Made by a program: the position numbers and the translations under genes
From: Lachnospiraceae bacterium UBA3814
GTDB lineage: Bacteria; Bacillota; Clostridia; Lachnospirales; Lachnospiraceae
NCBI GenBank assembly: GCA_002368575.1
Contig: DFEA01000040.1
Span: 1,300-65,299 of the forward strand
Direction: 5' to 3'
Length of the DNA stretch: 64,000 nt
The notes under the pieces: generated by a model
The model's input: the letters and a program-made list of their open reading frames with translations, nothing else
Told to the model about the DNA's origin: nothing
Databases searched by the model: none
Part shown: one piece after another, positions 1 through 64,000 of the stretch
How the letters are laid out: every line of letters starts with the position of its first letter
Numbering within the stretch: the stretch's first letter is position 1

Positions 1-1
1 T

Positions 2-1009
2 CGTACTTATGACAGTTACATGCCTTATGAAGAATGGAAAGCTCTCAGTTCTGTACAGAAACAGGATGCCATGCTTAAGACAGCTGTGGTTTATGATAAT
101 TCAAATATAAATGAAAATCTGGATAAGGCAGATTCTTCAAATATAAGTGAAGCGTTCATGGCAGAGTATGATGTGGTATGTAGTGAGGGACTTACCTTAG
201 AGGATGATTGCTTCATATGCACCTCTAGAGGTGCGTCTGCGACAATAAGTTTTAAAGGAATCCCCGATGCGGAGTTGTATGTCTCCTTTGAGGGGCTTAA
301 GTATTCGGGAGCCACAGAGTATGATTTTTATCATGATGACACATTTAATTTTGCAGATCAGTTTGGATCGGATAAATGGAATGCATTATCACGGAATCAG
401 AGATGCAGTCTGACTTTAGATAAGTATCTCAGTGATTATTTTACGGAGGCTTCACTAAATATATGGGCTCCGAATGGTATAGATAAAAGATGTGACATCT
501 ATACAAATGACCATGTATGGTACAACAATCGTCATAATATTACAATAAACATGCAGTATTCTGATGAGCCCGTTGATTACCTGACTCTGACTTTTAATCA
601 TCTTGGAAAATACAGCTTTGACAGCTTTAATATCTGGTTAAAGCCAGTAGAGGAGTATCTTCGGGATTCTGAAAAGTTAAAGATGGGTTCCATTGAAGAT
701 GTTTATTTCGGGGTAGACAATTTCTGTGGAAGCGCAAGTTTTTCTCAGCCATGTCTGCTTGTGGCGGCAGTACCTTATTCTGAAGGCTGGGAAGCATATA
801 TTGATGGCACAAAGGCAGAGATTTTAAAAACAAATATAATGCATATGGGGTTAGATGTTCCCGAGGGAGATCATTATATAGAATTTGTATATCATACTCC
901 TTATCTTAAGCTTGGGGCTATAATAAGCGCTTTGTCTTTAGTCATATTCGCTGTGTATATATTGATAACTGTTAACTCATCAAGGGTACACGGGCAGCTT
1001 GAAAAATGA
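2..1009 (+). CDS. YfhO-family membrane protein, C-terminal part (5' end outside window)
   Basis: Frame is open from the window edge. The C-terminal block SEGWEAYIDGTKAEILKTN..GLDVPEGDHYIEFVYHTPYLKLG followed by one terminal TM helix resembles YfhO-family C-termini as I remember them. Confidence 0.5.
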   Translation, partial: RTYDSYMPYEEWKALSSVQKQDAMLKTAVVYDNSNINENLDKADSSNISEAFMAEYDVVCSEGLTLEDDCFICTSRGASATISFKGIPDAELYVSFEGLKYSGATEYDFYHDDTFNFADQFGSDKWNALSRNQRCSLTLDKYLSDYFTEASLNIWAPNGIDKRCDIYTNDHVWYNNRHNITINMQYSDEPVDYLTLTFNHLGKYSFDSFNIWLKPVEEYLRDSEKLKMGSIEDVYFGVDNFCGSASFSQPCLLVAAVPYSEGWEAYIDGTKAEILKTNIMHMGLDVPEGDHYIEFVYHTPYLKLGAIISALSLVIFAVYILITVNSSRVHGQLEK

Positions 1010-1104
1010 GCGACATAGCCAATCCACATATAAGAAATGACAAAGCTCTTTTTACTTTGGCGTTTCCTGTACCGGATTCTGGTCGCATCAGGGCGGCATC
1101 CGGC

Positions 1105-1887
1105 TTACCGTAATCTGTTTTCGATTGAATTGATCGCATAAAAGCCCTTTGCATTCAGGGAATCCTCCCTGTTATAAAGCATTTCCGTGTCATCCATCTG
1201 CTTAAATATACCGCCGGCCTCCTCTACTATACACTGCATTGCCGCCGTATCCCATTCCATTGTGGGATTGTGTCTGAAGTAGATATCCGCTTCACCCTTT
1301 GCCACAAGGCAGCCCTTTAAGGAGCTTCCGATCCTCAGTATCTTCCTTATATTATACTTTCTTATAAGCTCCTCCATTTCCTCGCAGCCATGGGAGCCGC
1401 TTACCACGGCACTCAGCGCGGAGTGATCCGTATTTTGGGAGACCCTGAGCCTTAACGTTTTCCCGTCGGGCGTCCTCAGATAAGCTCCGTCTCCCTCAGA
1501 AGCATAATAAAGCTCACCGGTCACGGGAACATAGATAACTCCCATCACGCTTCTGTGCTTATTGCTCAGGGCAATGTTTACGGTAAACTGGCCGTTTCTT
1601 TTTATGAATTCCTTTGTTCCGTCCAGAGGATCCACTATAAAGCAGAGGTCGTTTTTGAGCCGCTCCTTATCGTCCTTCTCCTCCTCGGACAGTATCGCAT
1701 GGTCCGGAAAGGCTTTTTTAAGAGCAGCCGTAATCACCATATCAGAGGCTTTATCCGCTCTGGTCAGGGGCGAGCCGTCCTCCTTATACTCTGTTCCGAT
1801 ATCCTTATCCTCATTATATATCTTCAGAATCTCCTCACCGGCCCTTACAGCCGTTTCCATCGCAAGCTTAAGCTCTTCGTTCCACAT
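1105..1887 (-). CDS. cysQ: 3'(2'),5'-bisphosphate nucleotidase (PAP phosphatase), inositol-monophosphatase fold
   Basis: Motifs ILSEEE, FIVDPLDGTKEF and EWDTAA. Start set to ATG at 1887 (MWNEELK), preceded by GGGAGGGA. Last gene of the minus-strand sulfate operon. Confidence 0.8.
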   Translation of the reverse strand: MWNEELKLAMETAVRAGEEILKIYNEDKDIGTEYKEDGSPLTRADKASDMVITAALKKAFPDHAILSEEEKDDKERLKNDLCFIVDPLDGTKEFIKRNGQFTVNIALSNKHRSVMGVIYVPVTGELYYASEGDGAYLRTPDGKTLRLRVSQNTDHSALSAVVSGSHGCEEMEELIRKYNIRKILRIGSSLKGCLVAKGEADIYFRHNPTMEWDTAAMQCIVEEAGGIFKQMDDTEMLYNREDSLNAKGFYAINSIENRLR

Positions 1888-1902
1888 ACATACATCCCTC
1901 CC

Positions 1903-1987
1903 TGCGCTGATCTGCCCGCAGATCATGCGCTTAGGCACAATCCTCAGATTGTGCCGATTCGTTCGGTTTACCGAACGAATCATTTCC
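1903..1987. repeat. Three-hairpin intercistronic element, copy A (H1 1903-1930, H2 1934-1955, H3 1956-1981, tail ATTTCC)
   Basis: Three adjacent stem-loops. Same architecture and shared flanks as 58851-58938. All stem differences between the two copies are compensatory. Confidence 0.7.
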
Positions 1988-1990
1988 TAT

Positions 1991-2022
1991 TCTGCGCCGA
2001 TTTCATTTATGAAATCGTACGC
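1991..2022. repeat. Extra solo copy of hairpin H1 of the same element, abutting the cysA stop codon
   Basis: TCTGCGCCGATTTCA-TTTA-TGAAATCGTACGC is nearly identical to H1 at 58851-58881 (TCTGCGCCGATTTCC-AAA-GGAAATCGTGCGC). Confidence 0.6.
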
Positions 2023-3131
2023 TAACCGGCAAAATACCCGCCGTCGCTATAAAGATATTTTTCAAGCTTCTCCCCTGTCGGATCATCCTTCAGGAGGTAA
2101 CTGTTCTGCATGAGCTCAGTCGTATTATCCTTTACGGCAAACAGCCTGTAGATTATAACGTTCATCTCTTCACCCACTTCGACCGGACGCCTCTCCAGAG
2201 ACCGGTGGGTCACTACCTCCACTCCGTTCACATTAAGCCGAAGCTCCAATGCGCTCCCCTTGAACACGATATCCTTTATCACACCCTTCTGGGAATAGGT
2301 GATAATATCCTTGAAATGAGCATTATCGCTTTTGAAGGCCTCTACAAACTCCGGACGGATGATGGCCCTGTCAAAATCGCCCTTTTCATAGCCGTTAAGC
2401 TTTCCGAAATCCTCCACTATCACAGGCTCCCCTATAAACTGGGAAACAAAGGCCGTTTCCGGCTCCTTGTATATCTTATAGGCCCGGCCCACCTGCTCTA
2501 CTCTGCCCTTATTGGTAACTATGATGCTGTCCGCTACCTCTACCGCCTCATCCTGATCATGAGTAACAAATATGCTGGTGATCCCTACCCTGTGTATCAT
2601 ATCCCTGAGCCACTGCCTGAGATCCTTCCTTACCTTGGCATCCAGAGCCGCAAACGGTTCATCCAGAAGCAGAAGCCCGGGCTCGGGTGCCAGAGCCCTC
2701 GCGAATGCCACTCTCTGTCTCTGACCTCCTGAAAGCTCATTGGGAAATCTTTTCTCGAGCCCCTCAAGCTCTGTAAGCCTGAGCAGCTCATGTACCCTGT
2801 TCTTCACTGCATCCGCGGGAGCCTTCTTTACCGTCAGTCCAAAGGCTATATTATCATAAACCGTCATATAACGGAACAGGGCATAGTTCTGAAAAACAAA
2901 GCCTATGCCCCTCATTGATGCCGGGATGTCATTTACTCTTTTCCCATCGATAAGGATATCTCCGCTGTCTGCCCTTTCAAGACCGGCTATCATCCGAAGT
3001 ATCGTAGTCTTACCGCTTCCGCTTGGTCCCAAAAGCGCGGCAAGCTCCCCCTTTTCCACCGAAAAATTCACATCCTCCGATGCTCTGAAGCTGCCAAAGC
3101 TCTTATTTATATTTCTCATTTCAAGATACAT
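2022..3131 (-). CDS. cysA: Sulfate/thiosulfate ABC transporter ATP-binding protein
   Basis: Walker A GPSGSGKTT, signature LSGGQRQRV, Walker B LLLLDEPF. CysA-like N-terminus and C-terminal extension. GGAGG lies 9 nt upstream of the ATG. Follows two CysT/W-type permeases. Confidence 0.85.
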   Translation of the reverse strand: MYLEMRNINKSFGSFRASEDVNFSVEKGELAALLGPSGSGKTTILRMIAGLERADSGDILIDGKRVNDIPASMRGIGFVFQNYALFRYMTVYDNIAFGLTVKKAPADAVKNRVHELLRLTELEGLEKRFPNELSGGQRQRVAFARALAPEPGLLLLDEPFAALDAKVRKDLRQWLRDMIHRVGITSIFVTHDQDEAVEVADSIIVTNKGRVEQVGRAYKIYKEPETAFVSQFIGEPVIVEDFGKLNGYEKGDFDRAIIRPEFVEAFKSDNAHFKDIITYSQKGVIKDIVFKGSALELRLNVNGVEVVTHRSLERRPVEVGEEMNVIIYRLFAVKDNTTELMQNSYLLKDDPTGEKLEKYLYSDGGYFAG

Positions 3132-3212
3132 ACAACATTCCTCCGCTTATGCGGCTTATACCCGTCGGCTAAGCCTTTACCGGTCCTTTCTGTCCCGTTC
3201 CCGACATGTAAT

Positions 3213-4070
3213 TCACCGCCGTTTCTGCTCCTCCTGTGCCTTCTTCGATCTGTTCTCAAGCACGCAGCGAATCACCAGAAGCACTACCGTAAACAGAACC
3301 AGTATGGATGACACCGCAAAGGCGGCGGTTATGGAATCCGCAGAGCCCGAAAGGTAGAGGGCGTCTATCTCAAGCGGAAGGGTAAAGGTCTCTCCCCTTG
3401 TCTTGGAGAGAGCATTCACCGCTCCGAATTCACCCAGAGCCCTCGCGGTACACAGCACCATTCCGTATAATAAAGCCCATTTCATATGCGGAAAGGTTAT
3501 CCTCCTGAATATGGTAAACATTCCCGCTCCCATTAAAGCCGCCGCATCCTCCTCATCGCTCCCGGCCGCATTAAGGACCGGTATGACCTCTCTTGATACA
3601 AAGGGAAAGGTGACAAAGATCGTGGCAAGAACTACCCCCGGCACCGCGAATACTATCTTTATATCCCAGCCGAAGGCATTATTTACGGCATCCACAAAGG
3701 GAGCCGCCCAGCCCATCCTGCCAAACATCATGATAAAGGCAAGCCCGGCAATGACAGGCGATACGGAAAACGGTATATCTATAAGTGTCTGAAGAAGCTG
3801 CTTGCCCTTAAAGGAAAACCTCGTAAGCAGGATCGAGGCAAAAATACCGAAGACGGTATTTACAATGACCGTTATTACGGTCGCAAGCAGGGTCACCTTT
3901 AACGCGGATATCACGGTTTTCGTGGAGACAGCCTGCAGATAGAATTCAAAGCCCTTTTTCAGGGAATTTATTATCACCATCACAAGCGGCAGAAAAAGCA
4001 TGAGCCCCACAAACAGGGTGCTTACCGTTATCATAAGAAATCTGGTGCTTTTTTTCTTTTTATAACCCAT
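3213..4070 (-). CDS. cysW: Sulfate ABC transporter permease
   Basis: Polytopic permease with EAA-type loop (AAALMGAGMFTIFRRITFP). Second permease in the order sbp-cysT-cysW-cysA. Confidence 0.75.
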   Translation of the reverse strand: MGYKKKKSTRFLMITVSTLFVGLMLFLPLVMVIINSLKKGFEFYLQAVSTKTVISALKVTLLATVITVIVNTVFGIFASILLTRFSFKGKQLLQTLIDIPFSVSPVIAGLAFIMMFGRMGWAAPFVDAVNNAFGWDIKIVFAVPGVVLATIFVTFPFVSREVIPVLNAAGSDEEDAAALMGAGMFTIFRRITFPHMKWALLYGMVLCTARALGEFGAVNALSKTRGETFTLPLEIDALYLSGSADSITAAFAVSSILVLFTVVLLVIRCVLENRSKKAQEEQKRR

Positions 4071-4172
4071 GTGCTTTATCCTTATATATTTCCGTTTTGT
4101 TATGAGCTTCTGTGTAAAGCCTCCGGTGCGGGAAACGCAAAAATAAAAAAAGAACTTTTTCGTTTCCTATAA

Positions 4173-4982
4173 CTACAGTTCATTCGTATGACGGGACTGA
4201 CGTATCTGTACGATGTTCACAAACAACAGTATCAGGAAGGAAATTACCAGCATCAGAAGAGCGACCGCCGTTGCGCCGGCATAATCCATATAGTTAAGCT
4301 TCTGCATTATCACATAGGATACCACCTGTGTCTTTTCCTTTGCGCTGTTTCCCGATATGTATATGACGCTTCCGTACTCCCCTATACCTCTGGCAAAGGC
4401 AAGCCCGAAGCCCGTCAGCATGGCCGGCATTATCTCGGGAAGGATGACCCTTTTAAATGCCGTAAGCTTACCTGCCCCCAGCACATAAGCCGCCTCCTCA
4501 TACTGCTTATCCAGCTTTTCAAGAACGGGCTGCACCGCTCTTACCACAAAGGGGATTCCCACAAATACCAGAGCGACGATGATGCCAAGATGTGTATAAG
4601 CCACATCTATCCCGGCCTTTGACAGCCATTTTCCCGGAAAGCCCGTATTTGAGTACATCTTTGAGAGCGTGATGCCTGCCACCGCCGTAGGCAGGGCAAA
4701 GGGAAGCTCGATAAGCCCGTCTAACAGGAGCTTGAATTTAAACTCATACCGTACAAGTGTCCAGGCAAGAATCACTCCGAAAAAGCAGTTGATCAGCGCA
4801 GCAAAAAGCGAGCACACTATGCTTGTGATAAAGGAATTTCTAACATTGTCCGCAGAAATTATCTCCCAGAACTCCGCAGGGGACAGGGAAAAGCTGTATA
4901 CAAGGATGGATGCAAGCGGTATGAACACTAACAGCGAAAACATGAAGACCGTAACGCCAAAGGTTAATTTAAAGCCCTTCAT
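4173..4982 (-). CDS. cysT: Sulfate ABC transporter permease
   Basis: EAA loop AAYVLGAGKLTAFKRVILP. The ORF-track start at 5006 is TTG. ATG at 4982 has GGAGAAGG upstream, so the start is set there. Confidence 0.75.
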   Translation of the reverse strand: MKGFKLTFGVTVFMFSLLVFIPLASILVYSFSLSPAEFWEIISADNVRNSFITSIVCSLFAALINCFFGVILAWTLVRYEFKFKLLLDGLIELPFALPTAVAGITLSKMYSNTGFPGKWLSKAGIDVAYTHLGIIVALVFVGIPFVVRAVQPVLEKLDKQYEEAAYVLGAGKLTAFKRVILPEIMPAMLTGFGLAFARGIGEYGSVIYISGNSAKEKTQVVSYVIMQKLNYMDYAGATAVALLMLVISFLILLFVNIVQIRQSRHTNEL

Positions 4983-5043
4983 AATCCTTCTCCGTGCCCG
5001 GATCAAAAGTCACATGGCACCTTTGACCCGGGCATCACTATAT

Positions 5044-6135
5044 TTAATTCGAATATATTTCGTCAAATACTCCGCCGTCTTTAAAGTATACGGCATAGGC
5101 TTCGTCCCAGCCGCCGAAGTCGTTAATGGTGCAGAGCTCCATATTAAGGTCGAACTTATCGGCATATTCCTTCAGGACATTCTCATCTGAGGGTCTGTAG
5201 TTATATTCGCCTATGATCCTCTGTGCGTCCTCCGAATAAAGCCACTCAAGATAATCATGGGCAACCTCCGTGGTACCGTTCTTACCGGCGTTTTCATCCA
5301 CAATGGCTACCGAAGGCTGTGCCAGGATGCTTATTGAGGGAGAAACGATCTCGTACTCGCCGGGATATTCCTTTACTGTCGATATCGCCTCGTTTTCCCA
5401 GCTGACAAGCACATCACCCTGCCCGTTCTCAACAAAGGTGGTGGTCGCTCCTCTTGCTCCCGAATCCATTACGACCACGTTTCCGTAAAGCTTACTCATG
5501 AAATCCTTGATCTTTGCTTCATCACCGCCATACTGTCTGTCGGCGTAATACCATGCCGAAAGGAAATTCCAGCAGGCAGCTCCGCTGCTCTTGGGATCGG
5601 GAGATATAACACCCACGCCTTCCTTTATAAGATCATCCCAGTCATGGATATCCTTTTCGTTTCCGGCCCTTACCAGAAACACTATGGTTGAGGTATAGGG
5701 AGAGGAATCCCTTTCAAACTCATCGATCCACCCGCTCTCTATAAGACCTGCCTCCTCGATAAGGGTAATATCATGAGCAAGAGCAAGGGTGACCACATCC
5801 GCGTCGGCTCCTTCGACCACGCTCCTGGCCTGTCCGCCGCTTCCGCCGTGAGACTGTATTATCTCGATCTTCTTTCCGGTCTTCTCCTCATAATGCTTGC
5901 TGAAGGCTTCATTATATGCCGCGTAAAGCTCTCTGGTGGGATCATAGGAAACGTTTGTTATGGTGATGGCCCCGTTCCCATCCCCTTCTCCGGAGGTCTC
6001 GCCCGCCCCGCCGGCCGCGGCGCCGGAAGCCGCACAGCCTCCGAGCAGCAGGCTTATGCATCCTGCAGTAAGGAGCATCGCTATTTTATTTCTATTCTTA
6101 TTTTTATTCATTTTATCCTCCGCATTTCTTCTCAT
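5044..6135 (-). CDS. sbp: Sulfate-binding lipoprotein (Sbp/CysP-type substrate-binding protein)
   Basis: Lipoprotein signal ending LLLGGC, a Gly/Ala-rich linker, then an Sbp-like binding-protein sequence. Leads the transporter block. An alternative ATG at 6111 also has an SD. Confidence 0.75.
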   Translation of the reverse strand: MRRNAEDKMNKNKNRNKIAMLLTAGCISLLLGGCAASGAAAGGAGETSGEGDGNGAITITNVSYDPTRELYAAYNEAFSKHYEEKTGKKIEIIQSHGGSGGQARSVVEGADADVVTLALAHDITLIEEAGLIESGWIDEFERDSSPYTSTIVFLVRAGNEKDIHDWDDLIKEGVGVISPDPKSSGAACWNFLSAWYYADRQYGGDEAKIKDFMSKLYGNVVVMDSGARGATTTFVENGQGDVLVSWENEAISTVKEYPGEYEIVSPSISILAQPSVAIVDENAGKNGTTEVAHDYLEWLYSEDAQRIIGEYNYRPSDENVLKEYADKFDLNMELCTINDFGGWDEAYAVYFKDGGVFDEIYSN

Positions 6136-6220
6136 CTCAATACCTCCCGTTCATAAATAACCGTCGATAAGCACTTAATGAATCCGTTCTGGTTCCCGGG
6201 CTGTTTCCGGAGAAACGGCA

Positions 6221-8047
6221 TTAAAGAAACCTCTTCAGCTCTTCCATAAGATACTCTACCGCTTTTTCTACAGAAAGCCTGCTTGTATCGACAGTAATTT
6301 CAGGCTCCGTGGGCGCCTCATACGGACTGCCCACACCCGTGAAGTTCGGGATCTTTCCCTCCCTTGCCTTACGGTAAAGCCCTTTGACATCCCTCTTTTC
6401 GCACTCTTCAATGGGAGTGCTTACATAGATCTCGATAAAGCTGTCGTCCCCTATGATATCCCTGGCATTCTGCCTGTCACTCTGATACGGCGATATAAAT
6501 GAGGTCAGGACTATGAGCCCGGCATCATTCATAAGCTTTGATATCTCCGCGACACGGCGGATGTTCTCGATCCTGTCCTTCTCCTCGAAGCCCAGATTCT
6601 TGTTAATGCCCATCCTGATATTGTCCCCGTCAAGGAGCATGGTATAGTGTCCCATGACGGAAAGCTGTTTTTCTACCTCGTTGGCAAGCGTCGACTTTCC
6701 TGCCCCGGATAGACCGGTGAACCACAGGGTAAGGGGCTTCTGCTTCATTTTCTCCGCCCTGTGCTCCCTTGTAATATCAAGCTTCTGCCAGATAACGTTC
6801 TCGGATCTTCTCAGGGAGTGAAGCACTACTCCGCAGGCCGAGGTCATATTGCTTACCCGGTCGATCAGGATGAACTCACCCTGTGCCCTGTGATCGGAGA
6901 ACCTGTCAAAGACTGCATTTCCGGAAAGAGCTATGTCGCACTCCGCGATCTCGTTTTTCCTCAGCTGCTTTGCGGGAATATGATCTCCCGAATCTATATC
7001 CAGCTTATACTTGATATTCATAACCGTTGCGGGGAGCTTTTGCGTGCCGAGCTTTATCAGAAAGCTCTTGCCCTCCGCAAGATGCTCGTCGTCCATCCAT
7101 AATATGGAGGCCGTAAACATCCGGGACACCGTAAGCTCCGTATCCCTTACAAGCACTGATCCGCGCGATATATCCACCTCGCGGTCAAGAGATATGGTAA
7201 CGGCCTGGCCCATTCCGGCCGAGGCCTCCTTCCTGTCGGTAACAAGTATGGAGGAGACCTTTGCCTTCTGCCCGCTGGGAAGCACCGTAAGCGTATCCCC
7301 CTTTGACACCTGACCGCAGGTTATCTCTCCGGCAAAGCCTCTGAAGGAGCGGTCCGGCCTGCATACTCTCTGCACCGGCATCACAAAGCCCTCCTCAAGG
7401 CCGTTGTCCTCCACATCCACCGTCTCCAGATGTGACAGCAGCGTTTTTCCCTTATACCACCCCATATTCTTAGATAAAGTGGTTATGTTATCGCCTTCGG
7501 TAGCGGAAACGGGTATTATAGTCACCTCTTTAAGCTCCAGGTCTACCGCAAGCTTTCTGATATCCTTTTCAAGCTTCTTGTAAGCCGTTTCATCGTAGCC
7601 GATAAGATCCATCTTGTTTACGGCAAAAACAAAATGTCTTATTCCCATAAGGGCACAGATCCGGCCGTGCCTGATGGTCTGCCTGAGTATCCCCTTTGAC
7701 GCGTCAACAAGTATCACCGCAAGGTCCGCAAAGGAGGCGCCTACCGCCATGTTTCTGGTGTATTCCTCGTGACCGGGGGTATCGGCCACTATGAAGCTTC
7801 TTTCGTTGGTGGTAAAGTACCTGTAGGCCACATCTATGGTAATGCCCTGCTCTCTTTCGGCCATAAGCCCGTCCAGAAGGAGGGAATAATCGATATCTCC
7901 CCCTCTGCTCCCCACCTTGCTGTCAAGCTTTAAGGCCTGCTCCTGGTCCGCGAATAAAAGCTTTGAATCATAGAGCATATGACCGATCAGGGTGGATTTT
8001 CCGTCGTCTACACTTCCGCAGGTAATAAATTTCAATAATCCCTTCAT
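6221..8047 (-). CDS. cysNC: Bifunctional sulfate adenylyltransferase subunit 1 / adenylylsulfate (APS) kinase
   Basis: N-terminal GTPase motifs GSVDDGKSTLIG, DTPGHEEY, NKMD (CysN). C-terminal APS-kinase P-loop FTGLSGAGKSTLA (CysC). Start set to ATG at 8047, 1 nt after the cysD stop. Confidence 0.9.
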   Translation of the reverse strand: MKGLLKFITCGSVDDGKSTLIGHMLYDSKLLFADQEQALKLDSKVGSRGGDIDYSLLLDGLMAEREQGITIDVAYRYFTTNERSFIVADTPGHEEYTRNMAVGASFADLAVILVDASKGILRQTIRHGRICALMGIRHFVFAVNKMDLIGYDETAYKKLEKDIRKLAVDLELKEVTIIPVSATEGDNITTLSKNMGWYKGKTLLSHLETVDVEDNGLEEGFVMPVQRVCRPDRSFRGFAGEITCGQVSKGDTLTVLPSGQKAKVSSILVTDRKEASAGMGQAVTISLDREVDISRGSVLVRDTELTVSRMFTASILWMDDEHLAEGKSFLIKLGTQKLPATVMNIKYKLDIDSGDHIPAKQLRKNEIAECDIALSGNAVFDRFSDHRAQGEFILIDRVSNMTSACGVVLHSLRRSENVIWQKLDITREHRAEKMKQKPLTLWFTGLSGAGKSTLANEVEKQLSVMGHYTMLLDGDNIRMGINKNLGFEEKDRIENIRRVAEISKLMNDAGLIVLTSFISPYQSDRQNARDIIGDDSFIEIYVSTPIEECEKRDVKGLYRKAREGKIPNFTGVGSPYEAPTEPEITVDTSRLSVEKAVEYLMEELKRFL

Positions 8048-8048
8048 A

Positions 8049-9227
8049 TTAAAAATACCCCTCTCGTTTTCTCTTCTCCATGCTTGCCGCTCCGCCGTCC
8101 TTATCGATAACACGGCTGGTCCTCTCGGACTCGGTGGCGCTCAGAGTCTCCTCTATTATCTCGTCAAGAGTCGTCGCCTCAGATTCTACCCCTCCGGAAA
8201 GCGGATAACACCCAAGGGTCCTGAACCTCACCATTTTCATTTCGGGCTTTTCACCGGGCCTGAGCCTCATCCTGTCGTCATCGACCATTATAAGGTTGCC
8301 GTCCCGTTCGACCACCGGCCTCTTTGCCGCAAAATACAGAGGGACTATTGGAATGTTCTCCCTTTTTATATACTGCCATATATCGCTCTCGGTCCAGTTG
8401 GATATGGGGAACACGCGGATGCTTTCTCCCTTTTTGATCTCGGTATTATAGCATTTCCACATCTCCGGCCGCTGGTTCTTGGGGTCCCAGGCCTGAGAGG
8501 AATCCCTGAAGGAGAATATCCTTTCCTTGGCGCGGCTCTTTTCCTCATCCCTTCGCCCTCCGCCGAAGGCAGCGGTAAAGCCGTATTTCGTAAGCGCCTG
8601 CTTAAGGGCCTGAGTCTTCATTATGTCGGTATAGGCCGCCCCGTGATCAAAGGGGTTTATTCCCTGCTTTAGCCCCTCCTCATTTATATATTCGAGCATT
8701 TCTATTCCGAGCTCTTTTGCGCGTCTGTCACGGAATTCGATCATTTCCCTGAATTTCCAGGTGGTATTTACATGAAGGAAAGGAAAAGGAGGCTTTTCCG
8801 GATAAAAGGCCTTCATGGCAAGATGGAGCATTACCGAGCTGTCCTTGCCTATGGAATACAGCATGACCGGCTTTTCACACTCTGCCGCCACCTCCCGCAT
8901 TATATATATCGCCTCGGCCTCAAGGACATCCAGATGCGACAGTCTCATGCCTGAGAAGCCCTCGTTCTTTTCCCCGGCCTCGGCTATCCTGTCCTCATTC
9001 TGAAGATCCAGAAAATAGCTTTCTGATACGTTGAAATACCTGCCGAGCCTTACGGATGAGTCGGCACTGATCTTGCGGCGGCCGTGCAGGATATCCTGTA
9101 TACGTGAAACGGGTACATTGAGCTCTTTTGCGAGCTTATATGCCGACAGGTTCTGAGGCTCCATAAATTTTTCCTTAAGGACCTTCCCTGCCTTATTTTC
9201 GTTTTTTGAAGTGATAGATGCGCTCAT
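8049..9227 (-). CDS. cysD: Sulfate adenylyltransferase subunit 2 with an in-frame N-terminal HigA/XRE-type helix-turn-helix module (~93 aa)
   Basis: Residues after [28 protein letters not shown] form a full CysD (PAPS-reductase-fold PP-loop). Upstream, in the same frame with no stop, lies [49 protein letters not shown], a HigA-antitoxin-like HTH. ATG at 9227 is preceded by AAGGGAG. The canonical CysD ATG at 8948 also has GAGGG 10 nt upstream. Confidence 0.8.
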
Positions 9228-9231
9228 GAAA

Positions 9232-9258
9232 ATACTCCCTTCTTTTGAAAGGGAGTAT
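9232..9258. promoter_or_regulatory. Perfect 10-bp inverted repeat ATACTCCCTT-N7-AAGGGAGTAT overlapping the -10 box and the SD of HTH-cysD (candidate operator)
   Basis: Arms at 9232-9241 and 9249-9258 are exact reverse complements. One arm contains the -10 hexamer and the other contains the ribosome-binding site. Confidence 0.5.
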
Positions 9259-9282
9259 ACCTGTTTTTGCATTATATGTCAA
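9254..9282 (-). promoter_or_regulatory. Sigma-A-type promoter of the sulfate operon (TTGACA-17 nt-TATACT)
   Basis: On the minus strand, TTGACA is at 9282-9277 and TATACT at 9259-9254, with a 17-nt spacer. It lies about 30 nt upstream of the ATG at 9227. Confidence 0.65.
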
Positions 9283-9304
9283 GCCTTTTTCAATTCTTTT
9301 TCAG

Positions 9305-10972
9305 TTATTTTTCATCTTTCCATTTTTCTATTTTACAGGTATATCTTCCGCTCTTTTTTGTGTAATTGATCCCCACAAGTATTATCTCTCCATTGTAGCC
9401 GGACAGGAAGCCTTCATAGCTCTTGTCCTTTACCTGCCTTATGGCGGCCCTGGCGCTTCTGTTCCATTTAAGCTCAACGATCATGGCAGGATGTCTGCCC
9501 TGCACCTTTGGTATAAAGGCTATGTCTGCAAAGCCTCTGCCTGCGGGAAGCTCCCTTTTTACGTAGTAATCCGCCCTTGCAGTATAGAAGCTCATCATTA
9601 TGGCCGTTGCAAGGGCATTTTCATCATGAAGATCAATGATCGACGCATAGTCCTGATGGGACTCCGATATGACCCTGGCGACCTTCCTTTCATCGCCGTC
9701 CCAAACCGCCTTAAGCAGTTCATTTGAACGCCTTAACGCGTCCCCCACGTCATCCCAGTCACCGGTCTTTATGGCAGCCTCGTAAACCTCCGCCACCTCC
9801 CTGTTTGGGATAAAGGCCTCTTTCCTCAGGGCGTCCCAGCCAAGATAGCCCATGTGGATAAGGCAGGCAAGCACATCATCCTTTGTTTTAAAGCTGGTCA
9901 CATCATTCTGAAAGCCCGTGATATCGACTCCGACCCTTTCACCGGCAAGCATCCTTACCACATCATCCTTAAGCCCGGCGTAATTAAGGGTGATAAAATT
10001 ACGCAGAGACGCAAAAGAGCCGGTATTTTTCCAGTAGGGTACCAGTTCACGAAACATAAACGCATTTACTGCCGAATTAGGATTATAAATGTGCTTCAGC
10101 CTCTGAAAGCTTCCGTTAAGCTCCCTGATGCTTCCGTCCTCATTATCCCTTCCTGTCTCCCCCTCTCCATCAAAGACCGCGGCATACATATAGTATCCGT
10201 CATACCACTCTCTGATATCCTCCGGATCCCGGTCATATCGCCTGCAGAGTGAGTTTATCTCCTCCTGTGTAAATCCAAAGTAAGACTGCAGCCCCTTTGG
10301 ATCAGTCATTGTGTATTCGATGAAATTATTCAGCGCCGATTCCCCGTTGACCTTCTTTATGGGCAGTATCCCCGTAATATATCCGAGCGCAAGAAACTGT
10401 TTTGACTCTTCGGTCTTAAAAAAGCCTCTCAGGTACTTAAGATAGTCCCTGATCAGTTCCTCGTTTTCTGCCGCGTCCCGGATAATACAGTCATATTCAT
10501 CAATGATTATAACAAACCTTCGATTATCTTCGTTATATACCAGACTGAGGGCCTCCGCACAGCTCTCCGGGCCTTTGTCCCGCAGAAACGGAAAAGTTTC
10601 AACCATATCCTTCAGAAGCGCCCGGTCCAGCATTGGGATAACATCCTCCGGCGAATTCGCCCTGTTAAGATATGTCGCCACATCAAAGTGAAGCACATTG
10701 AGCTTATTCAGGTATTTTTCAAAATCGGGATCATTTGCGATCTCAAAGGGTGCAAAAAGCTCCTTTGAATCGCAGCCCCTGCTGTAATAGGCATCTATCA
10801 TCCCCGCTGCCATGGACTTGCCGAAGCGTCTTGCACGGCTGACGGCATAATAACGCTTTTCTGTACCGATACTTCTGTTAAGAATACTGAGCAGTCCCGT
10901 TTTATCTACATAGATCTCCGAATTGACAGCCGACTGCATGCTCTCGCTTCCCGGATTCACATAAATGCCCAT
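9305..10972 (-). CDS. AAA-ATPase-like / PD-(D/E)XK nuclease-superfamily protein (DUF1703-type), function unknown
   Basis: N-terminal YVDKTGLL...RRFGKS signature and C-terminal GFADIAFIPK..AMIVELKWNRSA block, typical of the 'predicted AAA-ATPase + PDDEXK_9' family from memory. Start set to ATG at 10972 (ACGGAGA upstream). Confidence 0.7.
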   Translation of the reverse strand: MGIYVNPGSESMQSAVNSEIYVDKTGLLSILNRSIGTEKRYYAVSRARRFGKSMAAGMIDAYYSRGCDSKELFAPFEIANDPDFEKYLNKLNVLHFDVATYLNRANSPEDVIPMLDRALLKDMVETFPFLRDKGPESCAEALSLVYNEDNRRFVIIIDEYDCIIRDAAENEELIRDYLKYLRGFFKTEESKQFLALGYITGILPIKKVNGESALNNFIEYTMTDPKGLQSYFGFTQEEINSLCRRYDRDPEDIREWYDGYYMYAAVFDGEGETGRDNEDGSIRELNGSFQRLKHIYNPNSAVNAFMFRELVPYWKNTGSFASLRNFITLNYAGLKDDVVRMLAGERVGVDITGFQNDVTSFKTKDDVLACLIHMGYLGWDALRKEAFIPNREVAEVYEAAIKTGDWDDVGDALRRSNELLKAVWDGDERKVARVISESHQDYASIIDLHDENALATAIMMSFYTARADYYVKRELPAGRGFADIAFIPKVQGRHPAMIVELKWNRSARAAIRQVKDKSYEGFLSGYNGEIILVGINYTKKSGRYTCKIEKWKDEK

Positions 10973-10996
10973 AAAAATATCTCCGTACAAAACTCT

Positions 10997-11194
10997 TTAT
11001 GATCCTGATATCAGAACCGGTTTCATGATAACACAAAAGCGGAAAGAGGCATAAGCGGTTTTGGGATAATATCTTTTCCCGAATTCCCGCATCAGCCACG
11101 TTTTTCCCACCTGTCTTGCACCCCACAGGATAAGAGGCTTCCTGCCGGGTGAAGCTTTCCATTTTTCAAGCTCCTTCATCAACGATCGTTCCAT
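10997..11194 (-). pseudogene. Truncated 5' fragment (~50 codons) of a DUF4143-type AAA ATPase gene, paralogous to 24047-25357
   Basis: MERSLMKELEKWKASPGRKPLILWGARQVGKTWLMREFGKRYYPKTAYASF matches the N-terminus of the full gene at 24047. My hand nucleotide alignment gives about 19 mismatches over ~155 nt. Homology stops abruptly at the junction with the 11011-11042 repeat. Confidence 0.75.
11011..11042 (-). repeat. ~31-nt leader repeat upstream of the AAA/PD-(D/E)XK gene (copy 1)
   Basis: TCAGAACCGGTTTCATGATAACACAAAAGCGG versus 13091-13121 (one indel). The minus strand reads ..TTTTGTGTTATCATGAAACCGG.., which contains a TGnTATCAT extended -10-like motif. Confidence 0.6.
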
Positions 11195-11363
11195 ACATAT
11201 CCTCCCTGATAAGGGAAAGCATATGATAACTGGCATCGGTTTCATGACCAGTTCCTTTCTTTTACGTAGGTTCATCTACGATTCCTTATTTCATAAATAA
11301 AGAAAAGAGCGAGAATAATTATTTATAACGGTCGCCAAAAATTCAGAATAAAAAAAATATGTC

Positions 11364-13064
11364 TCAGTACCCGTCCCTGTAATGTACCCTGCACCTCTTT
11401 CTGAAAAAGGATATCCCATACCTGCCGAGGTTTCCGTAGCCCTCCTCTAAAAGTGCATCCGCATAGCTGAGCTCATCGATCTGTTTTATCGCTTCCTCTG
11501 CCGCCTCATCCATCATCTCCATGGTGACCGGCTTCTTTCCCTCCTGCTTTACTGCCTTCAGCTCAATGATAAAGGCCTTCTCAAACACGTCCCCTGTCCT
11601 CAGCAGGATATCGCTCCTTCCATACCCGGATTCGCGGTTGCTCTTTATGGCGTATTCGCTGCTGCCCGAAAGAATCCCCACCATAAAGCCGTGATAGAAA
11701 TTTTCATAGGAATCCATATAGCTGATGGATGGACCCAAAAGCCTGTTGATCTCCCGCTCAAAGCCTTCGGCGTCGCCGTTCTTCATGGCCGCAAACAAAG
11801 GGGCTCTGTCGGATTTCTGTACGATCTCCTGCTTAAACCAGCTCAGTATCTTCTGTGAGTAAATATACCTCGTCTCCCGGTTTGGGATCACCATAACGGC
11901 GTATATCCTGTCATTCTCCACCCGCTGAGAAATGATCTTCAGATAACCTGTGAATAGCATGAAATTCCACAGATTATCCTGCTCCTTGTATATCTCCCCA
12001 TAGGTGATATCCTCATGCACCGGTTTTTCGATGCTCCCTCCCTCTATGAGCCTTTCTATCTCTCCCTTCGTTTCGCTGTCCGCTCTTTCAATGAGATCCC
12101 TTACTATCCCGTTTGAACTGGTATTCGCCCAGTAGGACTGTGGAAAGTAGTCACGGTTCGAACCTGTATGATCCCGCAGATACATGATCGTGCTCCAGGG
12201 ATTGTAAACATTGCTGTTTCCGAAAAGATATCCGTTATACCAGCTCCTTACCTCCTCATATTTATCCGAAAGCTCATAATAATCAAGGGCTGCCTTTACC
12301 TCCTCATCGGTAAAGCCGAAATATTCCCCGTAAACCGGAGTAAGGATCGAATTGATGTTCAGGTTATTCAAGCCTGTAAAAATGGACTCCTTTGATATTC
12401 TAAGGCACCCGGTAATGACGGCAAATTCCAGCGCGTTATTTGTTTTCAGAGCCCCTTCGAAAAGACTGCGTATAAAGCTTACCATATGTTCATAATATCC
12501 GTCGTAAAAGGAGCTTTCCAGAGGTACGTCATACTCATCGATCAGGATTATGGTTTTCTTTCCGGTTACTGTCTTAATGCATTCGCAGAGGAATTTCAGG
12601 CTGTCTGTATACTGATCCGGTTCTATTTTCCTGTCCCTGTACTCCAGGAAGGCTGAAGACTCCTCTTCATTTAACGAATTGCTTTCCAGAACAAAGCTGT
12701 GACGCTTAAATTCCCTCGCAAGTTCACTCCTTAAGGCCTTAAACGCCGATTCCTCATTTCCGGTCTTTGCCGACTTAAGGGTCAGAAAGATCACGGGATA
12801 TTTCCCCATCAACGAGGTATACTTCTCTCCCGAATCCATGATCTTAAGCCCTGAGAAGAGCGAGGGATCAGAGCCCTCCTCAAAAAAACAGCGCAGCATA
12901 TCAAGGGTAAGGGTTTTTCCGAACCGTCTGGGTCTTGTGAAGAGATTTACCTCGCCCTTTTTATCGATCAATTCCTTAATGAATAAGGTCTTGTCCACAT
13001 AGTAGTAATCATTTGATATGATCTTTTCAAAAAACTCAACTCCTATAGGTAGCGGTTTATGCAT
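11364..13064 (-). CDS. AAA-ATPase-like / PD-(D/E)XK nuclease-superfamily protein (DUF1703-type), second paralog
   Basis: MHKPLPIGVEFFEKIISNDYYYVDKTLFIKEL..TRPRRFGKTL N-terminus. C-terminal GYGRSDILLR..AFIIELK nuclease-like block. GGAGGG SD. Confidence 0.7.
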   Translation of the reverse strand: MHKPLPIGVEFFEKIISNDYYYVDKTLFIKELIDKKGEVNLFTRPRRFGKTLTLDMLRCFFEEGSDPSLFSGLKIMDSGEKYTSLMGKYPVIFLTLKSAKTGNEESAFKALRSELAREFKRHSFVLESNSLNEEESSAFLEYRDRKIEPDQYTDSLKFLCECIKTVTGKKTIILIDEYDVPLESSFYDGYYEHMVSFIRSLFEGALKTNNALEFAVITGCLRISKESIFTGLNNLNINSILTPVYGEYFGFTDEEVKAALDYYELSDKYEEVRSWYNGYLFGNSNVYNPWSTIMYLRDHTGSNRDYFPQSYWANTSSNGIVRDLIERADSETKGEIERLIEGGSIEKPVHEDITYGEIYKEQDNLWNFMLFTGYLKIISQRVENDRIYAVMVIPNRETRYIYSQKILSWFKQEIVQKSDRAPLFAAMKNGDAEGFEREINRLLGPSISYMDSYENFYHGFMVGILSGSSEYAIKSNRESGYGRSDILLRTGDVFEKAFIIELKAVKQEGKKPVTMEMMDEAAEEAIKQIDELSYADALLEEGYGNLGRYGISFFRKRCRVHYRDGY

Positions 13065-13090
13065 GATATGCCCTCCATAAGGAAATGCTT

Positions 13091-13121
13091 TAACCGGAAA
13101 TCAGACCGGTTTCATGATAAC
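13091..13121 (-). repeat. ~31-nt leader repeat upstream of the AAA/PD-(D/E)XK gene (copy 2)
   Basis: Same sequence as 11011-11042. Here it directly follows the terminator hairpin. Confidence 0.6.
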
Positions 13122-13140
13122 ACAAAAGCGGCAGGCTGTG
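13109..13140 (-). terminator. Rho-independent terminator candidate after the sulfotransferase-like triplet
   Basis: Minus strand reads GCGGCGG-CTTCACAG-CCTGCCGC followed by TTTTGTGTT, 25 nt after the stop at 13165. The stem is 7 bp with one bulge. Confidence 0.5.
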
Positions 13141-13164
13141 AAGCCGCCGCTCTTTACCTCGCCC

Positions 13165-14313
13165 TTATGCCGTCCCTCCGACAATGTGTTGTATAAGCTT
13201 ATCAAAAACAGCTTTGCATTTATCATATATCTTAAGTCTTAAATACACTGTCCGTTTTAATTTGGTGATCTCTATTTCCTGCTCCAAAAGCATATACCCT
13301 AGCATCAAAACTGTATCCTCGTACAGATCCGGATTATCCTTATTCCACACCGGCGCTTCCTTGGGAGCGGGAAACAGCTCTTTTCTGTCATCCTTCAGAT
13401 ACTCTTTGATGATCTTCTGGTTTCCATCCTCATAGAGCTTCCTTATCATTGCCCGTTCCTGTGCATTCATGAAGGTCTCACGGGAGGATTTGCGCAGGTT
13501 CCTGGAACATGCTTCTGTGGCCAGTTGTCCGTAAATAAGATCATTATGGGTAATATTTCCCACACCTTCAAGCTGATTCAGTATCCTCTTGATCTCAATA
13601 TAATTAGGACTTATAGAGGTATTCTTTTCTTCGTTCGGAATGACATATCCCTCAGAGGGGTCCAATCCGATAGCCTGCAGAAAATCATTCTCTGCCTTTC
13701 CGCCCATAAATTCTTTTCTGTCGTAGATCCTGACAATTATATTTTCTTTGCCTACGATATCAGACAAATGGCGGAGGCCCTCGTAATAATCTGTTTTAGG
13801 CCATTGCTCCGGATGACTGATAAATTCACCCCATTCGGGGCGATTCTTTCCACTCTTGCATTGTTTGATGCTTTGCCTGTATATTGATTCTATCCAATCC
13901 TCCTGTGGCCTGAGATAGACAATAAGCTTAAGCAATGCGTTATTATCATCTGCAAAAGCTTTAATACGCTTAAGATTCTTATAACCTGTCTTCTGAAAGA
14001 AACCCCACAGCGATTCATCGGTAAGAATTACCGTGGAGAAGTGTTTAAGCTGTTTTTCCACCTGCTTCAGACCAAATTCAAGTATTCTATCCCTTATTTT
14101 AATCGGCACCTGTCCAATAATGGCAAGTCGGCGATGACCGCCTATAAACATACCGTTTCGGTTTCTGTCGTAATGTTCATAACATATTATAGGTAGACGT
14201 TTAAAACAGTAGCCTTTCTTCGCAAGAAATGACCTGTTAAGATAAAGGAAATTCTGAATTGATGAAGTGCCTGTCTTTGTGGTCCCTATATGAAGATATA
14301 TTACTTTATCCAT
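13165..14313 (-). CDS. Sulfotransferase-like protein (paralog 1), uncharacterised family
   Basis: N-terminal IYLHIGTTKTGTSSIQ resembles the 5'-PSB loop K-x-G-T-[ST]. LIVYLRPQEDWIESIYRQ resembles the 3'-PB strand-R...S motif of PAPS sulfotransferases. Start set to ATG at 14313 (GAAAGGA 6 nt upstream). Confidence 0.5.
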   Translation of the reverse strand: MDKVIYLHIGTTKTGTSSIQNFLYLNRSFLAKKGYCFKRLPIICYEHYDRNRNGMFIGGHRRLAIIGQVPIKIRDRILEFGLKQVEKQLKHFSTVILTDESLWGFFQKTGYKNLKRIKAFADDNNALLKLIVYLRPQEDWIESIYRQSIKQCKSGKNRPEWGEFISHPEQWPKTDYYEGLRHLSDIVGKENIIVRIYDRKEFMGGKAENDFLQAIGLDPSEGYVIPNEEKNTSISPNYIEIKRILNQLEGVGNITHNDLIYGQLATEACSRNLRKSSRETFMNAQERAMIRKLYEDGNQKIIKEYLKDDRKELFPAPKEAPVWNKDNPDLYEDTVLMLGYMLLEQEIEITKLKRTVYLRLKIYDKCKAVFDKLIQHIVGGTA

Positions 14314-14405
14314 TGACATTCCTTTCAGGTTCTCCAGAGTATCCTAAGAGAACAGCCCGGAGAGCAAGTCTTATTGTTTAAGCTCCATCAGATCAGGAGG
14401 GAATC

Positions 14406-15545
14406 TTATTCATTAGAACCGATAATAGCCTGAATGGCTCTGGTCATAAAAGTACGGCATTTATCATAAAGCTTCAATCTTAAATAAACCGTCTGTTTTA
14501 ACCTGCTGATCTCTTTCTCATGATTAAGTATCATATATCCGAGCATCAGGACGGTATCCTCAAAGAGATGAGGGTCATCTTTGGTCCAGACGGGTTTTTC
14601 TTTAGGTTCCGGGAATAAATGATCCCCTTCATGTACATACTCCGACAGAACCTTTTGATTCCCCTCTTTATAACGGTTCCTTAACATAGATTTCTGTTCG
14701 GGATTTATGAAAACCTCGCTGCCTGATCTGCTTAAGCTTGCGGAACAGTCCGTAGCAGCCGACTGCGCATGGAAGAGTTCTTTTTCTGTAATATTACCTA
14801 TGCCGTCAAGCTTGTTAAGGATTCTCTTTATTTCTATATAATTAGCGTTCAGGGAGGTATTTTTTTCCTCCTCACCTATCTTATATTCATCGGAGGGCTC
14901 CAGTCCGATGGCCTGCAGGAAGTCATTTTCGACCTTCCCTCCGATAAATCTTTTTCTGTCATATATCCTGACGATCATATTCTCTTTACCTACGATCTCC
15001 GACATACGGCAGAGCCCGCTGTAATAATCCGCGCTGGGCCATTTATCCGGATCACTGATATAGGTCTCCCAATCAGAGCAGTCCTTTCCCTCACGGTATT
15101 TTTTTATGTTCTGCTTGTAGCTCGACTCCAGCCAGTCCTCCTGCGGCCTGAAATAAACTACCAGCTTAAGCACAGCATGATTCCGGTCTGCAAAGTTCTT
15201 AATGATCTTCAGGGTCCTGCAGTCAGTCCTGAGAAAATAATTCCAAAGTCCCTCGTCCGTAAGGATCACGGCGTGACAATGCTCAAGCTGATCGCTGACA
15301 CGCTTTAATCCTGCCGCTATCAATCGTTTCTGCTGCCGGGCTGAAGGCTTTCCAAACCAGCGCAGCTTACGGACGTTTAAATACATGGCGTTTCGATTCT
15401 TAAGGGATCGGTCATAAGGCACAGGATCTCTCTTATAGCTGTAGCCCTTCTTTGCAAGCACCTCACGGTTCAGATAAAGAAAGCTCTGGATAGAGGAGGT
15501 CCCTGTCTTGGTAGTTCCGATATGAAGATATATTACCTTGTCCAT
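14406..15545 (-). CDS. Sulfotransferase-like protein (paralog 2)
   Basis: Close paralog of 13165-14313, with identical MDKVIYLHIGTTKTGTSSIQ and LVVYFRPQEDWLESSYKQ. Start set to ATG at 15545 (AAAGAGGA upstream). Confidence 0.5.
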   Translation of the reverse strand: MDKVIYLHIGTTKTGTSSIQSFLYLNREVLAKKGYSYKRDPVPYDRSLKNRNAMYLNVRKLRWFGKPSARQQKRLIAAGLKRVSDQLEHCHAVILTDEGLWNYFLRTDCRTLKIIKNFADRNHAVLKLVVYFRPQEDWLESSYKQNIKKYREGKDCSDWETYISDPDKWPSADYYSGLCRMSEIVGKENMIVRIYDRKRFIGGKVENDFLQAIGLEPSDEYKIGEEEKNTSLNANYIEIKRILNKLDGIGNITEKELFHAQSAATDCSASLSRSGSEVFINPEQKSMLRNRYKEGNQKVLSEYVHEGDHLFPEPKEKPVWTKDDPHLFEDTVLMLGYMILNHEKEISRLKQTVYLRLKLYDKCRTFMTRAIQAIIGSNE

Positions 15546-15653
15546 TTTCCTCTTTTCTGACAAACTCCACACCATATATCAAAACACAGTCATTAATTGT
15601 TCCGGGCATCTCAAATGCCGGAGAACTGCTATATCCTTTAATTACGACAGTCC

Positions 15654-16838
15654 CTACCTGTAAAGGCGATTCAGGATCTTCTTTTTTATCCGGTACAGCT
15701 TTAATTTAATGGAGTGGAAGGAGAGAGAGTTTTCCTTCAGTGACTGTATTTCCTCATGAAGCTGTTTGGTTACATAGCCGAAATATAAGATCATTTCCTC
15801 CTGCATGGCTAAGAGGTCATACTCCCATTTTTCTCCAGAGCTGTCCCCCGACAGGAAAAGCTCTTCCCTGTTTAAATACTCTCCGGCTATACGGCGGTTC
15901 TCGTCCTTATATTCCTCCATCAGCTTACGCCGTTCTTCATCCGAAAAGTAAGAGAGCTTCCTCTCCTCCTTACTGAGACCCGAGCAGTCGATGCTGGCCT
16001 TTTCAAAGAACTTTTTGGTGCTGACCTTAAGAGGCTCATGAGCCTCTGTCAGACGGTTCAGGATCCGCATGATCTCAGTCTGATTGTAGGTCGTGCTTTC
16101 GTTTGAAAGCCCTCCGGGCAGCTCATAATGCCTGATATCTGTGATCCCTATGGCATTCATGAAGACCGAAAAGATAGATCCGCCGTTTTTAGCCCATATG
16201 CCGGGCTCATAAGGTATTACCTCAATATTATCCTTTCCGAAGATACGGGAAAAGGCTGTGAGCATTTTCTCATAGTTGGTGGGGATAATATCCGAATGCT
16301 TATTGTCCGCCAGGAAGGAGTCCCAGCTCTCGGTAGGGAAATGATCCTTTACATCCTGTCTGTAAAAGGAATCAAGAAAGACATCCTGTTTACGCAGAAA
16401 AATGATGACCTTGACATTGAAATCATTTTTTTCGGAGAATTCCTTAACTCTCTTCAGGAAATCCCATCTTGACCAGTCACGGCTGATATGCTCATCTGTC
16501 AGGATCACGTTGGGCTTTTCGTCCAGCCATTTTTTAATTATCCTGAGTCCCTTGTTAAGCCTTCTGACATTCTCCTCATGAGGGTCTCCGGAATTTCCAT
16601 GCAGAAAAATACCATTCCTCAGCTTAGGATATGTACGATAGTTTTCAACAACGACATATTCGCCTTTGCTGTTTTGTATCCTGGTACTACGATCATAATC
16701 ATATAGCTTCGGCAGTCTGAAAATATACCCGTCCTTATATAACCTGGCCTTATTCAGATCAAGAAAATCCTGAATCGCGCTGGTTCCTGTTTTACGAACA
16801 CCAATGTGAATATATAGTGTACGCTTTTGGTCAGTCAT
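15654..16838 (-). CDS. Sulfotransferase-like protein (paralog 3, divergent)
   Basis: LYIHIGVRKTGTSAIQ and VIIFLRKQDVFLDSFYRQ keep both motifs. The rest is much more diverged. Confidence 0.45.
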   Translation of the reverse strand: MTDQKRTLYIHIGVRKTGTSAIQDFLDLNKARLYKDGYIFRLPKLYDYDRSTRIQNSKGEYVVVENYRTYPKLRNGIFLHGNSGDPHEENVRRLNKGLRIIKKWLDEKPNVILTDEHISRDWSRWDFLKRVKEFSEKNDFNVKVIIFLRKQDVFLDSFYRQDVKDHFPTESWDSFLADNKHSDIIPTNYEKMLTAFSRIFGKDNIEVIPYEPGIWAKNGGSIFSVFMNAIGITDIRHYELPGGLSNESTTYNQTEIMRILNRLTEAHEPLKVSTKKFFEKASIDCSGLSKEERKLSYFSDEERRKLMEEYKDENRRIAGEYLNREELFLSGDSSGEKWEYDLLAMQEEMILYFGYVTKQLHEEIQSLKENSLSFHSIKLKLYRIKKKILNRLYR

Positions 16839-16902
16839 TTATAGTATATCCTCTCTTTAACAGAATACAGGAAATATTCTTATGTTGTCTTACACTCATT
16901 AC

Positions 16903-16931
16903 ATGATACTCAAAGAAAAGATACTTGTCAA
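16903..16931 (-). promoter_or_regulatory. Sigma-A-type promoter (TTGACA-17 nt-TATCAT) for the sulfotransferase-like triplet
   Basis: On the minus strand, TTGACA is at 16931-16926 and TATCAT at 16908-16903, with a 17-nt spacer. It lies about 65 nt upstream of the ATG at 16838. Confidence 0.6.
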
Positions 16932-17166
16932 ACATAATACACTGATCCAATAATCGAACCACATATTAACTATGGCATCTTCAAAAGGTATTGACAGTTC
17001 ACCCATCAAGCCTCCTTCATAGGTATTTCTGTATTCCCGATCCGGTTATAATGACAGATAGCATCCCTTCATGTTTTCTTTATTGCAAAAAATCAGATAA
17101 TATGTTAAAAAAATAGTAATAAAGCGAAAGTCTTCTTTGCTTTGGAACACTGGTTATTTAATGCAT

Positions 17167-17339
17167 AATATGATGTCAGAGTCTAAAGTCACACGGCACT
17201 TTTGACCCTGACATCATATTGTGGACTGCCCGACAAAAGGCTGCGAAGCAGCCTCTGGCATACGAGATATGGTGGTCAGGCTTGCCTGAAACCACCATTT
17301 GTCGTATGCCGGAGGAACCCAAAGGGCTTTTGTCGGGCA
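17167..17339 (+). other. Highly structured leader/intergenic element: 13-bp perfect hairpin (17167-17220) plus a ~113-nt nested rod (17227-17339)
   Basis: - Hairpin: AATATGATGTCAG / CTGACATCATATT.
- Rod P1: TGCCCGACAAAAG / CTTTTGTCGGGCA (13 bp).
- Side hairpin: GCTGC-GAA-GCAGC.
- Rod P2: GGCATACGA / TCGTATGCC (9 bp).
- Rod P3: ATGGTGGT / ACCACCAT (8 bp).
- Rod P4: CAGG-CTTG-CCTG.
- The element ends 47 nt before the licD ATG. Confidence 0.4.
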
Positions 17340-17385
17340 ACTCATATTATCAGAAGTATAGATAAAAGAGGCCATTGACAGATAC

Positions 17386-18195
17386 ATGAAGAAACTATCG
17401 TGCAAGGAAATTCAGAAAAAAAGCCTGCAGTTGCTTGTTTTCTTTAATGAATATACTCAAAAAAACAATTTAACGTATTATTTGTCAGGGGGTACTCTTT
17501 TAGGTGCAGTTCGTCATAAAGGTTTTATACCCTGGGACGATGATGTGGATATAATGATGCCCAGAAAGGATTATGAGAGGCTCATACAGGAATTTGAGGA
17601 AACGGAACAGTATTGTGTTTCTTCGTATGAAAATGATCCGGAATTTGAGAATCGATGGGCACGTATCTGGGATAAATATACTGAAAGAGATTTTTTCCTT
17701 TATGATACTAAACGGCTCGGTGTTTATCTGGATATTTTTCCTTTGGATGGTTATCCTGACAGCAGGCTGTTATCTGTCATCCATGATATTCATTTAAGGA
17801 TACTTGTGGAATTGTGGAACACATATATGATACCCGGACCGGGGAATGATCTTCATTTTAAGAGGATACGAAAAGTGATCAGGCGGCTGTTTTATAATGA
17901 ACCGCGAAAAATGAGTAAAAAGATCAATGAAACGGCCATGAAATATGATTATGAAAAATGTAATTATGTCGGGCCGTCTATCTGTATGCATTATATGTTT
18001 AAAGAACGCAACAGAAAGGAAATATACAAACCGATATTTCTACCTTTTGAAGGAGGCATGTTCCCTGCCCCGGCTGGCTATGATATATACCTTAAAAAAC
18101 TGTATGGTGATTATATGCAATTGCCTCCCGAAGAAAAAAGAGTGTCAAATCATGCCTTTGTCATATGGGAGAAAGAACCGGTAAAAGAGGAATAA
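17386..18195 (+). CDS. licD: LicD-family phosphotransferase (paralog 1)
   Basis: LSGGTLLGAVRHKGFIPWDDDVDIMMPRKDYERL and C-terminal LYGDYMQLPPEEKR are LicD-family hallmarks. Confidence 0.8.
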   Translation: MKKLSCKEIQKKSLQLLVFFNEYTQKNNLTYYLSGGTLLGAVRHKGFIPWDDDVDIMMPRKDYERLIQEFEETEQYCVSSYENDPEFENRWARIWDKYTERDFFLYDTKRLGVYLDIFPLDGYPDSRLLSVIHDIHLRILVELWNTYMIPGPGNDLHFKRIRKVIRRLFYNEPRKMSKKINETAMKYDYEKCNYVGPSICMHYMFKERNRKEIYKPIFLPFEGGMFPAPAGYDIYLKKLYGDYMQLPPEEKRVSNHAFVIWEKEPVKEE

Positions 18196-18197
18196 CA

Positions 18198-18914
18198 ATG
18201 TCAAATATTGCACTTATAATCGCAGGCGGAACAGGGAACCGAATGCATCAGGATATCCCTAAGCAATTCCTTACAGTAAATGAAAAGCCGGTTATAATAT
18301 ATACACTGGAAGCCTTTCAGACTCATGCTGATGTGGATGAAATAGCAGTTGTATGCTTAGAAGGCTGGGAGCAGGTGCTTTCCGCTTACGCCAGACAGTT
18401 TAACATTACCAAGCTGAAGCATATTGTAAAAGGAGGCGAGAACGGTCAGTCTTCTATCAGAAACGGCATATTTGAACTGAAGAAGTATCATGCCGAGTCA
18501 GATATAGTACTGATTCATGACGCGATACGACCTCTGGTATCTGCCGAGATCATTTCTGACTGCATAGTGAAGACCAAGCAATATGGTTCCGCCATAGCAA
18601 CAATCCCTTGTGCAGAAGCTATGCTGATGACTGAGAACGGAGTTACCTCATCCGGTACATATAAACGGGAATTATTAAAGAGAACACAGACTCCACAGGG
18701 ATTTTTCTTAAACAAAATATATGAGATTCACAAAAAGGCTTTGGAAAGAGGAATAAATGACTCTGTGGCTTCATGTACTTTAATGATCGAGATGGGAGAA
18801 CAGGTGCATTTTTCTGCAGGATCAGAGAAGAATATTAAACTGACTACCATAGATGATATTGATATTTTCAAAGCATTGTTGTTGGCAAGCCGTTCTGCAT
18901 GGTTAAAAGAATAG
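18198..18914 (+). CDS. tarI: IspD/TarI-family cytidylyltransferase (CDP-alditol, probably CDP-ribitol, synthase component)
   Basis: N-terminus IALIIAGGTGNRMHQDIPKQFL and overall IspD/TarI pattern. Start set to ATG at 18198 (AAAAGAGG upstream). Followed by an SDR reductase-type gene. Confidence 0.7.
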   Translation: MSNIALIIAGGTGNRMHQDIPKQFLTVNEKPVIIYTLEAFQTHADVDEIAVVCLEGWEQVLSAYARQFNITKLKHIVKGGENGQSSIRNGIFELKKYHAESDIVLIHDAIRPLVSAEIISDCIVKTKQYGSAIATIPCAEAMLMTENGVTSSGTYKRELLKRTQTPQGFFLNKIYEIHKKALERGINDSVASCTLMIEMGEQVHFSAGSEKNIKLTTIDDIDIFKALLLASRSAWLKE

Positions 18915-18930
18915 TGGGCTGGAAATATAT

Positions 18931-19980
18931 ATGATCAGATACTGTGAAAACTATTGGAAGGATGTAGAGCGTGTTCTTTCTCATATCAGAAATATTGAGG
19001 CATTATTTGGAAGATCAGTATTCGTGACAGGGGCAACGGGAATGATCTGCTCTTCGGTTATTGAGTTGTTATGGTACCTGAACCATAGCCGGAAAGCAGA
19101 AATAAGAATTGAAGCCGCGGGACGCAATATTGAAAAAACGATGCGTAGATTTTACCCTCTCAGCGAAGGTCTGGATTATCATTTTGTGAAGTATGATTCA
19201 TCAAAAAGTGATACACTTTCGGTATCACCGGATTTTGTGATACATGGGGCAGGATATGGTGACCCCGAGATGATCTCACGGCAGCCGGTTGAAGTAATGC
19301 TTTCTAATATAACCGGATTGGAGACTATTTTGAGATGCGCTTGCAGCAATGATACAAAAAGAGTATTATACATCTCTTCAAGTGAGGTTTATGGTAATAA
19401 AGAAGAGAATGGGTTATTTTCAGAAAATATGTATGGCTATCTGGATATTCTGAAAGAGAGAGCATCATATCCAAGTTCAAAGCGGGCTGGAGAAAGCCTC
19501 TGTGTGGCATATCAAAGCGAGTATAACTTGAATACTGTAATTGTACGGCCAGGGCATATTTACGGTCCTTCTATTACGGATAGTGATAGCAGGGCCTCTG
19601 CTCAGTTTACCAGAGCGTGTGCGCGTGGGGAAAATATAACTATGAAAAGCGCCGGTCTGCAGAAACGTTCGTATTGCTATACTCTCGACTGCGCATCAGC
19701 AATTATTACTGCAATGATAAATGGAGAAAGGGGCAATGCCTATAATATCTCAAATTCGGATTCCATATGTACGATCCGTGATATGGCATATGCCCTGGCC
19801 GATGAGTCAGGCGTTAATGTGATTTTTGAAAATGCAAGTGATATGGAAAAAAAGAGTTATAATCTTATGAACAATTCCGCATTATCGTCTGAAAAACTGG
19901 AAATGCTCGGATGGAAAGCGGAATTCAGCTTGAAGGAAGGCGTTAAGAAGACTTTGTCTTATTACATAAACAGTTATTAA
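18931..19980 (+). CDS. Extended short-chain dehydrogenase/reductase (NAD(P)-dependent epimerase/dehydratase fold)
   Basis: Rossmann VFVTGATGMICSS and catalytic YPSSK. Its position after the TarI-like gene recalls the split form of the H. influenzae Bcs1 (cytidylyltransferase + SDR reductase) CDP-ribitol synthase. That link is an inference. Confidence 0.6.
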   Translation: MIRYCENYWKDVERVLSHIRNIEALFGRSVFVTGATGMICSSVIELLWYLNHSRKAEIRIEAAGRNIEKTMRRFYPLSEGLDYHFVKYDSSKSDTLSVSPDFVIHGAGYGDPEMISRQPVEVMLSNITGLETILRCACSNDTKRVLYISSSEVYGNKEENGLFSENMYGYLDILKERASYPSSKRAGESLCVAYQSEYNLNTVIVRPGHIYGPSITDSDSRASAQFTRACARGENITMKSAGLQKRSYCYTLDCASAIITAMINGERGNAYNISNSDSICTIRDMAYALADESGVNVIFENASDMEKKSYNLMNNSALSSEKLEMLGWKAEFSLKEGVKKTLSYYINSY

Positions 19981-20008
19981 TCCTGTTAATGGGAAGGATT
20001 TGTGAAGC

Positions 20009-20446
20009 ATGAAACGAGTTATTACATACGGAACATTCGATCTTCTGCACTATGGACACATAAATCTTTTACGAAGGGCTAAGGCTATGGGCGATTATCT
20101 GATCGTTGCCCTGTCAACAGATAGATTTAATAGTGTGGAGAAAAACAAAAAATGCTACTTTTCATACCAGCAAAGGAAGGCTATGCTTGAATCTATCCGG
20201 TATGTGGATCTGGTGATCCCGGAGGACGGCTGGGAGCAAAAAAAAGAGGATGTACATCTATATCATATCGACATCTTTGTCATGGGTGATGATTGGGAGG
20301 GAAAGTTTGATTTTTTGAAGGATGAAGGTGTTGAGGTTGTGTATTTGTCAAGAACTCCTGAAATAAGCAGCACACAGATCAAAAATGATTTTAAAAGCAG
20401 AGATGATGCAGATATTTCCAGGATATTTACAGATGATATGAAATAA
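20009..20446 (+). CDS. tagD: Glycerol-3-phosphate cytidylyltransferase
   Basis: MKRVITYGTFDLLHYGHINLLRRAK..FVMGDDWEGKFDFLK..RTPEISSTQIK is nearly colinear with B. subtilis TagD as I recall it. Confidence 0.85.
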   Translation: MKRVITYGTFDLLHYGHINLLRRAKAMGDYLIVALSTDRFNSVEKNKKCYFSYQQRKAMLESIRYVDLVIPEDGWEQKKEDVHLYHIDIFVMGDDWEGKFDFLKDEGVEVVYLSRTPEISSTQIKNDFKSRDDADISRIFTDDMK

Positions 20447-20520
20447 AGCGCAGGAATGTATTTGTGTACGTCATAAAAACCATTGAACCGTATATCTTCT
20501 GAAAATGAGAGGGCAATAAT

Positions 20521-21312
20521 GTGACTCAGGCAGAATACTTAAATATCATTCAGGATGCAAACTATGATCTGTTGTGCAGGATAGACAGGATATGCAAGGA
20601 TAATGATCTTCATTATACTCTTCAATCCGGCACTCTTTTAGGCGCGGTTCGCCATAAAGATTTTATACCCTGGGATGATGATGTGGATATAGTCGTAACA
20701 AGAGAGGAGTATGAAAGGTTTATTAGCATATTCACTAAGGAATCTTCACCGAGATTTCATTTGGAACTTCCAGAGGATCGTCCCTTCTATTTTGATTTTG
20801 TTCCGCGGATTGAAAACAGAGAAAAGCCTTTGATCATTAACGGCGAAACGGTGTATCCCTGTGTGGATATTTTTATTGCCGATCATATTGGCAAAAATGA
20901 GAGATGGCATCTTTTTAAGCTAAAACTCATCATTGCCCTGGCAATTGGACATCGTACATATAAAGATTACTCCAAATTTACAACTCTCGCTGAGAAAATA
21001 GGAGGAAGGATCCTTCCTGCCATAGGACGCCTGATCCCATTGTCAGTACTGATAAAGCAGTATAAGAAGGTTCAGAGTAAGTTTCCCACAGGAGATGCCG
21101 TATTTCTGTCGAATGATAAAACGATCCCCGGTGTATGGGGGCTGTTATACCCGGAAGGCTTCTTTAAGAGACCCGGTTCCGTTGTGAACATCAGAAATAA
21201 AGAGTTTCCCGCACCCTGCGATCCGGATCTTCTTTTGAAAAAAATGTATGGAAATTATATGGAGCTTCCACCGGAAAACAAGAGAATTCCAGAGCATATC
21301 GGTCATGCATGA
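20521..21312 (+). CDS. licD: LicD-family phosphotransferase (paralog 2)
   Basis: QSGTLLGAVRHKDFIPWDDDVDIVVTREEYERF and MYGNYMELPPENKR. GTG start with GAGAGGG upstream. Confidence 0.75.
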   Translation: MTQAEYLNIIQDANYDLLCRIDRICKDNDLHYTLQSGTLLGAVRHKDFIPWDDDVDIVVTREEYERFISIFTKESSPRFHLELPEDRPFYFDFVPRIENREKPLIINGETVYPCVDIFIADHIGKNERWHLFKLKLIIALAIGHRTYKDYSKFTTLAEKIGGRILPAIGRLIPLSVLIKQYKKVQSKFPTGDAVFLSNDKTIPGVWGLLYPEGFFKRPGSVVNIRNKEFPAPCDPDLLLKKMYGNYMELPPENKRIPEHIGHA

Positions 21313-21378
21313 ACACCAGGCGTATGAAAAGGAACAGAGCGACAGACGGTTTTATGACTGTGGATATTCAAAAGCATA

Positions 21379-22389
21379 CTATAACTCAAAAGTCGACTTA
21401 TCAGGCAAAATATTATTCAATGCACTATTCAATATTTCTTTGGTATTTTCAAAATCCTCATCTTTACATTTATCGTTAAAACACATTAATTTATAACGCT
21501 GTTTTCTAATATCTTCTATCATTTGAGGAATACATTCTTTCTCAGTCTTATACTTTTTCCCTATTTTAGGTGACCGAGGTACAAATTTACCAGTTGCAAA
21601 CTGCCAATATGTAAAAACCCAATGACTCAGATCGTTTGGCTGACGAAGCTTATGAGAACAGCCTTCCGACAATAACAACTCTTCTTTGGCCCACACATCC
21701 TTATACGTAGACTTAAGGTACGCATACGGAAGGTGAGGGTCCCTGAATCCGGTAAATATTTTGTGAGGGAATAAATAAAGATTGAACAACAGTCCCGTTC
21801 CATAACAGGGAGAAAACCATTTCTTAAGATTTTTACATATCACTTTGTGTTTACTAAAATGCTGGTTTATCAGAACTGTATCAAATAAGGGAGCCATCCA
21901 CCTGGGTTCGTCCGGATTTGTGATCATACTGGGCCAGACCTTCATAATAGCTGAATCACACGGCAATCCTTCTTTAAAGAAATCCTCCTGCTTAACCACA
22001 TTCGTCAAAAACATATCATCGTTAAAATAGACAAAATGCTCCGACAGATGTTCAATGCGATGAAAATTCATATCTATGCATCGACTTGAGAAAGTAGGAA
22101 GCCACTCATGTGGTATATAGTCTTCATGACTTATCAATTCAAGCTTTGGATGATTCAGATTCAACCATTTTGGATAATGTCCACAGGTTACGAAGAATAC
22201 TTTATGTACCCACGGAGCATATTTTTCTATACCGCGGAATAGATACTGAAGGTTATCCCAATCTCTAAATCGCCTGTTTCTGGAGTCTCCTTTTTCCTGG
22301 CTGTATTTTTTTTTCTCAGCCGCCCACTCCGGATCGTTGCCGTCTACCCATGTAATGATAAAATCTATATCTAAAGAATCAGATCTCAC
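21379..22389 (-). CDS. Stealth-family (CR1-CR4) sugar-1-phosphate transferase
   Basis: CR1 IDFIITWVDGNDPEW; CR2 LQYLFRGIEKYAPWVHKVFFVT; CR3 FVYFNDDMFL. Confidence 0.8.
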   Translation of the reverse strand: MRSDSLDIDFIITWVDGNDPEWAAEKKKYSQEKGDSRNRRFRDWDNLQYLFRGIEKYAPWVHKVFFVTCGHYPKWLNLNHPKLELISHEDYIPHEWLPTFSSRCIDMNFHRIEHLSEHFVYFNDDMFLTNVVKQEDFFKEGLPCDSAIMKVWPSMITNPDEPRWMAPLFDTVLINQHFSKHKVICKNLKKWFSPCYGTGLLFNLYLFPHKIFTGFRDPHLPYAYLKSTYKDVWAKEELLLSEGCSHKLRQPNDLSHWVFTYWQFATGKFVPRSPKIGKKYKTEKECIPQMIEDIRKQRYKLMCFNDKCKDEDFENTKEILNSALNNILPDKSTFEL

Positions 22390-22403
22390 AGCTAACCCCC
22401 AAT

Positions 22404-22823
22404 CTATTCCTTATCTTTTAATTCTGTCAGGGTCTCAGTAATAATAGTCGAAGAAACCCCTCGTGTATATGGAAAATACACTAGCTGGATCCCATTATCC
22501 TTCATTTCTTTTTCGTAATCCTGCCATTTTGGAGTTCCATACCAGTCGTCTCCGACAAATAATACAGAAGCGCCGATCTTTTTACACACAGAAAGCTTAT
22601 CCATATCATATTGTGGGATAGCCGCATCGACAAATCTTATACTTCTGACGATCTCTATCCTGTCCTCAAAAGGAATCATCGCTTTTTTCCCTTTATATGT
22701 GACCAGATCATCTACTGTAACACCTACGATCAATCGATCACACATCCCCTTTGCATTCTTAAGCAGATTAAGATGTCCAATATGAAAAAGATCAAAAACA
22801 CCCGCAGTATAGCCAATTATCAA
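22404..22823 (-). CDS. TagD-like cytidylyltransferase-family protein (HxGH class), substrate unknown
   Basis: MIIGYTAGVFDLFHIGHLNLLKNAK, ..VGDDW.. and ..RGVSSTII match the cytidylyltransferase family pattern. It is a more distant TagD relative than 20009-20446. Confidence 0.7.
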   Translation of the reverse strand: MIIGYTAGVFDLFHIGHLNLLKNAKGMCDRLIVGVTVDDLVTYKGKKAMIPFEDRIEIVRSIRFVDAAIPQYDMDKLSVCKKIGASVLFVGDDWYGTPKWQDYEKEMKDNGIQLVYFPYTRGVSSTIITETLTELKDKE

Positions 22824-23674
22824 AACAATTCTCCCCGATTTTCTTTTTTCTGATAAAATGAATATGGTTTGGAAAGATCTACAAAAACATAGTTATCATG
22901 TCCTATTCTTTGATCCACAGGCGGAAGCTCCATGTAGTTTCCGAAAAAAATTGTCAGAAAGTCATCCCATCCTTTAGGACAATGTATTGTCGTATTTTCA
23001 AATGTAAGATCAACATGATCATCAAAATCATTCTTAGAAAAAATGCGAGTACCGTTCCATAGCTTGTACGACCAAACGTATCCGACATACTTTGCAGAGT
23101 GTACTGGGTACTTACGAAGGAGCCCCATCCATAGATTTGAAAAGAAATTATACCGTATGCAAAAAGAAAGCGTTTTTAAAACATGCCAACAAATTCTACC
23201 CTTCACCGTAGGAATTTCCGTAATAGGACGCCTCCGAACATAATCAAGCCTGCATAATAAATTAAAATAGAGTTTGTATAGACGTTCGCGTCCTTCATTT
23301 AAGGGGATTCCTGCAAGCGGCATCACATCCAGATAAAGGCCAAAGTATTCCTGCGGGTAATCCTGCATTGATTCCAAAATACAAGTGGTTCTGTTATCCG
23401 CAATCCTCAGGATGACCCCAAACCGATGAGGAAGATCTGCAGAAGAAATAACCTCAAGATGTTCCGGCAACTCTGTTCTGGCTAAAGATACAAATCTATC
23501 AAAATGCTCTATCGGAATAGCAATATCCATATCATCGTCCCATGGAATAAAACCTTTATGCCTCACCGCTCCAAGGCAGGTTCCTCCGATGGCAAAATAA
23601 GGTATCTTATTCCTATCACATAATGCAGATACCTCCATAAATATATTTAAAATAACTTCTTGAAGCTGTGTCAT
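22820..23674 (-). CDS. licD: LicD-family phosphotransferase (paralog 3)
   Basis: IGGTCLGAVRHKGFIPWDDDMDIAIPIEHFDRF and FFGNYMELPPVDQR. Overlaps the downstream gene by 4 nt. Confidence 0.75.
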   Translation of the reverse strand: MTQLQEVILNIFMEVSALCDRNKIPYFAIGGTCLGAVRHKGFIPWDDDMDIAIPIEHFDRFVSLARTELPEHLEVISSADLPHRFGVILRIADNRTTCILESMQDYPQEYFGLYLDVMPLAGIPLNEGRERLYKLYFNLLCRLDYVRRRPITEIPTVKGRICWHVLKTLSFCIRYNFFSNLWMGLLRKYPVHSAKYVGYVWSYKLWNGTRIFSKNDFDDHVDLTFENTTIHCPKGWDDFLTIFFGNYMELPPVDQRIGHDNYVFVDLSKPYSFYQKKENRGELF

Positions 23675-23994
23675 AAAAATTAAATTTCCGTTTGTAGTAA
23701 AAATGATGGTTGAAGATACTGCTTCAGAGATCTTTAAATGAATATATAGTGTTCAATATATATTATCATATAAAGACTTTACAGCATCTATTATGCTTTA
23801 CTCATGATATTCAAAAATGAAGCTCTTGTCAAACAAAATATGATTATCTCTATAGTTTGACAGTAAAGTATTACAGAAAGCTGGATAACCTGTTGAACCG
23901 CAAATCTTGAATTGGAAGAGGCGACGTTCACCTTCTCTCTGCCTTTTTCCGCGGTAAAATATTCTTTTATATCGCATTTTTCCGCGGAAATATG

Positions 23995-24023
23995 TTGCCA
24001 ATCAATCCATATTATCATATACT
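23995..24023 (+). promoter_or_regulatory. Sigma-A-type promoter (TTGCCA-17 nt-TATACT) for the DUF4143 ATPase gene
   Basis: TTGCCA at 23995-24000, 17-nt spacer, TATACT at 24018-24023. AAGGAGG SD at 24034-24040. Confidence 0.5.
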
Positions 24024-24046
24024 TTTCATTATCAAGGAGGTTATAT

Positions 24047-25357
24047 ATGGAACGATCATTAATAAAAGCACTTGAAAAATGGAAAACTTCTCCCACAAGG
24101 AAGCCCCTTATCCTGTGGGGGGCACGACAGGTCGGAAAAACCTGGCTCATGCGGGAATTCGGAAAAAGATATTATCCTAAAACCGCTTATGCCTCTTTCT
24201 TTAGAAATACCAGACTTGCAAGGCTTTTTAAGGAGGATTTTTCTCTGAGCAGAGTACTGGAAAACCTGAATATAGAATGCAGGACAATGATAACCCCTGA
24301 CGATACCCTTATTATACTTGACGAGATACAGGACTGCCCCGAAGCTTTGGAGTATTTAAAGTTTTTTTGTGAAGAAGCACCTCAGTATCATATTATATGC
24401 GCAGGCTCCATGCTTGGCGTAACCATCCATGAGGGCATCTCCTTTCCCGTTGGCAAGGTTAATGAGCTGACGCTTTATCCCCTGGATTTTAAAGAGTATC
24501 TTCAGGCTATGGGGGAAAACGACCTTTTAGATACGCTGATCTCCGGAAGCTGGGAACTGGTTAACGACAACCATGAAAGCTATGTAAACCATCTGCGCAA
24601 TTATTACTATGTAGGCGGAATGCCGGAAGCAGTTGCTTACTTTGCGGATCACAGAGATTATCAGGGTGTACGGGATATCCAGAACAGCATTATCCGCCAG
24701 TATGAAGAGGATTTCAGCAAGCACATCCCTCCCAATGAATGGACAAAGGTCCTGCTTGTTTGGCATTCCATTCCTGTACAGCTTGCAAAGGAAAACCGCA
24801 AATTCTTCTTCGGGCAGGTAAAGCCCGGAGCCAGAATGAAAGACCTTGAGAACGCTATAATGTGGCTTTGCAAATATGGTGTAGCCTGCAAAGTATTCAA
24901 GACAACGAAACCCGCTGTCCCGCTTGCTGCCTATGCAGATCCCTCTTCCTTTAAGCTGTTTCTTTCTGATACAGGTCTTGCAGGTGCCTTAAGTGAGCTT
25001 GATGCAGAAGTCCTGCTTAACGGCAATGCAGTTTTTTCCGAATTCAAAGGAGCCCTTACTGAAGAATATGTTTTTACCCAGCTGTTGGCAGACAGAGCCA
25101 CAGCTCCTTTTTACTATGCGGGAGACAAAGGCAGATATGAAACAGATTTCTTGCTCAGGCTTGGACAGGATATCATACCAGTTGAGGTAAAGGCCGAAAC
25201 CAATCTCAAATCAAAAAGCCTTAAATTTTATGTTGATAAATTTGATCCGCCATATGCCCTGCGTATCAGCATGGCTCCTTATATCGTACAGAACAGGATT
25301 AGAAACATTCCTTTGTACGCTGTTTGCAGGATCAACTCCTGTCTGACGGAGGAGTGA
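24047..25357 (+). CDS. AAA-family ATPase with DUF4143-type C-terminal domain, function unknown
   Basis: P-loop GARQVGKTW, Walker B-like IILDEIQ, and layout typical of AAA_14 + DUF4143 proteins from memory. Start set to ATG at 24047 behind AAGGAGG. The upstream ORF extension has no support. Confidence 0.7.
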   Translation: MERSLIKALEKWKTSPTRKPLILWGARQVGKTWLMREFGKRYYPKTAYASFFRNTRLARLFKEDFSLSRVLENLNIECRTMITPDDTLIILDEIQDCPEALEYLKFFCEEAPQYHIICAGSMLGVTIHEGISFPVGKVNELTLYPLDFKEYLQAMGENDLLDTLISGSWELVNDNHESYVNHLRNYYYVGGMPEAVAYFADHRDYQGVRDIQNSIIRQYEEDFSKHIPPNEWTKVLLVWHSIPVQLAKENRKFFFGQVKPGARMKDLENAIMWLCKYGVACKVFKTTKPAVPLAAYADPSSFKLFLSDTGLAGALSELDAEVLLNGNAVFSEFKGALTEEYVFTQLLADRATAPFYYAGDKGRYETDFLLRLGQDIIPVEVKAETNLKSKSLKFYVDKFDPPYALRISMAPYIVQNRIRNIPLYAVCRINSCLTEE

Positions 25358-25367
25358 CATAATAAGC

Positions 25368-27134
25368 TTACCCGTCGATCTCGATCTCTGTTTCGATCGC
25401 CCTTCCGTTTTCTATCCTGAAGATCCTGTTGCAGCTCTTAAGGGTGGAAAGCCTGTGAGCTATGATTATCAGGGTCATTTTTTTTGCCAGCATATTTATA
25501 GAGCTTACTACCGCTGCCTCCGTCTCAGTATCAAGCGCGGAGGTAGCCTCATCCAGGATAAGTATCTCCGGTTTACTGTACAGGGCGCGGGCTATGGCTA
25601 TCCTCTGCCGCTGTCCGCCCGAAAGCTTGATGCCCCTGTCTCCCACGTTTGTATCAAGCCCATCCGGCAGCGATCTGACAAAAGCATCCAACGACACCTC
25701 TCCGAGTATCTTCCATAATTCACTGTCCTCCTTGGGATCATCGCTGAAGGAGATGTTAAAGCGTATCGAGGCGTTAAACAGCAATAGCATCTGGGGAACG
25801 TAGGAAACCGTTTTCCTCCAGTATCCTGGGATCTCCCGTATGTCTGTCCCGTCCATATAGATACCCCCGGACTGCGGGGTGTAAAGCGCCAGTAAAAGAT
25901 CGCCCAGGGTGGATTTTCCGGACCCGGACTCACCTATTATGCCGATCATGTCCCCCTTATTGACGGTGAGGGAGAGTCCCTTAAGCACCCTGTCCTTCCC
26001 CTTCTCGTACTTCCAGTCGATATTTTTTACCTCTATCGCCCTTTTGAACTCCGCGCTTCCTTCAGAGGCAGAGGTCATCAGTCTCACTTCCTCCTGATAC
26101 TCTCTGGCGTTTTTGATGTTTAAATAGGTTTCCTCGACCATCGGTCTGGTACGTATGAAGATCTGGATATATTTTGAAACACGGGAAACCAGAGGCAGCA
26201 TCCTGAAGGCACCCATGGCGAATACGGACATACTGGAAATAAACTCCGCGGTGCCCGTTCCCATTTTAATGCGGATTATGATGAAGATGAAAATACCGGA
26301 TATGCAGAATGCCTCAATGATCCTTTCCGGAAGGGTATTGATAAAATCGCTCTTCGCCTGCGCCTCGGAGAAGGTCCTGCATTCCTCCTCATACTGGCTT
26401 ATGAACAGCTCCCTTTTATCAAAAACTATTACATCCTTTATGTTATTGATGATCTGAACCACAAACCGGTTTCTTTTCTTGTTCGCCGTGCGCATGGCTA
26501 TCGTAAGCCTGGCTATGCTCTTCTTCACCATAAGTGTCAGGAGGATCGCGCACAGCCCGGCAAGCAGCATGACGCCGAAGGCCAGAAATCTGTCTATGCC
26601 TGTCAGGTAAATAAATATAAGTATGACCGTCGTTATTTCGGAAACAAACACAAAGAAGGTCAGTATAAAGGTATGTACCCCCGTTACGTCAAGATTGACG
26701 CCGTTAAGCAGTACACCTATATCAGATTCAACAAAAAAGGAATAGGGCCTTTCCAGATAGGAGCTGAGCATTTCCACGGTAAGCGTCCTTTGAAGGGCGC
26801 TGCTGTACCTGCTCCTTACGTAAGCCACAAAGGAAAGAAATACGTTTTTAAATATATATACCAGAGCTATGGTGACACCGAGAAATACCAGAAGAGTTTC
26901 CTGGTCCCTGATATGGAGGATCGAGTCGATATATCTGACGTACCACTTTGACATAAGCTTTTCAGGCTCCAGAAAGGCCTGGATAAAGGGAAGTATCACC
27001 GAAACGCCCAAAAGTTCCAGAAATGATCCGATAAGTATGAGCAGCAGTACCACAGCGGCCTGTTTTCTCTGCTTTCTGCTCATTATATATTTAAAACACC
27101 TGTACAATCTTACGATCGTTTTAAAATCCTTCAA
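25368..27134 (-). CDS. MsbA/PglK-like ABC exporter (fused permease + ATPase), copy 1
   Basis: Six N-terminal TM helices. Walker A GESGSGKST, signature LSGGQRQRIAIARAL, Walker B ILILDEATSALD. Confidence 0.8.
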   Translation of the reverse strand: MKDFKTIVRLYRCFKYIMSRKQRKQAAVVLLLILIGSFLELLGVSVILPFIQAFLEPEKLMSKWYVRYIDSILHIRDQETLLVFLGVTIALVYIFKNVFLSFVAYVRSRYSSALQRTLTVEMLSSYLERPYSFFVESDIGVLLNGVNLDVTGVHTFILTFFVFVSEITTVILIFIYLTGIDRFLAFGVMLLAGLCAILLTLMVKKSIARLTIAMRTANKKRNRFVVQIINNIKDVIVFDKRELFISQYEEECRTFSEAQAKSDFINTLPERIIEAFCISGIFIFIIIRIKMGTGTAEFISSMSVFAMGAFRMLPLVSRVSKYIQIFIRTRPMVEETYLNIKNAREYQEEVRLMTSASEGSAEFKRAIEVKNIDWKYEKGKDRVLKGLSLTVNKGDMIGIIGESGSGKSTLGDLLLALYTPQSGGIYMDGTDIREIPGYWRKTVSYVPQMLLLFNASIRFNISFSDDPKEDSELWKILGEVSLDAFVRSLPDGLDTNVGDRGIKLSGGQRQRIAIARALYSKPEILILDEATSALDTETEAAVVSSINMLAKKMTLIIIAHRLSTLKSCNRIFRIENGRAIETEIEIDG

Positions 27135-27141
27135 TCCGTTC

Positions 27142-28020
27142 TCATCCTCTAAGCTTTTTTCTTACCGCAAGCTCCGCCTCGTAAAGCTTTTTTTCTCCGG
27201 TCCCAAGGACCTTCTCCACCACCTCTATCCTGCGCCTCAGCATATCCATGGCGTGAACGGTAAGGGAGGCGGCCTGATCGGTCCCCCACATATCATGATC
27301 CAGCGTTATATGCCTTTCGATCACCCTTGCTCCGAGAGCCGCGGCTACTACCGTCCCCTCCAGGTTCTGCTCGTGCCCGCTGTAGCCCACAAGACACCCG
27401 TAGCGCTCCCTTAAGGTGTTTATCATCCTTAGATTAAGCTCCTCATCCTTAGCCGGATAGGCGGAGTTTGTATGCATAAGGATGTATTCTCCGTTTCCGT
27501 CCCTCTCAAGGATATCTACCGCGGCATCTATCTCCTCCCAGGTGCTCATTCCGGTGGACATTATCACCGGCCTCCCCGAACGCGCGCAGCCTGACAGGAG
27601 CTCCCTGTCCGTGATGCCCGCGGAAGCGACCTTAATAAAGGGAATGTCGTATTTAAGCATAAACTCAAGGCTCGGCATATCCCAGGGAGAGGCCGTAAAG
27701 GCTATGGGCTTTTCTCTGCAGTAGCTGTCTATATAGTCGTATTCCTCCCTGCCGAATTCTATCCTCTTCTTGTATTCAAGGTAGGTTATCCTTCCCCAGG
27801 GAGTATCCCTCATCACATTTTTCTGTGCCTCGGGAACGGAGATATCTGGATCCCTTTTCTGAAGCTTCACCGCATTCCAGCCTGTGGCATTGGCGGCATC
27901 GATAAGCTTTTTTGCTATCTGTATATCCCCGTTGTGATTTATGCCTATCTCGGCTATAAGATAGGGGCTGCTGTTCTCATTTACCTCATAACCGCCTAAC
28001 AGGATATTTTTTTTCGCCAT
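27142..28020 (-). CDS. NeuB-family PEP-dependent sugar condensing enzyme lacking the C-terminal SAF domain
   Basis: SPYLIAEIGINHNGDIQIAKKLID...VKLQKR, FIKVASAGITD, PVIMSTGMSTWEEID, MHTNSAYPA, GYSGHE and ERHITLD form the NeuB TIM-barrel pattern. The protein ends at 292 aa, about 40-50 aa short of the SAF/antifreeze-like domain. Confidence 0.7.
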   Translation of the reverse strand: MAKKNILLGGYEVNENSSPYLIAEIGINHNGDIQIAKKLIDAANATGWNAVKLQKRDPDISVPEAQKNVMRDTPWGRITYLEYKKRIEFGREEYDYIDSYCREKPIAFTASPWDMPSLEFMLKYDIPFIKVASAGITDRELLSGCARSGRPVIMSTGMSTWEEIDAAVDILERDGNGEYILMHTNSAYPAKDEELNLRMINTLRERYGCLVGYSGHEQNLEGTVVAAALGARVIERHITLDHDMWGTDQAASLTVHAMDMLRRRIEVVEKVLGTGEKKLYEAELAVRKKLRG

Positions 28021-28061
28021 GACATCATCCCATACTTTTATTCAGTAATGATCCGTTGGTA

Positions 28062-29894
28062 TCATTCCTCGTCAGTAAGAGGAATGAACATATTCCTTTT
28101 AAGCTCCTCTCTGGGCAAAAACGGCGCAAGATCCTCAAGAGGAGGGCTTACCATTGTTCCGTCGGGAAGCTTTCTTCCGCTGCTCTTAGGCTCCCATACC
28201 TGCTCGGTGTCGGTAAATATCTCGCAGAACAGGGGCCCTTCCATTGACAGTGCCTTATCGACCGTCTCCATCATCTCTTTGTTGCTGTGCGCGCTCAGGT
28301 AGGTATAGCCGAAGGCTTCGGCGATCCTTTTGTACTCGGGGAATGAAAGGTCTCCCGATTCCGGTCCGATACCCACTCTGGTATGCTCGCTGAAGATATT
28401 GCTCTGGGTTATCCTGATTGAATGATAACCACTGTTATTTATTAAAAAGATCTTGATGGGGAGCCTGTTTGTTATAATTGTCTGCAGCTCCTGAAGGTTC
28501 ATCATTATGCTTCCGTCGCCCTCAAGACAGATGGTCTCCCTTCCGCCGCCTCCAAGGCAGGTACCGATAGCCGCCGGAAGACCGTAGCCCATGCTTGCTA
28601 TGGCGCTGTTATTGGCCATACGGCTTCCCTTTTTTATGACATAGGCCTGATTCCCCACCACACAACAGGCGCCGTTTGATACGGCGGTAAGGCTGTTTTC
28701 CGGAAGACGACCGCTCAGATACCTGACAAAGGCGTAGACGTTGGCGCTCCTTCCGTTTTCCTCAAAATGTCTCGGAAGCGCGGCAGGGTATTCCTCCTTC
28801 CACTTCTGCGTTGTTTCTATCCATTCCGTCCGTCCGGACACCCGTTCACCGGCTTTAAGCTTAAGCTTCTCAAGGAAGTCCTTTGCGTCCGCCCACACGG
28901 GCATATCAACATGGATGGTGTGCTTTTTCAGCTCACCCTCATCTATATCCACCATTATGACCTTCGCGGCCCTTGCCCAGGTCTCCCAGTTATAGCCTAC
29001 CTGACGTATGGAGATCCTCGTTCCCACCGCCAGTATCAGGTCCGCATTCTGGATGGCGAAGTTCCCGGGCCTGTCGCCCATATTTCCCGCACGCCCGCAA
29101 TATAAAGGATGCTCGTCCTCGATAAGATCCACCGCGTTCCAGTACGTGACAACAGGTATGTTTAGCCTTTCCGCCACCTCTCTGAAGGCTTCATACGCTC
29201 CGGAAAGCCTTATGCCGTAGCCCGCGTAAAAGACCGGTCTTTCGGCCTTCTTTATTTCAGCTATGACCTTATCTATCGTTTCCTCCGGTACCGGAGGCGG
29301 AAGCATCGCGTCATCCTCCGTGGGATCGTAGCCGTGAAGCGTATCTGTCTCTATGTACGCGCCCTGAAAATTGACAGGTATGTCTATCCACACAGGCCCC
29401 GGCCTTCCCGTCGTCGCAAGATGCCAGCCCTTTTCAAGCGCGTACCTTATGTCCTTCGGGTCCTCTATCATGACCGCGTACTTTGTCATCGGCTCTACGG
29501 ACCTTATGATATCATACTCCTGATCCCCCAGGGCCCTGACCCTTGCGCCGGCATGCTTAAGCGCGTATCGCGCGGTCGTATCGTATCTGACCTGACCGCT
29601 TATCACAAACATGGGAATGGAATCAAGCCATCCGCATACCACACCCGTTATGGCGTTTGTACCTCCCGGTCCGGTGGTCACGCAGACCGCGGCTATCCGG
29701 TTGTCCAATCTCGCATAAGCCTCCGCGGCCATGGCACAGGCCTGTTCATGATGATTGTATGTGACCTTAAGGCCCTCCTTATGCCCTAACGCGTCGTTTA
29801 AGTGCATGGCTCCGCCTCCCACCACGCTGAAGCAGTCCGTCACTTTGTGACTGACCAGAAAATCGGCCACATAATCCGCAAGTCTGATCTTCAT
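28062..29894 (-). CDS. Thiamine-diphosphate-dependent enzyme of the acetolactate-synthase-like family (three-domain, 610 aa)
   Basis: N-terminal Pyr domain (VVGGGAMHLNDAL..HHEQACAMAAEAYAR..TTGPGGTNA). C-terminal ThDP-binding motif (LEGDGSIMMNLQEL..NNSGY). Confidence 0.75.
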   Translation of the reverse strand: MKIRLADYVADFLVSHKVTDCFSVVGGGAMHLNDALGHKEGLKVTYNHHEQACAMAAEAYARLDNRIAAVCVTTGPGGTNAITGVVCGWLDSIPMFVISGQVRYDTTARYALKHAGARVRALGDQEYDIIRSVEPMTKYAVMIEDPKDIRYALEKGWHLATTGRPGPVWIDIPVNFQGAYIETDTLHGYDPTEDDAMLPPPVPEETIDKVIAEIKKAERPVFYAGYGIRLSGAYEAFREVAERLNIPVVTYWNAVDLIEDEHPLYCGRAGNMGDRPGNFAIQNADLILAVGTRISIRQVGYNWETWARAAKVIMVDIDEGELKKHTIHVDMPVWADAKDFLEKLKLKAGERVSGRTEWIETTQKWKEEYPAALPRHFEENGRSANVYAFVRYLSGRLPENSLTAVSNGACCVVGNQAYVIKKGSRMANNSAIASMGYGLPAAIGTCLGGGGRETICLEGDGSIMMNLQELQTIITNRLPIKIFLINNSGYHSIRITQSNIFSEHTRVGIGPESGDLSFPEYKRIAEAFGYTYLSAHSNKEMMETVDKALSMEGPLFCEIFTDTEQVWEPKSSGRKLPDGTMVSPPLEDLAPFLPREELKRNMFIPLTDEE

Positions 29895-29927
29895 ATGCTG
29901 TAGATACCCCCTTTTATTACTCCCTTG

Positions 29928-30866
29928 CTAAAAATTTATCCTTCTTTCCTCAACGACCACCGGTCTGTGTATCACTCTCTTGTTTATGTTCAGTATATAT
30001 TCCCCTATGAGCCCGATAAAGAACAGCTGCAAACCTCCAAGAAGGAACACCCCGATGATCATGGGTGCATAGCCCGCCCTGAAGCTGTTCCAGTAGATCA
30101 GTTTCAGCACAAGATATATGATCGCGATCACAAAGCTTATAACAGCCGTAATAAAGCCCATAAACACCGCAAGCCTGAGACCTATCTTGGTATAGGAGGT
30201 AAAGCTCAGCATTGCGGCATCATAGAGAGAATAGAAGTTATTGTGCGTTTTCCCCGCACGCCTCCTTGCCTGCTCGTATTCTATCTGTATCATATTAAAG
30301 CCCGAGCCGTATTCCGCAACTATTCCCCGAAGGAAGGGGATCGGATCATTTAACTGCCTTATAAGCATGATAAAGGAACGGTCATAAAGCCCGAACCCCG
30401 TAAAATGCTCAAGCATCTGGACGTCGGACATGTTTTTGATCATCTTGTAATAGATCGTTCTTAAGAAATAGATAAAACCGTTCTCCCTGCTTGAGGATTT
30501 GATCCCGCTTACTATCCTGTGGCCCTTTTCCCATTCCTCAATAAATACCGGTATAAGCTCCAGAGGGTCCTGAAAATCGCAGCACACAGGGATCACGCAG
30601 TCTCCCTCGCACTGACACATTCCGTAAAAGGGAGAATTAAACTGACCGAAATTGGAGGCATTGAATATTGCCCTGATACGCTTATCCTCCTTGCAGAGCC
30701 TTTCTATCACGTCTCTTGTCCCGTCTGTGGAGCAGTTGTCGATAAATACGATCTCATGATCATACCCGGAAAGCTTATCCTTAAAAAGCTGCCTCAGGGC
30801 ATCGGCCATGGCCTGTGCATTCTCCACCTCATTAAAGCAGGGAATCAAAATACTAATCTTCTTCAT
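29928..30866 (-). CDS. GT2 glycosyltransferase with two C-terminal TM helices (GtrB/ArnC/CsbB-like polyprenyl-phosphate glycosyltransferase)
   Basis: ISILIPCFNEVEN and VFIDNCSTDGT motifs. C-terminal helices LAVFMGFITAVISFVIAIIYLVL and MIIGVFLLGGLQLFFIGLIGEYI. Start set to ATG at 30866, 7 nt after the rfbF stop. The longer ORF-track N-terminus is unsupported. Confidence 0.7.
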   Translation of the reverse strand: MKKISILIPCFNEVENAQAMADALRQLFKDKLSGYDHEIVFIDNCSTDGTRDVIERLCKEDKRIRAIFNASNFGQFNSPFYGMCQCEGDCVIPVCCDFQDPLELIPVFIEEWEKGHRIVSGIKSSSRENGFIYFLRTIYYKMIKNMSDVQMLEHFTGFGLYDRSFIMLIRQLNDPIPFLRGIVAEYGSGFNMIQIEYEQARRRAGKTHNNFYSLYDAAMLSFTSYTKIGLRLAVFMGFITAVISFVIAIIYLVLKLIYWNSFRAGYAPMIIGVFLLGGLQLFFIGLIGEYILNINKRVIHRPVVVEERRINF

Positions 30867-30873
30867 AGGACAT

Positions 30874-31656
30874 CTACCACTTTTTCCACGGAGCTTCTCC
30901 GTTTTTCCACAGCTCCTCCAGCTCGTTCTTCTCCTTGATATTATCCATGCACTTCCAGAAGCCCTTATGGATATAGGACATAAGCTGACCCTCCTCGGCA
31001 AGCCTTGAAAGAGGCTTTTTTTCAAGAACGGTCTTGTCCCCGAAGGTCAGGTAATCAAAGATCGCTGGCTCAAACACCATATATCCCGCATTGATGGGAA
31101 CATTATCCGCGGTCTGCTTCTCCCTGAAGGACCTTACCGCTCCGTAGCCCTCATAGTCTATGTCAAGTATCCCCTTCTGCTGTTCCTGCATCACGGCTGT
31201 CAGGGTCGCCGTCTTTTTGTGCTCCTTATGAAATTCCACCAGCTTATTTATATCCACGTCGCAGACCCCGTCACCGTAGGTCAGCATAAAGGTCTCATCC
31301 CCTATATATGCCTGTACCCGCTTAAGACGGCCCCCCGTCATGGTATCATAGCCGGTATCGACAATGGTGACCCTCCAGGGCTCGGTATGCTTGTTATGCA
31401 CGATCATCTCATTTCCCCGTGTGAAATCAAAGGTTATATCCGAGGTATAAAGGAAATAATCGGCAAACCATTCCTTTATCATATGCTGCTTGTAGCCCGC
31501 GCAGATGATAAATTCATTGTAGCCGTAATAGCTGTACTCCTTCATGATATGCCATAAGATCGGCATACCGCCGATCTCTATCATGGGCTTGGGTCTGTAT
31601 TCGGATTCTTCGGAGATGCGGGTCCCCATACCGCCCGCAAGTATCACTGTTTTCAT
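30874..31656 (-). CDS. rfbF: Glucose-1-phosphate cytidylyltransferase
   Basis: MKTVILAGGMGTRISEESEYRPKPMIEIGGMPILWHIMKEYSYYGYNEFIICAGYK is nearly colinear with Salmonella RfbF as I recall it. Confidence 0.85.
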   Translation of the reverse strand: MKTVILAGGMGTRISEESEYRPKPMIEIGGMPILWHIMKEYSYYGYNEFIICAGYKQHMIKEWFADYFLYTSDITFDFTRGNEMIVHNKHTEPWRVTIVDTGYDTMTGGRLKRVQAYIGDETFMLTYGDGVCDVDINKLVEFHKEHKKTATLTAVMQEQQKGILDIDYEGYGAVRSFREKQTADNVPINAGYMVFEPAIFDYLTFGDKTVLEKKPLSRLAEEGQLMSYIHKGFWKCMDNIKEKNELEELWKNGEAPWKKW

Positions 31657-31667
31657 ATTATCACATC

Positions 31668-31701
31668 CGTTATCTTATAGCACCGTGAAAGACCGGTGCT
31701 C
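31668..31701. repeat. 34-nt direct repeat with internal hairpin, copy 1
   Basis: CGTTATCTTATAGCACCGTGAAAGACCGGTGCTC; one mismatch to 31794-31827. Lies 12 nt upstream of the rfbF ATG. Confidence 0.7.
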
Positions 31702-31793
31702 TTTCTGATTATTATCTGCCTCCGCGTAGACTCACAAATCGTTGAAAAGCACGATTTGCTTGTTGCGGCGCTTCGCTTAATCCGCAACTGACT

Positions 31794-31835
31794 CGTTATC
31801 TTATGGCACCGTGAAAGACCGGTGCTCATAAGATA
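31794..31835. repeat. 34-nt direct repeat, copy 2, here completed into a ~15-bp hairpin (31797-31835)
   Basis: CGTTATCTTATGGCACCGTGAAAGACCGGTGCTC followed by ATAAGATA, giving the stem TATCTTATGGCACCG / CGGTGCTCATAAGATA. Confidence 0.7.
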
Positions 31836-31971
31836 GTATACTAAATCCTGTATCAAAAGAAAACCCTTAGTAACCGTTCACCGGGGCGATCGCTTAATAC
31901 CCTCATAACCCCGACGGGCTTTCTTATAATCAGCATATCCCACACAGCCCCCGGTAGGATGAACCACCGCA

Positions 31972-34143
31972 TCATTGCTCACTGCCGTGCTTTTCAAAAT
32001 AAAACAGGTCGATGGAGCTAAGCTCCTTTACCTTCGCGCTCCAGGTTCTGTAGCTTACCGTTTTCTCCGAAAGGGTTTCCGCGCCCTGAAGCTTAAGGCC
32101 CTCAAGGTAGCCGTCATTATCCACAAAGGGGAATTCTATGAGAAAGACCCTGTCAAATTCTACCTCGGACTTATCCCAGCCTATAAGGCTGTTTACATCT
32201 CCGTTGTAGGCGATCTTGCCCCAGAGTATTGGCGTTTTGTCCTCAGCTCTGTCCCGCATTGTGATCAGCTCCTTATTCTCGGTATCATACCAGAAATGAT
32301 CCTGATAAAGAACCCCTCTTAAAGATTTGACGTTTTCCTTTTCATTCATCTCAGGGACCAGTATCAGGGTCCTCTCATCATAATCTATCTCCGAAAGGAT
32401 CCTCTCAAGAAGCAGGATATAATCAAAGCCCTGCCTGTTGACCTGTATCGCCGGAGACATATACAGCTCCTTTCCCGTGTCAAGGTATACAAAGCGGCCT
32501 CTTCCCGAATCATGGACATCCCTTTTATACATGGTAAGCGGATCTGACATGTAATACTGCTGAAAAAGGAACAGGACCGTTATTGCTGAGAGTATAACGG
32601 TTCTTAAGACCTTCCCTTCCGTCAGCAGGCAGATACCCGAAAGGCTTATGACAGCGATCATAAAGCTCCCCTGTATCACATACCTGTATTGATCATAGGT
32701 ATGAAAAGCGCAGTTTATCGCGGTAAGCCCCAGTATCCCGAATATAAGGGGAAGAATCTCAAGGATAAAGGCTTTGAGGCCGGAGGGAGTATTTTCGCGC
32801 GGCACTGTTTTTTCCGGATATTCTCCGGCGTTTTCCGGCCCGGACCCCTTCCTCCTTATGAGCTCCCTGACCGTAAGCAATACAAATATCAGGACCGGCA
32901 CCCATAAATAATTAAAAACGACCGTTTCATATATCTTTGAAGCAATATAGGCTTTATCAATTAAAAAACCATTGTTCGGATCCTTGTATTCCTGTTCATA
33001 TGTACCGTCCTCCCCCTGCGTTACCGTCATCCCCCAGGATTCCGCCTTTGCACCGTCATTCATCAGACGGTTCATTACCATGGGAGTGATAAACACGGCA
33101 ATCCAGAGTATTACCGGCAAAAACAGGAACACTCCTCTTCTGATATCGGGCTTAACGCCTCCGTTTTTCATCCGATGCTCTATATGCTCCTTAAGCAGCG
33201 CTCCGAAGGCAAAGCCTGTATACAATACGGCCATAGGCTCAACGGAGAAGCAAAGCATAAGGGCTGATACCATGAACAGAGAGTTCAGTCTGTAATAATA
33301 TGAAAACATAACGAATACCAGGATGATGAGCGCAATATAATCAAGATCCGTATTCTGCATTCCGAGAAAAGGCGTAAAGGATATACAGGAAAGAGCAAGA
33401 AGTACCTTTCCGGCCCGGCTCTGCCCGGGAACCAGCCTCTCTGTTAAAAGGCAGACCAGCACAGCGGCAATAAGCACATAAAAGAAAAGACAGTATCTGA
33501 GATCCAGATACCCGTTTCCGCTTTTTAAAGCCGCACCGGGCATCATAAGGATGTCCGCGCCGTAGGACAGATGTCCGGCAAGCGTCTTCAGTCCGGCGGG
33601 CGTAAAATCCCAGGCGCTTAATTTCAGCATTTTTTTTGCGTATATATGATCGTCCCAGATCGGTATCCATTTAAAGGTGTCGATACTGAAGATAACACAG
33701 AAAAGAAGAGCAAGCGGGACTCCCGGATTTTCTTTCAGGAAGCCCTTCAGCCTTCCGGGAATATCTTCCGCTCTTCCATTTTTCAGGGCTCTTGTCCCCC
33801 AAAAGCAGACGGAAGCCGCAGCAAGGACCGATTCCAGAAGGATCATGAACAGATGTGTCTTTACAGATCGGCCGTCGGATAGCAGAAAAAGGAGCAAACA
33901 CAGAAAGCCTGCCGACATGGCAAGGCTTTCGTATACCCTCGCAGCCGGATACTCTGCTTTATTTATCGTATCCGCCAGATATCCGGCCAGAAGTACGATC
34001 AGACCGGCACCAAAGATCAGATCGGAGGCGGCATCAAGCCCGCCCCTTCCTAAGATCAGGGAAAGCGACGCGATGATATAGCCGGTGATCCTTACGGCTA
34101 AGCCGGACACGGACCCCGGGATACTTCCAAAAGCACTTCTCAT
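31972..34143 (-). CDS. Large polytopic membrane protein (about 14 TM helices + ~160-aa C-terminal soluble domain), function unknown; possibly GT-C-type transferase/polymerase
   Basis: Hydrophobic-segment pattern only; I recognise no family motif. Its start overlaps the stop of the upstream pseudogene remnant (ATGA). Confidence 0.4.
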   Translation of the reverse strand: MRSAFGSIPGSVSGLAVRITGYIIASLSLILGRGGLDAASDLIFGAGLIVLLAGYLADTINKAEYPAARVYESLAMSAGFLCLLLFLLSDGRSVKTHLFMILLESVLAAASVCFWGTRALKNGRAEDIPGRLKGFLKENPGVPLALLFCVIFSIDTFKWIPIWDDHIYAKKMLKLSAWDFTPAGLKTLAGHLSYGADILMMPGAALKSGNGYLDLRYCLFFYVLIAAVLVCLLTERLVPGQSRAGKVLLALSCISFTPFLGMQNTDLDYIALIILVFVMFSYYYRLNSLFMVSALMLCFSVEPMAVLYTGFAFGALLKEHIEHRMKNGGVKPDIRRGVFLFLPVILWIAVFITPMVMNRLMNDGAKAESWGMTVTQGEDGTYEQEYKDPNNGFLIDKAYIASKIYETVVFNYLWVPVLIFVLLTVRELIRRKGSGPENAGEYPEKTVPRENTPSGLKAFILEILPLIFGILGLTAINCAFHTYDQYRYVIQGSFMIAVISLSGICLLTEGKVLRTVILSAITVLFLFQQYYMSDPLTMYKRDVHDSGRGRFVYLDTGKELYMSPAIQVNRQGFDYILLLERILSEIDYDERTLILVPEMNEKENVKSLRGVLYQDHFWYDTENKELITMRDRAEDKTPILWGKIAYNGDVNSLIGWDKSEVEFDRVFLIEFPFVDNDGYLEGLKLQGAETLSEKTVSYRTWSAKVKELSSIDLFYFEKHGSEQ

Positions 34144-34486
34144 GCCTGATACCTCCCGGAAAATTCTTCAAGAAATTCTCTGATATTGATATGCTGCGGA
34201 CAGTTCTTCTCACAAAGCCCGCATTTGACGCATTCTGAGGCCTTCCCATGGTTCATGGAATATCTCTCATAATTACATATTTGTGATCTGCCCCGTGACC
34301 GCGTACAGGTTAAGAAGCCCAAAGTAATCGGGAATGTCCCTTCCGTAGCGGGAGACCAGAGCTTTTCGGACCGCGTCCTCCGAGGTCTCATCATGATACG
34401 GATACGCGGTATCAAAATATGTAAAACCGGCATCCAGATATTCATCGGTCATTTTCCTGAACTGTTCGATGTCTATGCTCTTAGGA
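34143..34486 (-). pseudogene. Internally deleted, frameshifted remnant of an aldo/keto reductase with C-terminal 4Fe-4S cluster motif
   Basis: One frame reads SIDIEQFRKMTDEYLDAGFTYFDTAYPYHDETSEDAVRKAL (AKR N-terminal region, but lacking its own start). Another frame reads ASECVKCGLCEKNCPQHINIREFLEEF (C-terminal Fe-S motif). The roughly 230 residues expected between them are absent. Confidence 0.6.
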
Positions 34487-35476
34487 TCATCTTGCTCCCG
34501 CTTCCCTGCCTTCAAAAATATGCTCCCTGTACCACTCGTAGGTTCTCTGTATCCCCTCCTCAAGTGTGATACGCGGTCTGAAACCGATGTGCGAAAAGGT
34601 ATTTGACATATCCGGGCATCTCCTTTTGGGAGAGCCGGTGGTGGCGGGACGCGGAAGTATCCTCTGATCCTTTCCTACGGTCTCAAGCACTATCCCGGCA
34701 ACCTGCTCCATAGTGACCTCCGGGCCTTCATTTCCGATATTGAAGGATTTTCCCGCGGCATCGGCATTGCTCATAAGCTCAACGATCATTTCCACCGCGT
34801 CCGAAATGTAGCAGAAGGATCTTCTGTGGTCCACGGAAAATACCTCTATCTCCGCTCCCGGCCCGCTGTGATATGCTTTGCTAAGCAATTCCGGGATAAC
34901 ATGGGACATACCCATTCTGGGGCCGTAGAAATTATGAGGCCTTATGACGGTAAAGGGGAGACCGCTCTGATACAACAGTGCCTCCCCGTATATCTTTGAA
35001 AGCATATATGAGGTCCTCTTATTATCAAACGGCGTGATCGTCAGAGGCGTATCCTCGGGTGTGGGTATCTTCATATCAAAGAACTGGAGCGTCCCCGCGT
35101 ATATCTCGCTTGTCGAGGCAAACACGAACCTTTTAAGAGCCTTCTGTCTTTTCGCGGCCTCTATCATATTAACCAGTATGGCGACATTTTTGTCGAGCAC
35201 CTCATAGGAATGCTCAAGAACATTCTGTACGCCTATGATAGCGGCAAGGTGAATGATACAGTCAAAATCATTTTCAAGAGCTTTAACGCTCTCCTTATCC
35301 ATCAGGTCCATGGATATCAGTTTTACATTCCTTTTTTCCTCAAGCTCCTTTAAGGCCGAATCCCTGACACCTCTTGAAAAGTTGTCGATGATCGTGATCC
35401 CGTGATCATCCTCCAGAAGCCTGTTTATAAGATGAAGACCTATAAAGCCGGCACCGCCGGTCACTAATATTTTCAT
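34487..35476 (-). CDS. NAD-dependent nucleotide-sugar epimerase/dehydratase (extended SDR)
   Basis: MKILVTGGAGFIGLHLINRLL, ASTSEIYG and YMLSKIYGE (YxxxK). Confidence 0.75.
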   Translation of the reverse strand: MKILVTGGAGFIGLHLINRLLEDDHGITIIDNFSRGVRDSALKELEEKRNVKLISMDLMDKESVKALENDFDCIIHLAAIIGVQNVLEHSYEVLDKNVAILVNMIEAAKRQKALKRFVFASTSEIYAGTLQFFDMKIPTPEDTPLTITPFDNKRTSYMLSKIYGEALLYQSGLPFTVIRPHNFYGPRMGMSHVIPELLSKAYHSGPGAEIEVFSVDHRRSFCYISDAVEMIVELMSNADAAGKSFNIGNEGPEVTMEQVAGIVLETVGKDQRILPRPATTGSPKRRCPDMSNTFSHIGFRPRITLEEGIQRTYEWYREHIFEGREAGAR

Positions 35477-35488
35477 TGTCGTACCTGT

Positions 35489-36895
35489 TTAACCCCTTCC
35501 TACGCTCATTAAGTCAATATCCGGTCTCTTTTTCAGAATGTCCCTCTGCTCCCCGGTCAGCACATTGTTGGCGTCATAGATGAGCCTCTTTTCTTCCTTC
35601 AGTCCCGAGAAATCCATATCATGGTATTCCTTATGATCGACGGCAAAAAATATCACATCAAATCCGTTCAGATCCGGTATCTCCTTAAGGACCTCCCTGT
35701 CAAGCTCATGCCAGTATTCCACTAACGGGTCCTGACAGGTGATGACCGCGCCCTTCCTTTCCGCCTCACGCACGAAGATCTCCGAAGGGGAGTACCTTGT
35801 GTCTCCCACATCCTGTCTGTAGCTTACTCCGAGAAGGAGTATCTTTTTGCCCGACAGATCTCCGTTCATATATCCGGTGATCCTTTCAACGCTCAGCAGC
35901 GGCATGCCGTCATTGATCTTCACCGCCTCCTCGCAAAAGGGGAAGGAAGCGTCCCTGATCCCGTAGATATCTCTTGCGGAGATCATCGCAAACAGCGGAT
36001 CCTTTGTGAGGCAGTACCCGCCTACTCCGAAGCCGGGCTGTCTTATATTGGAATGAGTAGGCCGCACACGTATGGCGTTTACGATCTCAAACATGTCTAT
36101 CCCTATGCTCTCGGCAAAGCTTCCCCACTCCTCCATGAAGGCGATGTTCATGGCCCGGTAGGAGTTTTCAAGGACCTTCGCGGTTTCGGAGGCCGCAGTA
36201 CTGCCAAGCTTTTTCAGGGGGTATTGTGCTGTATTGATGATGCTTTCAAGGAAGCCTCTGCATTTTTCCTCAGACGCCTCATTGATGCCTGAATACACCC
36301 TCCAGAAATTGACTATGGAATTGTAGTAATCCTTACCCGGCATGACCCGTTCATATGAATGTGCCAGGCGTATGCTTTCCTCAGGGAGCCCTCTTTTCTC
36401 AAACTCCTCCTTAAGGATAGGGTATACTATCCTTTCACAGGTCCCCGGAGGCACCGTCGTCTCCACTATCACCAACGCTTCGGGCCGCAGCATCCTTCCC
36501 AGGGTATGGATGGCATTCCTGAAGCCATCCATTTTAACATAGGGTCTTTCGGCATCCTTTACGATATCCAGATTTATATCCACGACTGCTATATCCGCGT
36601 AACGATAATAGTCCGCATCCGTAGTAGCCCACAGATTTCCCTCCTTACAGGCATTTCGCAACGCCTCCGAAAGGTTGTCATCCTTGTTTTCATAAGGAAA
36701 TATGCCTTTATTTATTTTGTCCGCCTTTTTCTGCCCCTCTTCACCCGGCACATCGAAGCCGATGACGTTATAGAGCACATTTCCTCCGTCATCCCTCGCG
36801 TTTGCAACGGCCACAGCCATTGCGGCTCCCACAAAGCCAAGGCCCTGAACGCAGACCGTCCTTCTGTTATCGGAAAACTTTTCAGGTAAACTCAT
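35489..36895 (-). CDS. Nucleotide-sugar dehydrogenase (UDP-glucose/GDP-mannose dehydrogenase family)
   Basis: N-terminal Rossmann VCVQGLGFVGAAMAVAVA, catalytic-Cys region GFGVGGYCLTKDP, and a C-terminal UDP-binding-type domain. Confidence 0.75.
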   Translation of the reverse strand: MSLPEKFSDNRRTVCVQGLGFVGAAMAVAVANARDDGGNVLYNVIGFDVPGEEGQKKADKINKGIFPYENKDDNLSEALRNACKEGNLWATTDADYYRYADIAVVDINLDIVKDAERPYVKMDGFRNAIHTLGRMLRPEALVIVETTVPPGTCERIVYPILKEEFEKRGLPEESIRLAHSYERVMPGKDYYNSIVNFWRVYSGINEASEEKCRGFLESIINTAQYPLKKLGSTAASETAKVLENSYRAMNIAFMEEWGSFAESIGIDMFEIVNAIRVRPTHSNIRQPGFGVGGYCLTKDPLFAMISARDIYGIRDASFPFCEEAVKINDGMPLLSVERITGYMNGDLSGKKILLLGVSYRQDVGDTRYSPSEIFVREAERKGAVITCQDPLVEYWHELDREVLKEIPDLNGFDVIFFAVDHKEYHDMDFSGLKEEKRLIYDANNVLTGEQRDILKKRPDIDLMSVGRG

Positions 36896-36916
36896 CGCTC
36901 ATCACCGTCTCAACCC

Positions 36917-38026
36917 TTATTCAAGGGGTTCCTTCAGCACCCATTCATTCATATCATTCCGTTCAAACAGCTCCGTATTATAGAAGCTGTTCACGATCCT
37001 CCAGAACTCGGACTCGGAATAGCCTAAAAATTCACAGAAATCCTCCACACATTTGGGATCCAGCTTTCCATCCCTTTCCCTGACGAGCTTTACCGCTTCC
37101 TCTCTGCTCATCATCCCATATCTCACAAACCTTGACGCATAATCCGTAGCCACACCGTGTCCGAACTTCGGATATTTCATCCAGGGATGGACGATATAGG
37201 CCCTTGTATCCACCTGATCGAAGTTTTCCGCATTCTGTGTCCTGTCCCACTCATGAGTAAGGTCATGGAAGCCATGCTCCTTGGCAAACCTGTAATTGGC
37301 AACACTGTTCCAGGGCACGAAATACGATACATACATGGGATCCAGCCTGTTTATCTCATCCTCTGTCGGAGCCTTCAGCAATGAAAGATCCTTCATGTCC
37401 ACTCCCGGTATTGAGCAAAGCTCATCAAAAGCTATGTCGCTTGCCACACCGTTGTTCAAAAGCCCCCGGGCTGAATAGGTCTCCTTCGCATCCGCTCCCC
37501 CGTATTCGAGACTCACGTTTTCACCGTAGACCAGTAACGGGATATTGAGATTTAACGCCATCCTCATCGGAAAGGTATATATCAGCCTGTCCACATACCA
37601 GGTGGGCTTTCCGTATTTTTCAAAGGTGTATCTCATAACGGCCTTCTGCGTCTTGATGTCAGGCTTCAGACTTATAATATGACAGCCGAATTCCTCAGAG
37701 ATATTCCTGATATTGTGTATTCCGGCCCGCGTCATCGGAAAATTATCCTCAACACTTACAAGTATCGGATTCATCTTCATCACATTCTTCATGATATGTG
37801 TCTGAAAATGACTGTCCTTTCCACCGCTGGCAGCTATCACACAGTCATAGCCGTCGCCGTTCATCCCCCTGTACCTGTCGCAAAGCGCCTGAAGCTCCTT
37901 GAAGCGTTCGTCCCAGTTGACCCTGCTTTTTGCTTCATGTGCCCTGCACGCGGAGCATATGCCCTCGCTGTCAAATTTTATTCCCGGTCTCGTATCCGGC
38001 ATTACGCATCTTTTACAATACCTCAT
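36917..38026 (-). CDS. N-acetyl-sugar amidotransferase (WbpG/PseA/WbuX family, PP-loop ATPase)
   Basis: MRYCKRCVMPDTRPGIKFDSEGICSACRAHE zinc-ribbon start and PP-loop AASGGKDSHFQ, as in the TIGR03573-type family from memory. Confidence 0.75.
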   Translation of the reverse strand: MRYCKRCVMPDTRPGIKFDSEGICSACRAHEAKSRVNWDERFKELQALCDRYRGMNGDGYDCVIAASGGKDSHFQTHIMKNVMKMNPILVSVEDNFPMTRAGIHNIRNISEEFGCHIISLKPDIKTQKAVMRYTFEKYGKPTWYVDRLIYTFPMRMALNLNIPLLVYGENVSLEYGGADAKETYSARGLLNNGVASDIAFDELCSIPGVDMKDLSLLKAPTEDEINRLDPMYVSYFVPWNSVANYRFAKEHGFHDLTHEWDRTQNAENFDQVDTRAYIVHPWMKYPKFGHGVATDYASRFVRYGMMSREEAVKLVRERDGKLDPKCVEDFCEFLGYSESEFWRIVNSFYNTELFERNDMNEWVLKEPLE

Positions 38027-38051
38027 GGCAATCCCCTCCTTCAGTTATACT

Positions 38052-38083
38052 AAACGAATTAAGTGTTTGCACTTAATCCGTTT
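38052..38083. promoter_or_regulatory. 14-bp-arm palindrome/hairpin in the leader of the amidotransferase sub-operon
   Basis: AAACGAATTAAGTG-TTTG-CACTTAATCCGTTT, with one mismatch that becomes G-U on the minus-strand RNA. It lies 25 nt upstream of the ATG at 38026. Confidence 0.45.
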
Positions 38084-38138
38084 ACAATAAAACAGGCAAA
38101 GACCACTTATAATCCCGAAGCGCCTTTGCCTGACCGGA

Positions 38139-38167
38139 ATTATAGATAAAATAAAACGGTTTGTCAA
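38139..38167 (-). promoter_or_regulatory. Consensus sigma-A promoter (TTGACA-17 nt-TATAAT) internal to the long minus-strand cluster
   Basis: On the minus strand, TTGACA is at 38167-38162 and TATAAT at 38144-38139, with exactly 17 nt between. It sits in the 166-nt gap between the oxidoreductase stop and the amidotransferase start. Confidence 0.7.
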
Positions 38168-38192
38168 TCGCAACCGGGGCAGATACTGTCGA

Positions 38193-39374
38193 TCACAACT
38201 CTACCCAGCTTCCCTTTTCGGCCGAATAATATGAGGCATATATTATCTTCGCCACATCATAGGCAAGACCAAAGCCCGATTTGGGCTCCCTGTCATAATA
38301 TACGGCTTCCATAAAATCCCTCATTTCATCGGTATATCCTCTTATTATCTCATCCTCCAGCGCAAGATTATTCCACCCAGTCTTGGAAGGAAGCATTTCC
38401 GAGAGATACACATCCTCAAGCCTTTCCTCATCAAGGAAATAGGTGCTCATCATGTTGTTAAGGGTAAGGGTGCAGTTTATTGCCGCATCGTTACAGTACA
38501 GCTCGATGTAGTTCTTACTGCCTCCGAGGAGCACATCAGTGGCTATTATCAGCGCCTTGGTGCCGTCGGTAAAATTAATTATGACTGTGCCGCTGTCCTC
38601 CACATCATGCGGTCTTGCGGCTATATGCCTGTGTTCATATTCCGTAAGGCCGGAGGTTATGTTTCCCATATCCGCAAGCAGGGAACGTACCCTTATCTCC
38701 ACTCCCCTTGCCCTGGCCTCTATTCTCTTAAGCCACAGTATGGCCGCAAGCGGATGTGCCCCCGTTCTTATAAAGGTCCCGCCCCCGGTCCTGTTCCACT
38801 CTCCTGCCACCGGGGAACTGGAGCCCTTAAGGCTCTCCTCACCCTTGGCATAGAGTATCCTGCTCTTCTTCTTACTTATTATCTCGGCCGCCTTGGTCAC
38901 TGCGGGCGCATACACAAAATTCTCGGCATACATGAACTTCCTGCCGGAGCTTTTCACCACCTCGGAGAGCGCATCCATTTCCTCAAGAAGCTCAAAATAC
39001 ATCTTTTCCTTTTTCACCTTAAGCCCTATGGGCTCACTGTCGCCCTCTTTTCCGAAGTAACCGCTCAGGGGCTTTTCACAGATAACGTGCTTTCCGGCGT
39101 TAAGCGCCCTTTTGATCATTTCCTCATGCACATAGGGAGGGGTGCAGATATCTATTACATCTATCTCCCTGTCCCTCAAAAGATCCTCGAAATCAAGGGA
39201 GGCATTCTGAAAATCATACCTTTCCTTCATCCTGCTGAGCTGCTCCGGACGCCTTGCGATAATGTGCTTTGCGCAGACCGGAACTCCGGTATATCTTCTC
39301 AGCGCGTTCATATGAAGCTCCGTAGCGCGCCCCGCTCCGGCCATTCCGATGCAGATCTCACCTTTTTTATTCAT
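38193..39374 (-). CDS. Gfo/Idh/MocA-family NAD(P)-dependent oxidoreductase
   Basis: N-terminal Rossmann ICIGMAGAGRATELH, EKP motif (HVICEKPL), and family-typical C-terminal alpha/beta domain. Confidence 0.7.
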   Translation of the reverse strand: MNKKGEICIGMAGAGRATELHMNALRRYTGVPVCAKHIIARRPEQLSRMKERYDFQNASLDFEDLLRDREIDVIDICTPPYVHEEMIKRALNAGKHVICEKPLSGYFGKEGDSEPIGLKVKKEKMYFELLEEMDALSEVVKSSGRKFMYAENFVYAPAVTKAAEIISKKKSRILYAKGEESLKGSSSPVAGEWNRTGGGTFIRTGAHPLAAILWLKRIEARARGVEIRVRSLLADMGNITSGLTEYEHRHIAARPHDVEDSGTVIINFTDGTKALIIATDVLLGGSKNYIELYCNDAAINCTLTLNNMMSTYFLDEERLEDVYLSEMLPSKTGWNNLALEDEIIRGYTDEMRDFMEAVYYDREPKSGFGLAYDVAKIIYASYYSAEKGSWVEL

Positions 39375-40185
39375 ACAGGCTCTCCCTGAACTTTATAGTC
39401 CTTCTAACCTTTTCCATCAGAGCATCAAACCCTTCTTCGTCAAGCTGCTGTGCGCTGTCGCTCAAGGCATCCTTCGGGGACGGATGGACCTCGATCTCCA
39501 GGCCGTCACACCCTGCCATAACGGCGCTTAAGGACATCGGCCCGATCATTTCCGCTCTGCCCGTCGCGTGTGAGGGATCAACCACCACCGGCAGATGCGT
39601 CAGCTCCTTAAGAGCCGCCACCGCGCTCAGATCCAGCGTGTTTCTGGTATAGGTCTCAACGGTACGGATACCGCGTTCGCAGAGGATGACATCGTGATTA
39701 CCTTCCTTCATGATGTACTCCGCACAGTTGAGCCATTCCTCTATAGTCGCGTTCATCCCCCTCTTAAGCAGCACCGGCCGTCCGCAGCGTCCCACCTCCA
39801 CAAGCAGGGAATAATTCTGCATGTTTCTTGTCCCGATCTGCAGGACATCCGCATATTCGCTTATCAGAAAAACGTCCCTGGTATCCGTGACCTCGGTAAC
39901 TATGGGCAGTCCGAAGGCGTCTCCGGCCTTCTTCAGATACTGAAGTCCTACTCTTCCCAGCCCCTGGAAGGAGTACGGTGAGGTCCTCGGCTTGTACGCC
40001 CCGCCTCTGAGCATATTTGCTCCGGCCTTTTTTACGATCTCAGCCGCCTTCATCACCTGCTCCTCGGATTCAACGCTGCAGGGCCCTGCGATAACAAGGA
40101 AATCCCTCCCCACGGTGATGTCCGAAACCTTAAATTCCGTTCTCTTTTCCTGAGCCTCAAGGCCTGCAAGCTTTAATCCGTACAT
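39367..40185 (-). CDS. 3-deoxy-7-phosphoheptulonate (DAHP) synthase homolog, class I-beta, no regulatory domain
   Basis: [54 protein letters not shown] and [12 protein letters not shown] are DAHPS I-beta signatures rather than KDO8PS. It overlaps the downstream gene by 8 nt, and its start abuts the ACP stop. Confidence 0.75.
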
Positions 40186-40433
40186 TACGCTTCCTCTGTT
40201 TTCTTACGGATCATCTCCACCAGGCCTCCCACAGTCTGAAAATCAGAAGAGGTGAGCTCCGAATCGTCAAAGCTGATCCCGAACTCATCCTCAAGCTCCA
40301 TAACAAAGCTGACGATGCCTACTGAATCGATATATCCGTTTTCTATGAAATTAAAGCCGTCAATATCCGACCCGGCAGGGATATCATATTCACTCTGGAT
40401 ATGCTCCAGTACAAACTCTCTTATCCTGTCCAT
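40185..40433 (-). CDS. Acyl/peptidyl carrier protein
   Basis: 82 aa, acidic, with phosphopantetheine-site motif GYIDSVGIVSFVMELE. Confidence 0.75.
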   Translation of the reverse strand: MDRIREFVLEHIQSEYDIPAGSDIDGFNFIENGYIDSVGIVSFVMELEDEFGISFDDSELTSSDFQTVGGLVEMIRKKTEEA

Positions 40434-40439
40434 CCTGAT

Positions 40440-41954
40440 CTATGCCTCCTGTGCTCTTACCGTTTCAAATATTTTATTCCTTACAAGCTTTCCCATGGGA
40501 TTCCTTGGCAGCGTGTCAAGGAAAAACACATAATGTGGCTGCTGGAAATCCGCCAGCCTCTTTGCGCAGTACAGCTTAATGCTCCTCTCCGATATCTCGG
40601 AGGCCTCTTCCTTTACAACCGCAAGAGCGACCACCTCCCCGAGCCTGTCATCGGGATATGAAAAGGCCGCACATTCCTTTACTCCCTCGGCCTGCGATAC
40701 TGCCTGCTCCACATCGTAAGGATATACATTTATACCGCCAGTGATTATAAGCTCCTTCTTCCTGCCGCAGAAATACAGATATCCGTCCTCATCCAGTCTC
40801 CCGAGATCACCGGTCCTGAAATACCCATCCTGGGTAAACGCGTTGTCCGTAAGCTCCCGCTGCCCGTAATACCCGTTGAAAATGAGCCCGGTCTTTATGG
40901 CTATCTCTCCGATCTCGCTGGAGGGAAGCCCCTCTCCCTCATCATTGATCACTTTTATGTCCGCCTCCGGTATGGCCTGTCCCACAGACTGCTGCTTGCT
41001 CTCGGCCTCCCTGAAATTAATGCTGGTGGCGGTAGAGGTCTCGCTGGTTCCGTACATCTCGTGAAAATCGCATTTAAGCTTCTTAATAAGCTCCGTTCTA
41101 ACATGGGGCTCCAAAAGTGCCGACGAGGATACGATAGACCGAAAGCCCGTTATGTCAGGCGCAAAGGGGCTGGAAAGGAGCTGGGCTATCTGTCCGAGCT
41201 GCGCTGAAACAGCTATGGTAAAGGTCACCCTCTGCTCGCTGGCGCACTTAAGCCACAGATTGGCGGTAAATCTCGGAAGCAGTATGGATTCAGCCCCTAT
41301 TGTGAGCGGAAGCATCACAAGCCTCTCAGCAAGCGAATGATAAAGAGGTGTGGCCGCCAGCACCCTGTCGTTTTCGGTTATGTCATACAGCCTGATATGG
41401 GCCTCTATACGCTTTAATTTGTTGTTCTGGGTGAGCTCTATTGGCTTTGGTACCCCGGTGGAGCCTGAGGTCATGGTGAGTATCCAGGTCTCATCCCCCG
41501 TGATCCCGTCCATCTGCGGTATCCTGTCCTCCGAAGAAAGCACGCTGTCAAAGGTATCGCAGCCTTCAGCCTCTCCATCCAGGCAGAGCCTCAGTCCTGT
41601 GCTGCCGTTAAACGTAAACTTTTTCCAGAAGGACCTTCTGGCTATTATGTGCTTTACCCTTCCCGCTTCAAAGGCGGTCTTTATCGCCTCCTCCGGGAGG
41701 GTCGGATTGATCGGGGCAAGCCCCGCGCCTATCGCCGCGGACGCAAGCATCAGAGCCGCGGATTCGATGCTGTTGTTCATCGGGATCCCGATGATATCGT
41801 TTCTTTCTACCCCCCTGCTCTTAAGATATGCCGCATATCTGCATACCAGTGACGAAAGCTCCCCATAGGTCATTTCCTCGCCATCGCACCATATTGCGGT
41901 CTTATCCGGTTTTTCCTTTACCTGTTTAAAAAAAAGTTCTGCTATGCTTCCCAT
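40440..41954 (-). CDS. AMP-dependent synthetase/ligase (adenylating enzyme, DltA/acyl-CoA-ligase superfamily)
   Basis: LTMTSGSTGVPKPI, YGTSETS, TGDLGRLDEDGYLYFCGRKKELII and GGINVYP. The ORF-track start at 41984 is TTG, so the ATG at 41954 is used. Confidence 0.8.
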   Translation of the reverse strand: MGSIAELFFKQVKEKPDKTAIWCDGEEMTYGELSSLVCRYAAYLKSRGVERNDIIGIPMNNSIESAALMLASAAIGAGLAPINPTLPEEAIKTAFEAGRVKHIIARRSFWKKFTFNGSTGLRLCLDGEAEGCDTFDSVLSSEDRIPQMDGITGDETWILTMTSGSTGVPKPIELTQNNKLKRIEAHIRLYDITENDRVLAATPLYHSLAERLVMLPLTIGAESILLPRFTANLWLKCASEQRVTFTIAVSAQLGQIAQLLSSPFAPDITGFRSIVSSSALLEPHVRTELIKKLKCDFHEMYGTSETSTATSINFREAESKQQSVGQAIPEADIKVINDEGEGLPSSEIGEIAIKTGLIFNGYYGQRELTDNAFTQDGYFRTGDLGRLDEDGYLYFCGRKKELIITGGINVYPYDVEQAVSQAEGVKECAAFSYPDDRLGEVVALAVVKEEASEISERSIKLYCAKRLADFQQPHYVFFLDTLPRNPMGKLVRNKIFETVRAQEA

Positions 41955-42010
41955 AAACCTGTCCCTGTCCGCGCCGGTTTTCAAAAAACCGTGCGCTTAT
42001 GCTCAAATAC

Positions 42011-42643
42011 TTATAACGGCATAAATCTGGCCGGGTTTCCAAAGGTCTTCATTCCCGCAGGCACATCCTTAAGCACAACGCTCCCTATGCCGATATACGC
42101 GTCGTCGCCTACCTGAACATCCTGTGCGATCGCCGCGTTCGCGCCTACAAATACCCTTTTTCCTATCCTCACGTTTCTCAGTATGCTGCACATCCCGCTT
42201 AAGGTCGTATAATCATCTATAAATACATCATGTCCGACTCCGGAGGAAAACACGGTGACGAATTTACCTACCGTGGAATTAACCGACAGCTTGGAATACG
42301 GGAACATGATAAGCCCCTCTCCGTAGTGGCTGAATTCCGTGATCCTGGCTGTAGGATGAATGATCGGCGGAAAGACCGCGCCCTTTTCCTTAAGCTCTCT
42401 GGAGCGAAGCTCCTTGGCCCCGGGGTCTGCGATCGCCATTGCAAATACCTCTCCCTCCTTTGGATTCCAGTCGCTGTTCCTTCCGACGATCCTGTAATCA
42501 CATTCCACGCCCTTAAGCGCATCAAAGTTATTGTCCAGAAAGCCGCCGATCTCCCATGTGGGGCTGACTTCGTTTATCTCCTTAATGATCTGTAAAAGCT
42601 CCTTGCCCAATCCCCCTGCGCCTACTATATATATTTTATCCAT
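42011..42643 (-). CDS. NeuD/PglD-family hexapeptide-repeat sugar acyltransferase
   Basis: MDKIYIVGAGGLGKELLQII...GFLDN N-terminal Rossmann-like domain, then a left-handed beta-helix repeat region (IGKRVFVGANAAIAQDVQVGDDAYIGIGSVV). Confidence 0.75.
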   Translation of the reverse strand: MDKIYIVGAGGLGKELLQIIKEINEVSPTWEIGGFLDNNFDALKGVECDYRIVGRNSDWNPKEGEVFAMAIADPGAKELRSRELKEKGAVFPPIIHPTARITEFSHYGEGLIMFPYSKLSVNSTVGKFVTVFSSGVGHDVFIDDYTTLSGMCSILRNVRIGKRVFVGANAAIAQDVQVGDDAYIGIGSVVLKDVPAGMKTFGNPARFMPL

Positions 42644-42712
42644 CCTGCTGACTCCTTCTGCGCGATCCGCCTTTTTCCTGCTGATCTGATGAGCTGACCG
42701 GAAACCATCAGA

Positions 42713-43405
42713 TCATTTTCCGTACAGCTCCCTGTATACAGCCTGTGCCACTTTAAAATCAAACTCATCATCTATGTCTACAGAGTATTTTCTGTCCATG
42801 ATATACGCAAAGACGCCTTCCGCAAACAGATTCCTGTGGTTTTTTATAAAATATCCCGTGTTTATCAGGTAGATTGCCCCGTTTATCCTGTAGTATTTTT
42901 CAAAATCCTGCCGCTGCTTACCGTCACCGCCTCCGAAGCCGGACATATCCCCGTCCGGGCCCAGGGGATGAAACCACGCGGGAGGATGGTCCGCCTCACA
43001 AACCGAAAATACCGCATTTGCCTTCTTGCTTTCGTACAGCTTAAAGGCCTGCCTGATATGCTCTCCCGTTCTTAAGGGGCTGGTGGGCTGCAGCAGGGTA
43101 ACGGTATCAAAGCTTTTCCCGAGCTCCTCGTATTTTCGAAGGACCTCAAGCACCGCATCCCAGGAATCGGCCTTATCCGAAGACATTTCCGCGCTTCTTA
43201 AAAACGGGACATCCGCGCCGGAGCTGCGGGCTATCTCCGCGTATCTTTCAGAATCCGTCGAAACATGGATCGTATCAAAAAGCCCCGACTCCTTTGCCGC
43301 GTTTACCGAATACGCCAGTAACGGTTTTCCGGCCAGCTCCTTTATATTTTTATCCTTAAGTCCCTTTGAGCCGCTTCTTGCGGGTATAACAGCAATATTT
43401 CCCAT
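42713..43405 (-). CDS. neuA: Acylneuraminate (nonulosonate) cytidylyltransferase
   Basis: IAVIPARSGSKGLKDKNIKELAGKPLLAYSV and ..LQPTSPLR.. Start set to ATG at 43405. Confidence 0.8.
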   Translation of the reverse strand: MGNIAVIPARSGSKGLKDKNIKELAGKPLLAYSVNAAKESGLFDTIHVSTDSERYAEIARSSGADVPFLRSAEMSSDKADSWDAVLEVLRKYEELGKSFDTVTLLQPTSPLRTGEHIRQAFKLYESKKANAVFSVCEADHPPAWFHPLGPDGDMSGFGGGDGKQRQDFEKYYRINGAIYLINTGYFIKNHRNLFAEGVFAYIMDRKYSVDIDDEFDFKVAQAVYRELYGK

Positions 43406-43415
43406 ACCTTCCCCC

Positions 43416-44579
43416 CTACAGGTCATAAAAGCTCTTCTTCAGGTCAATGGTGCCGCATTCAAGGGATCTTCTGATCTGTGCTATGATCCTCTCTGAGGTG
43501 TTTCCGTCCCCGAAGGGGCTGACCACATTTTGTGAAAGCTCCTTAAATTCCGGCGTCAGGGCCTTTGAGATCGCACGGACTATGTCCTCCTTCTTCGGAC
43601 TGCAGCAGATCAGGTTATCTGCCATTATCCTCCCCTTCTGCCTGTCTCCTATGTTGACCACGGGTATTTTCATGGAGGGCCCCTCAGATATGCCGCTTGA
43701 GGAATTGCCCAGCATGAAGCTTGAGTATTTCAATGCTGACAGGTATCTTACAGCGCCGAGAGATGCGGTGTAAAACCAGTTTTCATGTCTTCTGCTTTCC
43801 TTCTCCCATATCTCGTTTATCCGCCTTCCGCCCGCGTCGGCATTTGATCTGGTAATGATATAGCGAAGCTCCTTAAAGGAGTCCATTGCCCCTATCAGCT
43901 CGTACAGCTGCTCCTCCATAGTAAGGTTTTCAAGTGTGACGGGATGAAAGGTGACCACCGCGTAATCATATCCGGACAGCTCAAAGCCAAGGGAGCTCTG
44001 AAGCTCGCCCAGTGTAAGCTTCGGGAGGAAGAGACAGTTCTCTACCCCCAGTGATCCTACATTAAACACCCTCTCCGGGTCCTCGCCCAGCTGTATGACC
44101 CTCTTCCTGTATACCTCACTTGAGGTAAAATGAAGGTAGCTCATTTTGGTGATGCTGTGCCTTAAAAATTCATCCACCGCACCCTCTGTGGTATCTCCCC
44201 CGTAAAGATGCGCTATGGGTATGCCAAGCATCGCCGCGGCAAAGGCGGCCCCGAAGACCTCAAATCTGTCGCCCAGCACGATAAGGTAATCGTAATCCCT
44301 GCCTTCGAAATAATCCGTAAAGCCCTTTATCGTATCTGCCGCAGCCCTTGCCATTCCTCCCCTGCTGTCATCGTCAAGCGGGATCCTTATACTCTCTGTA
44401 ATGGAAATACCGTCTTTTTCAATGGCCCTGCGGGTCTCTCCGAAAAGCGGATCCAGATGGCTTCCTGTTATCACGAAATCAAGAGCTATATCCTCCGCGC
44501 TGTTCAGTTTTATTATAAGCGGCTTCAACAGATCATATTCCGCCCTGCTGCCGCTCACCAGACATATCCTATAACTCAA
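43416..44579 (-). CDS. neuC: UDP-N-acetylglucosamine 2-epimerase (hydrolysing), NeuC family
   Basis: ICLVSGSRAEYDLLKPLI, ..VLGDRFE.., ..HLYGGD.. and ..GNSSSGI.. are typical NeuC/LegG-type patterns. Confidence 0.8.
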   Translation of the reverse strand: MSYRICLVSGSRAEYDLLKPLIIKLNSAEDIALDFVITGSHLDPLFGETRRAIEKDGISITESIRIPLDDDSRGGMARAAADTIKGFTDYFEGRDYDYLIVLGDRFEVFGAAFAAAMLGIPIAHLYGGDTTEGAVDEFLRHSITKMSYLHFTSSEVYRKRVIQLGEDPERVFNVGSLGVENCLFLPKLTLGELQSSLGFELSGYDYAVVTFHPVTLENLTMEEQLYELIGAMDSFKELRYIITRSNADAGGRRINEIWEKESRRHENWFYTASLGAVRYLSALKYSSFMLGNSSSGISEGPSMKIPVVNIGDRQKGRIMADNLICCSPKKEDIVRAISKALTPEFKELSQNVVSPFGDGNTSERIIAQIRRSLECGTIDLKKSFYDL

Positions 44580-45570
44580 TGGGCTCGTCCTCCGAAAAAT
44601 CCCTTATCGCCTTAGTGCCTATCACCTCAAACCACCTCATTGGAGATATCCCGTTTGCGGGCCGCTTGGCCATTATGTTTTCCTCTGTCAGGACCTCTCC
44701 CTTTTTGATATCACGCAGTGCTACGATGCTTTTTCTGGCAATGACTATATTCCCCGTTTCAGAGGGACTGGGTCTCTTCACACCGTCGCCCAGCGCCTTT
44801 TCTATATTTCTTATAGAGGAGACCATGGCCTTTAATTCATCAGGCTCAAGGCTTGCCCTGTGGTCGGGTCCCGGCATCCTGCGGCTTAAGGTAATATGCT
44901 TTTCTATGATCACCGCTCCCATGGCAACGGCCGCGATCGGGACCTCGATCCCCCTTGTATGATCGGAGTATCCCACCTCAAGGCCGAATCTCTCCCTCAT
45001 GGTCTTCATTGCGTTTAAATTTACATCCTCAAAGGGGGTGGGATATTCCGTATTGCAGTGCAGAAGCGTTATATCCTCCGTTCCGTTTTCCCTGAGCACA
45101 TTGATGGCGGCCTCTATCTCCTCCGGATAACACATTCCGGTAGACAGAACGACAGGCTTTTTCGTCCTTCCTATGGCGATAAGGTACGGCAGATGGGTTA
45201 TCTCCCCTGAGGGGATCTTCCAGAAGGGCATGTTGAAGGAGCTCAGGTATTCCACGCTGTCTACCGTAAAGGGCGTTGAAAGAAAGGTTATGCCCGTTCT
45301 TTTGCATTCCTCATTAAGCTCGTCAAAAGCGGAATAAGGCAGCGTAAGCTCTAAACACATATCCAGCTGGCTCCCCTCGGAGCCCGTGTTTTCCTTCTGG
45401 TAATCCGCCTTCTGCGCAAACTTTGACATTACATAGCTGGTCTTGCCGGTCTGAAACTTGACTATGTCCGCTCCGGCCTCTTTGGCAACATGTATCAGCT
45501 CCTTTGCGAGTCCCATATTTCCATTATGATTGATGCCCGCCTCGGCGATGATCAGTGTTCTGTTCCTCAT
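44569..45570 (-). CDS. neuB: N-acetylneuraminate (nonulosonate) synthase with C-terminal SAF domain
   Basis: LIIAEAGINHNGNMGLAKELI..VKFQT, WKIPSGEIT, VVLSTGM, LHCNTEYP, GYSDHT, and a SAF-like tail (IVALRDIKKGEVLTEENI). Confidence 0.85.
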   Translation of the reverse strand: MRNRTLIIAEAGINHNGNMGLAKELIHVAKEAGADIVKFQTGKTSYVMSKFAQKADYQKENTGSEGSQLDMCLELTLPYSAFDELNEECKRTGITFLSTPFTVDSVEYLSSFNMPFWKIPSGEITHLPYLIAIGRTKKPVVLSTGMCYPEEIEAAINVLRENGTEDITLLHCNTEYPTPFEDVNLNAMKTMRERFGLEVGYSDHTRGIEVPIAAVAMGAVIIEKHITLSRRMPGPDHRASLEPDELKAMVSSIRNIEKALGDGVKRPSPSETGNIVIARKSIVALRDIKKGEVLTEENIMAKRPANGISPMRWFEVIGTKAIRDFSEDEPIEL

Positions 45571-45658
45571 ATTTCCCCTTTCCGCGTTTTACTTTCCCGG
45601 CACCGGTACGCTTTGCAGCTCCTTCGCTCAGGCATGAGCTCCGGATACATGCCGTTCC

Positions 45659-46702
45659 TTACTTTACATTCAGATGTCTCTTCATCCGTTCCATTTCATC
45701 AAGCTGTCCCATATCCAGCCAGTCCTCTTCATTTACGAGATAGGTTCCCACCTTCTCACCATCCCTTATGCAATTTTCAATAACATCTGTTATGTCAATT
45801 TTGGTGTTTCTCGGGATTTTCTTAAGAAAGCCCTGCTCTATCACATACAGCCCCGTATTTGTATAGAACTCAAAGGAGGGCTTTTCGGTGATGCCCGTAA
45901 CTTTTCCCTGACTGTCCGTTTCAATGGTTCCATAAGGGATCGTCACCTTTTTTCTCGCACATACGATCGTTATCAGGTTTTTATCCGCCCTGTGCCTTTC
46001 GACCAGGTCGGCATAATCACACTGTACCAGTATATCACAGTTTGTAACGAATACAGTACTCTCATACCTTCCTTCGACAAGCTTCAGGCCACCGGCGGTC
46101 CCCCAGAATTCCGGTTCCTCGATAAAATCTATATCATAGCTGTTATCATTATCCTGAAAGAAGGATTTTATAAAATTCTTCTTATAGTTTACTATCATAT
46201 CAAAATGATCGCAGGAATATTCCCCGAACCTGGACATTATATGCTCGGTTATGGTTTTATTCCCGATCGGTATCAGGGGCTTTGGAAGTATTTCCGTGAA
46301 GGGCCTGAGCCTGCTGCCCTTCCCTCCCGCCATGATTATCACCGGGAGCGCGACCCTCCTTTTCCTGAAATAACGGTTGCTTAAAAACCTTATATCCAGG
46401 ATGCGGCCTTCCTCGTCCACTATCGGAAGAGCGGTGATACACTTTTCCCGCATTAAGCTGTCATAATCTATCTGCTCGTTTGCCGGAACGCTTATCGGAG
46501 AATAATTGGCCACCTCCTTTATGGGATGATCAAGATCGCCTCCCCTTATGATATAGCGACGCACATCGCCGTCGGATACCGCGGCGACGAGCTTATCATC
46601 CCTGCATACAAAAGCTACCGCATTCTCCCCCGCGTCTATGGTCTTCATAGTATCTACGATCTTTGTATCCTCTGAAACTATGTATAGTCCTAAATCAGTC
46701 AA
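45659..46702 (-). CDS. CBS-pair + sugar-phosphate nucleotidyltransferase (PtmE-like)
   Basis: N-terminal ~110 aa has a tandem CBS-like pattern. It is followed by VIIMAGGKGSRLRPFTEILPKPLIPIG, the NTP-transferase signature. Confidence 0.7.
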   Translation of the reverse strand: MTDLGLYIVSEDTKIVDTMKTIDAGENAVAFVCRDDKLVAAVSDGDVRRYIIRGGDLDHPIKEVANYSPISVPANEQIDYDSLMREKCITALPIVDEEGRILDIRFLSNRYFRKRRVALPVIIMAGGKGSRLRPFTEILPKPLIPIGNKTITEHIMSRFGEYSCDHFDMIVNYKKNFIKSFFQDNDNSYDIDFIEEPEFWGTAGGLKLVEGRYESTVFVTNCDILVQCDYADLVERHRADKNLITIVCARKKVTIPYGTIETDSQGKVTGITEKPSFEFYTNTGLYVIEQGFLKKIPRNTKIDITDVIENCIRDGEKVGTYLVNEEDWLDMGQLDEMERMKRHLNVK

Positions 46703-46713
46703 AGCAAACCCCT

Positions 46714-48051
46714 TTATCCTGTGATCCTTCTCAATCTGTCCTCTTTATCCCTTAAAAACCTCCTGTCAAACCTTGACAGACTGTCCTTGTATTTAATGAT
46801 ATTCTTCTTTTTCCAGGGCATGAGCACACATAAAAGTCTCCATATCCTGCAGACGGTATCATTATAAAGTGTGGTTTTTACATATGTAAGCTTAGTCCCA
46901 AGCTCCAGCCTCTTTTCCTCCTTTGTGAGGCGGACCCTCATTTTCTTAAGCCTTTCCTTATCCCTTAATAAGGCTTCCAGATAATCACATATCCCGATAT
47001 AGGCAGGCACATCGGTTTTTTTCCCGTATATCCTTTCCGCCTCCTCTTTGTTTACGGGATTCCATTCCGAGCTCATTGCAGACGGGTCATCCATGGCTTT
47101 TTCAAAAAGCTCGTAATCGGTTATATACCTGTCCCTCCGAAAGAGTGCTATCGCCAGGCCGCTGTCGATTATACCCTTTTCCTTTCCGAGCGCAAAGCAG
47201 GGTATCCCCAGATAAAAGGCCTCCATTACGGATGAGCTTATCCAGGTGGTGAAGGCGTCTGCCACATGTATCCACTGCTTTATTGAATACTTCTTGATGC
47301 AGACAAAATTATCATGCTTTTTTTCAAGCTCCTCTATTCTTCCGATGCTCTGATATTCAGAGGGATGAGGCCTGTAAATGAAGATCGTGTCATCGTGGGT
47401 GCTCAGATATCTGCTCCACCATTCCGTAAGCATTTCGGAGCATTCCGTTTCATAGTCGTACATGGTCTTCCAGAAATCACCGAATCTGTTCATCTTGTAG
47501 CGCAGGCTTTCCTCTGTCTGGCATTCCGATATGGTGCAGAAATCCGAAGCAAACAATATCCATTTTTTATTTACATCCAGCCCAAATTCCTCTGCCAGAT
47601 ATTTTTTATCATAAAAATAATCCTTAAAGCGGGGGCTGCAAAGATCGAACTGCACGGGCCCCGAGGGTATGATATATTCGTTCCTCACCCCTGCCCTTTT
47701 CATATAGCCGGCGGCGGTTTCTCCCCAGCACAGATGGGCTGCTTCCTTTGCCCTGCCCTGCGGAAGGAAGATGGATATATCGGCTTCATTGGAAAAGCCT
47801 ATCTGCTCCTCCTGAAGATTGACCCAGGCCGCCTCCTTGTAGGGAACAGAGCATAATGCCGACATCACATTGGTATCTCTGCAGCTTGGGACCACATATA
47901 TCCTCGGATGGTAAAAAAAGCTCTTCCAGAAATCCCTCCAGTACATATTTACGAGCTTTACCTTAAAGCCTCTTCTTTCCAGCTCGAGCTTTATGAGCAG
48001 ATCGTTTTCATAGCTCCTCTCAACCAGTTCATAAAAGATCAGACAGTCCAT
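46714..48051 (-). CDS. Putative surface-carbohydrate biosynthesis protein (candidate glycosyl/nonulosonate transferase), uncharacterised
   Basis: The N-terminus MDCLIFYELVERSYENDLLIKLELERRGFKV resembles the 'surface carbohydrate biosynthesis protein' family often found beside neuB/neuC-type genes; my recollection here is weak. Start set to ATG at 48051 (GAGAGGGG upstream). Confidence 0.35.
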   Translation of the reverse strand: MDCLIFYELVERSYENDLLIKLELERRGFKVKLVNMYWRDFWKSFFYHPRIYVVPSCRDTNVMSALCSVPYKEAAWVNLQEEQIGFSNEADISIFLPQGRAKEAAHLCWGETAAGYMKRAGVRNEYIIPSGPVQFDLCSPRFKDYFYDKKYLAEEFGLDVNKKWILFASDFCTISECQTEESLRYKMNRFGDFWKTMYDYETECSEMLTEWWSRYLSTHDDTIFIYRPHPSEYQSIGRIEELEKKHDNFVCIKKYSIKQWIHVADAFTTWISSSVMEAFYLGIPCFALGKEKGIIDSGLAIALFRRDRYITDYELFEKAMDDPSAMSSEWNPVNKEEAERIYGKKTDVPAYIGICDYLEALLRDKERLKKMRVRLTKEEKRLELGTKLTYVKTTLYNDTVCRIWRLLCVLMPWKKKNIIKYKDSLSRFDRRFLRDKEDRLRRITG

Positions 48052-48074
48052 TTTACCCCTCTCTGCGCTCACGC

Positions 48075-49844
48075 CTACAGGCCCGCCGGCTCCTGATCCT
48101 TAAATACCTCCCCGGGCCTTTTAAGGCTTACGGAGCCCTCGTTAACCTCATATATAAGATCACAGCTTCTTATGGTGGATAGCCTGTGCGCTATCACAAT
48201 GAGCGTCTTATTGCCCTGAAAGCTGTTTATCGCTTCCATTACAGCTGCTTCCGTTGCGTTGTCAAGTGCCGATGTAGCCTCGTCAAGGACCAGGACAGAG
48301 GGATTATGGTAAAGAGCTCTTGCGATCCCTATTCTCTGGCGCTGCCCCCCGGAAAGCATTACACCTCTTTCTCCCACTCTTGTTTCGTAGCCCTCCGGGA
48401 GCGTTTCAATAAATTCCTCAAGCTGCGCTTCCCTTGCGGCCCTCTTTACTTCCTCAGTGTTTATTTCCTGCTCGTCTATACCGAAGGCGATATTTTTGAG
48501 GATCGTATCATCTAACAGGTATATCTCCTGAGGAATATAACCTGTCATCCTGTGCCATTCATCCAAATGACTGTATATATCCGTTCCGTCCAGATAAATG
48601 CTCCCGGTCGAAGGGGTAAGCACTCCCAGCACCACATCCGCCAGTGTGGTCTTTCCCGCTCCTGACGGGCCTATCAGCGCTATGGAGGTGTTCTTTTTCA
48701 GGATAATGTTTACCGCTTCAAATACCGGCCTCTCACTCTCCGGATATCTGAAGGACACATTCCTTATCTCAACCTTATCCTCAAAGGTCAGCTCTCCCGG
48801 GATATTCCTCTGCTTTTCCGCCCTCTCCAGCTCCTCTATCTGTCTGAGATCCTCGTAAAGGGCATTGACAGAGGCTTTGGCATAGCTTAGGGTCCCCATA
48901 TATCCCGTTATCCGGTTAAAGGAGGGAAGCATACGGAACGCCGCGATGGCAAAGACCGAAAGCGTAGGTACAAAGCTCATAAGCTCCTCGGCGCTTCCGT
49001 AATATATCCTGAAGGAAAGGGTCACCAGGAGGCTGCATATGCACACGGATTCCATTATAGGCTTGGGAAGGTAATTGTACAGCTGCTGCTTTCTCTGAAG
49101 CCGGGCCTCGTATACGGCGTAGTCCTCATAGCTTTTAAGAAAGTATCCTTCTCTGTTGAAGACCTTGATGTCCTTAATGCCATTAAATATCTGCAGCGAG
49201 ATCTGCGTTCCCCTTGCTCCCGCCACCCTGGCCTTTTCACCCAGGTCTCCCAGTATCCTCCGAAGCCACGAGGCGGCCACCAGGATGAATATCAGCAGTA
49301 TCGCCGCTACCGACAATGTCGTAACGACATCCTGCCGTATCAGAAAGCCTATCAGGACTACACACACGCTTGCCTCTGTAAGCAGCTGAAGCCCGGCACT
49401 CACAAACTGCACGAACTGTGAAACATCAAGGCTTATGTTCCGCTGAAGCTCGGCGGTATTATGAATGACATGGAACAGATAAGACTGTCTGACATAAACA
49501 TTCATTATCTTTGTGGCCAGATATACCTGACAGCTCTTTGTGAAGCTTATAAGGGCGTTGTTCATATAGATAAGATAAACATTCTTTACTATATAGACGA
49601 CTATCAGGCACAGGGCCATGAACAGGACAAAGCCGGCTACGCTTTGAATCCCAAGCAGCTCCTTTACAAACGACAGGTACCTGTTTTCGTCTATCGCCGA
49701 CGGGTCCATAACGACCTCGACAAGCGGCAGGATCGCAGAAACGCCGAGAAGCTCGAGGCCTGTTCCGACAAGGATCACAAAAAACAGAAAGACCAGCCGC
49801 AGCTTTTGTTTTTTATTAAAAATATATCCTATACCTTTAAGCAT
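48075..49844 (-). CDS. MsbA/PglK-like ABC exporter (fused permease + ATPase), copy 2
   Basis: Paralog of 25368-27134. Walker A GPSGAGKTT, signature LSGGQRQRIGIARAL, Walker B VLVLDEATSALD. Confidence 0.8.
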   Translation of the reverse strand: MLKGIGYIFNKKQKLRLVFLFFVILVGTGLELLGVSAILPLVEVVMDPSAIDENRYLSFVKELLGIQSVAGFVLFMALCLIVVYIVKNVYLIYMNNALISFTKSCQVYLATKIMNVYVRQSYLFHVIHNTAELQRNISLDVSQFVQFVSAGLQLLTEASVCVVLIGFLIRQDVVTTLSVAAILLIFILVAASWLRRILGDLGEKARVAGARGTQISLQIFNGIKDIKVFNREGYFLKSYEDYAVYEARLQRKQQLYNYLPKPIMESVCICSLLVTLSFRIYYGSAEELMSFVPTLSVFAIAAFRMLPSFNRITGYMGTLSYAKASVNALYEDLRQIEELERAEKQRNIPGELTFEDKVEIRNVSFRYPESERPVFEAVNIILKKNTSIALIGPSGAGKTTLADVVLGVLTPSTGSIYLDGTDIYSHLDEWHRMTGYIPQEIYLLDDTILKNIAFGIDEQEINTEEVKRAAREAQLEEFIETLPEGYETRVGERGVMLSGGQRQRIGIARALYHNPSVLVLDEATSALDNATEAAVMEAINSFQGNKTLIVIAHRLSTIRSCDLIYEVNEGSVSLKRPGEVFKDQEPAGL

Positions 49845-49854
49845 ATTTTCTTAA

Positions 49855-49981
49855 CTGTTCAGTACCTTCACAGTTACGAGCCGCAAGCCCATAAAAATCG
49901 CCTTCGGCGATGGGACTTGCTATGGCTTATATAAGTTTTATCACGGACTACGCAGTAAATGCGTAGTCCTGTCCTGAACAG
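49855..49981. repeat. Compound hairpin element filling the whole intergenic gap
   Basis: Outer stem CTGTTCAG (49855-62) / CTGAACAG (49974-81). Inner hairpins at 49883-49920 (GCAAGCCC..ATCGCC-TTC-GGCGAT..GGGACTTGC) and 49945-49969 (GGACTACGCA-GTAAA-TGCGTAGTCC). Confidence 0.5.
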
Positions 49982-49984
49982 GTA

Positions 49985-51037
49985 CTATCTTTCTCTGTAA
50001 TAATGATATGCCATATAAAGCGTCACAGACCTTTTCAACAGCCTGTAGGGGCGGATGAGCCCGGGGTAATATTCCGAAAACAGGCGGTTTTTTTCCATGC
50101 CGGGACAGTTTGCCAGCACGGCACCCCTTATCTCCGACAGCAAACGGCGTCTTTCCTTAAAGCCCGCATTCACCCTCCATACATGCACAAGCCCCATGAC
50201 AAACACCTGTCCGAAATAACCAAAGCTTATCAGCTCTTTTCTGCTTTCGTATATACCAAGACGTCTGGCGGTCTTTAAAAAGAAATCACCCGCGCTCAGC
50301 CTGTCCTCTATCTTGTTTATCGTCATGTCATTACAGGTGGACCCGGGATTTACATAGTAATAATAAAGGGGCTCTGAAACTACCGCTATCCTTTTCGACA
50401 TAATGTAGAAATAAGCGGCGACGGCATTGTCCTCGTAAAAGATATTCTCAGGAAAGAACAGGTCATTATCGGTCAGGGTGGATCTTAAGTATATCTTGTT
50501 CCACATATTCTCACCGAGGCATATGGTCCTTTCCGTCTGCTCCGGGGTTATATCCCCCTCCCGAAAATTGGAAGGTACAAGCTCTCCCTCAGGAACTGAA
50601 AGGCTCCTATCCCTGACCGTAAGGCTATAGCAGGTCGCGCAGTCAGCACCGGTCTCCTCCGCCCTTCTGATAAGCTTATAATACATATCCCTGTGTACCC
50701 AGTCGTCCGAATCGACAAAGCCGATCCATTTCCCCGCGGCAGCTCTCAGCCCGGTATTCCTTGCCGCGCCCTGCCTGCCGTTTCTGTCCCGGGCTATGAC
50801 CCTTATAAGCTCCGGAAACCTGCGCTCATAATCCCTGAGGACATTAAGCGAATCATCGGTGGAGCAGTCATCGACAAATATCACCTCATATTTTCCAAGG
50901 GTGCCCACAGACTGGTCGATAAGCGACTCGACGCACTCGTTCAGCATGTTGTTTCTGTTCATATTGTATACAGGGACGATTATACTTAAGAGTAACGTAT
51001 CCTTCCTGTCACAAAGCATTTCGTTATCATCCATCAC
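49985..51037 (-). CDS. GT2-family glycosyltransferase
   Basis: LSIIVPVYN, VIFVDDCSTDDS and FVDSDDW motifs. Confidence 0.75.
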   Translation of the reverse strand: MMDDNEMLCDRKDTLLLSIIVPVYNMNRNNMLNECVESLIDQSVGTLGKYEVIFVDDCSTDDSLNVLRDYERRFPELIRVIARDRNGRQGAARNTGLRAAAGKWIGFVDSDDWVHRDMYYKLIRRAEETGADCATCYSLTVRDRSLSVPEGELVPSNFREGDITPEQTERTICLGENMWNKIYLRSTLTDNDLFFPENIFYEDNAVAAYFYIMSKRIAVVSEPLYYYYVNPGSTCNDMTINKIEDRLSAGDFFLKTARRLGIYESRKELISFGYFGQVFVMGLVHVWRVNAGFKERRRLLSEIRGAVLANCPGMEKNRLFSEYYPGLIRPYRLLKRSVTLYMAYHYYRER

Positions 51038-52022
51038 TTACGCGCTTCCTTACTGCCTCCCTTATATTGTACAGCAGCATCCAGGGCCCCGTCAGCATAA
51101 GGTTTGATGCCTTCCATCGGAAATAGTCCCATCCTGATCTTACCCCGGCTCTTAAGGCGTAGCGCCACCAGATATCCCCCCTTACGGCAGAGGAATAATG
51201 CCTCCTGTAGCCAGAGTTCCAGGGCCTCCCTCCCGTAAAGTGCATTATGCGGGCGTTCCTTAACACATTTGCCTCCTCCCTGTAATGCACGCTTCCCGTC
51301 TGGCAGTTATAAAGCATGGGGTCCAGGGCAAGTATCTCATCCGCAAAAAAGAAATTTATAAAATCCTGATCAGGATATATCAGATAATCATTGATCGAAT
51401 ATGTATAATCGATCAGCTCCTGTGCCCGGTATCTGTCCCTCAGGCCCTTTAGGTCCAGAAGGAGCACTCCCGAATTATAGTATTCTCTTGTAACCGGGCA
51501 GATACATTCTCTTTCCGCATCCGCCCGGGAGCACCTTACGAGGCTTAAAAATTCCTCCGGGCTTTTCCCCACCATTCCCTGTTTCAGCCTGTTTCCGAAG
51601 CTGAGTATGGCAGTATCCCGGCAGGCCCCTATCAGCCTGCCGTTAAGCTCTGAAGCATATAAGCCGGCCAGGCTTCCGTTCACGATGGTATCCGTATCCA
51701 GATACAGTATCCTTTCTACGGAGGCGTCAAGTATCCATGGGGAGTATATCCTGAAAAAGGTCTCCACAGGCCAGCGTTTAAGGTTAAACCCGTCAAGCCC
51801 TGCCTTAAAGTCCTTATCGATCTGAACAAGCTTCAGCTCCCCGTTATCGAATCTGTCAATGACCCCCCTGAGAATACCGATACCCTTTTCTGTAGGCATA
51901 TTGTCCCTTATGATATAAACGGATATGCTCTCCTCTCTGTTGTTTTCAAACAGAGATTCAAGCATGGCCGAAGCATAATCTATATAATTGTCGTCCAGAA
52001 GGATCAAAATATTCAGTGTCAT
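51027..52022 (-). CDS. GT8-family glycosyltransferase
   Basis: LNILILLDDNYIDYASAML, DxD in ILYLDTDTIV, and YYNSGVLLLDL. Confidence 0.7.
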   Translation of the reverse strand: MTLNILILLDDNYIDYASAMLESLFENNREESISVYIIRDNMPTEKGIGILRGVIDRFDNGELKLVQIDKDFKAGLDGFNLKRWPVETFFRIYSPWILDASVERILYLDTDTIVNGSLAGLYASELNGRLIGACRDTAILSFGNRLKQGMVGKSPEEFLSLVRCSRADAERECICPVTREYYNSGVLLLDLKGLRDRYRAQELIDYTYSINDYLIYPDQDFINFFFADEILALDPMLYNCQTGSVHYREEANVLRNARIMHFTGGRPWNSGYRRHYSSAVRGDIWWRYALRAGVRSGWDYFRWKASNLMLTGPWMLLYNIREAVRKRVSDG

Positions 52023-52993
52023 TGCGCACCTTTTGAAAAGAGCTTTGCAAGCTGCTTTTTTATTCCCTCCGGGTTAGCGTTTCTTAAAAGCTTTTTATAG
52101 AGGGTATCCGTATAGCTGTAGTAAAATTCCAATGACAGCCCTTTATCCACCTTAAGCCTTTCCGGCCTCCAGTCCTCCTTGAGATTTCGCTGCGCCTCCC
52201 TGAGGCTCTTCTTTTTAGTGTGAGTGGCGCTTTCACCGAAGCCCCTGTTTTCTATAAAGGTCTGAACGGGATATACTGTATACATATCTCTCAGACTCTG
52301 TTCATAGCACCATCGTATCGCCCAGGAATCGATAGCTCCGTTCATCTGGTCCTTAAGCATCTGCGCCATATCTCCGCCGCCGCGGTTAAGCCTCCTCTGA
52401 AGCCTGCTGTCCTTTAAAAACCTGTCATAGGAGGATACCTCCCAGTCTACGAGCCTCCACCGGTCCCTCCAGGTTCCCCAGCCCCAGCTGCATCCCCGAT
52501 AGCTATAGTAGATGTCATGAGGATAGCGCCTGAGCCTTCTGAGATACGGGGTATAGCCGCTTATGGACCAGATATCCGGAACATCCCTGTAATAATCGAG
52601 ACATTTTTTCATAAAGGACAGAAAATGCCTTTCGGTTATCAGGTCATCCTCCAGTACTATTGCCTCTCCAAAGCGCTCCATGATATCGCTTACACCCGAG
52701 ATAACGCTTGCGGCAAGGCCTTTGTTTGCGGGACTTGTGCTTATGTCAGTGCTTAAAAAGCACTTCCTTTCCCTAAGCTCCTCTGAGATCTCTACGCACT
52801 CACGTACCTTTTCAGCATCCCCGGCCTTACGCGGCCCGTCTATAAAAATAAATACCCGAAACTCCTCTGCTCCCGTATTCTTACAAAGAGCCCCAAGGGT
52901 CTCCCTTAAAAGCTTTGGTCTGTTATAAGCAAAAACCGCTATCGGCGGATTTTCATGATAAGCCTGAGTCATCTGTTCTACCGCCTGTATCAT
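52019..52993 (-). CDS. Putative GT-A-fold glycosyltransferase
   Basis: PPIAVFAYNRPKLLRETLGAL and IVLEDDL resemble GnT-I-like/GT-A enzymes (weak recognition). The start is uncertain; the ATG at 52972 is an alternative. Confidence 0.4.
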   Translation of the reverse strand: MIQAVEQMTQAYHENPPIAVFAYNRPKLLRETLGALCKNTGAEEFRVFIFIDGPRKAGDAEKVRECVEISEELRERKCFLSTDISTSPANKGLAASVISGVSDIMERFGEAIVLEDDLITERHFLSFMKKCLDYYRDVPDIWSISGYTPYLRRLRRYPHDIYYSYRGCSWGWGTWRDRWRLVDWEVSSYDRFLKDSRLQRRLNRGGGDMAQMLKDQMNGAIDSWAIRWCYEQSLRDMYTVYPVQTFIENRGFGESATHTKKKSLREAQRNLKEDWRPERLKVDKGLSLEFYYSYTDTLYKKLLRNANPEGIKKQLAKLFSKGAQ

Positions 52994-54263
52994 CCGCAGA
53001 GCAACACATCAGTTCCCTGTATATCCCCTTATATTCAAGATAACCTTTGTTTATGTCATATAAGGAGCCGGCATACTCTGCAGCGCTTTCGCACATATCC
53101 TGTACTGCCTCTCCCGCCTCAAACAGCTCCGAGATATACTCTGCCGCCCTTGCCGGCTCATCAAAGGGATAGAGGAAGCCGTCGATCCCGTCCCTTAACA
53201 TCGATCCGGTCCCACCTGCGTCACTTGCGACACAGGGAACCCCGAGGATCATTGCCTCTCCCAGCGAATTGGAGGAATTTTCCATGACGGAAGGCTGAAG
53301 ATACACATTTGACCGAAGATATCTTTCCTTCATTTCCTCCGCGTTAAGGCTTCCGGTAAAGCAGATATTGTCTTCAAGGCCGTAGTCTTTGATGCATTCA
53401 CATATATATTTCGAATATGAGTCCCGCTTAAGCCATTCCTTAAGGCCATGAGGGATCATGCCCTTTCCTGCGGCGTAAAGCCTGACGTCACTGTATTTCT
53501 TCTTTAACTCCTTTATTATCAGCAGTGCTATGTGCATACCCTTTACCGGATAATAGGACTGCGACATAAAGACCGAATGCTTTTCACATTCTGAATACCT
53601 CCAGCCCTCCCCGTTATAGAAGGGCCTTCTCAGGAATTCGCTTCCGTGAAAATACTTAAGTCCCGGATTTACCCGCATCACGGTATCGTGATCCCACCGG
53701 GTCCTCCCTATCACGTTCCTGCTTTCCCTTAAGGCTGCAAGCTCAAATTCTCCGCGCTTTAAAAATTTGAGCTTCTGTTCAAGGATGCTGTCTTTTCTTA
53801 TAAGGTCTCTGAAGGTATGTCTTCTGATCACCCTTTCAGGCAGAAGCTCCGTATATTTTTCTCCTATGAAATATATAAGGCCCTGGATCGAGATCACCGT
53901 TCTTTCCGGTCTTCCATAGGCTCTCAGCATGCAAAGGGTGTGAACATATTCCGTGCCCCAGATATGGACGATATCCGGCGAAAGCTCCCTGAGCACCGCG
54001 CGCAGGCTTTCCTCAAGCGCCTTATCGTACCTAAGCTCCGGGGACGGCTCTTCATAAAAGCCGAAATACCGAAGCTCTCCGGCTCTTCCTCGTACAACCG
54101 TTCTGCTGCTTTTCTGGGGATAGAATACGAACAGCTCGGTTTCCGGATCCTTCATAAGGAGCTCTGAAAGCTCATGACACCAGCCGCCGCCGTTTCCGTC
54201 CCTGATCCCCTCCTTATCCGCGATCCGGGGAAGTATAGAATTGACCATCCATGCTATTTTCAT
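52953..54263 (-). CDS. GT4-family (GT-B) glycosyltransferase
   Basis: C-terminal E-x7-E-type region SNSLGEAMILGVPCVASDAGG. The ORF-track start is TTG, so the ATG at 54263 (MKIAWMV) is used. Confidence 0.7.
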   Translation of the reverse strand: MKIAWMVNSILPRIADKEGIRDGNGGGWCHELSELLMKDPETELFVFYPQKSSRTVVRGRAGELRYFGFYEEPSPELRYDKALEESLRAVLRELSPDIVHIWGTEYVHTLCMLRAYGRPERTVISIQGLIYFIGEKYTELLPERVIRRHTFRDLIRKDSILEQKLKFLKRGEFELAALRESRNVIGRTRWDHDTVMRVNPGLKYFHGSEFLRRPFYNGEGWRYSECEKHSVFMSQSYYPVKGMHIALLIIKELKKKYSDVRLYAAGKGMIPHGLKEWLKRDSYSKYICECIKDYGLEDNICFTGSLNAEEMKERYLRSNVYLQPSVMENSSNSLGEAMILGVPCVASDAGGTGSMLRDGIDGFLYPFDEPARAAEYISELFEAGEAVQDMCESAAEYAGSLYDINKGYLEYKGIYRELMCCSADDTGGRTDDSGLS

Positions 54264-54361
54264 GCTGTTTTCATGCCGGTACAAGTGCAGGACCCGCAGG
54301 GGACAGGCAGTAAAGGCCGCAGCAACTCACCAAAGGGTGAACCGCTTTAAAGAGCCGCCTG

Positions 54362-56659
54362 TCAGGACTGTATATCAAGCTCCCTGACAAGCTTTTTTGC
54401 CTGTGAGACATTGTTTTTCCTTTTAAGAACAAACGCTCTGGCCCGCTCTCCCTTTTCCTTAAGCTCCTCCCCGTCCTTATTCAGGATCTTCTTAAGGGCC
54501 GCGGCCATCCCCCGCGGACCTTCTTCTTCCGTAAGATACACCTTGTCATAATATTCCCCAGGCATTCCCGGAAGACGCGTCATAAGCACCGGCCTGCCCG
54601 AAACCATATATTCCATGGTCTTTGACGGAAACGAGTAGCTGGTATAATCATCTCCCGACGGCCTCGGATTTACTAAAAGGAAAGCCTCTCTCTGGGCTTT
54701 CAGCGCTTCCTGCTCCATCACATTGCCATGGTAGATGATCTCAGGATGGGTTAAGGATATTTCCTCAAGCACCTCTTTCATGTCTCCGTCTCCGTAGATA
54801 TGAAGTGAAGCGTCCTTGATCCCCGCTTCGATAAAACCGTCTACAAGGTCCTTTATCCCATACCTTTCATGTATCGAGCCCGTATAGACCACCTTCTTTT
54901 CCCTGATAACTGAAGGCACTCCGCGGGACCGCTCCCTTATGTCTGCAAGCCCCTCTATAACGGTATAGGGACGATGACCTGGGTTTATCCTGCTGTTCAT
55001 CTGAGCCGTAAGAAAGATATATTTATCCGCCTGTCTCAGCAGAAGGCTGCTGACGGCCGAGTAGATCCTGTCGTGTGAGGTGTATACAAATTCCGGAAGG
55101 TCGGTCACCACCGCTATATACTGTTTACCGCTTACACGCGATGCAAGAAAGCTTCCGAGCGCCGCCGGGGCATTCAGGATATCCGCGATAAAAAAGGTCT
55201 TATTATCCGATCCCTTCGCAAGCCTCAGACACCTGAAAAAGCTGGAAAAAACCGCGCTTATGTCCTTTATTCCGTGTTTATTGACAAGCGGGAGATAATT
55301 GTAGATCACTCCGCCCGAAAGCTCCGCCCTCCCCTTAAAGAAAAGCCTGTTATAATTATCCTCTGTAACAGGAAGCTCGCTTACGGCGTATACCTTTATT
55401 CCGGGGAGCGCCGCAAGCCCCTCGGCAAGAAGCCTGTTATATTTCTGCACCGCCTGTCCGGGTTTTTTTCCGGCGTTCTTAAAGAGCTCCGAAAAGCATC
55501 TTTTCGAGCACATAAAGGACGAATATATTATGGTCCTTTCCCCCGGCTCCTCACAAAGGCAGCTGTCCAGAGCCTCAATGAAGCCTGAGGCTGTATTTTC
55601 AAAGCTGTATTCCGCAGATTTCTTTTTCCCGGCAGCCCCCATTTCCCTGCGCTTGCCGGGATCATCCATAAGCTCTGCAATTACAGCCGCAAAACCCTCC
55701 TTATCATAAGGGTCTGTGATACGGCCCGTTTTTCCATCCTCAACAAGATCATAGGAGCCATCGGCATATTTTGAAGTGATGACCGGAAGCGCACAGCACA
55801 TGGCCTCAAGGGTCACAAGCCCGAAGCAGTCCTCCCTGGTGGGCAGGATGAACAGTGAGCTCTTTTCATACAGCTCTGTCAAAGCCGCTTCATCCACAAA
55901 GCCCCTGAAGGTGACACGGTCCTCAAGCTTAAGCTCCCTGCAGAGCGCCTTAAGCTCTTCCTCATCGGGACCCTTTCCGACGACCTCCAGCTTAAAGCTT
56001 CTGTCTTTTATTAATGAAAGCGCATCAAGGAGCAGATCAAGCCCCTTGCGTTTTATCAGGCTTCCGACAAACAAAAGAGGGCCGTCCTCACGGTATTCCT
56101 TTCCCGAGCCCTCATATCTGCTTATGTCTACCGCAAGCTCACTTATATGGATCCTTCCTTCATCTGCCCCCAGATATATCTGATTCTCCTTTGTCCTTGT
56201 GGAGCTTGCGATAAATGCCCTGGAGCCTTTTATGATATATTTTCTGGAGAGCTTCTGCAGTAAGCCTATGCTGCGCTCCGAAAACCTTGTTCCGTCAGAC
56301 CAGGAAATATACGGTACCCCGTTTGCCCGGCACCAGCTTCCTGCAAGGATCGAGGTGTAATTATACTCAGAGGATACAACCACGTCGGGATCTATCGCTG
56401 AAAGCTCCTTTCCTATGCCGTATGAAAGGATCACCTCGTGAACATCCATGCTGTTCTTCAGACAAAAGACCTTTGATCTGAGAAAGACGGCGTTCGAAAG
56501 CTTCTTCTCGTCTGCCCTCCAGGCTCTCTGGGTCTTCTCGTTCCCCGCCGAAAAAATGATATATATGTCATATCGATGGGAATAATGCTTCTGAAGGAAG
56601 CTGAAAAAATCCACTCTGTAGGGAGCAGGCTGGTTTGTTATAATTGCTATCCTTTTCAT
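54362..56659 (-). CDS. Fused double GT4-type glycosyltransferase (two GT-B modules, 765 aa)
   Basis: Module 1 ends with EDCFGLVTLEAMCCALPVITS. Module 2 has SYSFPSKTMEYMVSGRPVLMT. Confidence 0.7.
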   Translation of the reverse strand: MKRIAIITNQPAPYRVDFFSFLQKHYSHRYDIYIIFSAGNEKTQRAWRADEKKLSNAVFLRSKVFCLKNSMDVHEVILSYGIGKELSAIDPDVVVSSEYNYTSILAGSWCRANGVPYISWSDGTRFSERSIGLLQKLSRKYIIKGSRAFIASSTRTKENQIYLGADEGRIHISELAVDISRYEGSGKEYREDGPLLFVGSLIKRKGLDLLLDALSLIKDRSFKLEVVGKGPDEEELKALCRELKLEDRVTFRGFVDEAALTELYEKSSLFILPTREDCFGLVTLEAMCCALPVITSKYADGSYDLVEDGKTGRITDPYDKEGFAAVIAELMDDPGKRREMGAAGKKKSAEYSFENTASGFIEALDSCLCEEPGERTIIYSSFMCSKRCFSELFKNAGKKPGQAVQKYNRLLAEGLAALPGIKVYAVSELPVTEDNYNRLFFKGRAELSGGVIYNYLPLVNKHGIKDISAVFSSFFRCLRLAKGSDNKTFFIADILNAPAALGSFLASRVSGKQYIAVVTDLPEFVYTSHDRIYSAVSSLLLRQADKYIFLTAQMNSRINPGHRPYTVIEGLADIRERSRGVPSVIREKKVVYTGSIHERYGIKDLVDGFIEAGIKDASLHIYGDGDMKEVLEEISLTHPEIIYHGNVMEQEALKAQREAFLLVNPRPSGDDYTSYSFPSKTMEYMVSGRPVLMTRLPGMPGEYYDKVYLTEEEGPRGMAAALKKILNKDGEELKEKGERARAFVLKRKNNVSQAKKLVRELDIQS

Positions 56660-56662
56660 GAT

Positions 56663-57118
56663 CTATTCCACATTGGTGGAATGAAACAGATACTTAAGCT
56701 TTTTAAGCACCGCATAAAAAACTCCGTTATCCACCGCTTCCCTCCACATTGATGCCTTGGAGCGGCCTCCCAGCACATATTTGCTTAAGACACCCTTAAG
56801 GACATCTATGTCCTTAAGGTGAGCCTTTTCAACCGCTTTAAGCTCGTCCTCGGCAGTCTTTATCCGGTACCTGGTATAGACATATGGGTAATTTCTGTCC
56901 ACAAGTGCGGTCTTGCCCGCGGTTTTTACAAAATCCAGGAGATTGGAGTCAAAGACCGGGATCTGTATAAGCTTGTATTCCCCGTTTCCGTCGTAAAAAT
57001 GCGATACCGACTTGCCCTGGGTCTTTTCAAACCATGGGATGAACCTTACAAGGGCATCCACGTCCCTCATATACTGCTTTCTTATCTTTTCGCTTGTTTT
57101 TTCTTCCTGTCCGTACAT
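56663..57118 (-). CDS. Hypothetical soluble protein (~151 aa)
   Basis: Open frame tightly packed (3-nt gap) ahead of the double GT4 gene. No motif recognised. The start is uncertain (57118 or 57166). Confidence 0.4.
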   Translation of the reverse strand: MYGQEEKTSEKIRKQYMRDVDALVRFIPWFEKTQGKSVSHFYDGNGEYKLIQIPVFDSNLLDFVKTAGKTALVDRNYPYVYTRYRIKTAEDELKAVEKAHLKDIDVLKGVLSKYVLGGRSKASMWREAVDNGVFYAVLKKLKYLFHSTNVE

Positions 57119-57222
57119 TTCATATACCTTTTCAAAACCTGACCAATACAGTATAACAGATACCACTCCGTTTTTCCACTATATATACGCCCCATATTGC
57201 CCCCGACCACATTATACTGCGC

Positions 57223-58836
57223 TTAATGATCATTAAGCACATACAGGCAGCCCGCGGAATTGAAATAGAGGCAGTGATATTTTTTTATCATCATCTCGCA
57301 GATATCAGGCAGATAATCGTTAAGGGTCTCGCTCACTATAAGCCACTTAGGAGGCGTTTTGTCAAAATATTCCATTATCTCATCCTGAATGGCGGGATTC
57401 AGGGCGATAAAGAACTGAAGGTTTATCTGGTATTTATAACAGGGCATTATCTGAGTCGCCTCAAAAAAGGTCATGTCTATGTCGAAGGAAAAAACACTGT
57501 CCCGCTCCGACTCGGGAATGAGAAGAGCTATGTTTTGTGCATTCTGGTAGTATTCCTCATAATACTGGTTCCCTCTTTCATACAGAAAGGTCTGGACTGT
57601 CTCCATTGTATGACCGCCGAAATAGAATATATATATCCCGAGCGTTATAAGACAGACCGCCTGACGGACAGAGGAAAAGAGCACCAGGGGATCATACATG
57701 CCAAGCAGCAGCACAGTGGAAAGGACCAGGATCGGTTCAGCGGTCATAAAATAATAGATCCACGGGTTTCCGAGATGAAGCAGTATATATGTAAACAGTG
57801 ACATGAAGATCAGGATGAGGCAGAGCTCCGTCCTGATCGTCGGGACATTATTCCCTGTATATTTACGCCTTATAAATCTCCCAAGCCTTCTAAGGGCGTA
57901 TTTTACCGAATATTCCGGCGCGGCCTTTATCGACTCCGCAGTTTCCGTACAGGGAGAAGCCTTGACCTCCTTTACCGGAATATGAAATACCGCGGTAAAA
58001 AAGCCCAGATAGCAGGCAGTCAGCTTGAGCTCCCATTTTGCGGAAAACGGATCGGAAAAATCAATGGAGCGCTTAAAGGCAAATTCAAATACGCAGTACA
58101 GCATCGTACTGAGCGAATCGTTCAGGTAAAAATACAAAAGGACCGGAATATCGGCGATGAGCACTCCGAGAACAAAATACAGGATATAAAGCAAAAGCTC
58201 TCTGTACCGTCTTAAAGCAAGCAGAGCTATGCCCGTTCCCGCACATACGCCCATTACCGGAGCAGCTACCGTTATCTTTGCAAAAAGCATTATGCCAAAG
58301 CATATCCCGTTTACAAGAGGAATGTAAAAGGGGATGCCGTCGGTCCTTATGGAGGCTGTTTTCAGGAATCTCACCGTCAGGTAGACTGTCAGCAGATTTA
58401 AGGGAAGCATGAACTCCTCCAGGGTGTTGCCTCCCCAGAGTATCGAAATATGACCGAAAAGAAAGATCAGGAGGACAGCTGCGGTCTTCCCCCTTGAAAG
58501 ATACAGCCTTGACAGCTTCACGATCAGGATGAGTGAAGCCCACAAAAACGGGATCTGGAGAAGGTAGACACCGAGCCGGTCCCTGTGTATGAGCTGCCCC
58601 AGCGCTTCTATAAGGAAAAACCAGGGCCCCTTCAGGTCAAAAAAATCCCGGTAGGGAACCATCCCCTCGGTTATCCCCCTGCCGACCATTGAAAAAAAAC
58701 TGGCGTCACAGCCGTACCAGTGCTTATAGAATGGACTTGTCCAAAGCGAAAAGATAAGAAGAAATAACGCGGCAACAACCAGAAGCAGCGCATACCGAAG
58801 CACCGCTGCCGCCTTAGCGTGATCCTTAAGCCTCAT
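57223..58836 (-). CDS. GT-C-like polytopic membrane glycosyltransferase (ArnT/PMT_2-like)
   Basis: About 12 TM helices. The first loop motif GCDASFFSMVGRGITEGMVPYRDFFDLKGPWFF resembles the D-x..PY.D.-KPP loop of the GT39/GT83-like family. Confidence 0.5.
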   Translation of the reverse strand: MRLKDHAKAAAVLRYALLLVVAALFLLIFSLWTSPFYKHWYGCDASFFSMVGRGITEGMVPYRDFFDLKGPWFFLIEALGQLIHRDRLGVYLLQIPFLWASLILIVKLSRLYLSRGKTAAVLLIFLFGHISILWGGNTLEEFMLPLNLLTVYLTVRFLKTASIRTDGIPFYIPLVNGICFGIMLFAKITVAAPVMGVCAGTGIALLALRRYRELLLYILYFVLGVLIADIPVLLYFYLNDSLSTMLYCVFEFAFKRSIDFSDPFSAKWELKLTACYLGFFTAVFHIPVKEVKASPCTETAESIKAAPEYSVKYALRRLGRFIRRKYTGNNVPTIRTELCLILIFMSLFTYILLHLGNPWIYYFMTAEPILVLSTVLLLGMYDPLVLFSSVRQAVCLITLGIYIFYFGGHTMETVQTFLYERGNQYYEEYYQNAQNIALLIPESERDSVFSFDIDMTFFEATQIMPCYKYQINLQFFIALNPAIQDEIMEYFDKTPPKWLIVSETLNDYLPDICEMMIKKYHCLYFNSAGCLYVLNDH

Positions 58837-58850
58837 TTATATACTCCGCT

Positions 58851-58938
58851 TCTGCGCCGATTTCCAAAGGAAATCGTGCGCTTGGGAACGAACTTCAGTT
58901 CGTTCCGATCCGTTCGGTTTACCGAACGGATCATTTCC
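58851..58938. repeat. Three-hairpin intercistronic element, copy B (H1 58851-58881, H2 58885-58906, H3 58907-58932, tail ATTTCC)
   Basis: Same order, spacing and flanks as 1903-1987. Lies between the tagH-like stop and the SD of the GT-C-like gene. Confidence 0.7.
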
Positions 58939-58954
58939 GATGATAACTGTATAT

Positions 58955-60301
58955 TTATTCCTCCCCCATTCTGACCACCACTATGGAATCCATATCATAG
59001 AAGCCCGTAGTGTTCTTATCAGAGATCACCGTCAGGTTGAATACATCATACAGCCTGTGGTAGACGGTAAAATTCCCGTCCCTGTAGCCGACGCAGCCCA
59101 GCGATATAAGATATTCCCCACCCTGAAGGCTCATCTTCTGGGTGAAGGTGGCGGTCATAACATCCCCCGCCTTAGGAGTTCCGGTGGTAAGCTTTTCAAA
59201 CATGGTATTGGTGCCTGTTATCTCGGTCCCCTGCATATTTTTAAAGGACACCGCAAAGATCGGATCCTGTATAGTATCGAAAAAACGTATCTTAAGCTTT
59301 ACGGTAAACTCTTCACCCTTGATTATGGTGTTTGTGATCTCCCCGGTCTTATCGTAGGCGCAGTAGTCCTCGAATTCCGCAAGGCCGCTTCCGTACTCAT
59401 CCTTATTGGGGTTGAGCTCCATCCTGTCCTTCCAGCGGTCTCCCGCGCCTTTGGCAAGCCTTTCGCTCTTATGGGTATCCATCTGCCTGTCGAGCTGGCC
59501 CACAAGGACCTTTTTATACATGTCGATTATCTCTTTGGGCTCTCCCTCGCCTATCTTCCTTCCCTTCTCCAGAAGCACGACACGGTCACAGTACTTGCTT
59601 ATGCTGGAAAGGTCATGGCTCACGAAAAGAATGGTCTTTCCCTGCTTTTTGAAATCCTCAAACTTACGATAGCATTTATTCTGGAAGAACACGTCGCCTA
59701 CCGAAAGGGCCTCGTCTACGATCAAAATCTCCGGGTCTATATTAATGGCTACCGCAAACGCAAGCCGTACAAACATACCGCTTGAATAGGTCTTTACCTT
59801 CTGATTGATGAAATCGCCTATATCGGCAAATTCAAGGATATCATTAAGCCTTTCGTCTATCTCCTCCTGGGAAAAGCCTATCATGGTCCCATTCAGATAT
59901 ATATTTTCAAGGCCCGTATACTCCATGTTAAAGCCTGCACCCAGCTCAAGGAGGGCGGAGATCCTTCCGTTTATGATCACGTCTCCCCTGGTGGGATTAA
60001 GAACACCTGTTATTATTTTCAGGATGGTGGACTTTCCCGAGCCGTTGGTGCCTATGATCCCCACGGTCTCACCGGTATAAACATTCATGCTGACATCGTT
60101 TAAGGCATAATGCTCCTTATAGTTGATGTTTTTGCTTAAATGCAGAGCCTCCTTGATGCGGTCTCTGTTCCGGGCATAAAGCTTGTATATCTTGGTGAGG
60201 TTTCTGATCTCTATGGCGGGTATCCGGTCCTCCGAACGGGTCACCGCCTTATTCGGTTTTGTGTTTTCATTCATGGACATATTTGTTTGCATGGTATTCA
60301 T
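58955..60301 (-). CDS. tagH: Polysaccharide/teichoic-acid export ABC ATPase (TagH/Wzt type) with a ~200-aa C-terminal extension
   Basis: GIIGTNGSGKSTILK, YSSGMFVRLAFAVA, ILIVDEALSVGD. The C-terminal beta-rich domain is in the position of the Wzt carbohydrate-binding domain. Confidence 0.8.
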   Translation of the reverse strand: MNTMQTNMSMNENTKPNKAVTRSEDRIPAIEIRNLTKIYKLYARNRDRIKEALHLSKNINYKEHYALNDVSMNVYTGETVGIIGTNGSGKSTILKIITGVLNPTRGDVIINGRISALLELGAGFNMEYTGLENIYLNGTMIGFSQEEIDERLNDILEFADIGDFINQKVKTYSSGMFVRLAFAVAINIDPEILIVDEALSVGDVFFQNKCYRKFEDFKKQGKTILFVSHDLSSISKYCDRVVLLEKGRKIGEGEPKEIIDMYKKVLVGQLDRQMDTHKSERLAKGAGDRWKDRMELNPNKDEYGSGLAEFEDYCAYDKTGEITNTIIKGEEFTVKLKIRFFDTIQDPIFAVSFKNMQGTEITGTNTMFEKLTTGTPKAGDVMTATFTQKMSLQGGEYLISLGCVGYRDGNFTVYHRLYDVFNLTVISDKNTTGFYDMDSIVVVRMGEE

Positions 60302-60331
60302 ACCCGATAACGTAAGCAGCTTCCGGTGCCG

Positions 60332-61186
60332 CTACAGGACATCGGCGAAGTGTACCTTAAGCCTTCTGAAGATATGTGCCCCAAAGATAAATATTATTAT
60401 GGTCAGCAGCCAGAAATATGCCGTCAGCCCCGGACTTTCAAAAAACCACTTCTTGTCTATCAGCGACTGCCTGTAGCCCTGTACGATGTAGAACATCGGA
60501 TTCAGCTTGAATACCCAGTGCCACCTCGGATTCAGGGTGTCTATGTTCCAGAGAATGGGAGTGGCCCAGATCCCAACCTGAAGGACTATATTTATTATCT
60601 GCCCCAGATCCCTGAAAAAGACCATCACCGAGCAGGTAACATAGCTCACTCCCAGGACCAGGACAAACATGCAGAAGGAATAATATATGATCTGCAGGGT
60701 ATAGACATCCGGAAAAAGCCCGTAGCAGGAATAAAGTATCAGGACAAAGACCACAAAAAAGGCATGTACAAAAAGTGCGGATACGATCTTTATGATGGGG
60801 AGGATACTGATCTTAAAAACCACCTTTTTTACAAGGAAATTGTACTCAAGAAGCGCACCGGCACCGCTCCCCAGAGCCTCCGAAAAGAAAAACCAGGGAA
60901 CTATACCGGCAATGAGCCACAGAATATACGGTATCTCAATACCGCCCCTCACAGCCGCGGCTCTCTGCGGAAGAGCCACCGCAAAGACGAACCAGTACAG
61001 CACTATGGTGATGACGGGCTGTACAAAGGCCCAGAAAATGCCGAGGTAAGATCCCGCAAACCTTGTTTTGAAATCATTCCGGGCAAGCTTCCATATGAGA
61101 CTTCGATTCTGCCACAGCTCCTCCGGGAGGGAGGCAGCCTTTAAAATAAAGGCCCCGAGGCTCCTTTTATCAGACGTATTTACCAT
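60332..61186 (-). CDS. tagG: ABC-2-type polysaccharide/teichoic-acid export permease (TagG/Wzm type)
   Basis: Six-TM ABC-2 pattern, immediately upstream of the TagH-like ATPase. Confidence 0.75.
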   Translation of the reverse strand: MVNTSDKRSLGAFILKAASLPEELWQNRSLIWKLARNDFKTRFAGSYLGIFWAFVQPVITIVLYWFVFAVALPQRAAAVRGGIEIPYILWLIAGIVPWFFFSEALGSGAGALLEYNFLVKKVVFKISILPIIKIVSALFVHAFFVVFVLILYSCYGLFPDVYTLQIIYYSFCMFVLVLGVSYVTCSVMVFFRDLGQIINIVLQVGIWATPILWNIDTLNPRWHWVFKLNPMFYIVQGYRQSLIDKKWFFESPGLTAYFWLLTIIIFIFGAHIFRRLKVHFADVL

Positions 61187-61257
61187 ATATCAGACAGATC
61201 CCTGTATTTTTGTTTCGTAAGCGTTCAGCGCCCTGCGCCGGACAGTTGTTTACCTTA

Positions 61258-61818
61258 TCAAGTATATATCGTTTCCCTGAGAGAAAGCCACCCCGTATCC
61301 TTATCGGATATTATGAGCTGTGCTCCCTCAAGCGCGTCAAAGGGCCAGTCGATCTTTATATCAGAATCGTCGTACTGTATCCCGCCTTCATCCTCAGGAT
61401 GATAAAAATCGGTGCACTTATATTCAAATTCGGCATATTCGGACAGCACAAGAAAGCCATGGGCAAAGCACTTCGGGATAAAGAACTGCTTCTTGTTTTC
61501 CTCCGAGAGCCTTACACCGAACCATTGTCCGAAGGTTTTTGAGCCGCTCCTTATATCCACCGCGACATCAAAGACCTCGCCTCTTATGCATCTGACCAGC
61601 TTATCCTGAGGATACTTCTTCTGATAATGAAGTCCCCTGAGCACGCCCCTTCTTGAGGCTGACTGATTGTCCTGCACAAATACCTGGTCTATGCCCGCCT
61701 TTTTATAATCATTGTAATTATAGGTCTCAAGAAAGAACCCCCGCTTGTCTCCGAAAACGGTCGGTGTGATAACCTTAAGGCCCTCAATTTTACACTCTTC
61801 TACTATTATCTTTCCCAT
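61258..61818 (-). CDS. rfbC: dTDP-4-dehydrorhamnose 3,5-epimerase-family protein
   Basis: GLKVITPTVFGDKRGFFLETYN, ..QDNQS.S..GVLRGLHYQ and ..AHGF.. are RmlC cupin signatures. Confidence 0.85.
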   Translation of the reverse strand: MGKIIVEECKIEGLKVITPTVFGDKRGFFLETYNYNDYKKAGIDQVFVQDNQSASRRGVLRGLHYQKKYPQDKLVRCIRGEVFDVAVDIRSGSKTFGQWFGVRLSEENKKQFFIPKCFAHGFLVLSEYAEFEYKCTDFYHPEDEGGIQYDDSDIKIDWPFDALEGAQLIISDKDTGWLSLRETIYT

Positions 61819-61831
61819 GTTTTGTCTCCCG

Positions 61832-61874
61832 GGGACGGGTACGAGCCGCGGTTAGCGAAGCTCGTACCTGTCCC
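61832..61874. other. 15-bp-stem hairpin between the GH25 stop and the rfbC SD
   Basis: GGGACGGGTACGAGC-N13-GCTCGTACCTGTCCC (one mismatch). No following U-tract on either strand. It shares GCGGCTCGTA[AC]C with the 49855-49981 element. Confidence 0.45.
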
Positions 61875-61902
61875 GCCAATAAGGCCGGTCTTCCCAGCCC
61901 TG

Positions 61903-64000
61903 TCAATAACCCAGATAGCTCTGGTTCATGTCTACGTTTCCGCTTATTCCGTTTACCGATCCCTTCGAGGTATACTGCCAGATATCATAATGACCTGAAT
62001 AGGTCGGTCCTGCCGCGTTATACTGTGCAAGCCAGATCTTACAGCCGGAAAGCTGTGAGGTATCTATCTTTTCCGAAAACCAGTTCTTGTTGGCATAAAC
62101 CCCCGCGGAGTAGCCGGCCGATCTTATGGTCTTGCAGAATGCCGTGATATTTGCCGTTCGCTGACTCACCGACAGAGCATTATAGCCTGCCCTCGGGCTC
62201 GGTTCAACATCTATAAAGATAGGATAATTCACCCCGTAGCCTCCCGCAAGGGCTGCGCACATCGAGGCCTCCTCTACCGCTTCAGCCTCGTTTAAGGCCG
62301 TCGAGAAGAAATATATCCCAACCTTTAAGCCTGCTGCCTTAGCCCCCTTGATATGGGAGATGTAATACGGATCCTGTATAAGTACTCCCGTACTGGCTCC
62401 CCTGTAGCCGCATCTGATGATGACAAAGCTCACTCCCGAATCCCTGACAGAGGACCAGTTTATACTGGGCTGGTACTTTGACACATCGATCCCCAGGGTT
62501 CCCGAGCCCTGAGAAAGAGCCCCGTTATCATCAAAGTGATAGGTGACGCCCTGGATTATCTGGTCTCCCGTAACATAAGTATGATCGCTCCTGTAGTAGT
62601 AGGTGACTCCGTCTATGTTCTGCCAGCCTGTATACAGGAACTCATCCACCTTCCTGTAGAACTTTCTGGCGCTGTCCTTTAAGTAATCCTCATACTTTGC
62701 AAGCCTGTACGCGTCATTCTCATAAACGTAGAGCGCATGCTTTTCCGAATCGTACAGCTGCGCCGAATCGGCATACCTTCCTGTAACGGTAAAGGTAAGC
62801 TCCGCACTCTTTCCGTTATCGCCCTCGGCTCTTATCGTCACCTCTCCCGGTCTTACACCGGTAATGGTCGCCGTCAGCGAATCATCGGAAACCGATACGG
62901 ATGCTATGGAGGAATCGGATGAGCTCCAGTAGACTATGGTTTCAACAGGAGTTACCGTCGCCGAAACGGTAACACTGGTCCCCTCCGCCGTGGAAGCGTA
63001 CCCGCTCAGCGTTACCGAGGCCTCCTCCTTTGCCTTCTTTTCGCCTGAGCTTCCCGAGCTGTCCGAGGATGAGTCCTTTGTGCCTTCAGAGGAGGACTGG
63101 TTATCCTCGGAGGTGCCTTCGCTGCTGCTTCCTTCTTCTTTCTTTCCGTCCTCCGACGGTTCGGCCGAATTGCCGGAAACCGTGGCCCCTGTCAGTATCA
63201 GGGGAGCGGCCGAGGCAATGGTCCTTCTGTTAAAAAGCAGTGCCCTGCTCCCTAAATCCTTAATAAAGGCCAGAAGAGGACTCTCCTTTTTATCAAGCTT
63301 CGCCGTTTTTGAAAGGTCGACCGCTGCTTCTACAAAGGTCTCCCCCCCTGCGGTCTTTGTGGATTCACACCATTCTACGGTGTCGGCAGGGGCATTTCCC
63401 GTCTCAACATCCGCCGCCTTGTTTCCGTTTGCATCCTCTTCGGCTGCATTGACCTCCTTTTCGGTCTTGATCTCGTCCCTTATGTTCGCGATGACCTTGT
63501 ATTCTACCGTTGTCTTTACGGAACAGGTCTGTATACCATCCGGAAGGATATAGCCCGCAAGGGAATCGCCCGGATTTATCGATACGGAGTAGTCCCCGGC
63601 GGATATCCCGGTGAGATGGATCACTCCGTCCTCATCATCGTCCTCCTCTTCCTCCTCGTTCCCCTTGTCGTCGGTCACGGTCACGCTCCAGAAGACATTC
63701 TTTACAAGGGATTCATCCTCATCGACAAGCTTTATCTTAAGATCCTTCTCGACCGATGAAAGCACCAGGGCAAGCCTCTTAGGCTCCTCGACCACCTCCT
63801 CGGGCTCCGTAGCGGCCACCGGCATTTCCCTTTCCTGAACCTCGGACAGTACCTCCTCGTATTCCCTGTTCACAAGCTCCTCAAGCTCGGCCATCGCCAG
63901 AGCCTTCTTCTGCCTGCCCACATAGTCGGCATATACCGAGGTAGTCTGTATCCCGGTGATGAAAATGATCACCGCAAGTATGACCGCCACAAGGCTTAGG
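61903..64000 (-). CDS. Membrane-anchored GH25 muramidase with Ig-like (Big_2-type) domain and cell-wall-binding repeats; 5' end at or beyond the window edge
   Basis: C-terminal LGIDVSKYQPSINW..FVIIRCGYRG..IFIDVE (GH25). Preceded by YTGWQNIDGVTYYY..IIQGVTYHFDDNGAL (CW_binding_1-type repeats) and a VTLSG..IASVS..TATITGVRPGEVTIRAEG Ig-like domain. Ser/Glu-rich linkers. N-terminal TM helix. The frame is still open at nt 64000. Confidence 0.8.
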   Translation of the reverse strand, partial: LSLVAVILAVIIFITGIQTTSVYADYVGRQKKALAMAELEELVNREYEEVLSEVQEREMPVAATEPEEVVEEPKRLALVLSSVEKDLKIKLVDEDESLVKNVFWSVTVTDDKGNEEEEEDDDEDGVIHLTGISAGDYSVSINPGDSLAGYILPDGIQTCSVKTTVEYKVIANIRDEIKTEKEVNAAEEDANGNKAADVETGNAPADTVEWCESTKTAGGETFVEAAVDLSKTAKLDKKESPLLAFIKDLGSRALLFNRRTIASAAPLILTGATVSGNSAEPSEDGKKEEGSSSEGTSEDNQSSSEGTKDSSSDSSGSSGEKKAKEEASVTLSGYASTAEGTSVTVSATVTPVETIVYWSSSDSSIASVSVSDDSLTATITGVRPGEVTIRAEGDNGKSAELTFTVTGRYADSAQLYDSEKHALYVYENDAYRLAKYEDYLKDSARKFYRKVDEFLYTGWQNIDGVTYYYRSDHTYVTGDQIIQGVTYHFDDNGALSQGSGTLGIDVSKYQPSINWSSVRDSGVSFVIIRCGYRGASTGVLIQDPYYISHIKGAKAAGLKVGIYFFSTALNEAEAVEEASMCAALAGGYGVNYPIFIDVEPSPRAGYNALSVSQRTANITAFCKTIRSAGYSAGVYANKNWFSEKIDTSQLSGCKIWLAQYNAAGPTYSGHYDIWQYTSKGSVNGISGNVDMNQSYLGY

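Follow-up and report, generated by a model that had tools for sequence, protein, structure and literature searches.

The 64 kb stretch of DNA analysed here (the window), from a gut Lachnospiraceae bacterium, encodes a seven-gene operon for sulfate import and PAPS synthesis, and near it lie three paralogous genes for sulfotransferase-like proteins, beside genes for a surface glycan. Our preferred reading, to which a probability of about 60% is given, is that the operon supplies PAPS to the three proteins, and that these would sulfate the neighbouring surface glycan.

Sulfate import and PAPS synthesis

All seven cys genes were confirmed at 1105-9227 on the minus strand, where they are co-directional with intergenic gaps of 1-102 bp. 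HTH-cysD (8049-9227) is an in-frame fusion of a HigA-like HTH N-terminus to cysD, the sulfate adenylyltransferase small subunit (Pfam HTH_3 and PAPS_reduct; NF009214 at 513.6 against a cut-off of 413 and TIGR02607 at 64.5 against 47.7), and the fusion recurs in a second assembly. The PAPS maker cysNC (6221-8047) is the large subunit of the same enzyme fused to APS kinase (APS_kinase, E 1e-65, at residues 460-609, with GTP_EFTU; NF004035 at 843.6 bits, cut-off 715) and is called as a 608 aa protein in two assemblies. The sulfate ABC importer (2022-6135) consists of sbp (5044-6135; SBP_bac_11, and NF008022 at 399 bits against 288), cysT (4173-5006) and cysW (3213-4070), both with BPD_transp_1, and cysA (2022-3131; ABC_tran). 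The final gene, cysQ (1105-1983), encodes a 3'(2'),5'-bisphosphate nucleotidase for PAP removal (Inositol_P, E 1e-55; TIGR01331 at 247.3 bits, cut-off 228.8). The seven-gene operon with a CysC domain and CysQ, as described in the sequence-only reading, was therefore borne out, with gene identities above the curated NCBIfam cut-offs used to assign them.

That reading also had the operon driven by a promoter at 9254-9282. The sigma-70-like pattern upstream of HTH-cysD (TTGACA-17-TATACT, minus strand) is real, matching the consensus at 11 of 12 positions, and as a promoter it stands as a consensus match only. Because it overlaps the first ATG (9272) of the mechanical ORF, the true start is most likely the ATG at 9227, which is preceded by an AAGGGAG ribosome-binding site. 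The leader is only about 20 nt long, so an S-box or T-box cannot fit, and no Rfam families were found in the window.

The 64 kb had been described as free of cysH, sulfite reductase and cysteine synthase, and here Pfam scans, which took in every non-overlapped ORF of at least about 180 aa, and tblastn agree. None of the three was found in the window or in the stretch of about 4 kb that separates it from the contig end. Apart from cysD, the Pfam scans of the window gave no PAPS_reduct-family gene, and no NIR_SIR or PALP enzyme, and cysD was the only CysH-like match in tblastn with E. coli CysH. Left of the window, up to the contig end, there are YfhO and an ISL3 transposase and nothing else. 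The cys operon may be used exclusively for sulfation.

Three sulfotransferase-like paralogs

The triplet lies on the minus strand at 13165-16838. Its first gene, paralog C (15654-16838), has a promoter-like site at 16931-16903 (TTGACA-17-TATCAT, 11/12) and its product is 31% identical to that of paralog A; paralog B (14406-15575, start likely at 15545) is 57% identical to A and is identical to the 379 aa family sequence P0007. Paralog A (13165-14319), of the DUF8374 type, is a predicted cytoplasmic protein with a long helix at its C-terminus. A, B and C were without a match to any Pfam or NCBIfam model, sulfotransferase models included.

The motifs HIGxxKTGTS and (Y/F)(L/F)R(P/K)Q(E/D)xxxxS are common to all three, and the PAPS-binding-loop-like motifs first seen by eye proved to be conserved family-wide. 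Invariant family motifs are a 5'-PSB loop K-x-G-T-[TS], a 3'-PB R...S and one Glu; among 163 family sequences (numbering of A), K15 is found in 161, T16, G/A17, T/S18 and T/S19 in 162 each, E102 and R137 in all 163, and S145 in 155. The pattern K-x-G-T-[TS] marks the 5'-PSB loop of sulfotransferases and is not the Walker A GK[ST] (Kakuta/Negishi). In the paralogs the PSB-type loop reads G-x-x-K-T-G-T-[TS] and the Walker A lysine is absent, R137...S145 fits the 3'-phosphate-binding motif, and E102 is a candidate catalytic base. NDST1 and 3-OST use Glu as base. The triplet proteins are presumed to be catalytically active.

Sub-threshold Pfam matches that recurred across 37 family members were to Sulfotransfer_1, _3 and _4 only, with seven members each. 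Three tandem-domain relatives exceed the gathering thresholds, namely P0064 (Sulfotransfer_1, 41.1 bits against 22) and P0066 and P0130 (Sulfotransfer_4, 33.9 and 54 bits against 22.8), and these matches coincide with the family-profile regions. In hhalign against NDST1, the sequence of which was confirmed against 1NST, the family loop falls on 'IIGPQKTGTTALYLFL', with 22 columns aligned at a probability of 15%; the family profile reached 3rnl among PDB sequences at E 0.75, which is not significant.

The AF2 model of paralog A (pLDDT 88.4) had the sulfotransferase 3rnl (E 2.6e-4), NDST1 and 3-OST-1 (TM 0.64, normalised to target length) as its top Foldseek matches. PFK-2, PNK and zeta toxin rank level with the sulfotransferases, for the full model and its 235-aa core alike, and on the predicted structure the fold search alone cannot tell a sulfotransferase from a P-loop kinase. 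For the proposed sulfotransferase identity, the profile and fold check was divided, with sulfotransferases matched by fold, kinases equally so, and no profile match for the three ORFs themselves. The best structural matches to A (the NDST1 sulfotransferase domain, 3-OST-1/3/5 and Alicyclobacillus 3RNL) share with the family the 5'-PSB loop (I)IGxxKTGT(T/S), the 3'-PB Arg/Ser arrangement and the candidate-base Glu. They differ in that sequence identity is 11-14% and TM-scores are modest (0.34-0.64), and they lack two features of the family, an insertion of 60 residues behind the PSB loop and about 150 residues of additional C-terminal helix. Membership of the three ORFs in a divergent PAPS-sulfotransferase-like family is supported.

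Linkage of the family to PAPS synthesis

The family comprises about 35,800 50%-identity clusters, and its Campylobacter members are DUF8374 in newer Pfam. In other bacterial species, cysC was located within 10 kb of a family homolog in 36 of 80 GTDB species loci, 27 of which also have cysD/cysN. Homolog and cysC are on the same strand in 35/36 pairs (median gap 66 bp), and no cysH was found in the 36 cassettes. Co-occurrence of this ORF family with cysNC-type genes across genomes, suggested earlier from the window, was therefore found and is nearly always direct adjacency; the tie of the family to PAPS synthesis is supported.

Examples include the order cysD-cysNC-homolog-ChrA-type transporter (L002) and a C. 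coli capsule locus (L006), DUF8374-cysQ-cysD-cysN-permease-cysC-DUF8374-kpsS-kpsC. The majority of the distant relatives occur as a self-contained cysD-cysNC-ST cassette without glycan genes, with two-component systems, an ABC ATPase and a ChrA-type transporter as recurrent neighbours. Both cys and glycan genes are absent from the P0015 locus, and three close relatives (L003-L005) have the triplet with no cys genes within 10 kb.

The neighbouring surface-glycan locus

Divergently transcribed from the triplet is a plus-strand operon at 17386-21312 of licD, an IspD/TarI-like cytidylyltransferase gene, an SDR epimerase/dehydratase gene, tagD and licD (Pfam LicD, IspD, Epimerase, CTP_transf_like, LicD). 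The CDP-glycerol synthase gene tagD scores 201 bits with TIGR01518 (cut-off 165.4); the TarI-like gene scores under both the IspD and the ribitol-5-P cut-offs. On the minus strand there follow a Stealth hexose-1-phosphoryltransferase (21379-22389; Stealth_CR1-4), a second small cytidylyltransferase (22404-22823; TIGR01518 at 89.5 bits, under the cut-off), a third licD (22820-23674; Pfam LicD) and a PglK/MsbA-like ABC exporter (25368-27134; ABC_membrane and ABC_tran; best NCBIfam match PglK at 336 bits, under the cut-off), which is a candidate flippase for a lipid-linked product. The LicD/TarI/TagD/Stealth module expected beyond the triplet is thus present at 17386-23674, and its earlier label of teichoic-acid-like is loose. 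It belongs with LicD/Stealth modules for phosphodiester decoration. With the teichoic acids and phosphodiester-decorated wall polysaccharides of Firmicutes it shares CDP-glycerol synthase, CDP-alditol cytidylyltransferase, LicD, Stealth and ABC export, but the window yielded no TagF/TarL-type Glyphos_transf polymerase. The window is throughout a glycan super-locus, with YfhO on its left flank. It also encodes a full nonulosonic-acid pathway.

Every homolog of the close subfamily (at least 55% identity) falls within a Stealth/IspD/LicD module, as seen in the window, in L003-L005, on the P0004 contig and in L096; outside the window, all of these loci have the same PglK-like exporter gene next to the triplet. 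In L003-L005 the genes run Stealth-IspD-ST-ST-ST on one strand. Further members (L008-L010) lie in polysaccharide or TagF-type loci, and the relatives P0115 and P0196 are fused to GT4 glycosyltransferases. Only 5/80 distant relatives lie among glycan genes, and the family is therefore not intrinsically glycan-specific. As the triplet lies inside a cell-surface sugar-polymer locus, sulfate is probably added to the wall polymer; gene context in the close subfamily points to a wall or secreted glycopolymer as acceptor.

Comparison with known systems

Rhizobial NodP/NodQ and NodH (Sinorhizobium meliloti) provide dedicated PAPS synthesis for Nod-factor sulfation. As proposed for the window, the gene for a carbohydrate sulfotransferase is clustered with a PAPS source of the CysD/CysNC type and reductive genes are absent; NodH differs as a Pfam Sulfotransfer_3 member acting on a lipo-chitooligosaccharide signal (NodH is discussed in PMC11625862), and the Nod cluster is without sulfate importer or cysQ and is in a proteobacterial host.

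Closer in family is the C. jejuni HS:19 'cluster VI', cstI-cysD-cysN-permease-cysC-CjjRM3420_1439 (PMC8743553), where the gene after cysD-cysN-permease-cysC is annotated as 'putative sulphotransferase' and sulfation rather than assimilation was proposed from the absence of cysH/cysJ (PMC8743553). Its gene order, rather than its sequence, suggests that the HS:19 gene is a family member. Campylobacter DUF8374 proteins, apparently of the same family, match a window ORF with E values between 1e-13 and 1e-16, and in both settings surface-glycan genes have a full set of PAPS-supply genes next to them, with cysQ among these in C. coli. The Campylobacter loci differ in their Gram-negative kps capsule setting and in the proteins, which have 470-560 aa, carry an additional coiled-coil/C-terminal region and align over 59% of the query at about 33% identity. 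The sulfotransferase role is putative in the HS:19 and window loci alike.

Two further systems are from gut bacteria. Bt_0411-0416 of Bacteroides thetaiotaomicron combines PAPS genes with the cholesterol sulfotransferase BtSULT (PMC9417993); sulfate import and PAPS genes adjoin a PAPS-dependent sulfotransferase, as is proposed for the window, but BtSULT has a host or dietary sterol acceptor, belongs to a recognised family and does not lie in a glycan locus. ErSULT of Eubacterium ramulus, a hydroxy-fatty-acid sulfotransferase of gut Clostridia, was found via the Pfam lists for Sulfotransfer_1-5 and is similar to M. tuberculosis Stf1 (PMC13449962). Like the proposed triplet, it is a PAPS-dependent sulfotransferase of a gut Lachnospiraceae-type bacterium; since the triplet family is invisible to the Sulfotransfer_1-5 models, surveys of this type miss it.

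Alternative explanations

The triplet proteins could be genuine PAPS-sulfotransferases that draw on the cys operon but act on acceptors other than the neighbouring wall glycopolymer. These would be small molecules, lipids or glycolipids, such as the hydroxy fatty acids and sterols used by ErSULT and BtSULT, or another glycan, for instance one that bears nonulosonic acid on flagellin or in the S-layer. The distant cassettes without glycan genes, the P0015 locus, sulfonation of hydroxy fatty acids by gut Clostridia (PMC13449962), cholesterol sulfation from a PAPS-plus-SULT cluster in Bacteroides (PMC9417993) and the nonulosonic-acid pathway of the window all suit such acceptors. ErSULT and BtSULT, however, are in recognised Pfam sulfotransferase families whereas the triplet is not; all contigs with a homolog of at least 55% identity place it in the Stealth/IspD/LicD module, some co-directionally. 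The GT4 fusions, the Campylobacter members between capsule sugar genes and kpsS/kpsC, and a tandem of three paralogs, which suits regiospecific repeat-unit decoration, also make a non-wall acceptor unlikely. It is very improbable that the three ORFs instead act on the LicD/Stealth polymer as kinases or phosphotransferases of the P-loop type, or as transferases with a different 3'-phospho-nucleotide as donor (such as the 3'-phospho-CDP-amidate proposed for Campylobacter O-methyl-phosphoramidate transfer). The level Foldseek scores of PFK-2, polynucleotide kinase, zeta toxin and adenylate kinase, the lack of any window ORF reaching a sulfotransferase model and the phosphodiester-rich chemistry of the locus would fit this, but the PSB form of the loop with its missing Walker A lysine, the R137...S145 motif and Pfam bridging matches to sulfotransferase families only do not, nor do the operonic linkage to APS kinase and ATP sulfurylase instead of phosphoramidate genes and the full cysD, cysN, cysC and cysQ of Campylobacter loci.

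Adjacency might also be coincidental. The cys operon would then be an ordinary assimilatory locus, with cysH and sulfite reductase at other sites in the genome, and its AT-rich glycan neighbour an island gained by horizontal transfer. The GC caveat raised from the sequence was confirmed: the cys operon, at 0.47-0.52, is typical of most of the window, and the block at 13-24 kb is AT-rich (0.37-0.46). The 3.9 kb spacer from cysD to the triplet holds two unrelated AAA-ATPase_like/PDDEXK_9 genes, absent from the sequence-only reading, and L003-L005 carry the module with no nearby cys operon. A complete Sbp/CysTWA sulfate importer is also typical of assimilatory loci, and E. coli has cysDNC, cysQ and cysJIH at separate places. 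Against this, the cys operon would still be the PAPS source of the triplet, cysQ is part of the operon, as it is of the Campylobacter capsule locus, the operon has no S-box, T-box or other leader, envelope-glycan genes bracket it on both sides (YfhO at left), and the 36 cassettes all lack cysH. Because cysC linkage is family-wide (36/80), a functional tie is the simpler reading, and coincidence appears quite unlikely.

Proposed pathway

In the preferred reading, sulfation of the neighbouring glycan, sulfate would be imported by Sbp/CysTWA of the operon at 1105-9227, converted to APS by CysD/CysN and phosphorylated to PAPS by the CysC domain, with the by-product PAP cleared by CysQ. PAPS would then be the sulfuryl donor for the three cytoplasmic paralogs (13165-16838), a presumed highly divergent branch of the PAPS-sulfotransferase fold in a large family, Pfam's new DUF8374. 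In the source organism and its close relatives, the acceptors would most likely be up to three different hydroxyls on a lipid-linked, phosphodiester-decorated surface glycan built by the adjacent LicD/CDP-alditol (TarI-like, TagD)/Stealth module. Sulfation may take place on the cytoplasmic face, followed by export via the PglK-like ABC exporter or the Wzm/Wzt system. Among the papers searched, none dealt with sulfation of LicD/TarI/TagD/Stealth-type Firmicutes polymers. If the pathway is correct, it would represent wall-polymer sulfation, so far undescribed in the bacterial group of the source organism.

The cys operon and the supply of PAPS

Seven genes on the minus strand (1105-9227) run in one direction with intergenic gaps of 1-102 bp: HTH-cysD (8049-9227), cysNC (6221-8047), sbp (5044-6135), cysT (4173-5006), cysW (3213-4070), cysA (2022-3131) and cysQ (1105-1983). 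Curated NCBIfam cut-offs are exceeded by CysD (513.6 > 413), CysNC (843.6 > 715), Sbp (399.1 > 288) and CysQ (247.3 > 228.8); the two permeases, CysT and CysW, and the ATPase CysA were assigned from Pfam only. As CysNC carries an APS-kinase domain (residues 460-609), the end product of the pathway is PAPS.

The single promoter that had been proposed for these genes from the sequence alone proved to be a genuine consensus match by pattern (TTGACA-17-TATACT, 9282-9254, 11/12). Because it overlaps the first ATG of the mechanically called ORF, translation of HTH-cysD most likely starts at the ATG at 9227, which is preceded by an AAGGGAG ribosome-binding site, which would leave a leader of only ~20 nt. 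A scan of the whole window brought no Rfam family to its gathering score, and S-box or T-box control of the operon is therefore not indicated. In the CysD encoded at 8049-9227 (-), the first 100 residues make up a HigA-like HTH joined in frame (TIGR02607, 64.5 > 47.7). This fusion was seen again in a second assembly but in none of 27 further CysD genes, which were those adjoining members of the sulfotransferase-like family described below. HTH-cysD also has an internal ATG and GAGGG ribosome-binding site at the usual CysD start (~8948), and the HTH may act as an autoregulator of the operon.

The sequence-only reading had recognised no reductive branch, and this stands for the 64 kb as well as for the 4 kb out to the contig end. 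Pfam scans of all substantial ORFs in the 64 kb detected neither a NIR_SIR sulfite reductase nor a cysteine synthase, with CysD the sole PAPS_reduct-family protein; likewise, tblastn with E. coli CysH (query sequence verified against PDB 2O8V/1SUR) matched only cysD in the window. The 4 kb beyond also lack cysH, sulfite reductase and cysteine synthase, and from the left of cysQ to the end of the 111-kb source contig only a full-length YfhO gene, at the left edge of the window, and an ISL3-family transposase are found. The transposase (L094, 13606-14817) lies ~3.5 kb past the left edge of the window, just beyond YfhO and at the contig end, and the glycan/cys region borders on a mobile element or a break in the assembly.

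A large family without established annotation

The ORFs at 13165-14319, 14406-15575 and 15654-16838, all on the minus strand, are paralogs, the second being 57% and the third 31% identical to the first. None of the three matches a Pfam or NCBIfam model, and Pfam matches are absent even at E values up to 1. A word-indexed search with the paralogs returned 61 relatives, and an exhaustive profile search 35,761 clusters (50% identity) at E up to 1e-3, or 6,664 at E up to 1e-30. Scanning GTDB gave at least 491 genomic stretches with the family, mainly from Lachnospiraceae and other Clostridia, with 38% identity for the best match; a metagenome scan for close relatives yielded a single 4.7-kb locus (L096), in which tandem family copies adjoin an exporter. 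Homologs in Campylobacter (E 1e-13 to 1e-16) bear the new, precomputed Pfam label PF28160/DUF8374, a label not carried by the closer Clostridia homologs. Members P0062-P0067, P0084, P0115, P0130 and P0196 include polypeptides with 2-4 tandem domain copies, of up to 1,676 aa, or with a fused GT4 glycosyltransferase.

Evidence for the family as probable sulfotransferases

PAPS sulfotransferases carry K-x-G-T-[TS] directly after strand 1 as their 5'-phosphosulfate-binding (PSB) loop, and the Walker A motif of P-loop kinases is GxxxxGK[ST]. In the family, the first beta-strand is followed by the former and not by a Walker A GK[ST]: all three window paralogs have the motif HIGxxK15-T-G-T-S (numbering as in the first paralog), and among 163 family sequences its positions are conserved at H10 (156), G12 (160), K15 (161) and T16, G/A17, T/S18, T/S19 and the following Q22 (162 each). 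The 3'-phosphate-binding motif of sulfotransferases consists of an Arg at a strand end and a Ser ~8 residues on, on the next helix. Its counterpart in the family is YLR137(R/P)QDxxxxS145xxxQ, between strand E128-136 and helix H139-153 of the model, with R137 in 163/163, S145 in 155/163 and Q149 in 150/163 sequences; R137 and S145 are thus candidate PAPS-binding residues. A catalytic base would be expected to be His or Glu near the acceptor site, and E102, at the end of strand E96-101, is an invariant Glu (163/163), with H10 a conserved His (156/163). Using hhalign, the family PSB loop was set on that of NDST1, IIGPQKTGTTALYLFL (IIGPQKTGTT; template sequence confirmed as 100% identical to 1NST), with only 22 columns aligned at 15% probability, the single-sequence template being weak.

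Among 37 members scanned, Sulfotransfer_1, _3 and _4 were the only recurrent Pfam families, each matching 7 members weakly (E up to 1, best E 0.003), and all other Pfam families matched once or twice. Relatives with tandem domains score above the gathering thresholds: P0064 reaches 41.1 bits for Sulfotransfer_1 (threshold 22), and P0066 and P0130 reach 33.9 and 54 bits for Sulfotransfer_4 (threshold 22.8). In the multi-domain relatives these matches fall within the regions matched by the family profile. Searching PDB sequences with the family profile gave nothing significant (best sulfotransferase 3rnl, E 0.75), and a single-sequence search with the member P0010 gave no match.

An AlphaFold model (pLDDT 88.4, pTM 0.85) placed an Alicyclobacillus sulfotransferase (3RNL, E 2.6e-4) and NDST1 (E 7.9e-4) at the top of a Foldseek search, with 3-OST-1 at TM 0.64 (normalised to target length). 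Kinases of the P-loop type were interleaved with these hits, and with a re-modelled 235-aa core, for which the kinase PFK-2 and the sulfotransferase TPST were level at E 3.4e-4, the two groups were still mixed. The fold is therefore compatible with a sulfotransferase and by itself does not decide against a kinase. The model has no signal peptide and no membrane span and ends in a 50-residue helix, features that fit a cytoplasmic enzyme, where PAPS is available. Taken with the linkage described next, the three ORFs very probably encode PAPS-dependent sulfotransferases.

Linkage of the family to PAPS synthesis

The sequence-only reading had proposed testing whether this ORF family co-occurs with cysNC-cysQ across genomes, and for the APS-kinase gene the answer was clearly positive. 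In the best 80 of at least 491 GTDB stretches, an APS-kinase gene was sought within 10 kb of the homolog and was present in 36, of which 27 also had cysD/cysN and 9 had a stand-alone cysC. It was co-stranded with the homolog in 35 of the 36, at a median gap of 66 bp and usually in the order cysD-cysNC-homolog, and no second PAPS_reduct-family gene (that is, cysH) occurs in any of these 36 cassettes. By our own estimate a single-copy gene would lie less than 10 kb from a random gene in <1% of cases, and since truncated contigs account for many of the other 44 loci, 36/80 is a lower bound. In a further locus (L002) the order is cysD-cysNC-homolog-ChrA-type transporter.

The arrangement extends to a capsule locus of Campylobacter coli, with the order DUF8374-cysQ-cysD-cysN-permease-cysC-DUF8374-kpsS-kpsC. 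In the C. jejuni HS:19 cluster the gene at the equivalent place is annotated as a 'putative sulphotransferase', and the authors favoured sulphation of a biomolecule since Campylobacter is without cysH/cysJ (PMC8743553). The Campylobacter homologs were also considered as O-methyl-phosphoramidate transferases using a PAPS-like CDP-amidate donor; this was ruled out, as the loci have full cysD, cysN, cysC and cysQ together with a sulfate-type permease. The strongest argument is this cross-phylum tie to PAPS synthesis, which suggests that the family uses PAPS.

Recurrent neighbours in the 80 best GTDB loci were a two-component system, an ABC ATPase, an Acyl_transf_3 protein and a ChrA-type transporter. 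Near stand-alone family members, a response regulator and a histidine kinase occur in 18 and 15 loci, respectively, and the ABC ATPase in 13. The ChrA-type 'chromate' transporter is found in 7 GTDB loci and in L002, often downstream of the cassette, and may be its sulfate importer.

The surface-glycan setting and the acceptor

The whole window is a surface-glycan super-locus, which includes Wzm/Wzt (58955-61186), GT2, GT4 and GT8 glycosyltransferases, RmlC and two PglK/MsbA-type exporters. The triplet is divergent from licD-(IspD/TarI-like)-SDR-tagD-licD, after which come Stealth and a third licD. This module had been called teichoic-acid-like. TagD is above its equivalog cut-off (TIGR01518, 201.1 > 165.4), and the TarI-like gene is under the cut-offs for both IspD (168.9 < 181.3) and ribitol-5-P cytidylyltransferase (152.8 < 166). 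No polymerase of the TagF/TarL type (Pfam Glyphos_transf) was found among the window ORFs scanned; one is present near a distant homolog in L010. Nor was a TarJ-type reductase found in the module, an SDR being there instead. As no TagF/TarL polymerase turned up in the window, 'phosphodiester-decorated wall polysaccharide' describes the proposed product better than 'teichoic acid' does.

All contigs with a close homolog (at least 55% identity) show Stealth/IspD/LicD-type company. In three of the related loci (L003-L005) one strand reads Stealth-IspD followed by three sulfotransferase-like genes, an AAA-ATPase gene, an ABC exporter, a TPP enzyme and a GT2, and the contig of P0004 has three family members amid four LicD genes, IspD, a TagD-like gene, an SDR and an ABC exporter. 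Distant members occur in ABC-2/GT loci with recognised sulfotransferases alongside (L008, L009) and in a TagF/Stealth locus (L010), and some are fused to GT4 domains. What speaks against a glycan role throughout the family is that just 5 of the 80 best GTDB loci contain at least two genes of glycan type. The acceptor thus probably depends on the subfamily, and for this window a glycan is the best inference, the neighbouring wall glycopolymer being somewhat favoured as the acceptor of the triplet.

Several further features of the locus were recorded. A full nonulosonic-acid/Kdo-type pathway (27142-28020 and 39367-45570, minus strand) comprises two NeuB, a Kdo8P-synthase-like DAHP_synth_1 protein, a UDP-GlcNAc 2-epimerase and a CMP-sugar synthetase, along with a PglD-like acetyltransferase, a GFO/IDH/MocA oxidoreductase and an AMP-binding enzyme. 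An acetolactate-synthase-like TPP enzyme (28062-29894, -), below every NCBIfam cut-off, may be a YerE-like branched-sugar enzyme; such an enzyme accompanies the triplet, ABC exporter and GT2 in L003-L005. ATPases of the AAA-ATPase_like plus PDDEXK_9 type (9305-10990 and 11364-13064, -) and the AAA_14 plus DUF4143 type (23912-25357, +) are present, and the same ATPase type lies beside sulfotransferase-like genes in L003-L005, L010, L065 and L096. A GH25 lysozyme with choline-binding-type repeats (61903-63990, -) is encoded beside the locus with its three LicD phosphotransferases, an arrangement suggestive of a phosphocholine-type (or related) wall ligand to which an autolysin would be anchored by its repeats. 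Within the 547-bp divergent region between triplet and licD, 17160-17345 (+) can form two nested hairpins of very high stability (186 nt, -104.9 kcal/mol, z = -11.7 against shuffles). This element matches no Rfam family, is single-copy in the window and was not found in related loci by exact stem pattern; it may serve as the leader RNA of the licD operon or represent a palindromic/MITE-like element.

Is the adjacency of operon and triplet meaningful?

That the two lie together by coincidence was raised in the sequence-only reading on the ground of base composition, and the contrast is real: the GC content of the cys operon is 0.47-0.52, like most of the window, and that of the AT-rich 13-24 kb block 0.37-0.46. 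In addition, two AAA-ATPase_like/PDDEXK_9 genes separate operon from triplet, and no cys genes lie within 10 kb of the triplet in L003-L005. The side-by-side position seen now is thus not the ancestral state of the triplet module. Functional coupling is nonetheless the simpler reading because of the family-wide linkage to cysC, and even if the operon were assimilatory it would still be the source of PAPS for the triplet. It is likely that the adjacent operon supplies this PAPS. The reading as a whole, in which the operon imports sulfate and activates it to PAPS and the triplet sulfates the neighbouring LicD/CDP-alditol/Stealth surface glycan before export, is given a probability of about 0.6.

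Relation to known systems and implications

NodPQ/NodH is an established case of a dedicated PAPS supply beside a sulfotransferase. Surface polymers that bear sulfate have been described in rhizobia, cyanobacteria, marine bacteria and archaea. PAPS supply also adjoins a sulfotransferase in Bacteroides (Bt_0411-0416; PMC9417993), and the same logic was proposed for Campylobacter HS:19 (PMC8743553). What is new here is the conserved cysD-cysNC-sulfotransferase-like cassette across Clostridia, the embedding of the triplet in a LicD/CDP-alditol/Stealth module of a Firmicute, and evidence which suggests that a family without annotation is a divergent and very large sulfotransferase branch. Pfam-based surveys of gut sulfotransferases (PMC13449962) miss this family. 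In the literature searched there was nothing on sulfation of teichoic-type polymers or of LicD/CDP-alditol/Stealth modules in Firmicutes and nothing relevant on DUF8374/PF28160, and a review of polysaccharide sulfotransferases leaves Firmicutes unmentioned.

If the family are sulfotransferases, ~35,800 clusters at 50% identity escape the Pfam Sulfotransfer models, and the capacity of gut Clostridia for sulfation is then underestimated. The cassette offers clear genes for knock-out and expression, and as the same family is present in HS:19-type capsule loci of Campylobacter, a biochemical assignment would carry over to a pathogen whose HS:19 capsule type (C. jejuni) is associated with Guillain-Barré syndrome. 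Sulfate esters alter the charge of bacterial surfaces, recognition by phages and antibodies, binding to lectins, Siglecs and selectins, and the binding of cations. Our broadest proposal is a tentative one, for which the odds are rather below even: that gut Lachnospiraceae add sulfate at up to three positions to a wall polysaccharide that is phosphodiester-linked (teichoic-acid-like), through a DUF8374-type family (~35,800 clusters) that current sulfotransferase models miss. If true, it would be the first case of sulfation in a teichoic-type polymer of Firmicutes, and PAPS-dependent sulfation would be widespread in gut Clostridia.

Follow-up and report, generated by a model that had tools for sequence, protein, structure and literature searches.

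Heparan-sulfate sulfotransferases use a Glu residue, and not His, as their catalytic base (Glu642 in NDST1, Glu90 in 3-OST-1). The sulfotransferase of Alicyclobacillus acidocaldarius (PDB entry 3rnl) is a structural-genomics entry with no assigned acceptor. Among gut commensals, the PAPS-dependent enzymes BtSULT (Bacteroides thetaiotaomicron) and ErSULT (Eubacterium ramulus) are Stf1-like members of Sulfotransfer_3 that were discovered via the Pfam families Sulfotransfer_1-5; they resemble Stf1 of M. tuberculosis and use sterols or hydroxy fatty acids as acceptors (PMC13449962). Homologs of ErSULT are found mainly in Clostridia (PMC13449962).

Here we describe three tandem genes of a gut Lachnospiraceae bacterium, so far labeled only as hypothetical, whose products P1, P2 and P3 are probably PAPS-dependent sulfotransferases of a divergent family. 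This family very probably represents a branch of the PAPS sulfotransferases that has escaped annotation, and gene neighborhood suggests a candidate acceptor; current sulfotransferase catalogues do not detect the family, and the Pfam-based census behind BtSULT and ErSULT is blind to it.

A tandem triplet of paralogous genes

The window, i.e., the whole 64-kb stretch of DNA that we analyzed, contains three co-oriented minus-strand ORFs in tandem, as had been proposed for this locus from the sequence alone (a triplet of ~380-aa proteins):

13119..13150, minus strand: probable intrinsic terminator, in which a U-rich tract follows a bulged GC-rich hairpin, 15 nt past the P1 stop codon
13165..14319, minus strand: paralog 1 (P1), 384 aa; PSB loop G12-S19 (14263-14286), E102 (14014-14016), R137...S145 (13885-13911); family HMM E 2e-112
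14406..15575, minus strand: paralog 2 (P2), 389 aa as longest ORF; PSB loop 15495-15518; family HMM E 5e-115
15654..16838, minus strand: paralog 3 (P3), 394 aa, sulfotransferase-like; PSB loop G13-S20 (16779-16802), invariant E116, R149...S157; family HMM E 7e-103
16903..16931, minus strand: sigma-70-like promoter TTGACA-17-TATCAT, ~65 nt upstream of the P3 start codon

Judging from the positions of the ribosome-binding sites and the lengths of database representatives, the true start of P1 is likely Met3 (14313) and that of P2 likely Met11 (15545), behind the ribosome-binding site AAGAGGAAA. The promoter that the sequence-only reading had assigned to the triplet was recovered as the top-scoring site of the region, with 11/12 matches. 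The terminator assigned to it is plausible: a bulged GC hairpin (13150-13128) followed by the U-rich tract UUUUGUGUU has a folding energy of -21 kcal/mol, and its z-score, -2.1, is modest. A simple terminator scan detected none on the minus strand.

P1 and P2 share 57% identity and P1 and P3 share 33%. Because P3 can be aligned end to end at ~30% identity, the earlier statement that it keeps only the motifs was overstated. Nor did the idea of a recent duplication find support: orthologous triplets in the same order are present in other assemblies, and all three copies must therefore be older than those lineages. P1 evolves faster than its neighbors, with 59% identity to its positional counterparts vs. 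80% for P2 and 89% for P3.

Conserved motifs and profile matches

All three ORFs hit the family profile with E-values between ~1e-103 and 1e-115, so that the motifs in P1-P3 are not there by chance. Motif 1, [IL]Y[LI]HIG-x-x-KTGTS-[SA]-IQ, stands near the N-terminus of all three proteins exactly as first read (IYLHIGTTKTGTSSIQ in two of them, LYIHIGVRKTGTSAIQ in one), and motif 2, a strand leading into R-x-Q-[ED]-x3-[ED]-S-x-Y-[RK]-Q, follows 122-133 residues past the motif 1 Lys. Their interpretation as K-x-G-T-[ST] and Arg...Ser motifs holds in 135 diverse relatives, in which T17, E116, and R149 are invariant (135/135) and K16 (134/135) and S157 (131/135) nearly so. The Arg-to-Ser spacing is 8 in every one of these relatives (135/135), equal to that in the LRNPVDRAFS segment of 3rnl, and all family-invariant residues (G, K, T, T/S, Q, E, R, S, Q) are present in P1, P2, and P3. 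Motif 1 is indeed not a Walker A motif: GxxxxGK[ST] was found in 0/135 family members, and the motif 1 Lys lies three residues upstream of the kinase Lys position, like that of sulfotransferase PKxGT[TS] loops. The 'S-D-E' conserved after the central strand is Walker B-like and is therefore by itself no argument against an NTPase.

In a Pfam search, none of P1-P3 reached any sulfotransferase cut-off; P1 and P2 had no match, and P3 gave a weak one to Sulfotransfer_1 (14.8 bits vs. a cut-off of 22). An NCBIfam search of the three proteins found nothing, and the family, with 35,712 cluster representatives, has no curated model. The commonest weak Pfam matches among 120 members are to Sulfotransfer_1 (19) and Sulfotransfer_3 (10), and the 25 Pfam families listed for these members include no nucleotide-kinase family. 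Multi-domain relatives provide a connection in sequence: their isolated domains carry the same motifs, match the family HMM at E 1e-24 to 1e-49, and clear the cut-offs of Sulfotransfer_4 (30.5 and 27 bits vs. 22.8) and Sulfotransfer_1 (23.8 and 22.9 bits vs. 22). When the family was aligned with a canonical Sulfotransfer_1 clade by hhalign, the 3'-PB Arg and Ser fell in register (E 0.006, at a probability of only 6%); the control alignment with APS kinase gave no similarity (E 0.48). The top sequence-profile match in the PDB is 3rnl, with both motifs in register at E 0.14, or 0.012 with a deeper profile, although by sequence alone this match is not statistically significant.

Predicted fold

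The AlphaFold models of P1 and P3 are confident (pLDDT 89.1 and 90.7, respectively) and show the P-loop-like alpha/beta fold that the sulfotransferase reading had called for, with KTGTS on a strand-loop-helix and motif 2 on a strand-Arg plus helix-Ser, as in sulfotransferases. A long C-terminal helix is predicted in all three paralogs. The best Foldseek match of P1 is 3rnl (E 2.6e-4), and NDST1, 3-OST-1/3/5 and TPST1 are also found with probability ~1.0. For P3, PFKFB3 kinase domains come out on top (E 1.8e-5), marginally better than 3rnl, which ranks fourth (E 3.5e-5) and has the best TM-scores of the top-ranked matches. TM-scores against sulfotransferases are modest, at 0.33-0.40 when normalized by query length and 0.47-0.56 when normalized by target length. 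Since P-loop kinases score comparably, the fold alone cannot decide between a sulfotransferase and a P-loop kinase.

Linkage to PAPS synthesis

A complete PAPS module, to which the sequence-only reading had not referred, is present ~4 kb downstream of the triplet on the same strand:

1105..1983, minus strand: CysQ, 3'(2'),5'-bisphosphate nucleotidase (TIGR01331, 247.3 bits vs. cut-off 228.8)
2022..6135, minus strand: sulfate ABC importer, all parts above NCBIfam cut-offs
2022-3131, minus strand: importer ATPase
3213-4070, minus strand: importer CysW-like permease
4173-5006, minus strand: importer CysT
5044-6135, minus strand: importer substrate-binding protein
6221..8113, minus strand: bifunctional CysN/CysC, ATP sulfurylase large subunit plus APS kinase (843.6 bits vs. 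cut-off 715)
8049..9272, minus strand: CysD, sulfate adenylyltransferase small subunit (513.6 bits vs. cut-off 413)

CysN/CysC makes PAPS, and CysQ removes PAP, the by-product of sulfotransfer. All cys genes of the window exceed NCBIfam equivalog or subfamily cut-offs; the CysD ORF carries in addition an in-frame N-terminal HigA-like HTH domain (64.5 bits vs. 47.7). Two AAA-ATPase/PD-(D/E)XK genes are positioned between the cys operon and the triplet with its own terminator.

This proximity recurs. A cysD, cysN, or cysC gene lies within 10 kb of a family gene in 46 of 80 species-level loci (58%; all three in 34/80), a frequency that does not stand for 80 independent events because the loci are mostly from related Lachnospiraceae. 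The usual arrangement in cys-linked loci is cysD-cysNC-family gene, which in one locus (L028) is preceded by an EamA transporter gene and followed by an SsuA/NMT1-like ABC importer, and in another (L003) is accompanied by a chromate-transporter-like gene. Capsule loci of Campylobacter coli contain two homologs around cysD-cysN-transporter-cysC, one of these loci also with cysQ. No cys genes were found within 10 kb of the orthologous triplet in loci L088 and L089.

A candidate glycopolymer acceptor

On the other side of the triplet lie candidate genes for an acceptor polymer:

17386..23674, mixed strands: the whole block
17386-18195, plus strand: LicD
18165-18914, plus strand: IspD/TarI-like cytidylyltransferase
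18931-19980, plus strand: NAD epimerase/reductase
20521-21312, plus strand: LicD
21379-22389, minus strand: Stealth
22820-23674, minus strand: LicD

LicD, Stealth, IspD-like, and epimerase genes also flank the orthologous triplet in L088 and L089, and in L088 the triplet is co-oriented, directly downstream of the Stealth and IspD-like genes inside the LicD cluster. One relative is a fusion of GT2, GT4, and two family domains; further relatives occur in ABC-2-exported or TagF-like glycan clusters, in two of which (L004, L005) a canonical sulfotransferase gene adjoins. From this conserved neighborhood, the acceptor of the triplet is most likely a phosphate-containing surface glycopolymer made by the neighboring LicD, Stealth, and IspD-like enzymes. 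A wall-polymer acceptor, as originally suggested, is plausible for the triplet but not for most single-copy relatives, whose compact cysD-cysNC-family operons contain no glycan genes.

Proposed function and alternatives

The motifs, the fold, the matches to 3rnl, the related domains that pass Pfam cut-offs, the adjoining PAPS operon and the cysDNC linkage all support the sulfotransferase reading. On balance, we favor the fuller statement that P1-P3 are cytoplasmic PAPS-dependent O-sulfotransferases acting on a surface glycopolymer. By analogy with sulfotransferases of known structure, the HIGxxK-T-G-T-[ST] strand-loop-helix would grip the 5'-phosphosulfate of PAPS, and the strand-Arg and helix-Ser of R-x7-S its 3'-phosphate; the invariant Glu with which the central strand ends (E102 in P1, E116 in P3) may serve as the general base that deprotonates the acceptor hydroxyl for in-line sulfuryl transfer. 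The neighboring sulfate importer, together with CysD and CysN/CysC, would supply PAPS, and CysQ would clear the by-product PAP. Sulfation of the glycopolymer would occur at the cytoplasmic face ahead of export, and the three paralogs might serve different positions or residues.

PAPS sulfotransferases with a small-molecule or lipid acceptor (a hydroxy fatty acid, sterol, or other metabolite) and merely incidental glycan neighbors would accord with the glycan-free operons of single-copy relatives such as those in L028 and L003, and with the sulfonation of hydroxy fatty acids by gut Clostridia through another sulfotransferase, ErSULT (PMC13449962). We consider this unlikely for the triplet, given its conservation as a unit with the Stealth, IspD-like, LicD, and epimerase genes, the fusion of relatives to GT2/GT4 glycosyltransferases, and the relatives in glycopolymer clusters and in Campylobacter capsule loci adjoining KpsC/KpsS. 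That one or more of P1-P3 are catalytically dead paralogs, acting as PAPS- or polymer-binding scaffolds or regulators beside a single working enzyme, is quite improbable: degenerate copies are frequent in tandem arrays, P1 is the faster-evolving copy, and the long C-terminal helices could mediate hetero-oligomers, but each protein retains every family-invariant residue.

Two further readings dispense with PAPS altogether, and we regard both as highly improbable. Sulfotransferase-fold enzymes might transfer a non-sulfate group from another 3'-phosphonucleotide, on the model of CDP-phosphoramidate 3'-phosphate. In the O-methyl phosphoramidate decoration of the Campylobacter capsule, the CysC-like kinase Cj1415 makes a PAPS-like donor, and Cj1421/Cj1422 are required for phosphoramidate transfer (PMC11800397). 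The nearest named homologs of P1-P3 are Campylobacter capsule-locus proteins, and motifs binding 5' and 3' phosphates would allow a different base or leaving group. However, the neighbors in the window are true sulfate-activation genes, with a sulfate-specific importer, and the homolog-bearing Campylobacter loci contain CysD and CysN rather than the glutamine kinase/amidohydrolase set. Alternatively, P1-P3 might be P-loop kinases or NTPases that use ATP to phosphorylate a sugar, alditol, or polymer; they would then share only the fold with sulfotransferases. PFKFB3 heads the P3 Foldseek list; adenylate, gluconate, and polynucleotide kinases, zeta toxins, and GPN GTPases appear in both the P1 and P3 lists; an acidic pair (D/E-E) follows the central strand; and the neighboring genes make phosphate-rich polymers. 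The PFKFB 6-phosphofructo-2-kinase domain, adenylate kinase, and APS kinase do have the three-layer alpha/beta core in common with P1-P3, with Foldseek E-values comparable to those of sulfotransferases. Against a kinase speak the missing Walker A motif and displaced Lys, the invariant Arg-x7-Ser motif, the Pfam matches led by sulfotransferases, the blank APS kinase alignment, and the recurrent proximity to genes for PAPS synthesis, for which a kinase would have no use.

Comparison with known systems

As putative PAPS sulfotransferases, P1-P3 compare best with 3rnl, the best or near-best match by fold (TM 0.47-0.49 by target length), whose AKCGTSS and LRNPVDRAFS segments align with xKTGT[ST] and LRRQDxxxxS of the family. 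Identity is only 12-13%, and 3rnl is shorter: it lacks the helical C-terminal half of ~150 residues and the terminal helix of 50 residues that P1-P3 have. M. tuberculosis Stf1 is absent from the 50 best fold matches listed for the P1 model and for the P3 model.

Heparan-sulfate sulfotransferases (the NDST1 sulfotransferase domain, 1nst/8ccy, and 3-OST-1/3/5; Sulfotransfer_1) are matched at TM 0.49-0.56 by target length. Like P1-P3, they combine a K-x-G-T-[TS] phosphosulfate loop with a strand-Arg...Ser 3'-phosphate motif, and they act on a carbohydrate polymer, which is the probable type of acceptor of P1-P3 as well. The invariant Glu of the family may correspond to the NDST1/3-OST catalytic Glu, an equivalence drawn from topology only. 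These enzymes differ in being eukaryotic and Golgi-lumenal, with 11-16% identity, and P1-P3 score below the PF00685 threshold.

The capsule-locus proteins of Campylobacter coli, C. lari, and C. jejuni (~500-550 aa; 'hypothetical' or 'coiled-coil domain-containing') have a longer coiled coil and, at the C-terminus, a module of ~120 residues in which LSYKLGQA motifs recur. P1-P3 lack this module, which DUF8374/PF28160 covers and which a 572-aa protein that is otherwise unrelated also contains. Over their first ~370 residues, the Campylobacter proteins are homologs of P1-P3, detected by phmmer at E 1e-13 to 1e-16 and by the family HMM at E ~1e-50. They carry the same motifs, and their genes adjoin cysD, cysN, cysC, and cysQ.

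The three genes and their transcription unit

The window carries three tandem sulfotransferase-like genes on its minus strand, P1, P2 and P3, of which P3 is the first to be read from the promoter.

13165-14319, minus strand: P1, ORF of 384 aa
14406-15575, minus strand: P2, ORF of 389 aa
15654-16838, minus strand: P3, ORF of 394 aa
16931..16903, minus strand: promoter TTGACA-17-TATCAT, 11/12 matches
13150-13119, minus strand: bulged GC hairpin with U-tract, 15 nt past the P1 stop

The two motifs and the promoter that the sequence-only reading had ascribed to this cluster were all recovered as it described them. Each protein begins with [IL]Y[LI]HIG-x-x-KTGTS-[SA]-IQ, and 122-133 residues later a strand is followed by R-x-Q-[ED]-x3-[ED]-S-x-Y-[RK]-Q. 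The terminator that it had also claimed stood in part: a simple scan detected none on the minus strand, but the bulged hairpin and U-tract behind P1 were found by eye and by folding (-21 kcal/mol, z -2.1). The positions of ribosome-binding sites and the lengths of the database representatives suggest Met3 as the probable start of P1 and Met11 as that of P2. The public names are limited to 'hypothetical protein [Lachnospiraceae bacterium]' (HAG69491.1, HAG69492.1).

Identity amounts to 57% between P1 and P2 and to about 30-33% between P3, over its full length, and either of them, so that the statement that P3 retains only the motifs was overstated. The history of a recent duplication added to an older one was likewise misjudged, since the same triplet is present in the same order in two further loci (L088/L089), where the counterparts of P3, P2, and P1 are 89, 80, and 59% identical to them, respectively.

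Two structured elements were observed in the non-coding DNA around these genes. P3 and P2 are separated by 108 nt (15546-15653, minus strand) with a short hairpin (CCGGCAT-ttgag-ATGCCCGG) that is not followed by a U-tract and may be an element for mRNA processing or stability rather than a terminator. A 131-nt imperfect palindrome (17215-17345) is located in the intergenic region from which the triplet and the neighboring licD gene diverge; it folds with -75.5 kcal/mol (z -9.2; 0/200 shuffles fold as well), has no match in Rfam, as is true for the window as a whole, and its terminal 14-mer does not recur elsewhere in the window or in 89 fetched loci.

PAPS-binding motifs and predicted fold

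The combination of PKxGT[TS] and R-x7-S is the signature of PAPS-dependent sulfotransferases. The 5'-phosphosulfate-binding (PSB) loop KTGTS is present in P1, P2, and P3, and among 135 diverse relatives from the family (defined here as the profile-based relatives of P1-P3) its Lys (K16; P3 numbering) is kept in 134/135 and its T17, G/A, and T/S positions in 135/135 each. In the 3'-phosphate-binding (3'-PB) motif, R149 is found in 135/135 and S157 in 131/135 of these proteins, with an Arg-to-Ser spacing of 8 in 135/135, and E116 is likewise kept in 135/135. The full set of invariant or near-invariant residues comprises G13, K16, T17, G/A18, T/S19, T/S20, Q23, E116, R149, Q151, D152, S157, and Q161.

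AlphaFold yielded confident models for P1 (pLDDT 89.1, pTM 0.84) and P3 (pLDDT 90.7, pTM 0.87). In the P1 model, KTGTS is flanked by strand 5-12 and helix 18-27, a strand-loop-helix arrangement of K-x-G-T-[TS] in which the Lys is positioned three residues upstream of the place taken by the Walker-A Lys. The Arg and Ser of the 3'-PB motif are carried by strand 128-136 and the ensuing helix 139-152, with the Arg ending the strand and the Ser located eight residues further on in the helix. The invariant Glu directly follows strand 96-101, that is, it sits at the end of a core strand between the two PAPS motifs; by its place in this topology it would be a candidate counterpart of the catalytic His/Glu in solved sulfotransferases. 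The P3 model shows the two motifs and the Glu on corresponding elements. The C-terminal approximately 150 residues of both models are helical, and because the last helix measures about 50 residues, Pfam scans of the family are affected by coiled-coil noise.

Sequence links to curated sulfotransferases

When P1-P3 were searched singly against Pfam, NCBIfam, and PDB (phmmer), the only match was a sub-threshold one of P3 to Sulfotransfer_1 (PF00685; 14.8 bits vs. a cut-off of 22), and P1 and P2 had no Pfam sulfotransferase match. Judged by the gathering thresholds, which they do not reach, P1-P3 would be placed outside Pfam Sulfotransfer_1 and Sulfotransfer_3/4 and would be members of the wider superfamily only; the copies of Pfam and NCBIfam that we searched contain no model for this domain. 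Single domains cut from multi-domain relatives, which carry the same motifs and match the family HMM with E-values of 1e-24 to 1e-49, pass the Pfam cut-offs of Sulfotransfer_4 (PF17784; 30.5 and 27 bits vs. 22.8) and Sulfotransfer_1 (PF00685; 23.8 and 22.9 bits vs. 22). A profile search of the PDB sequences returned the Alicyclobacillus acidocaldarius sulfotransferase 3rnl in first place (E 0.14, and 0.012 with a deeper profile), and HMMER aligned its segments AKCGTSS and LRNPVDRAFS to the PSB and 3'-PB motifs; a phmmer search of the PDB with a bridge domain gave no match. Among the weak Pfam matches of 120 family members, Sulfotransfer_1 (19) and Sulfotransfer_3 (10) were the commonest, and nearly all other families listed were coiled-coil ones.

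Comparison by hhalign with a 62-sequence canonical Sulfotransfer_1 clade gave an E-value of 0.006 at a probability of only 6%, with the Arg and Ser of the 3'-PB motif in register, and comparison with one canonical sulfotransferase sequence aligned the PSB loop alone (probability 4.6%). The alignment with the canonical clade is weak and does not amount to proof; it would point in the same direction as the other sequence links.

Linkage of the family to sulfate-activation genes

Downstream of the triplet, and on the same strand, follow two AAA-ATPase_like/PD-(D/E)XK genes, cysD, a bifunctional cysN/cysC gene, a sulfate ABC importer (substrate-binding protein, CysT, CysW-like permease, and ATPase), and cysQ. 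All of these cys genes score above their NCBIfam cut-offs, and by annotation they constitute a predicted complete supply line for PAPS together with the removal of the by-product PAP.

This association is not confined to the window. We inspected 80 species-level loci (the best 80 of at least 509; mean size 17.5 kb) and found CysD, CysN, or CysC in the flanks of 46/80, and all three in 34/80, usually in the order cysD-cysNC-family on one strand, and also as cysC-family or family-cysD-cysN. By estimate rather than measurement, chance alone would place a family gene within 10 kb of the only cys locus of a 3-Mb genome in about 0.7% of cases. Because these 80 loci are phylogenetically related, the independent evidence for the link is the number of distinct arrangements, to which the window's own gene order adds one:

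L003: cysD-cysNC-family-chromate-transporter-like gene
L028: EamA-cysD-cysNC-family-SsuA-like ABC gene
Campylobacter coli capsule loci (a different phylum): two homologs flanking cysD-cysN-CitMHS transporter-cysC, with cysQ in one locus, adjoining KpsC/KpsS

The genomic linkage of the family to PAPS synthesis and CysQ lends indirect support to PAPS/PAP binding and sulfate transfer.

Several unusual features were noted within the cys region. The cysD ORF (8049-9272, minus strand) encodes at residues 24-100 a HigA-family antitoxin helix-turn-helix domain (64.5 bits vs. a cut-off of 47.7) that runs in frame and without a stop into a canonical CysD start at about residue 109; the CysD proteins of related loci comprise 297 aa. 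This ORF could represent a true fusion, a higA gene that has lost its stop codon, or a cysD gene with an internal start. The two AAA-ATPase_like/PD-(D/E)XK_9 genes (9305-10990 and 11364-13064, both minus strand) separate the triplet from the cys operon, and the small ORFs between them (10902-11275, minus strand) are fragments with a P-loop-like GARQVGKTW. Genes of this type also adjoin the orthologous triplet in L088/L089 and a relative in another locus (L006), and a DUF4143/AAA_14 gene is present at 23912-25357; these genes have the appearance of mobile or selfish elements inserted into glycan loci.

Two other assignments have to be weighed against the sulfotransferase one. Membership among the P-loop kinases or NTPases was brought up by the fold search itself. 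The expected alpha/beta fold was indeed predicted, and Foldseek placed 3rnl at the top for P1 (E 2.6e-4), with NDST1, 3-OST-1/3/5, and TPST1 at probabilities of about 1.0; for P3, however, the kinase domains of PFKFB3 (E 1.8e-5) ranked marginally above 3rnl (E 3.5e-5), although the TM-scores of 3rnl were better. The fold search alone hence does not separate a sulfotransferase from a P-loop kinase, and for P3 it did not discriminate between them. The sequences speak against a kinase: the Walker A motif GxxxxGK[ST], whose absence from P1-P3 had already been remarked on, occurs in 0/135 relatives, the 25 Pfam families with the most matches in a set of 120 members include no nucleotide-kinase family, and a control hhalign run against an APS-kinase profile gave an E-value of 0.48 without a meaningful alignment. 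A formal rival, by analogy with the O-methyl phosphoramidate pathway of Campylobacter (PMC11800397), would be a transferase that uses a PAPS-like donor, but the neighbors in the window are true sulfate-activation genes. Collectively, the motifs kept across 135 relatives, the relative domains that pass Pfam cut-offs, and the cys linkage support the sulfotransferase reading, and we consider it highly probable that P1-P3 catalyze PAPS-dependent sulfotransfer.

A large family with tandem arrays and multi-domain members

A word-indexed search had returned 61 relatives and made the family appear rare; this was overturned by an exhaustive profile search, which recovered 35,712 cluster representatives at E <= 1e-3, 22,359 at <= 1e-10, and 6,645 at <= 1e-30. 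In species-representative genomes, at least 509 stretches encode the family, and the best 80 of these derive almost entirely from Lachnospiraceae or other Clostridia, cultured isolates included. Lachnospiraceae bacterium 3-2, Petralouisia muris, Eubacterium oxidoreducens DSM 3217, and Parablautia sp. are carriers available in culture. We are dealing with a large, unannotated, and new family inside a known enzyme superfamily, whose chemistry is conventional and whose distribution is under-appreciated.

Within the best 80 of the at least 509 stretches, two to five ORFs match the family in 21/80 loci; a few of these ORFs are pieces of one gene. Arrays of up to five genes are found in two loci (L052 and L085), and a triplet of independent origin is present in an unrelated O-antigen-like cluster (L004). 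Single polypeptides of up to 1676 aa combine two to four tandem family domains (P0062-P0067, P0081, P0083, P0132, P0142, and P0198), and one relative joins a GT2, a GT4, and two family domains. Such chains of sulfotransferase-like domains within one polypeptide parallel the arrays of neighboring genes.

The label attached to Campylobacter homologs raised the idea that the family equals DUF8374 (PF28160). We rejected it; in the Campylobacter proteins PF28160 corresponds to a C-terminal module that bears no relation to the sulfotransferase-like domain and is absent from the window proteins, and neither these nor their close relatives have a precomputed match to it. A 572-aa 'DUF8374' protein of a capsule locus has an unrelated N-terminal part, does not match the family HMM, and shares only its C-terminal approximately 120 residues, with the repeated LSYKLGQA, with sulfotransferase-like Campylobacter proteins of 549 and 502 aa; homologs truncated at the C-terminus lack the PF28160 match. 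The LSYKLGQA module, likely the DUF8374/PF28160 region, is 82-85% identical between the proteins sharing it (L001, 3575-5293 and 10001-11650; L002, 3083-4591) and may act in all of them as a module for targeting to a membrane or a machinery. We found no literature on DUF8374, on capsule sulfation by the Campylobacter homolog genes, or on a link between Cj1421/Cj1422 and sulfotransferases.

The surface-glycan neighborhood and the acceptor

Divergently upstream of the triplet lie genes for LicD, an IspD/TarI-like cytidylyltransferase, an NAD-dependent epimerase/reductase, a second LicD, Stealth, and a third LicD. The remainder of the window is taken up by a single large locus for surface glycans, in which NeuB-family genes are accompanied by cytidylyltransferases, numerous glycosyltransferases, and ABC exporters. 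The triplet of L088/L089 is situated directly downstream of Stealth and IspD-like genes on the same strand, in a LicD/epimerase/ABC-exporter/TPP-enzyme/GT2 cluster syntenic with the window, and has no cys genes within 10 kb. One relative (L006) resides in a TagF-like/Stealth/ABC-2 cluster and another (L005) in a rhamnose/MBOAT/ABC-2 cluster beside a canonical Sulfotransfer_2 gene. Because the triplet is conserved together with glycan genes and relatives occur in ABC-2 clusters, a surface glycopolymer is favored as its acceptor, and on balance we lean toward the neighboring one. Single-copy relatives in cysDNC operons have no glycan neighbors, and the family as a whole need therefore not act on polysaccharides.

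The stretch from 24000 to 57000 contains two NeuB-family genes (27142-28020 and 44569-45570), a KdsA/DAHP-synthase-like gene (39367-40185), a CMP-type cytidylyltransferase, a UDP-GlcNAc 2-epimerase, a UDP-sugar dehydrogenase, an AMP-binding enzyme, a TPP enzyme, two ABC exporters, and at least five glycosyltransferases. No Pfam match was obtained for three sizeable ORFs (31972-34143, 723 aa; 36917-38026, 369 aa; 46714-48072, 452 aa). The IspD-family cytidylyltransferase (18165-18914, plus strand), which would act on an alditol- or sugar-phosphate, scores below the cut-offs for both IspD (168.9 vs. 181.3, equivalog) and ribitol-5-phosphate cytidylyltransferase (152.8 vs. 166). Its counterpart immediately ahead of the L088 triplet shares 88% identity with it.

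Discussion

If the assignment of the family is true, the sulfation capacity of gut Firmicutes is far above what is recognized, and the conserved cysD-cysNC-family operon provides a direct handle on the products, even though the chemistry itself would remain conventional. A sulfated, phosphate-containing surface polymer would then be predicted for the locus studied here, with a bearing on host interaction, phage adsorption, and immune recognition. To our knowledge, sulfated wall polymers are hardly documented, and essentially undescribed, in Gram-positive gut bacteria. A more far-reaching scenario, which we offer tentatively and with more doubt than confidence, is that this family forms the main, so far overlooked, sulfotransferase clade of gut Firmicutes, with tens of thousands of sequence clusters usually tied to their own cysDNC supply, and that in bacteria such as the present one position-specific paralog arrays multiply-sulfate a teichoic-acid-like or capsular surface polymer, giving commensal Lachnospiraceae a densely sulfated coat that resembles the sulfation of host mucin and glycosaminoglycans.

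The nearest solved structure is 3rnl, whose own acceptor is unknown. The nearest mechanistic analogs are the heparan-sulfate sulfotransferases, which have a KxGT[TS] loop, act on a carbohydrate polymer, and use a Glu base. Surveys of bacterial sulfation capacity depend on Pfam Sulfotransfer_1-5, and the family has no curated model and is labeled 'hypothetical'; a 2026 census built on these Pfam families, which lists only 924 Firmicute entries (PMC13449962), would for this reason miss it. The characterized gut-bacterial enzymes BtSULT and ErSULT are Stf1-like members of Pfam Sulfotransfer_3 (PMC13449962) and belong to a different branch from the family of the window.

Follow-up and report, generated by a model that had tools for sequence, protein, structure and literature searches.

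Why does a 3-deoxy-D-arabino-heptulosonate-7-phosphate (DAHP) synthase, next to an acid ligase and a carrier protein, lie inside a nonulosonic-acid locus of a gut bacterium, Lachnospiraceae bacterium UBA3814? A first-pass annotation of the 64-kb window (the whole stretch of DNA analysed) had put forward two alternatives: (a) the ligase and carrier supply an acyl group that a NeuD-like enzyme places on an amino sugar, or (b) the synthase either makes a 3-deoxy-ulosonic building block, its aldose-phosphate specificity being altered, or provides the acyl-group precursor, a neighbouring oxidoreductase acting on the product. The analysis indicates that parts of both hold together: (a) and the second half of (b) are supported, the first half of (b) is not. 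We propose, at a probability of about 0.45, that the five genes constitute a self-contained, horizontally mobile module that N-acylates an amino sugar with an unusual acid of its own making, a cyclitol acid reached from DAHP via dehydroquinate and a redox step by the Gfo/Idh/MocA oxidoreductase (GFO).

Five genes in a nonulosonic-acid locus

All five ORFs are on the minus strand, and their order and coordinates are as first annotated: a PglD/NeuD/VioB-type left-handed β-helix acyltransferase (42011..42643; 210 aa; Pfam PglD_N and Hexapep; TIGR03570), an adenylate-forming acid ligase (40440..41984; 514 aa from a TTG start; AMP-binding and AMP-binding_C), a DltC/aryl-carrier-like carrier protein (ACP; 40185..40433; 82 aa; PP-binding), a class Iβ unregulated DAHP synthase (DAHPS; 39367..40185; 272 aa; TIGR01361) and GFO (38193..39374; 393 aa; GFO_IDH_MocA). 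An in-frame ATG at 41954, used by the NCBI annotation of this metagenome-assembled genome (MAG), would give a ligase of 504 aa. The tight junctions described previously are read directly from the sequence: at the ACP/DAHPS junction, TAATG, stop and start have one base in common, and DAHPS overlaps the oxidoreductase by 8 nt (ATGAATAA).

Upstream, a 69-bp gap separates the PglD-like gene from nonulosonic-acid genes (42713..46702, minus strand) that are probably co-transcribed with the cassette. These encode a CBS plus nucleotidyltransferase protein (46702..45659; Pfam/NCBIfam), a NeuB/LegI-type synthase (45570..44569; TIGR03569, 482.6 bits against a cut-off of 399.65), a hydrolysing NeuC-type 2-epimerase (44579..43416; TIGR03568, 426.4 against 235.9) and a CMP-transferase (43426..42713; CTP_transf_3). 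A candidate nonulosonic-acid transferase (46714..48072, minus strand; 452 aa; TIGR04396, 144.7 bits, cut-off 125) also gives a sub-threshold match (79.8 bits) to the BFO_1060 family, whose name is taken from the Tannerella forsythia Pse/Leg-derivative transferase.

Downstream, a perfect consensus sigma-70-type promoter (TTGACA-17-TATAAT, 38139..38167, minus strand, 12/12 matches) sits within the 166-bp gap after the oxidoreductase and is followed by GGAGG-ATG; it apparently marks where the cassette ends one transcription unit and the amidotransferase gene begins the next. The tailoring genes beyond it (34487..38026, minus strand) would thus be a separate unit, comprising a WbuX/PseA-type N-acetyl-sugar amidotransferase (38026..36917; TIGR03573, 367.6 bits against 203.2), an NDP-sugar dehydrogenase (36895..35489; TIGR03026, 239.2 against 189.8) and an SDR dehydratase/epimerase (35476..34487; Epimerase domain, with sub-threshold LegB and RmlB matches). 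Since the cassette-internal junctions are short or overlapping and the consensus promoter occurs only after GFO, the operon structure fits the module reading, as a lesser line of support.

Two absences from the earlier description hold up as well. Neither DltB nor DltD domains occur in any window ORF scanned, and tblastn with one aroB and one aroE protein gives no match in the 64-kb window, in keeping with the statement that no other shikimate-pathway gene is nearby. The window likewise encodes no LegC-type aminotransferase.

A canonical DAHP synthase dedicated to the cassette

By sequence, the synthase is a canonical class Iβ enzyme. It scores 385.9 bits on TIGR01361 (class Iβ; cut-off 267.75) and just 118.8 bits as a KDO8P synthase, matches 1vs1 (311 bits) and 1zco (308 bits) closely over its full length, and retains the LSD and further motifs. 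Residues 3 to 261 align with the unregulated Aeropyrum pernix enzyme (1vs1) and residues 13 to 259 with that of Pyrococcus furiosus (1zco), spans that agree with the original call of a class I-beta protein lacking a regulatory domain. Comparison with 75 non-cassette sequences yields a single diagnostic position, L30, and no active-site change.

A sequence indistinguishable from functional DAHPS could also mean that this is simply the organism's aromatic amino-acid enzyme, and that the ligase, carrier and PglD-like protein deliver an unrelated amino or hydroxy acid. The distribution of the gene makes this quite improbable. Cassette DAHPS sequences form a monophyletic clade of their own; in a species-dereplicated genome scan, every Iβ DAHPS at least 75% identical has the ligase and ACP immediately upstream and GFO nearby, an arrangement found for 0 of 73 relatives at 67% identity or below, which lie in ordinary aro operons without GFO or the other cassette genes. 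The ACP and DAHPS genes overlap or abut in the window and, where read, in relatives of different phyla, most of which keep the order ligase-ACP-DAHPS. In ATP-grasp-type loci, moreover, the equivalent position beside GFO is taken by a non-orthologous class Iα DAHPS (TIGR00034, 239.9 bits, cut-off 173.2). We infer that the cassette enzyme is a dedicated DAHP supply. The recruitment of two non-orthologous DAHPS classes, together with the unchanged Iβ active site, argues that the module needs genuine DAHP, and it counts against an altered aldose-phosphate specificity or a 3-deoxy-ulosonic building block, as do the true dehydroquinate (DHQ) synthases that adjoin GFO in some relatives.

GFO as the predicted hub of a widespread module

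GFO carries a GFO_IDH_MocA N-terminal domain (67.6 bits) and belongs to a very conserved, unnamed subfamily: its best 120 database matches are all at least 75% identical, those with names being called only 'Gfo/Idh/MocA family oxidoreductase' or 'predicted dehydrogenase', and the alignment contains many invariant columns, the EKP motif included. The folds nearest to its AF2 model (pLDDT 79.8) are scyllo- and myo-inositol, levoglucosan, KanD2/GenD2 and DgpA dehydrogenases. These neighbours, inositol dehydrogenases at the top, act on ring secondary alcohols, and distant homologues adjoin carboxylate transporter and shikimate-dehydrogenase genes; both observations are secondary pointers. Neither sequence nor fold reveals the substrate, which is proposed to be a DAHP-derived acid, most likely of the dehydroquinate type.

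Chance does not account for the arrangement, since these genes are found together in many genomes that are unrelated. Versions of the module are widespread among uncultured bacteria of the gut, the rumen and other environments; Anoxybacter fermentans, Lacrimispora xylanisolvens and Mobilitalea sibirica carry it, as do MAGs of Ignavibacteriales and Erysipelotrichaceae. Neighbours were counted at 43 GFO loci flanked by 3 kb or more to either side, some near-duplicate metagenome contigs included. Within 6 kb, 36/43 have a carboxylate activator, either a ligase (mostly paired with an ACP) or an ATP-grasp enzyme, and 25 have a DAHPS of class Iβ or class Iα; by gene content, GFO would be the core enzyme of the module. 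This tight, repeated pairing of GFO with DAHPS bears out the second half of option (b), in which the synthase provides the acyl precursor and the oxidoreductase acts on its product.

The same counts bear on whether DAHPS and GFO could instead make a Kdo-like heptulosonic acid that is CMP-activated and built into the polymer, the ligase and carrier serving something else. A CMP-transferase and several glycosyltransferases are nearby, and DAHPS is related in mechanism to KdsA and NeuB (PF00793 and PF03102 matches). However, a carboxylate-activating enzyme almost always accompanies GFO, and neither the stand-alone copy L091 nor the type-B operons of Anoxybacter and Lacrimispora have a cytidylyltransferase or glycosyltransferase, which leaves this explanation scarcely plausible.

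True DHQ synthases (~360 bits on TIGR01357, cut-off 305) accompany GFO at just 5/43 well-flanked loci. In L090 the overlapping genes run ligase-DAHPS-AroB-GFO, with AroB directly upstream of GFO, and an aroE-type (shikimate) dehydrogenase is also present; a DHQ synthase is likewise directly upstream of GFO in L110, L118 and L151, and beside the module in L148. No DHQ dehydratase was noticed in these five relatives. Pathway-specific DAHPS genes are standard in clusters that use shikimate-derived aromatic acids, and the cassette synthase might accordingly boost flux towards a dehydroshikimate- or chorismate-derived ring that GFO aromatises or modifies, giving a hydroxybenzoyl, galloyl or cyclohexene-carboxyl group. 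The ligase is as similar to aryl/cinnamoyl-CoA ligases as to aliphatic ones, the carrier weakly matches the aryl carrier AsbD, and dihydrodiol and 4,5-dihydroxyphthalate dehydrogenases are among the relatives of GFO, the former a precedent within the family. Yet the biosynthetic loci showed neither a DHQ dehydratase nor a dehydroshikimate dehydratase, nor any enzyme that uses chorismate, not even where DAHPS, AroB and AroE are all present, and the accessory shikimate genes that are present end at the dehydroquinate or quinate level; an aromatic product is therefore unlikely.

Activation and delivery of the acid

The ligase (AMP-binding, 218.9 bits, plus AMP-binding_C) has orthologues of 44-80% identity in cassette loci. 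Its best PDB relatives are FadD13, malonyl-CoA synthetase, 4-coumarate-CoA ligase, oxalyl-CoA synthetase and MenE, too mixed a set for specificity to be read from them. The carrier (PP-binding, 29.7 bits; weak NCBIfam matches to ACP, DltC and AsbD) has its phosphopantetheine attachment site at Ser37, in a GYIDSVG motif (codon 40325..40323). Its gene lies between ligase and DAHPS in 9/9 mapped window-type (class Iβ) loci; in a few other relatives GFO comes between the carrier and DAHPS genes, and L090 lacks a carrier gene. We propose that the ligase adenylates the DAHP-derived acid and loads it onto the carrier, although its product could be a CoA thioester instead.

The PglD-like protein scores 159.9 bits on TIGR03570 (NeuD/PglB/VioB; cut-off 160.8). 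The closest solved structures are VioB (7txp), WeeI (4m9c), the PglB acetyltransferase domain (4m98), PerB and PglD, all N-acetyltransferases acting on 4-amino sugars, and His 138, which we take to be the catalytic base of the family, aligns with a His of VioB. Orthologues of 58-82% identity immediately precede the ligase in L004-6, L019, L089, L091, L092, L135 and L142. In the stand-alone copy L091 the gene still accompanies ligase-ACP-DAHPS-GFO, and in L019 and L089 it comes after a LegC/DegT aminotransferase and a PglC-like transferase. The context supports option (a). The enzyme is proposed to act as an N-acyltransferase, taking the acyl group from the carrier and placing it on a 4-amino sugar; to our knowledge, all characterised PglD/VioB-type enzymes take acyl-CoA and none an acyl-carrier protein.

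Three solutions to delivery are found among the relatives: the PglD-like transferase (8 ligase loci), a 356-aa protein accompanied in most cases by a CE4 deacetylase (5 loci), and ATP-grasp. Judged from these genes, the target would always be an amine.

Proposed pathway

In the preferred reading, DAHPS would condense PEP and erythrose-4-phosphate (E4P) as a dedicated supply free of a regulatory domain, and DAHP would be cyclised to 3-dehydroquinate by the housekeeping AroB here and by an in-module aroB product in some relatives, on which this step is modelled. GFO would then carry out the committing redox step on the cyclitol carboxylate; in its simplest form, reduction of the 3-keto group would give a quinate-type polyhydroxy-cyclohexane carboxylic acid, and the exact product may differ. 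Domain content and the fixed gene order suggest that this acid is adenylated by the ligase and loaded on Ser37 of the carrier, from which the PglD/VioB-type enzyme would transfer it to the 4-amino group of an NDP-2-acetamido-4-amino-2,4,6-trideoxyhexose. The NeuC-, NeuB- and CMP-transferase-type enzymes would finally yield, for use in a cell-surface polymer, a CMP-activated 7-N-acyl nonulosonic acid of the legionaminic type, whose 5-N-acetyl group the WbuX-type amidotransferase possibly turns into an amidine. Because the window has neither AroB nor a LegC-type aminotransferase, cyclisation and acyl transfer would depend on genes elsewhere in the genome.

The scarcity of DHQ synthases and the frequency of FkbM methyltransferases in related loci (within 6 kb of GFO at 12/43) count against a cyclitol, as does the acyclic nature of the only DAHPS-product-like polyhydroxy N-acyl group known on a nonulosonic acid, that of Treponema denticola. 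In the main rival, which we regard as somewhat unlikely, the acid stays acyclic: GFO would reduce DAHP or dephosphorylated DAH at C2, as glucose-fructose oxidoreductase does a 2-ketose, to a 3-deoxy-heptonic acid that is activated and N-linked. GFO-family enzymes reduce ring or 2-keto sugars, in keeping with the fold neighbours. The product would be the C7 counterpart of the 2-O-methyl-3-deoxyhexonoyl group of T. denticola flagellin (2-methoxy-4,5,6-trihydroxy-hexanoyl on a nonulosonic acid) and of the 3-deoxy-L-glycero-tetronate on Vibrio cholerae O1 perosamine. L174, with Maf and Pse genes and ATP-grasp-GFO-FkbM-DAHPS inside a flagellin island, and the HMGL-type 4-hydroxy-2-oxoacid aldolases of some variants point the same way. 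On the other side, an acyclic product leaves unexplained the DHQ synthases directly upstream of GFO and the aroE, which would drain its substrate; neither the five-gene nor the stand-alone cassette has a phosphatase to remove the 7-phosphate; and the T. denticola chain has six carbons, where E4P and PEP would give seven.

Relation to known systems

Literature searches found no published description of the module, in line with the earlier remark that no known pathway corresponds to either option. Two N-acyl groups that went unnamed there, the tetronate of V. cholerae O1 and that of T. denticola flagellin, are partial precedents. The V. cholerae O1 locus (wbeK-O/rfbK-O) has a small carrier protein, an ATP-dependent ligase-like enzyme and a hexapeptide acyltransferase. 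As proposed here, a dedicated acid made in an O-antigen cluster is placed on the 4-amino group of a 4-amino-4,6-dideoxyhexose (perosamine). Its acid, however, is the C4 3-deoxy-tetronate, probably formed with the help of homologues of Fe-alcohol dehydrogenase and LuxC/E-type reductases; these are missing from the window, DAHPS and GFO are missing from the V. cholerae locus, and the two cassettes have no sequence-level orthology. wbeL has been reported as unique to V. cholerae O1.

The T. denticola flagellin glycan contains a 7-N-(2-methoxy-4,5,6-trihydroxyhexanoyl) pseudaminic-type acid. It shares with our proposal a nonulosonic acid bearing a polyhydroxy 3-deoxy N-acyl group, expected from a PEP/pyruvate aldol product after keto-reduction and O-methylation, and the L174 relative places its cassette within a Maf/Pse flagellin island; the window itself differs in having no FkbM methyltransferase, flagellin or Maf gene.

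The legionaminic pathway (LegB, C, H, G, I, F and PtmE) is matched in usual order by the NeuC-type epimerase, NeuB-type synthase, CMP-transferase, CBS-nucleotidyltransferase and PglD/LegH-type transferase. It differs in its LegC aminotransferase, in its LegB (the window candidate scores 122 bits against a curated cut-off of 475) and in having a plain acetyl-CoA enzyme at the LegH position rather than one tied to a ligase and carrier. Clusters with PhzC or BagF/FevY resemble the cassette in that an extra, unregulated DAHPS feeds a shikimate-derived block, and the window enzyme has BagF/FevY among its NCBIfam matches (309 bits, cut-off 700). Those clusters, however, make diffusible aromatic products with enzymes that divert chorismate or dehydroshikimate, whereas the window holds a cell-surface glycan locus whose sole diverting enzyme is GFO. 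Finally, KanD2/GenD2 (with KanS2/GenS2) and inositol dehydrogenases share at most 22% identity with GFO, which has a divergent C-terminal substrate domain, and the window-type cassette has no adjacent aminotransferase; they nevertheless provide its closest folds, and in ATP-grasp-type loci DegT-family aminotransferases do adjoin GFO-DAHPS.

Organization of the cassette

The cassette occupies positions 38193–42643 on the minus strand, where Pfam and NCBIfam searches assign five genes: a PglD/NeuD/VioB-type hexapeptide acyltransferase of 210 aa (42643..42011), an adenylate-forming ligase of 514 aa read from a TTG start (41984..40440; 504 aa if read from the ATG at 41954), an 82-aa phosphopantetheine carrier protein (ACP; 40433..40185) with Ser37 within GYIDSVG, a 272-aa DAHP synthase (DAHPS; 40185..39367) and a 393-aa Gfo/Idh/MocA-family oxidoreductase (GFO; 39374..38193). 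The content, order and junctions described in the first-pass annotation are borne out in every particular, including the translational coupling of the last three genes: one base is common to the ACP stop and the DAHPS start (TAATG), and DAHPS and GFO overlap by 8 nt. Its exclusion of a dlt D-alanylation system also holds, as neither DltB (MBOAT) nor DltD domains were found in the scanned window ORFs or in related cassette loci.

The entire window is a large Wzm/Wzt-type surface-polysaccharide region. Located 69 bp upstream of the cassette are genes for a CMP-transferase, a hydrolysing NeuC-type epimerase, a NeuB-type synthase and a CBS-nucleotidyltransferase, preceded by a candidate nonulosonate transferase that passes TIGR04396 and shows a sub-threshold match to the Tannerella BFO_1060 family. 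On the 3' side of GFO, a 166-bp gap contains a promoter matching the sigma-70 consensus at 12/12 positions (TTGACA-17-TATAAT, 38139–38167, minus strand), and beyond it lie a WbuX/PseA-type amidotransferase, a nucleotide-sugar dehydrogenase and a short-chain dehydrogenase/reductase (SDR). A strong GGAGG ribosome-binding site follows this promoter, ahead of the WbuX-type amidotransferase start. The G+C content of the cassette equals that of the neighbouring genes, and there is thus no compositional sign of recent transfer.

A genuine DAHP synthase outside the aro operons

By sequence, the cassette enzyme is a real, unregulated class Ibeta DAHPS, predicted to condense erythrose 4-phosphate (E4P) and PEP into DAHP. 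It scores 385.9 bits on TIGR01361, the class Ibeta model (cut-off 267.75), and 426.6 on NF006421 (cut-off 335), but at most 119 bits on KDO8P-synthase models with cut-offs of at least 242, which rules out a KDO8P-synthase identity. End-to-end alignment with the unregulated enzymes of Aeropyrum (1vs1, 311 bits) and Pyrococcus (1zco, 308 bits) reveals identical catalytic motifs, with the metal-binding Cys/His/Glu/Asp residues and the KPRT(S) E4P/PEP-binding motif all present. As the first-pass annotation stated, there is no regulatory domain: the catalytic barrel spans residues 3–261 of the 272, with neither an ACT nor a chorismate-mutase domain.

To what extent has the cassette copy diverged from its housekeeping relatives? 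Residues C36, K65, P66, S69, R120, K141, R142, R171, E232, H234 and D243 show at least 97% invariance when cassette and housekeeping DAHPS are taken together, and all motif residues are invariant both in the cassette group (18 distinct sequences) and in the non-cassette group (75); the functional roles of these residues are those assigned in published structures. A single, conservative position is diagnostic, Leu30 in the 18 cassette sequences versus Val/Thr in the 75 others. As far as sequence tells, one conservative substitution and an unchanged active site argue against a neofunctionalised enzyme, and the idea of a newly gained aldose-phosphate specificity is rejected.

The genomic neighbourhood separates the two groups cleanly. 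With one genome scanned per species, 80 DAHPS-homologue loci were retrieved. Wherever a homologue reaches 75% identity or more to the window protein, the ligase and carrier genes directly precede it and the same GFO is close by; the hosts are Lachnospiraceae, Lacrimispora xylanisolvens, Hungatella, Mobilitalea sibirica, a Paenibacillaceae MAG and a Clostridium MAG. None of the 73 homologues at or below 67% identity is accompanied by the ligase, carrier or GFO. These belong to housekeeping aro operons, with aroB within 10 kb in 38 and aroE in 39. A neighbour-joining tree groups the cassette sequences in a single clade, and neither aroB nor aroE was found in the window; the cassette DAHPS is not an ordinary aro gene. 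Database matches add further carriers of the cassette, namely Anoxybacter fermentans, an Ignavibacteriales MAG, an Erysipelotrichaceae MAG and a 2.6-Mb contig.

Proposed delivery of the acyl group

The PglD-like protein consists of a PglD_N N-terminal domain and a hexapeptide beta-helix. Its nearest solved relatives, VioB, WeeI, the PglB acetyltransferase domain, PerB and PglD, are all N-acetyltransferases of 4-amino-4,6-dideoxyhexoses, and its His138, presumably the catalytic base of the family, aligns with a VioB histidine. Its fixed association with ligase and carrier suggests that the PglD-like enzyme may take a carrier-bound acyl group as its donor. The specificity of the ligase for its acid is not readable from the nearest solved structures.

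Three delivery solutions accompany the GFO–DAHPS core in other genomes, each of which suggests that an amide is formed with a sugar amine. In the window type, found at eight ligase loci, the PglD-like gene is directly upstream of the ligase. Two of these (L019 and L089) have a LegC/DegT aminotransferase and a small PglC-like phosphoglycosyl transferase ahead of the PglD-like gene, an arrangement that follows bacillosamine logic with a single acyltransferase available. In the second type (Anoxybacter, Lacrimispora and Mobilitalea), a CE4 deacetylase, a 356-aa protein and an FkbM methyltransferase precede GFO-ligase-ACP-DAHPS. The 356-aa protein has no match in Pfam, NCBIfam or PDB, and the deacetylase accompanies it in most, not all, such loci. 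In the third, found in polysaccharide or flagellin (Maf/Pse) islands, GFO-DAHPS adjoins an ATP-grasp ligase and, in many cases, a DegT aminotransferase. Cassette loci recur well beyond the window, in Lachnospiraceae, Anoxybacter, Ignavibacteriales and others; in one of them (L091) the five genes stand alone among unrelated genes.

On the sugar side, the NeuC and NeuB types are recognized by TIGR03568 (426.4 bits, cut-off 235.9) and TIGR03569 (482.6, cut-off 399.65), models that do not separate legionaminic acid (Leg) from Neu5Ac enzymes, and the CMP-transferase type by CTP_transf_3. A tblastn search of the 64-kb window with a LegC-family protein found no LegC/DegT-type aminotransferase, and an SDR at 35476..34487 falls far short of the LegB model (122 bits, cut-off 475). 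With AroB and LegC absent from the window and the LegB candidate far sub-threshold, the sugar part of the pathway would rely on genes elsewhere in the genome, where LegC and LegB may reside. Alternatively, the nonulosonate may be something other than Leg, because the NeuB and NeuC models recognize both enzyme types. A DegT/LegC-type aminotransferase is also missing from the closely related loci L004 and L005.

The GFO enzyme is the hub of the module

GFO has an N-terminal Rossmann domain (PF01408, 67.6 bits) with an invariant EKP motif (E100-K101-P102) and the C-terminal domain of its family. It comes near the cut-off of no named equivalog model in NCBIfam, and its subfamily is named in no source beyond the family label. 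Its best 120 database matches are all at least 75% identical, with many residues invariant. A PDB sequence search gave a match confined to the Rossmann domain. Foldseek with the AF2 model returned generic family neighbours (TM 0.64–0.69, identity ≤22%); the nearest folds are ring secondary-alcohol dehydrogenases with inositol dehydrogenases on top, a ranking that does not discriminate cyclitol from pyranose.

A metagenome scan with the GFO alignment gave 80 more loci, which were analysed with a tblastn protein panel, ORF clustering and domain searches. The counts below refer to 43 GFO loci with at least 3 kb on each side and, as near-duplicate contigs are included, are to be read as proportions, not exact frequencies. 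A carboxylate-activating enzyme lies within 6 kb of GFO in 36 of the 43, as the ligase in 19 (usually with the carrier protein) and the ATP-grasp ligase in 18. A DAHPS is present in 25/43, either the 272-aa class Iβ enzyme (10) or a non-orthologous 340-aa class Iα enzyme (15) that passes the aroFGH model (239.9 bits, cut-off 173.2). The recruitment of two unrelated DAHPS classes, together with the unchanged active site, argues that DAHP itself is wanted.

Five GFO loci also encode 3-dehydroquinate (DHQ) synthase, and the two that were scanned pass the aroB equivalog (~360 bits, cut-off 305). L090 reads ligase-DAHPS-AroB-GFO with overlapping genes and an aroE-type dehydrogenase 2 kb away; L110 and L118 read ligase-ACP-(HMGL-like)-AroB-GFO-DAHPS, with a class Iα DAHPS; in L151, AroB precedes GFO; and in L148, AroB is beside the module, with a B12-binding radical-SAM gene between GFO and the ligase. 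An AroB directly upstream of GFO would be senseless if GFO used DAHP, which argues that GFO acts at or after 3-dehydroquinate. Neither a DHQ dehydratase nor a chorismate-utilising gene came to light among the related loci examined, including those that supply DAHPS, AroB and AroE together, which places the branch point at the level of dehydroquinate or quinate.

The seven GFO loci without an activating enzyme carry distant GFOs (≤54% identity), some of them among carboxylate transporters, shikimate-dehydrogenase and iol-like genes. In L153, L154 and L166, whose GFOs are 50–54% identical, GFO is among or beside TRAP or TctC carboxylate-transporter genes, near shikimate-dehydrogenase and xylose-isomerase-like TIM-barrel (IolE-like) genes, to which L154 adds IolD-like TPP and aldehyde-dehydrogenase genes. 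Such loci may encode a catabolic pathway for a cyclitol carboxylate, and they lend weak support to a cyclitol substrate.

Other variants were observed. In some ligase/ACP/GFO modules (L134, L141, L159, L160, L110 and L142), the interval from ACP to GFO contains FabH-like KAS III genes (one or two), a FabG-like reductase gene, an HMGL-type gene or a combination of these. The HMGL-type gene resembles 4-hydroxy-2-oxovalerate aldolase, and some such modules are without any DAHPS; these variants suggest chain extension or a different aldol partner. A radical-SAM/SPASM gene lies 3' of GFO in the closest Lachnospiraceae relatives (L004–L006 and L092, 88–92% identical) and is absent from the window.

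A proposed route and an acyclic alternative

From the observed gene content, order, coupling, family memberships and co-occurrence we infer the chemistry as follows. The cassette DAHPS would convert E4P and PEP to DAHP, which the housekeeping AroB of the window organism would turn into dehydroquinate; a redox step by GFO would then yield a quinate-type cyclitol carboxylic acid. The acid would be adenylated, loaded on the carrier protein and transferred by the PglD-type enzyme to the 4-amino group of an NDP-4-amino-4,6-dideoxy-HexNAc, from which NeuC, NeuB and the CMP-transferase would generate a CMP-7-N-acyl legionaminic-type acid. That DAHPS and GFO make an acid, and that the ligase, carrier and PglD-like enzyme attach it to an amino sugar, is probable. 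The full chain with a carbocyclic acid falls just short of even odds.

The strongest rival is an acyclic acid, in which reduction of DAH or DAHP by GFO, at the 2-keto group, would yield a 3-deoxyheptonic acid. Polyhydroxy acyl groups of this kind exist: the flagellin of Treponema denticola carries a 2-methoxy-4,5,6-trihydroxyhexanoyl nonulosonic acid, a structure confirmed in a 2026 paper, and the perosamine of V. cholerae O1 carries 3-deoxy-L-glycero-tetronate. FkbM methyltransferases are frequent in related loci, and L174 places ATP-grasp-GFO-FkbM-DAHPS within a Maf/Pse island. However, an acyclic acid leaves unexplained both the AroB and AroE genes and the absence of a phosphatase, and the T. 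denticola chain has six carbons, not seven.

Taking the carbocyclic acid as the preferred product, a general reading can be given a probability of about 0.4: gut, rumen and other anaerobes place a quinate-like cyclitol-carboxyl amide on surface sugars, through an uncharacterised GFO ‘dehydroquinate oxidoreductase’ that diverts the first two shikimate steps. The GFO and DAHPS core would be joined to three attachment chemistries, carrier plus PglD-type enzyme, carrier plus an unassigned transferase (mostly with the CE4 deacetylase) and ATP-grasp ligase. The targets would be nonulosonic acids, bacillosamine-type sugars and possibly deacetylated polymers.

Relation to known systems and significance

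Modules that tailor the N-acyl groups of amino sugars are of a known kind; the proposed source of the acyl group is new here. The V. cholerae O1 tetronate cassette is alike in combining a carrier protein, an ATP-dependent ligase and a hexapeptide transferase that acylates a 4-amino sugar in a glycan locus. It is unlike in its Fe-alcohol dehydrogenase and LuxC/E-type acyl reductase, proposed to build the tetronate, neither of which was found in the window cassette or its flanks; without orthology between the two, the window cassette works alike but is not a member. Pathway-specific DAHPS genes in antibiotic clusters follow a similar logic, whereas the window copy is in a glycan locus. Of the legionaminic acid locus, the window has the NeuC, NeuB and CMP-transferase types but no LegC match and only a sub-threshold LegB candidate. 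Full-text literature searches turned up neither the cassette nor any GFO enzyme that uses dehydroquinate, in agreement with the earlier remark that no described pathway was known for either option.

If correct, the proposal adds a class to the known glycan decorations and gives early shikimate intermediates a new fate, with the primary metabolism of aromatic amino acids plumbed straight into cell-surface sugar tailoring. The index of the assembly collection lists one class Iα partner protein in 247 blocks, the samples shown being gut-type metagenome assemblies; a search for its homologues named no match from a cultured organism. These blocks and the 120 close relatives of GFO indicate that the module is common, and gut Firmicutes may often display its product as a surface epitope, with a bearing on immune recognition, on phage receptors and on the biology of flagellin or the S-layer. 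A testable function is offered for a large family so far annotated only ‘Gfo/Idh/MocA family oxidoreductase’, and many ‘3-deoxy-7-phosphoheptulonate synthase’ annotations outside aro operons would be accounted for. The module also suggests candidate genes for unusual polyhydroxy N-acyl groups, such as that of T. denticola flagellin. Cultured carriers are A. fermentans, L. xylanisolvens DSM 3808 and M. sibirica DSM 26468.

Other features of the window

A sulfate assimilation block at the edge of the glycan region (1105–9272) encodes a CysN/C-type GTPase-APS kinase fusion, a protein with PAPS-reductase and HTH domains, a sulfate-binding protein and CysA, and could be the sulfate source for a sulfated polymer. 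The glycan genes are interrupted by two AAA-ATPase_like/PDDEXK_9 genes and a DUF4143 AAA ATPase (9305–13064 and 23912–25357). Three tandem paralogous ORFs of 384–394 aa (13165–16838, minus strand) have mutual identities of 29–57%; none of the three has a Pfam match, nor does the single one scanned match NCBIfam.

At about 16000–24000, G+C drops to 0.375–0.405, versus ~0.48–0.51 elsewhere, in an island of plus-strand genes with reversed GC skew. Two LicD proteins, a Stealth-family phosphotransferase, a cholinephosphotransferase-like protein and an SDR are encoded there, and the island looks like a separately acquired block for a phospho-substituent or teichoic-type decoration. A second NeuB-family synthase (292 aa, without a SAF domain, 35% identical to the main NeuB) adjoins a 610-aa acetolactate-synthase-like TPP enzyme at 27142–29894 on the minus strand, the pair being flanked by a second ABC exporter, a GT2 and a nucleotidyltransferase. 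A TPP enzyme of ~610 aa is also found at the edge of L006 and L175, and the L123 copy is 75% identical to that of the window.
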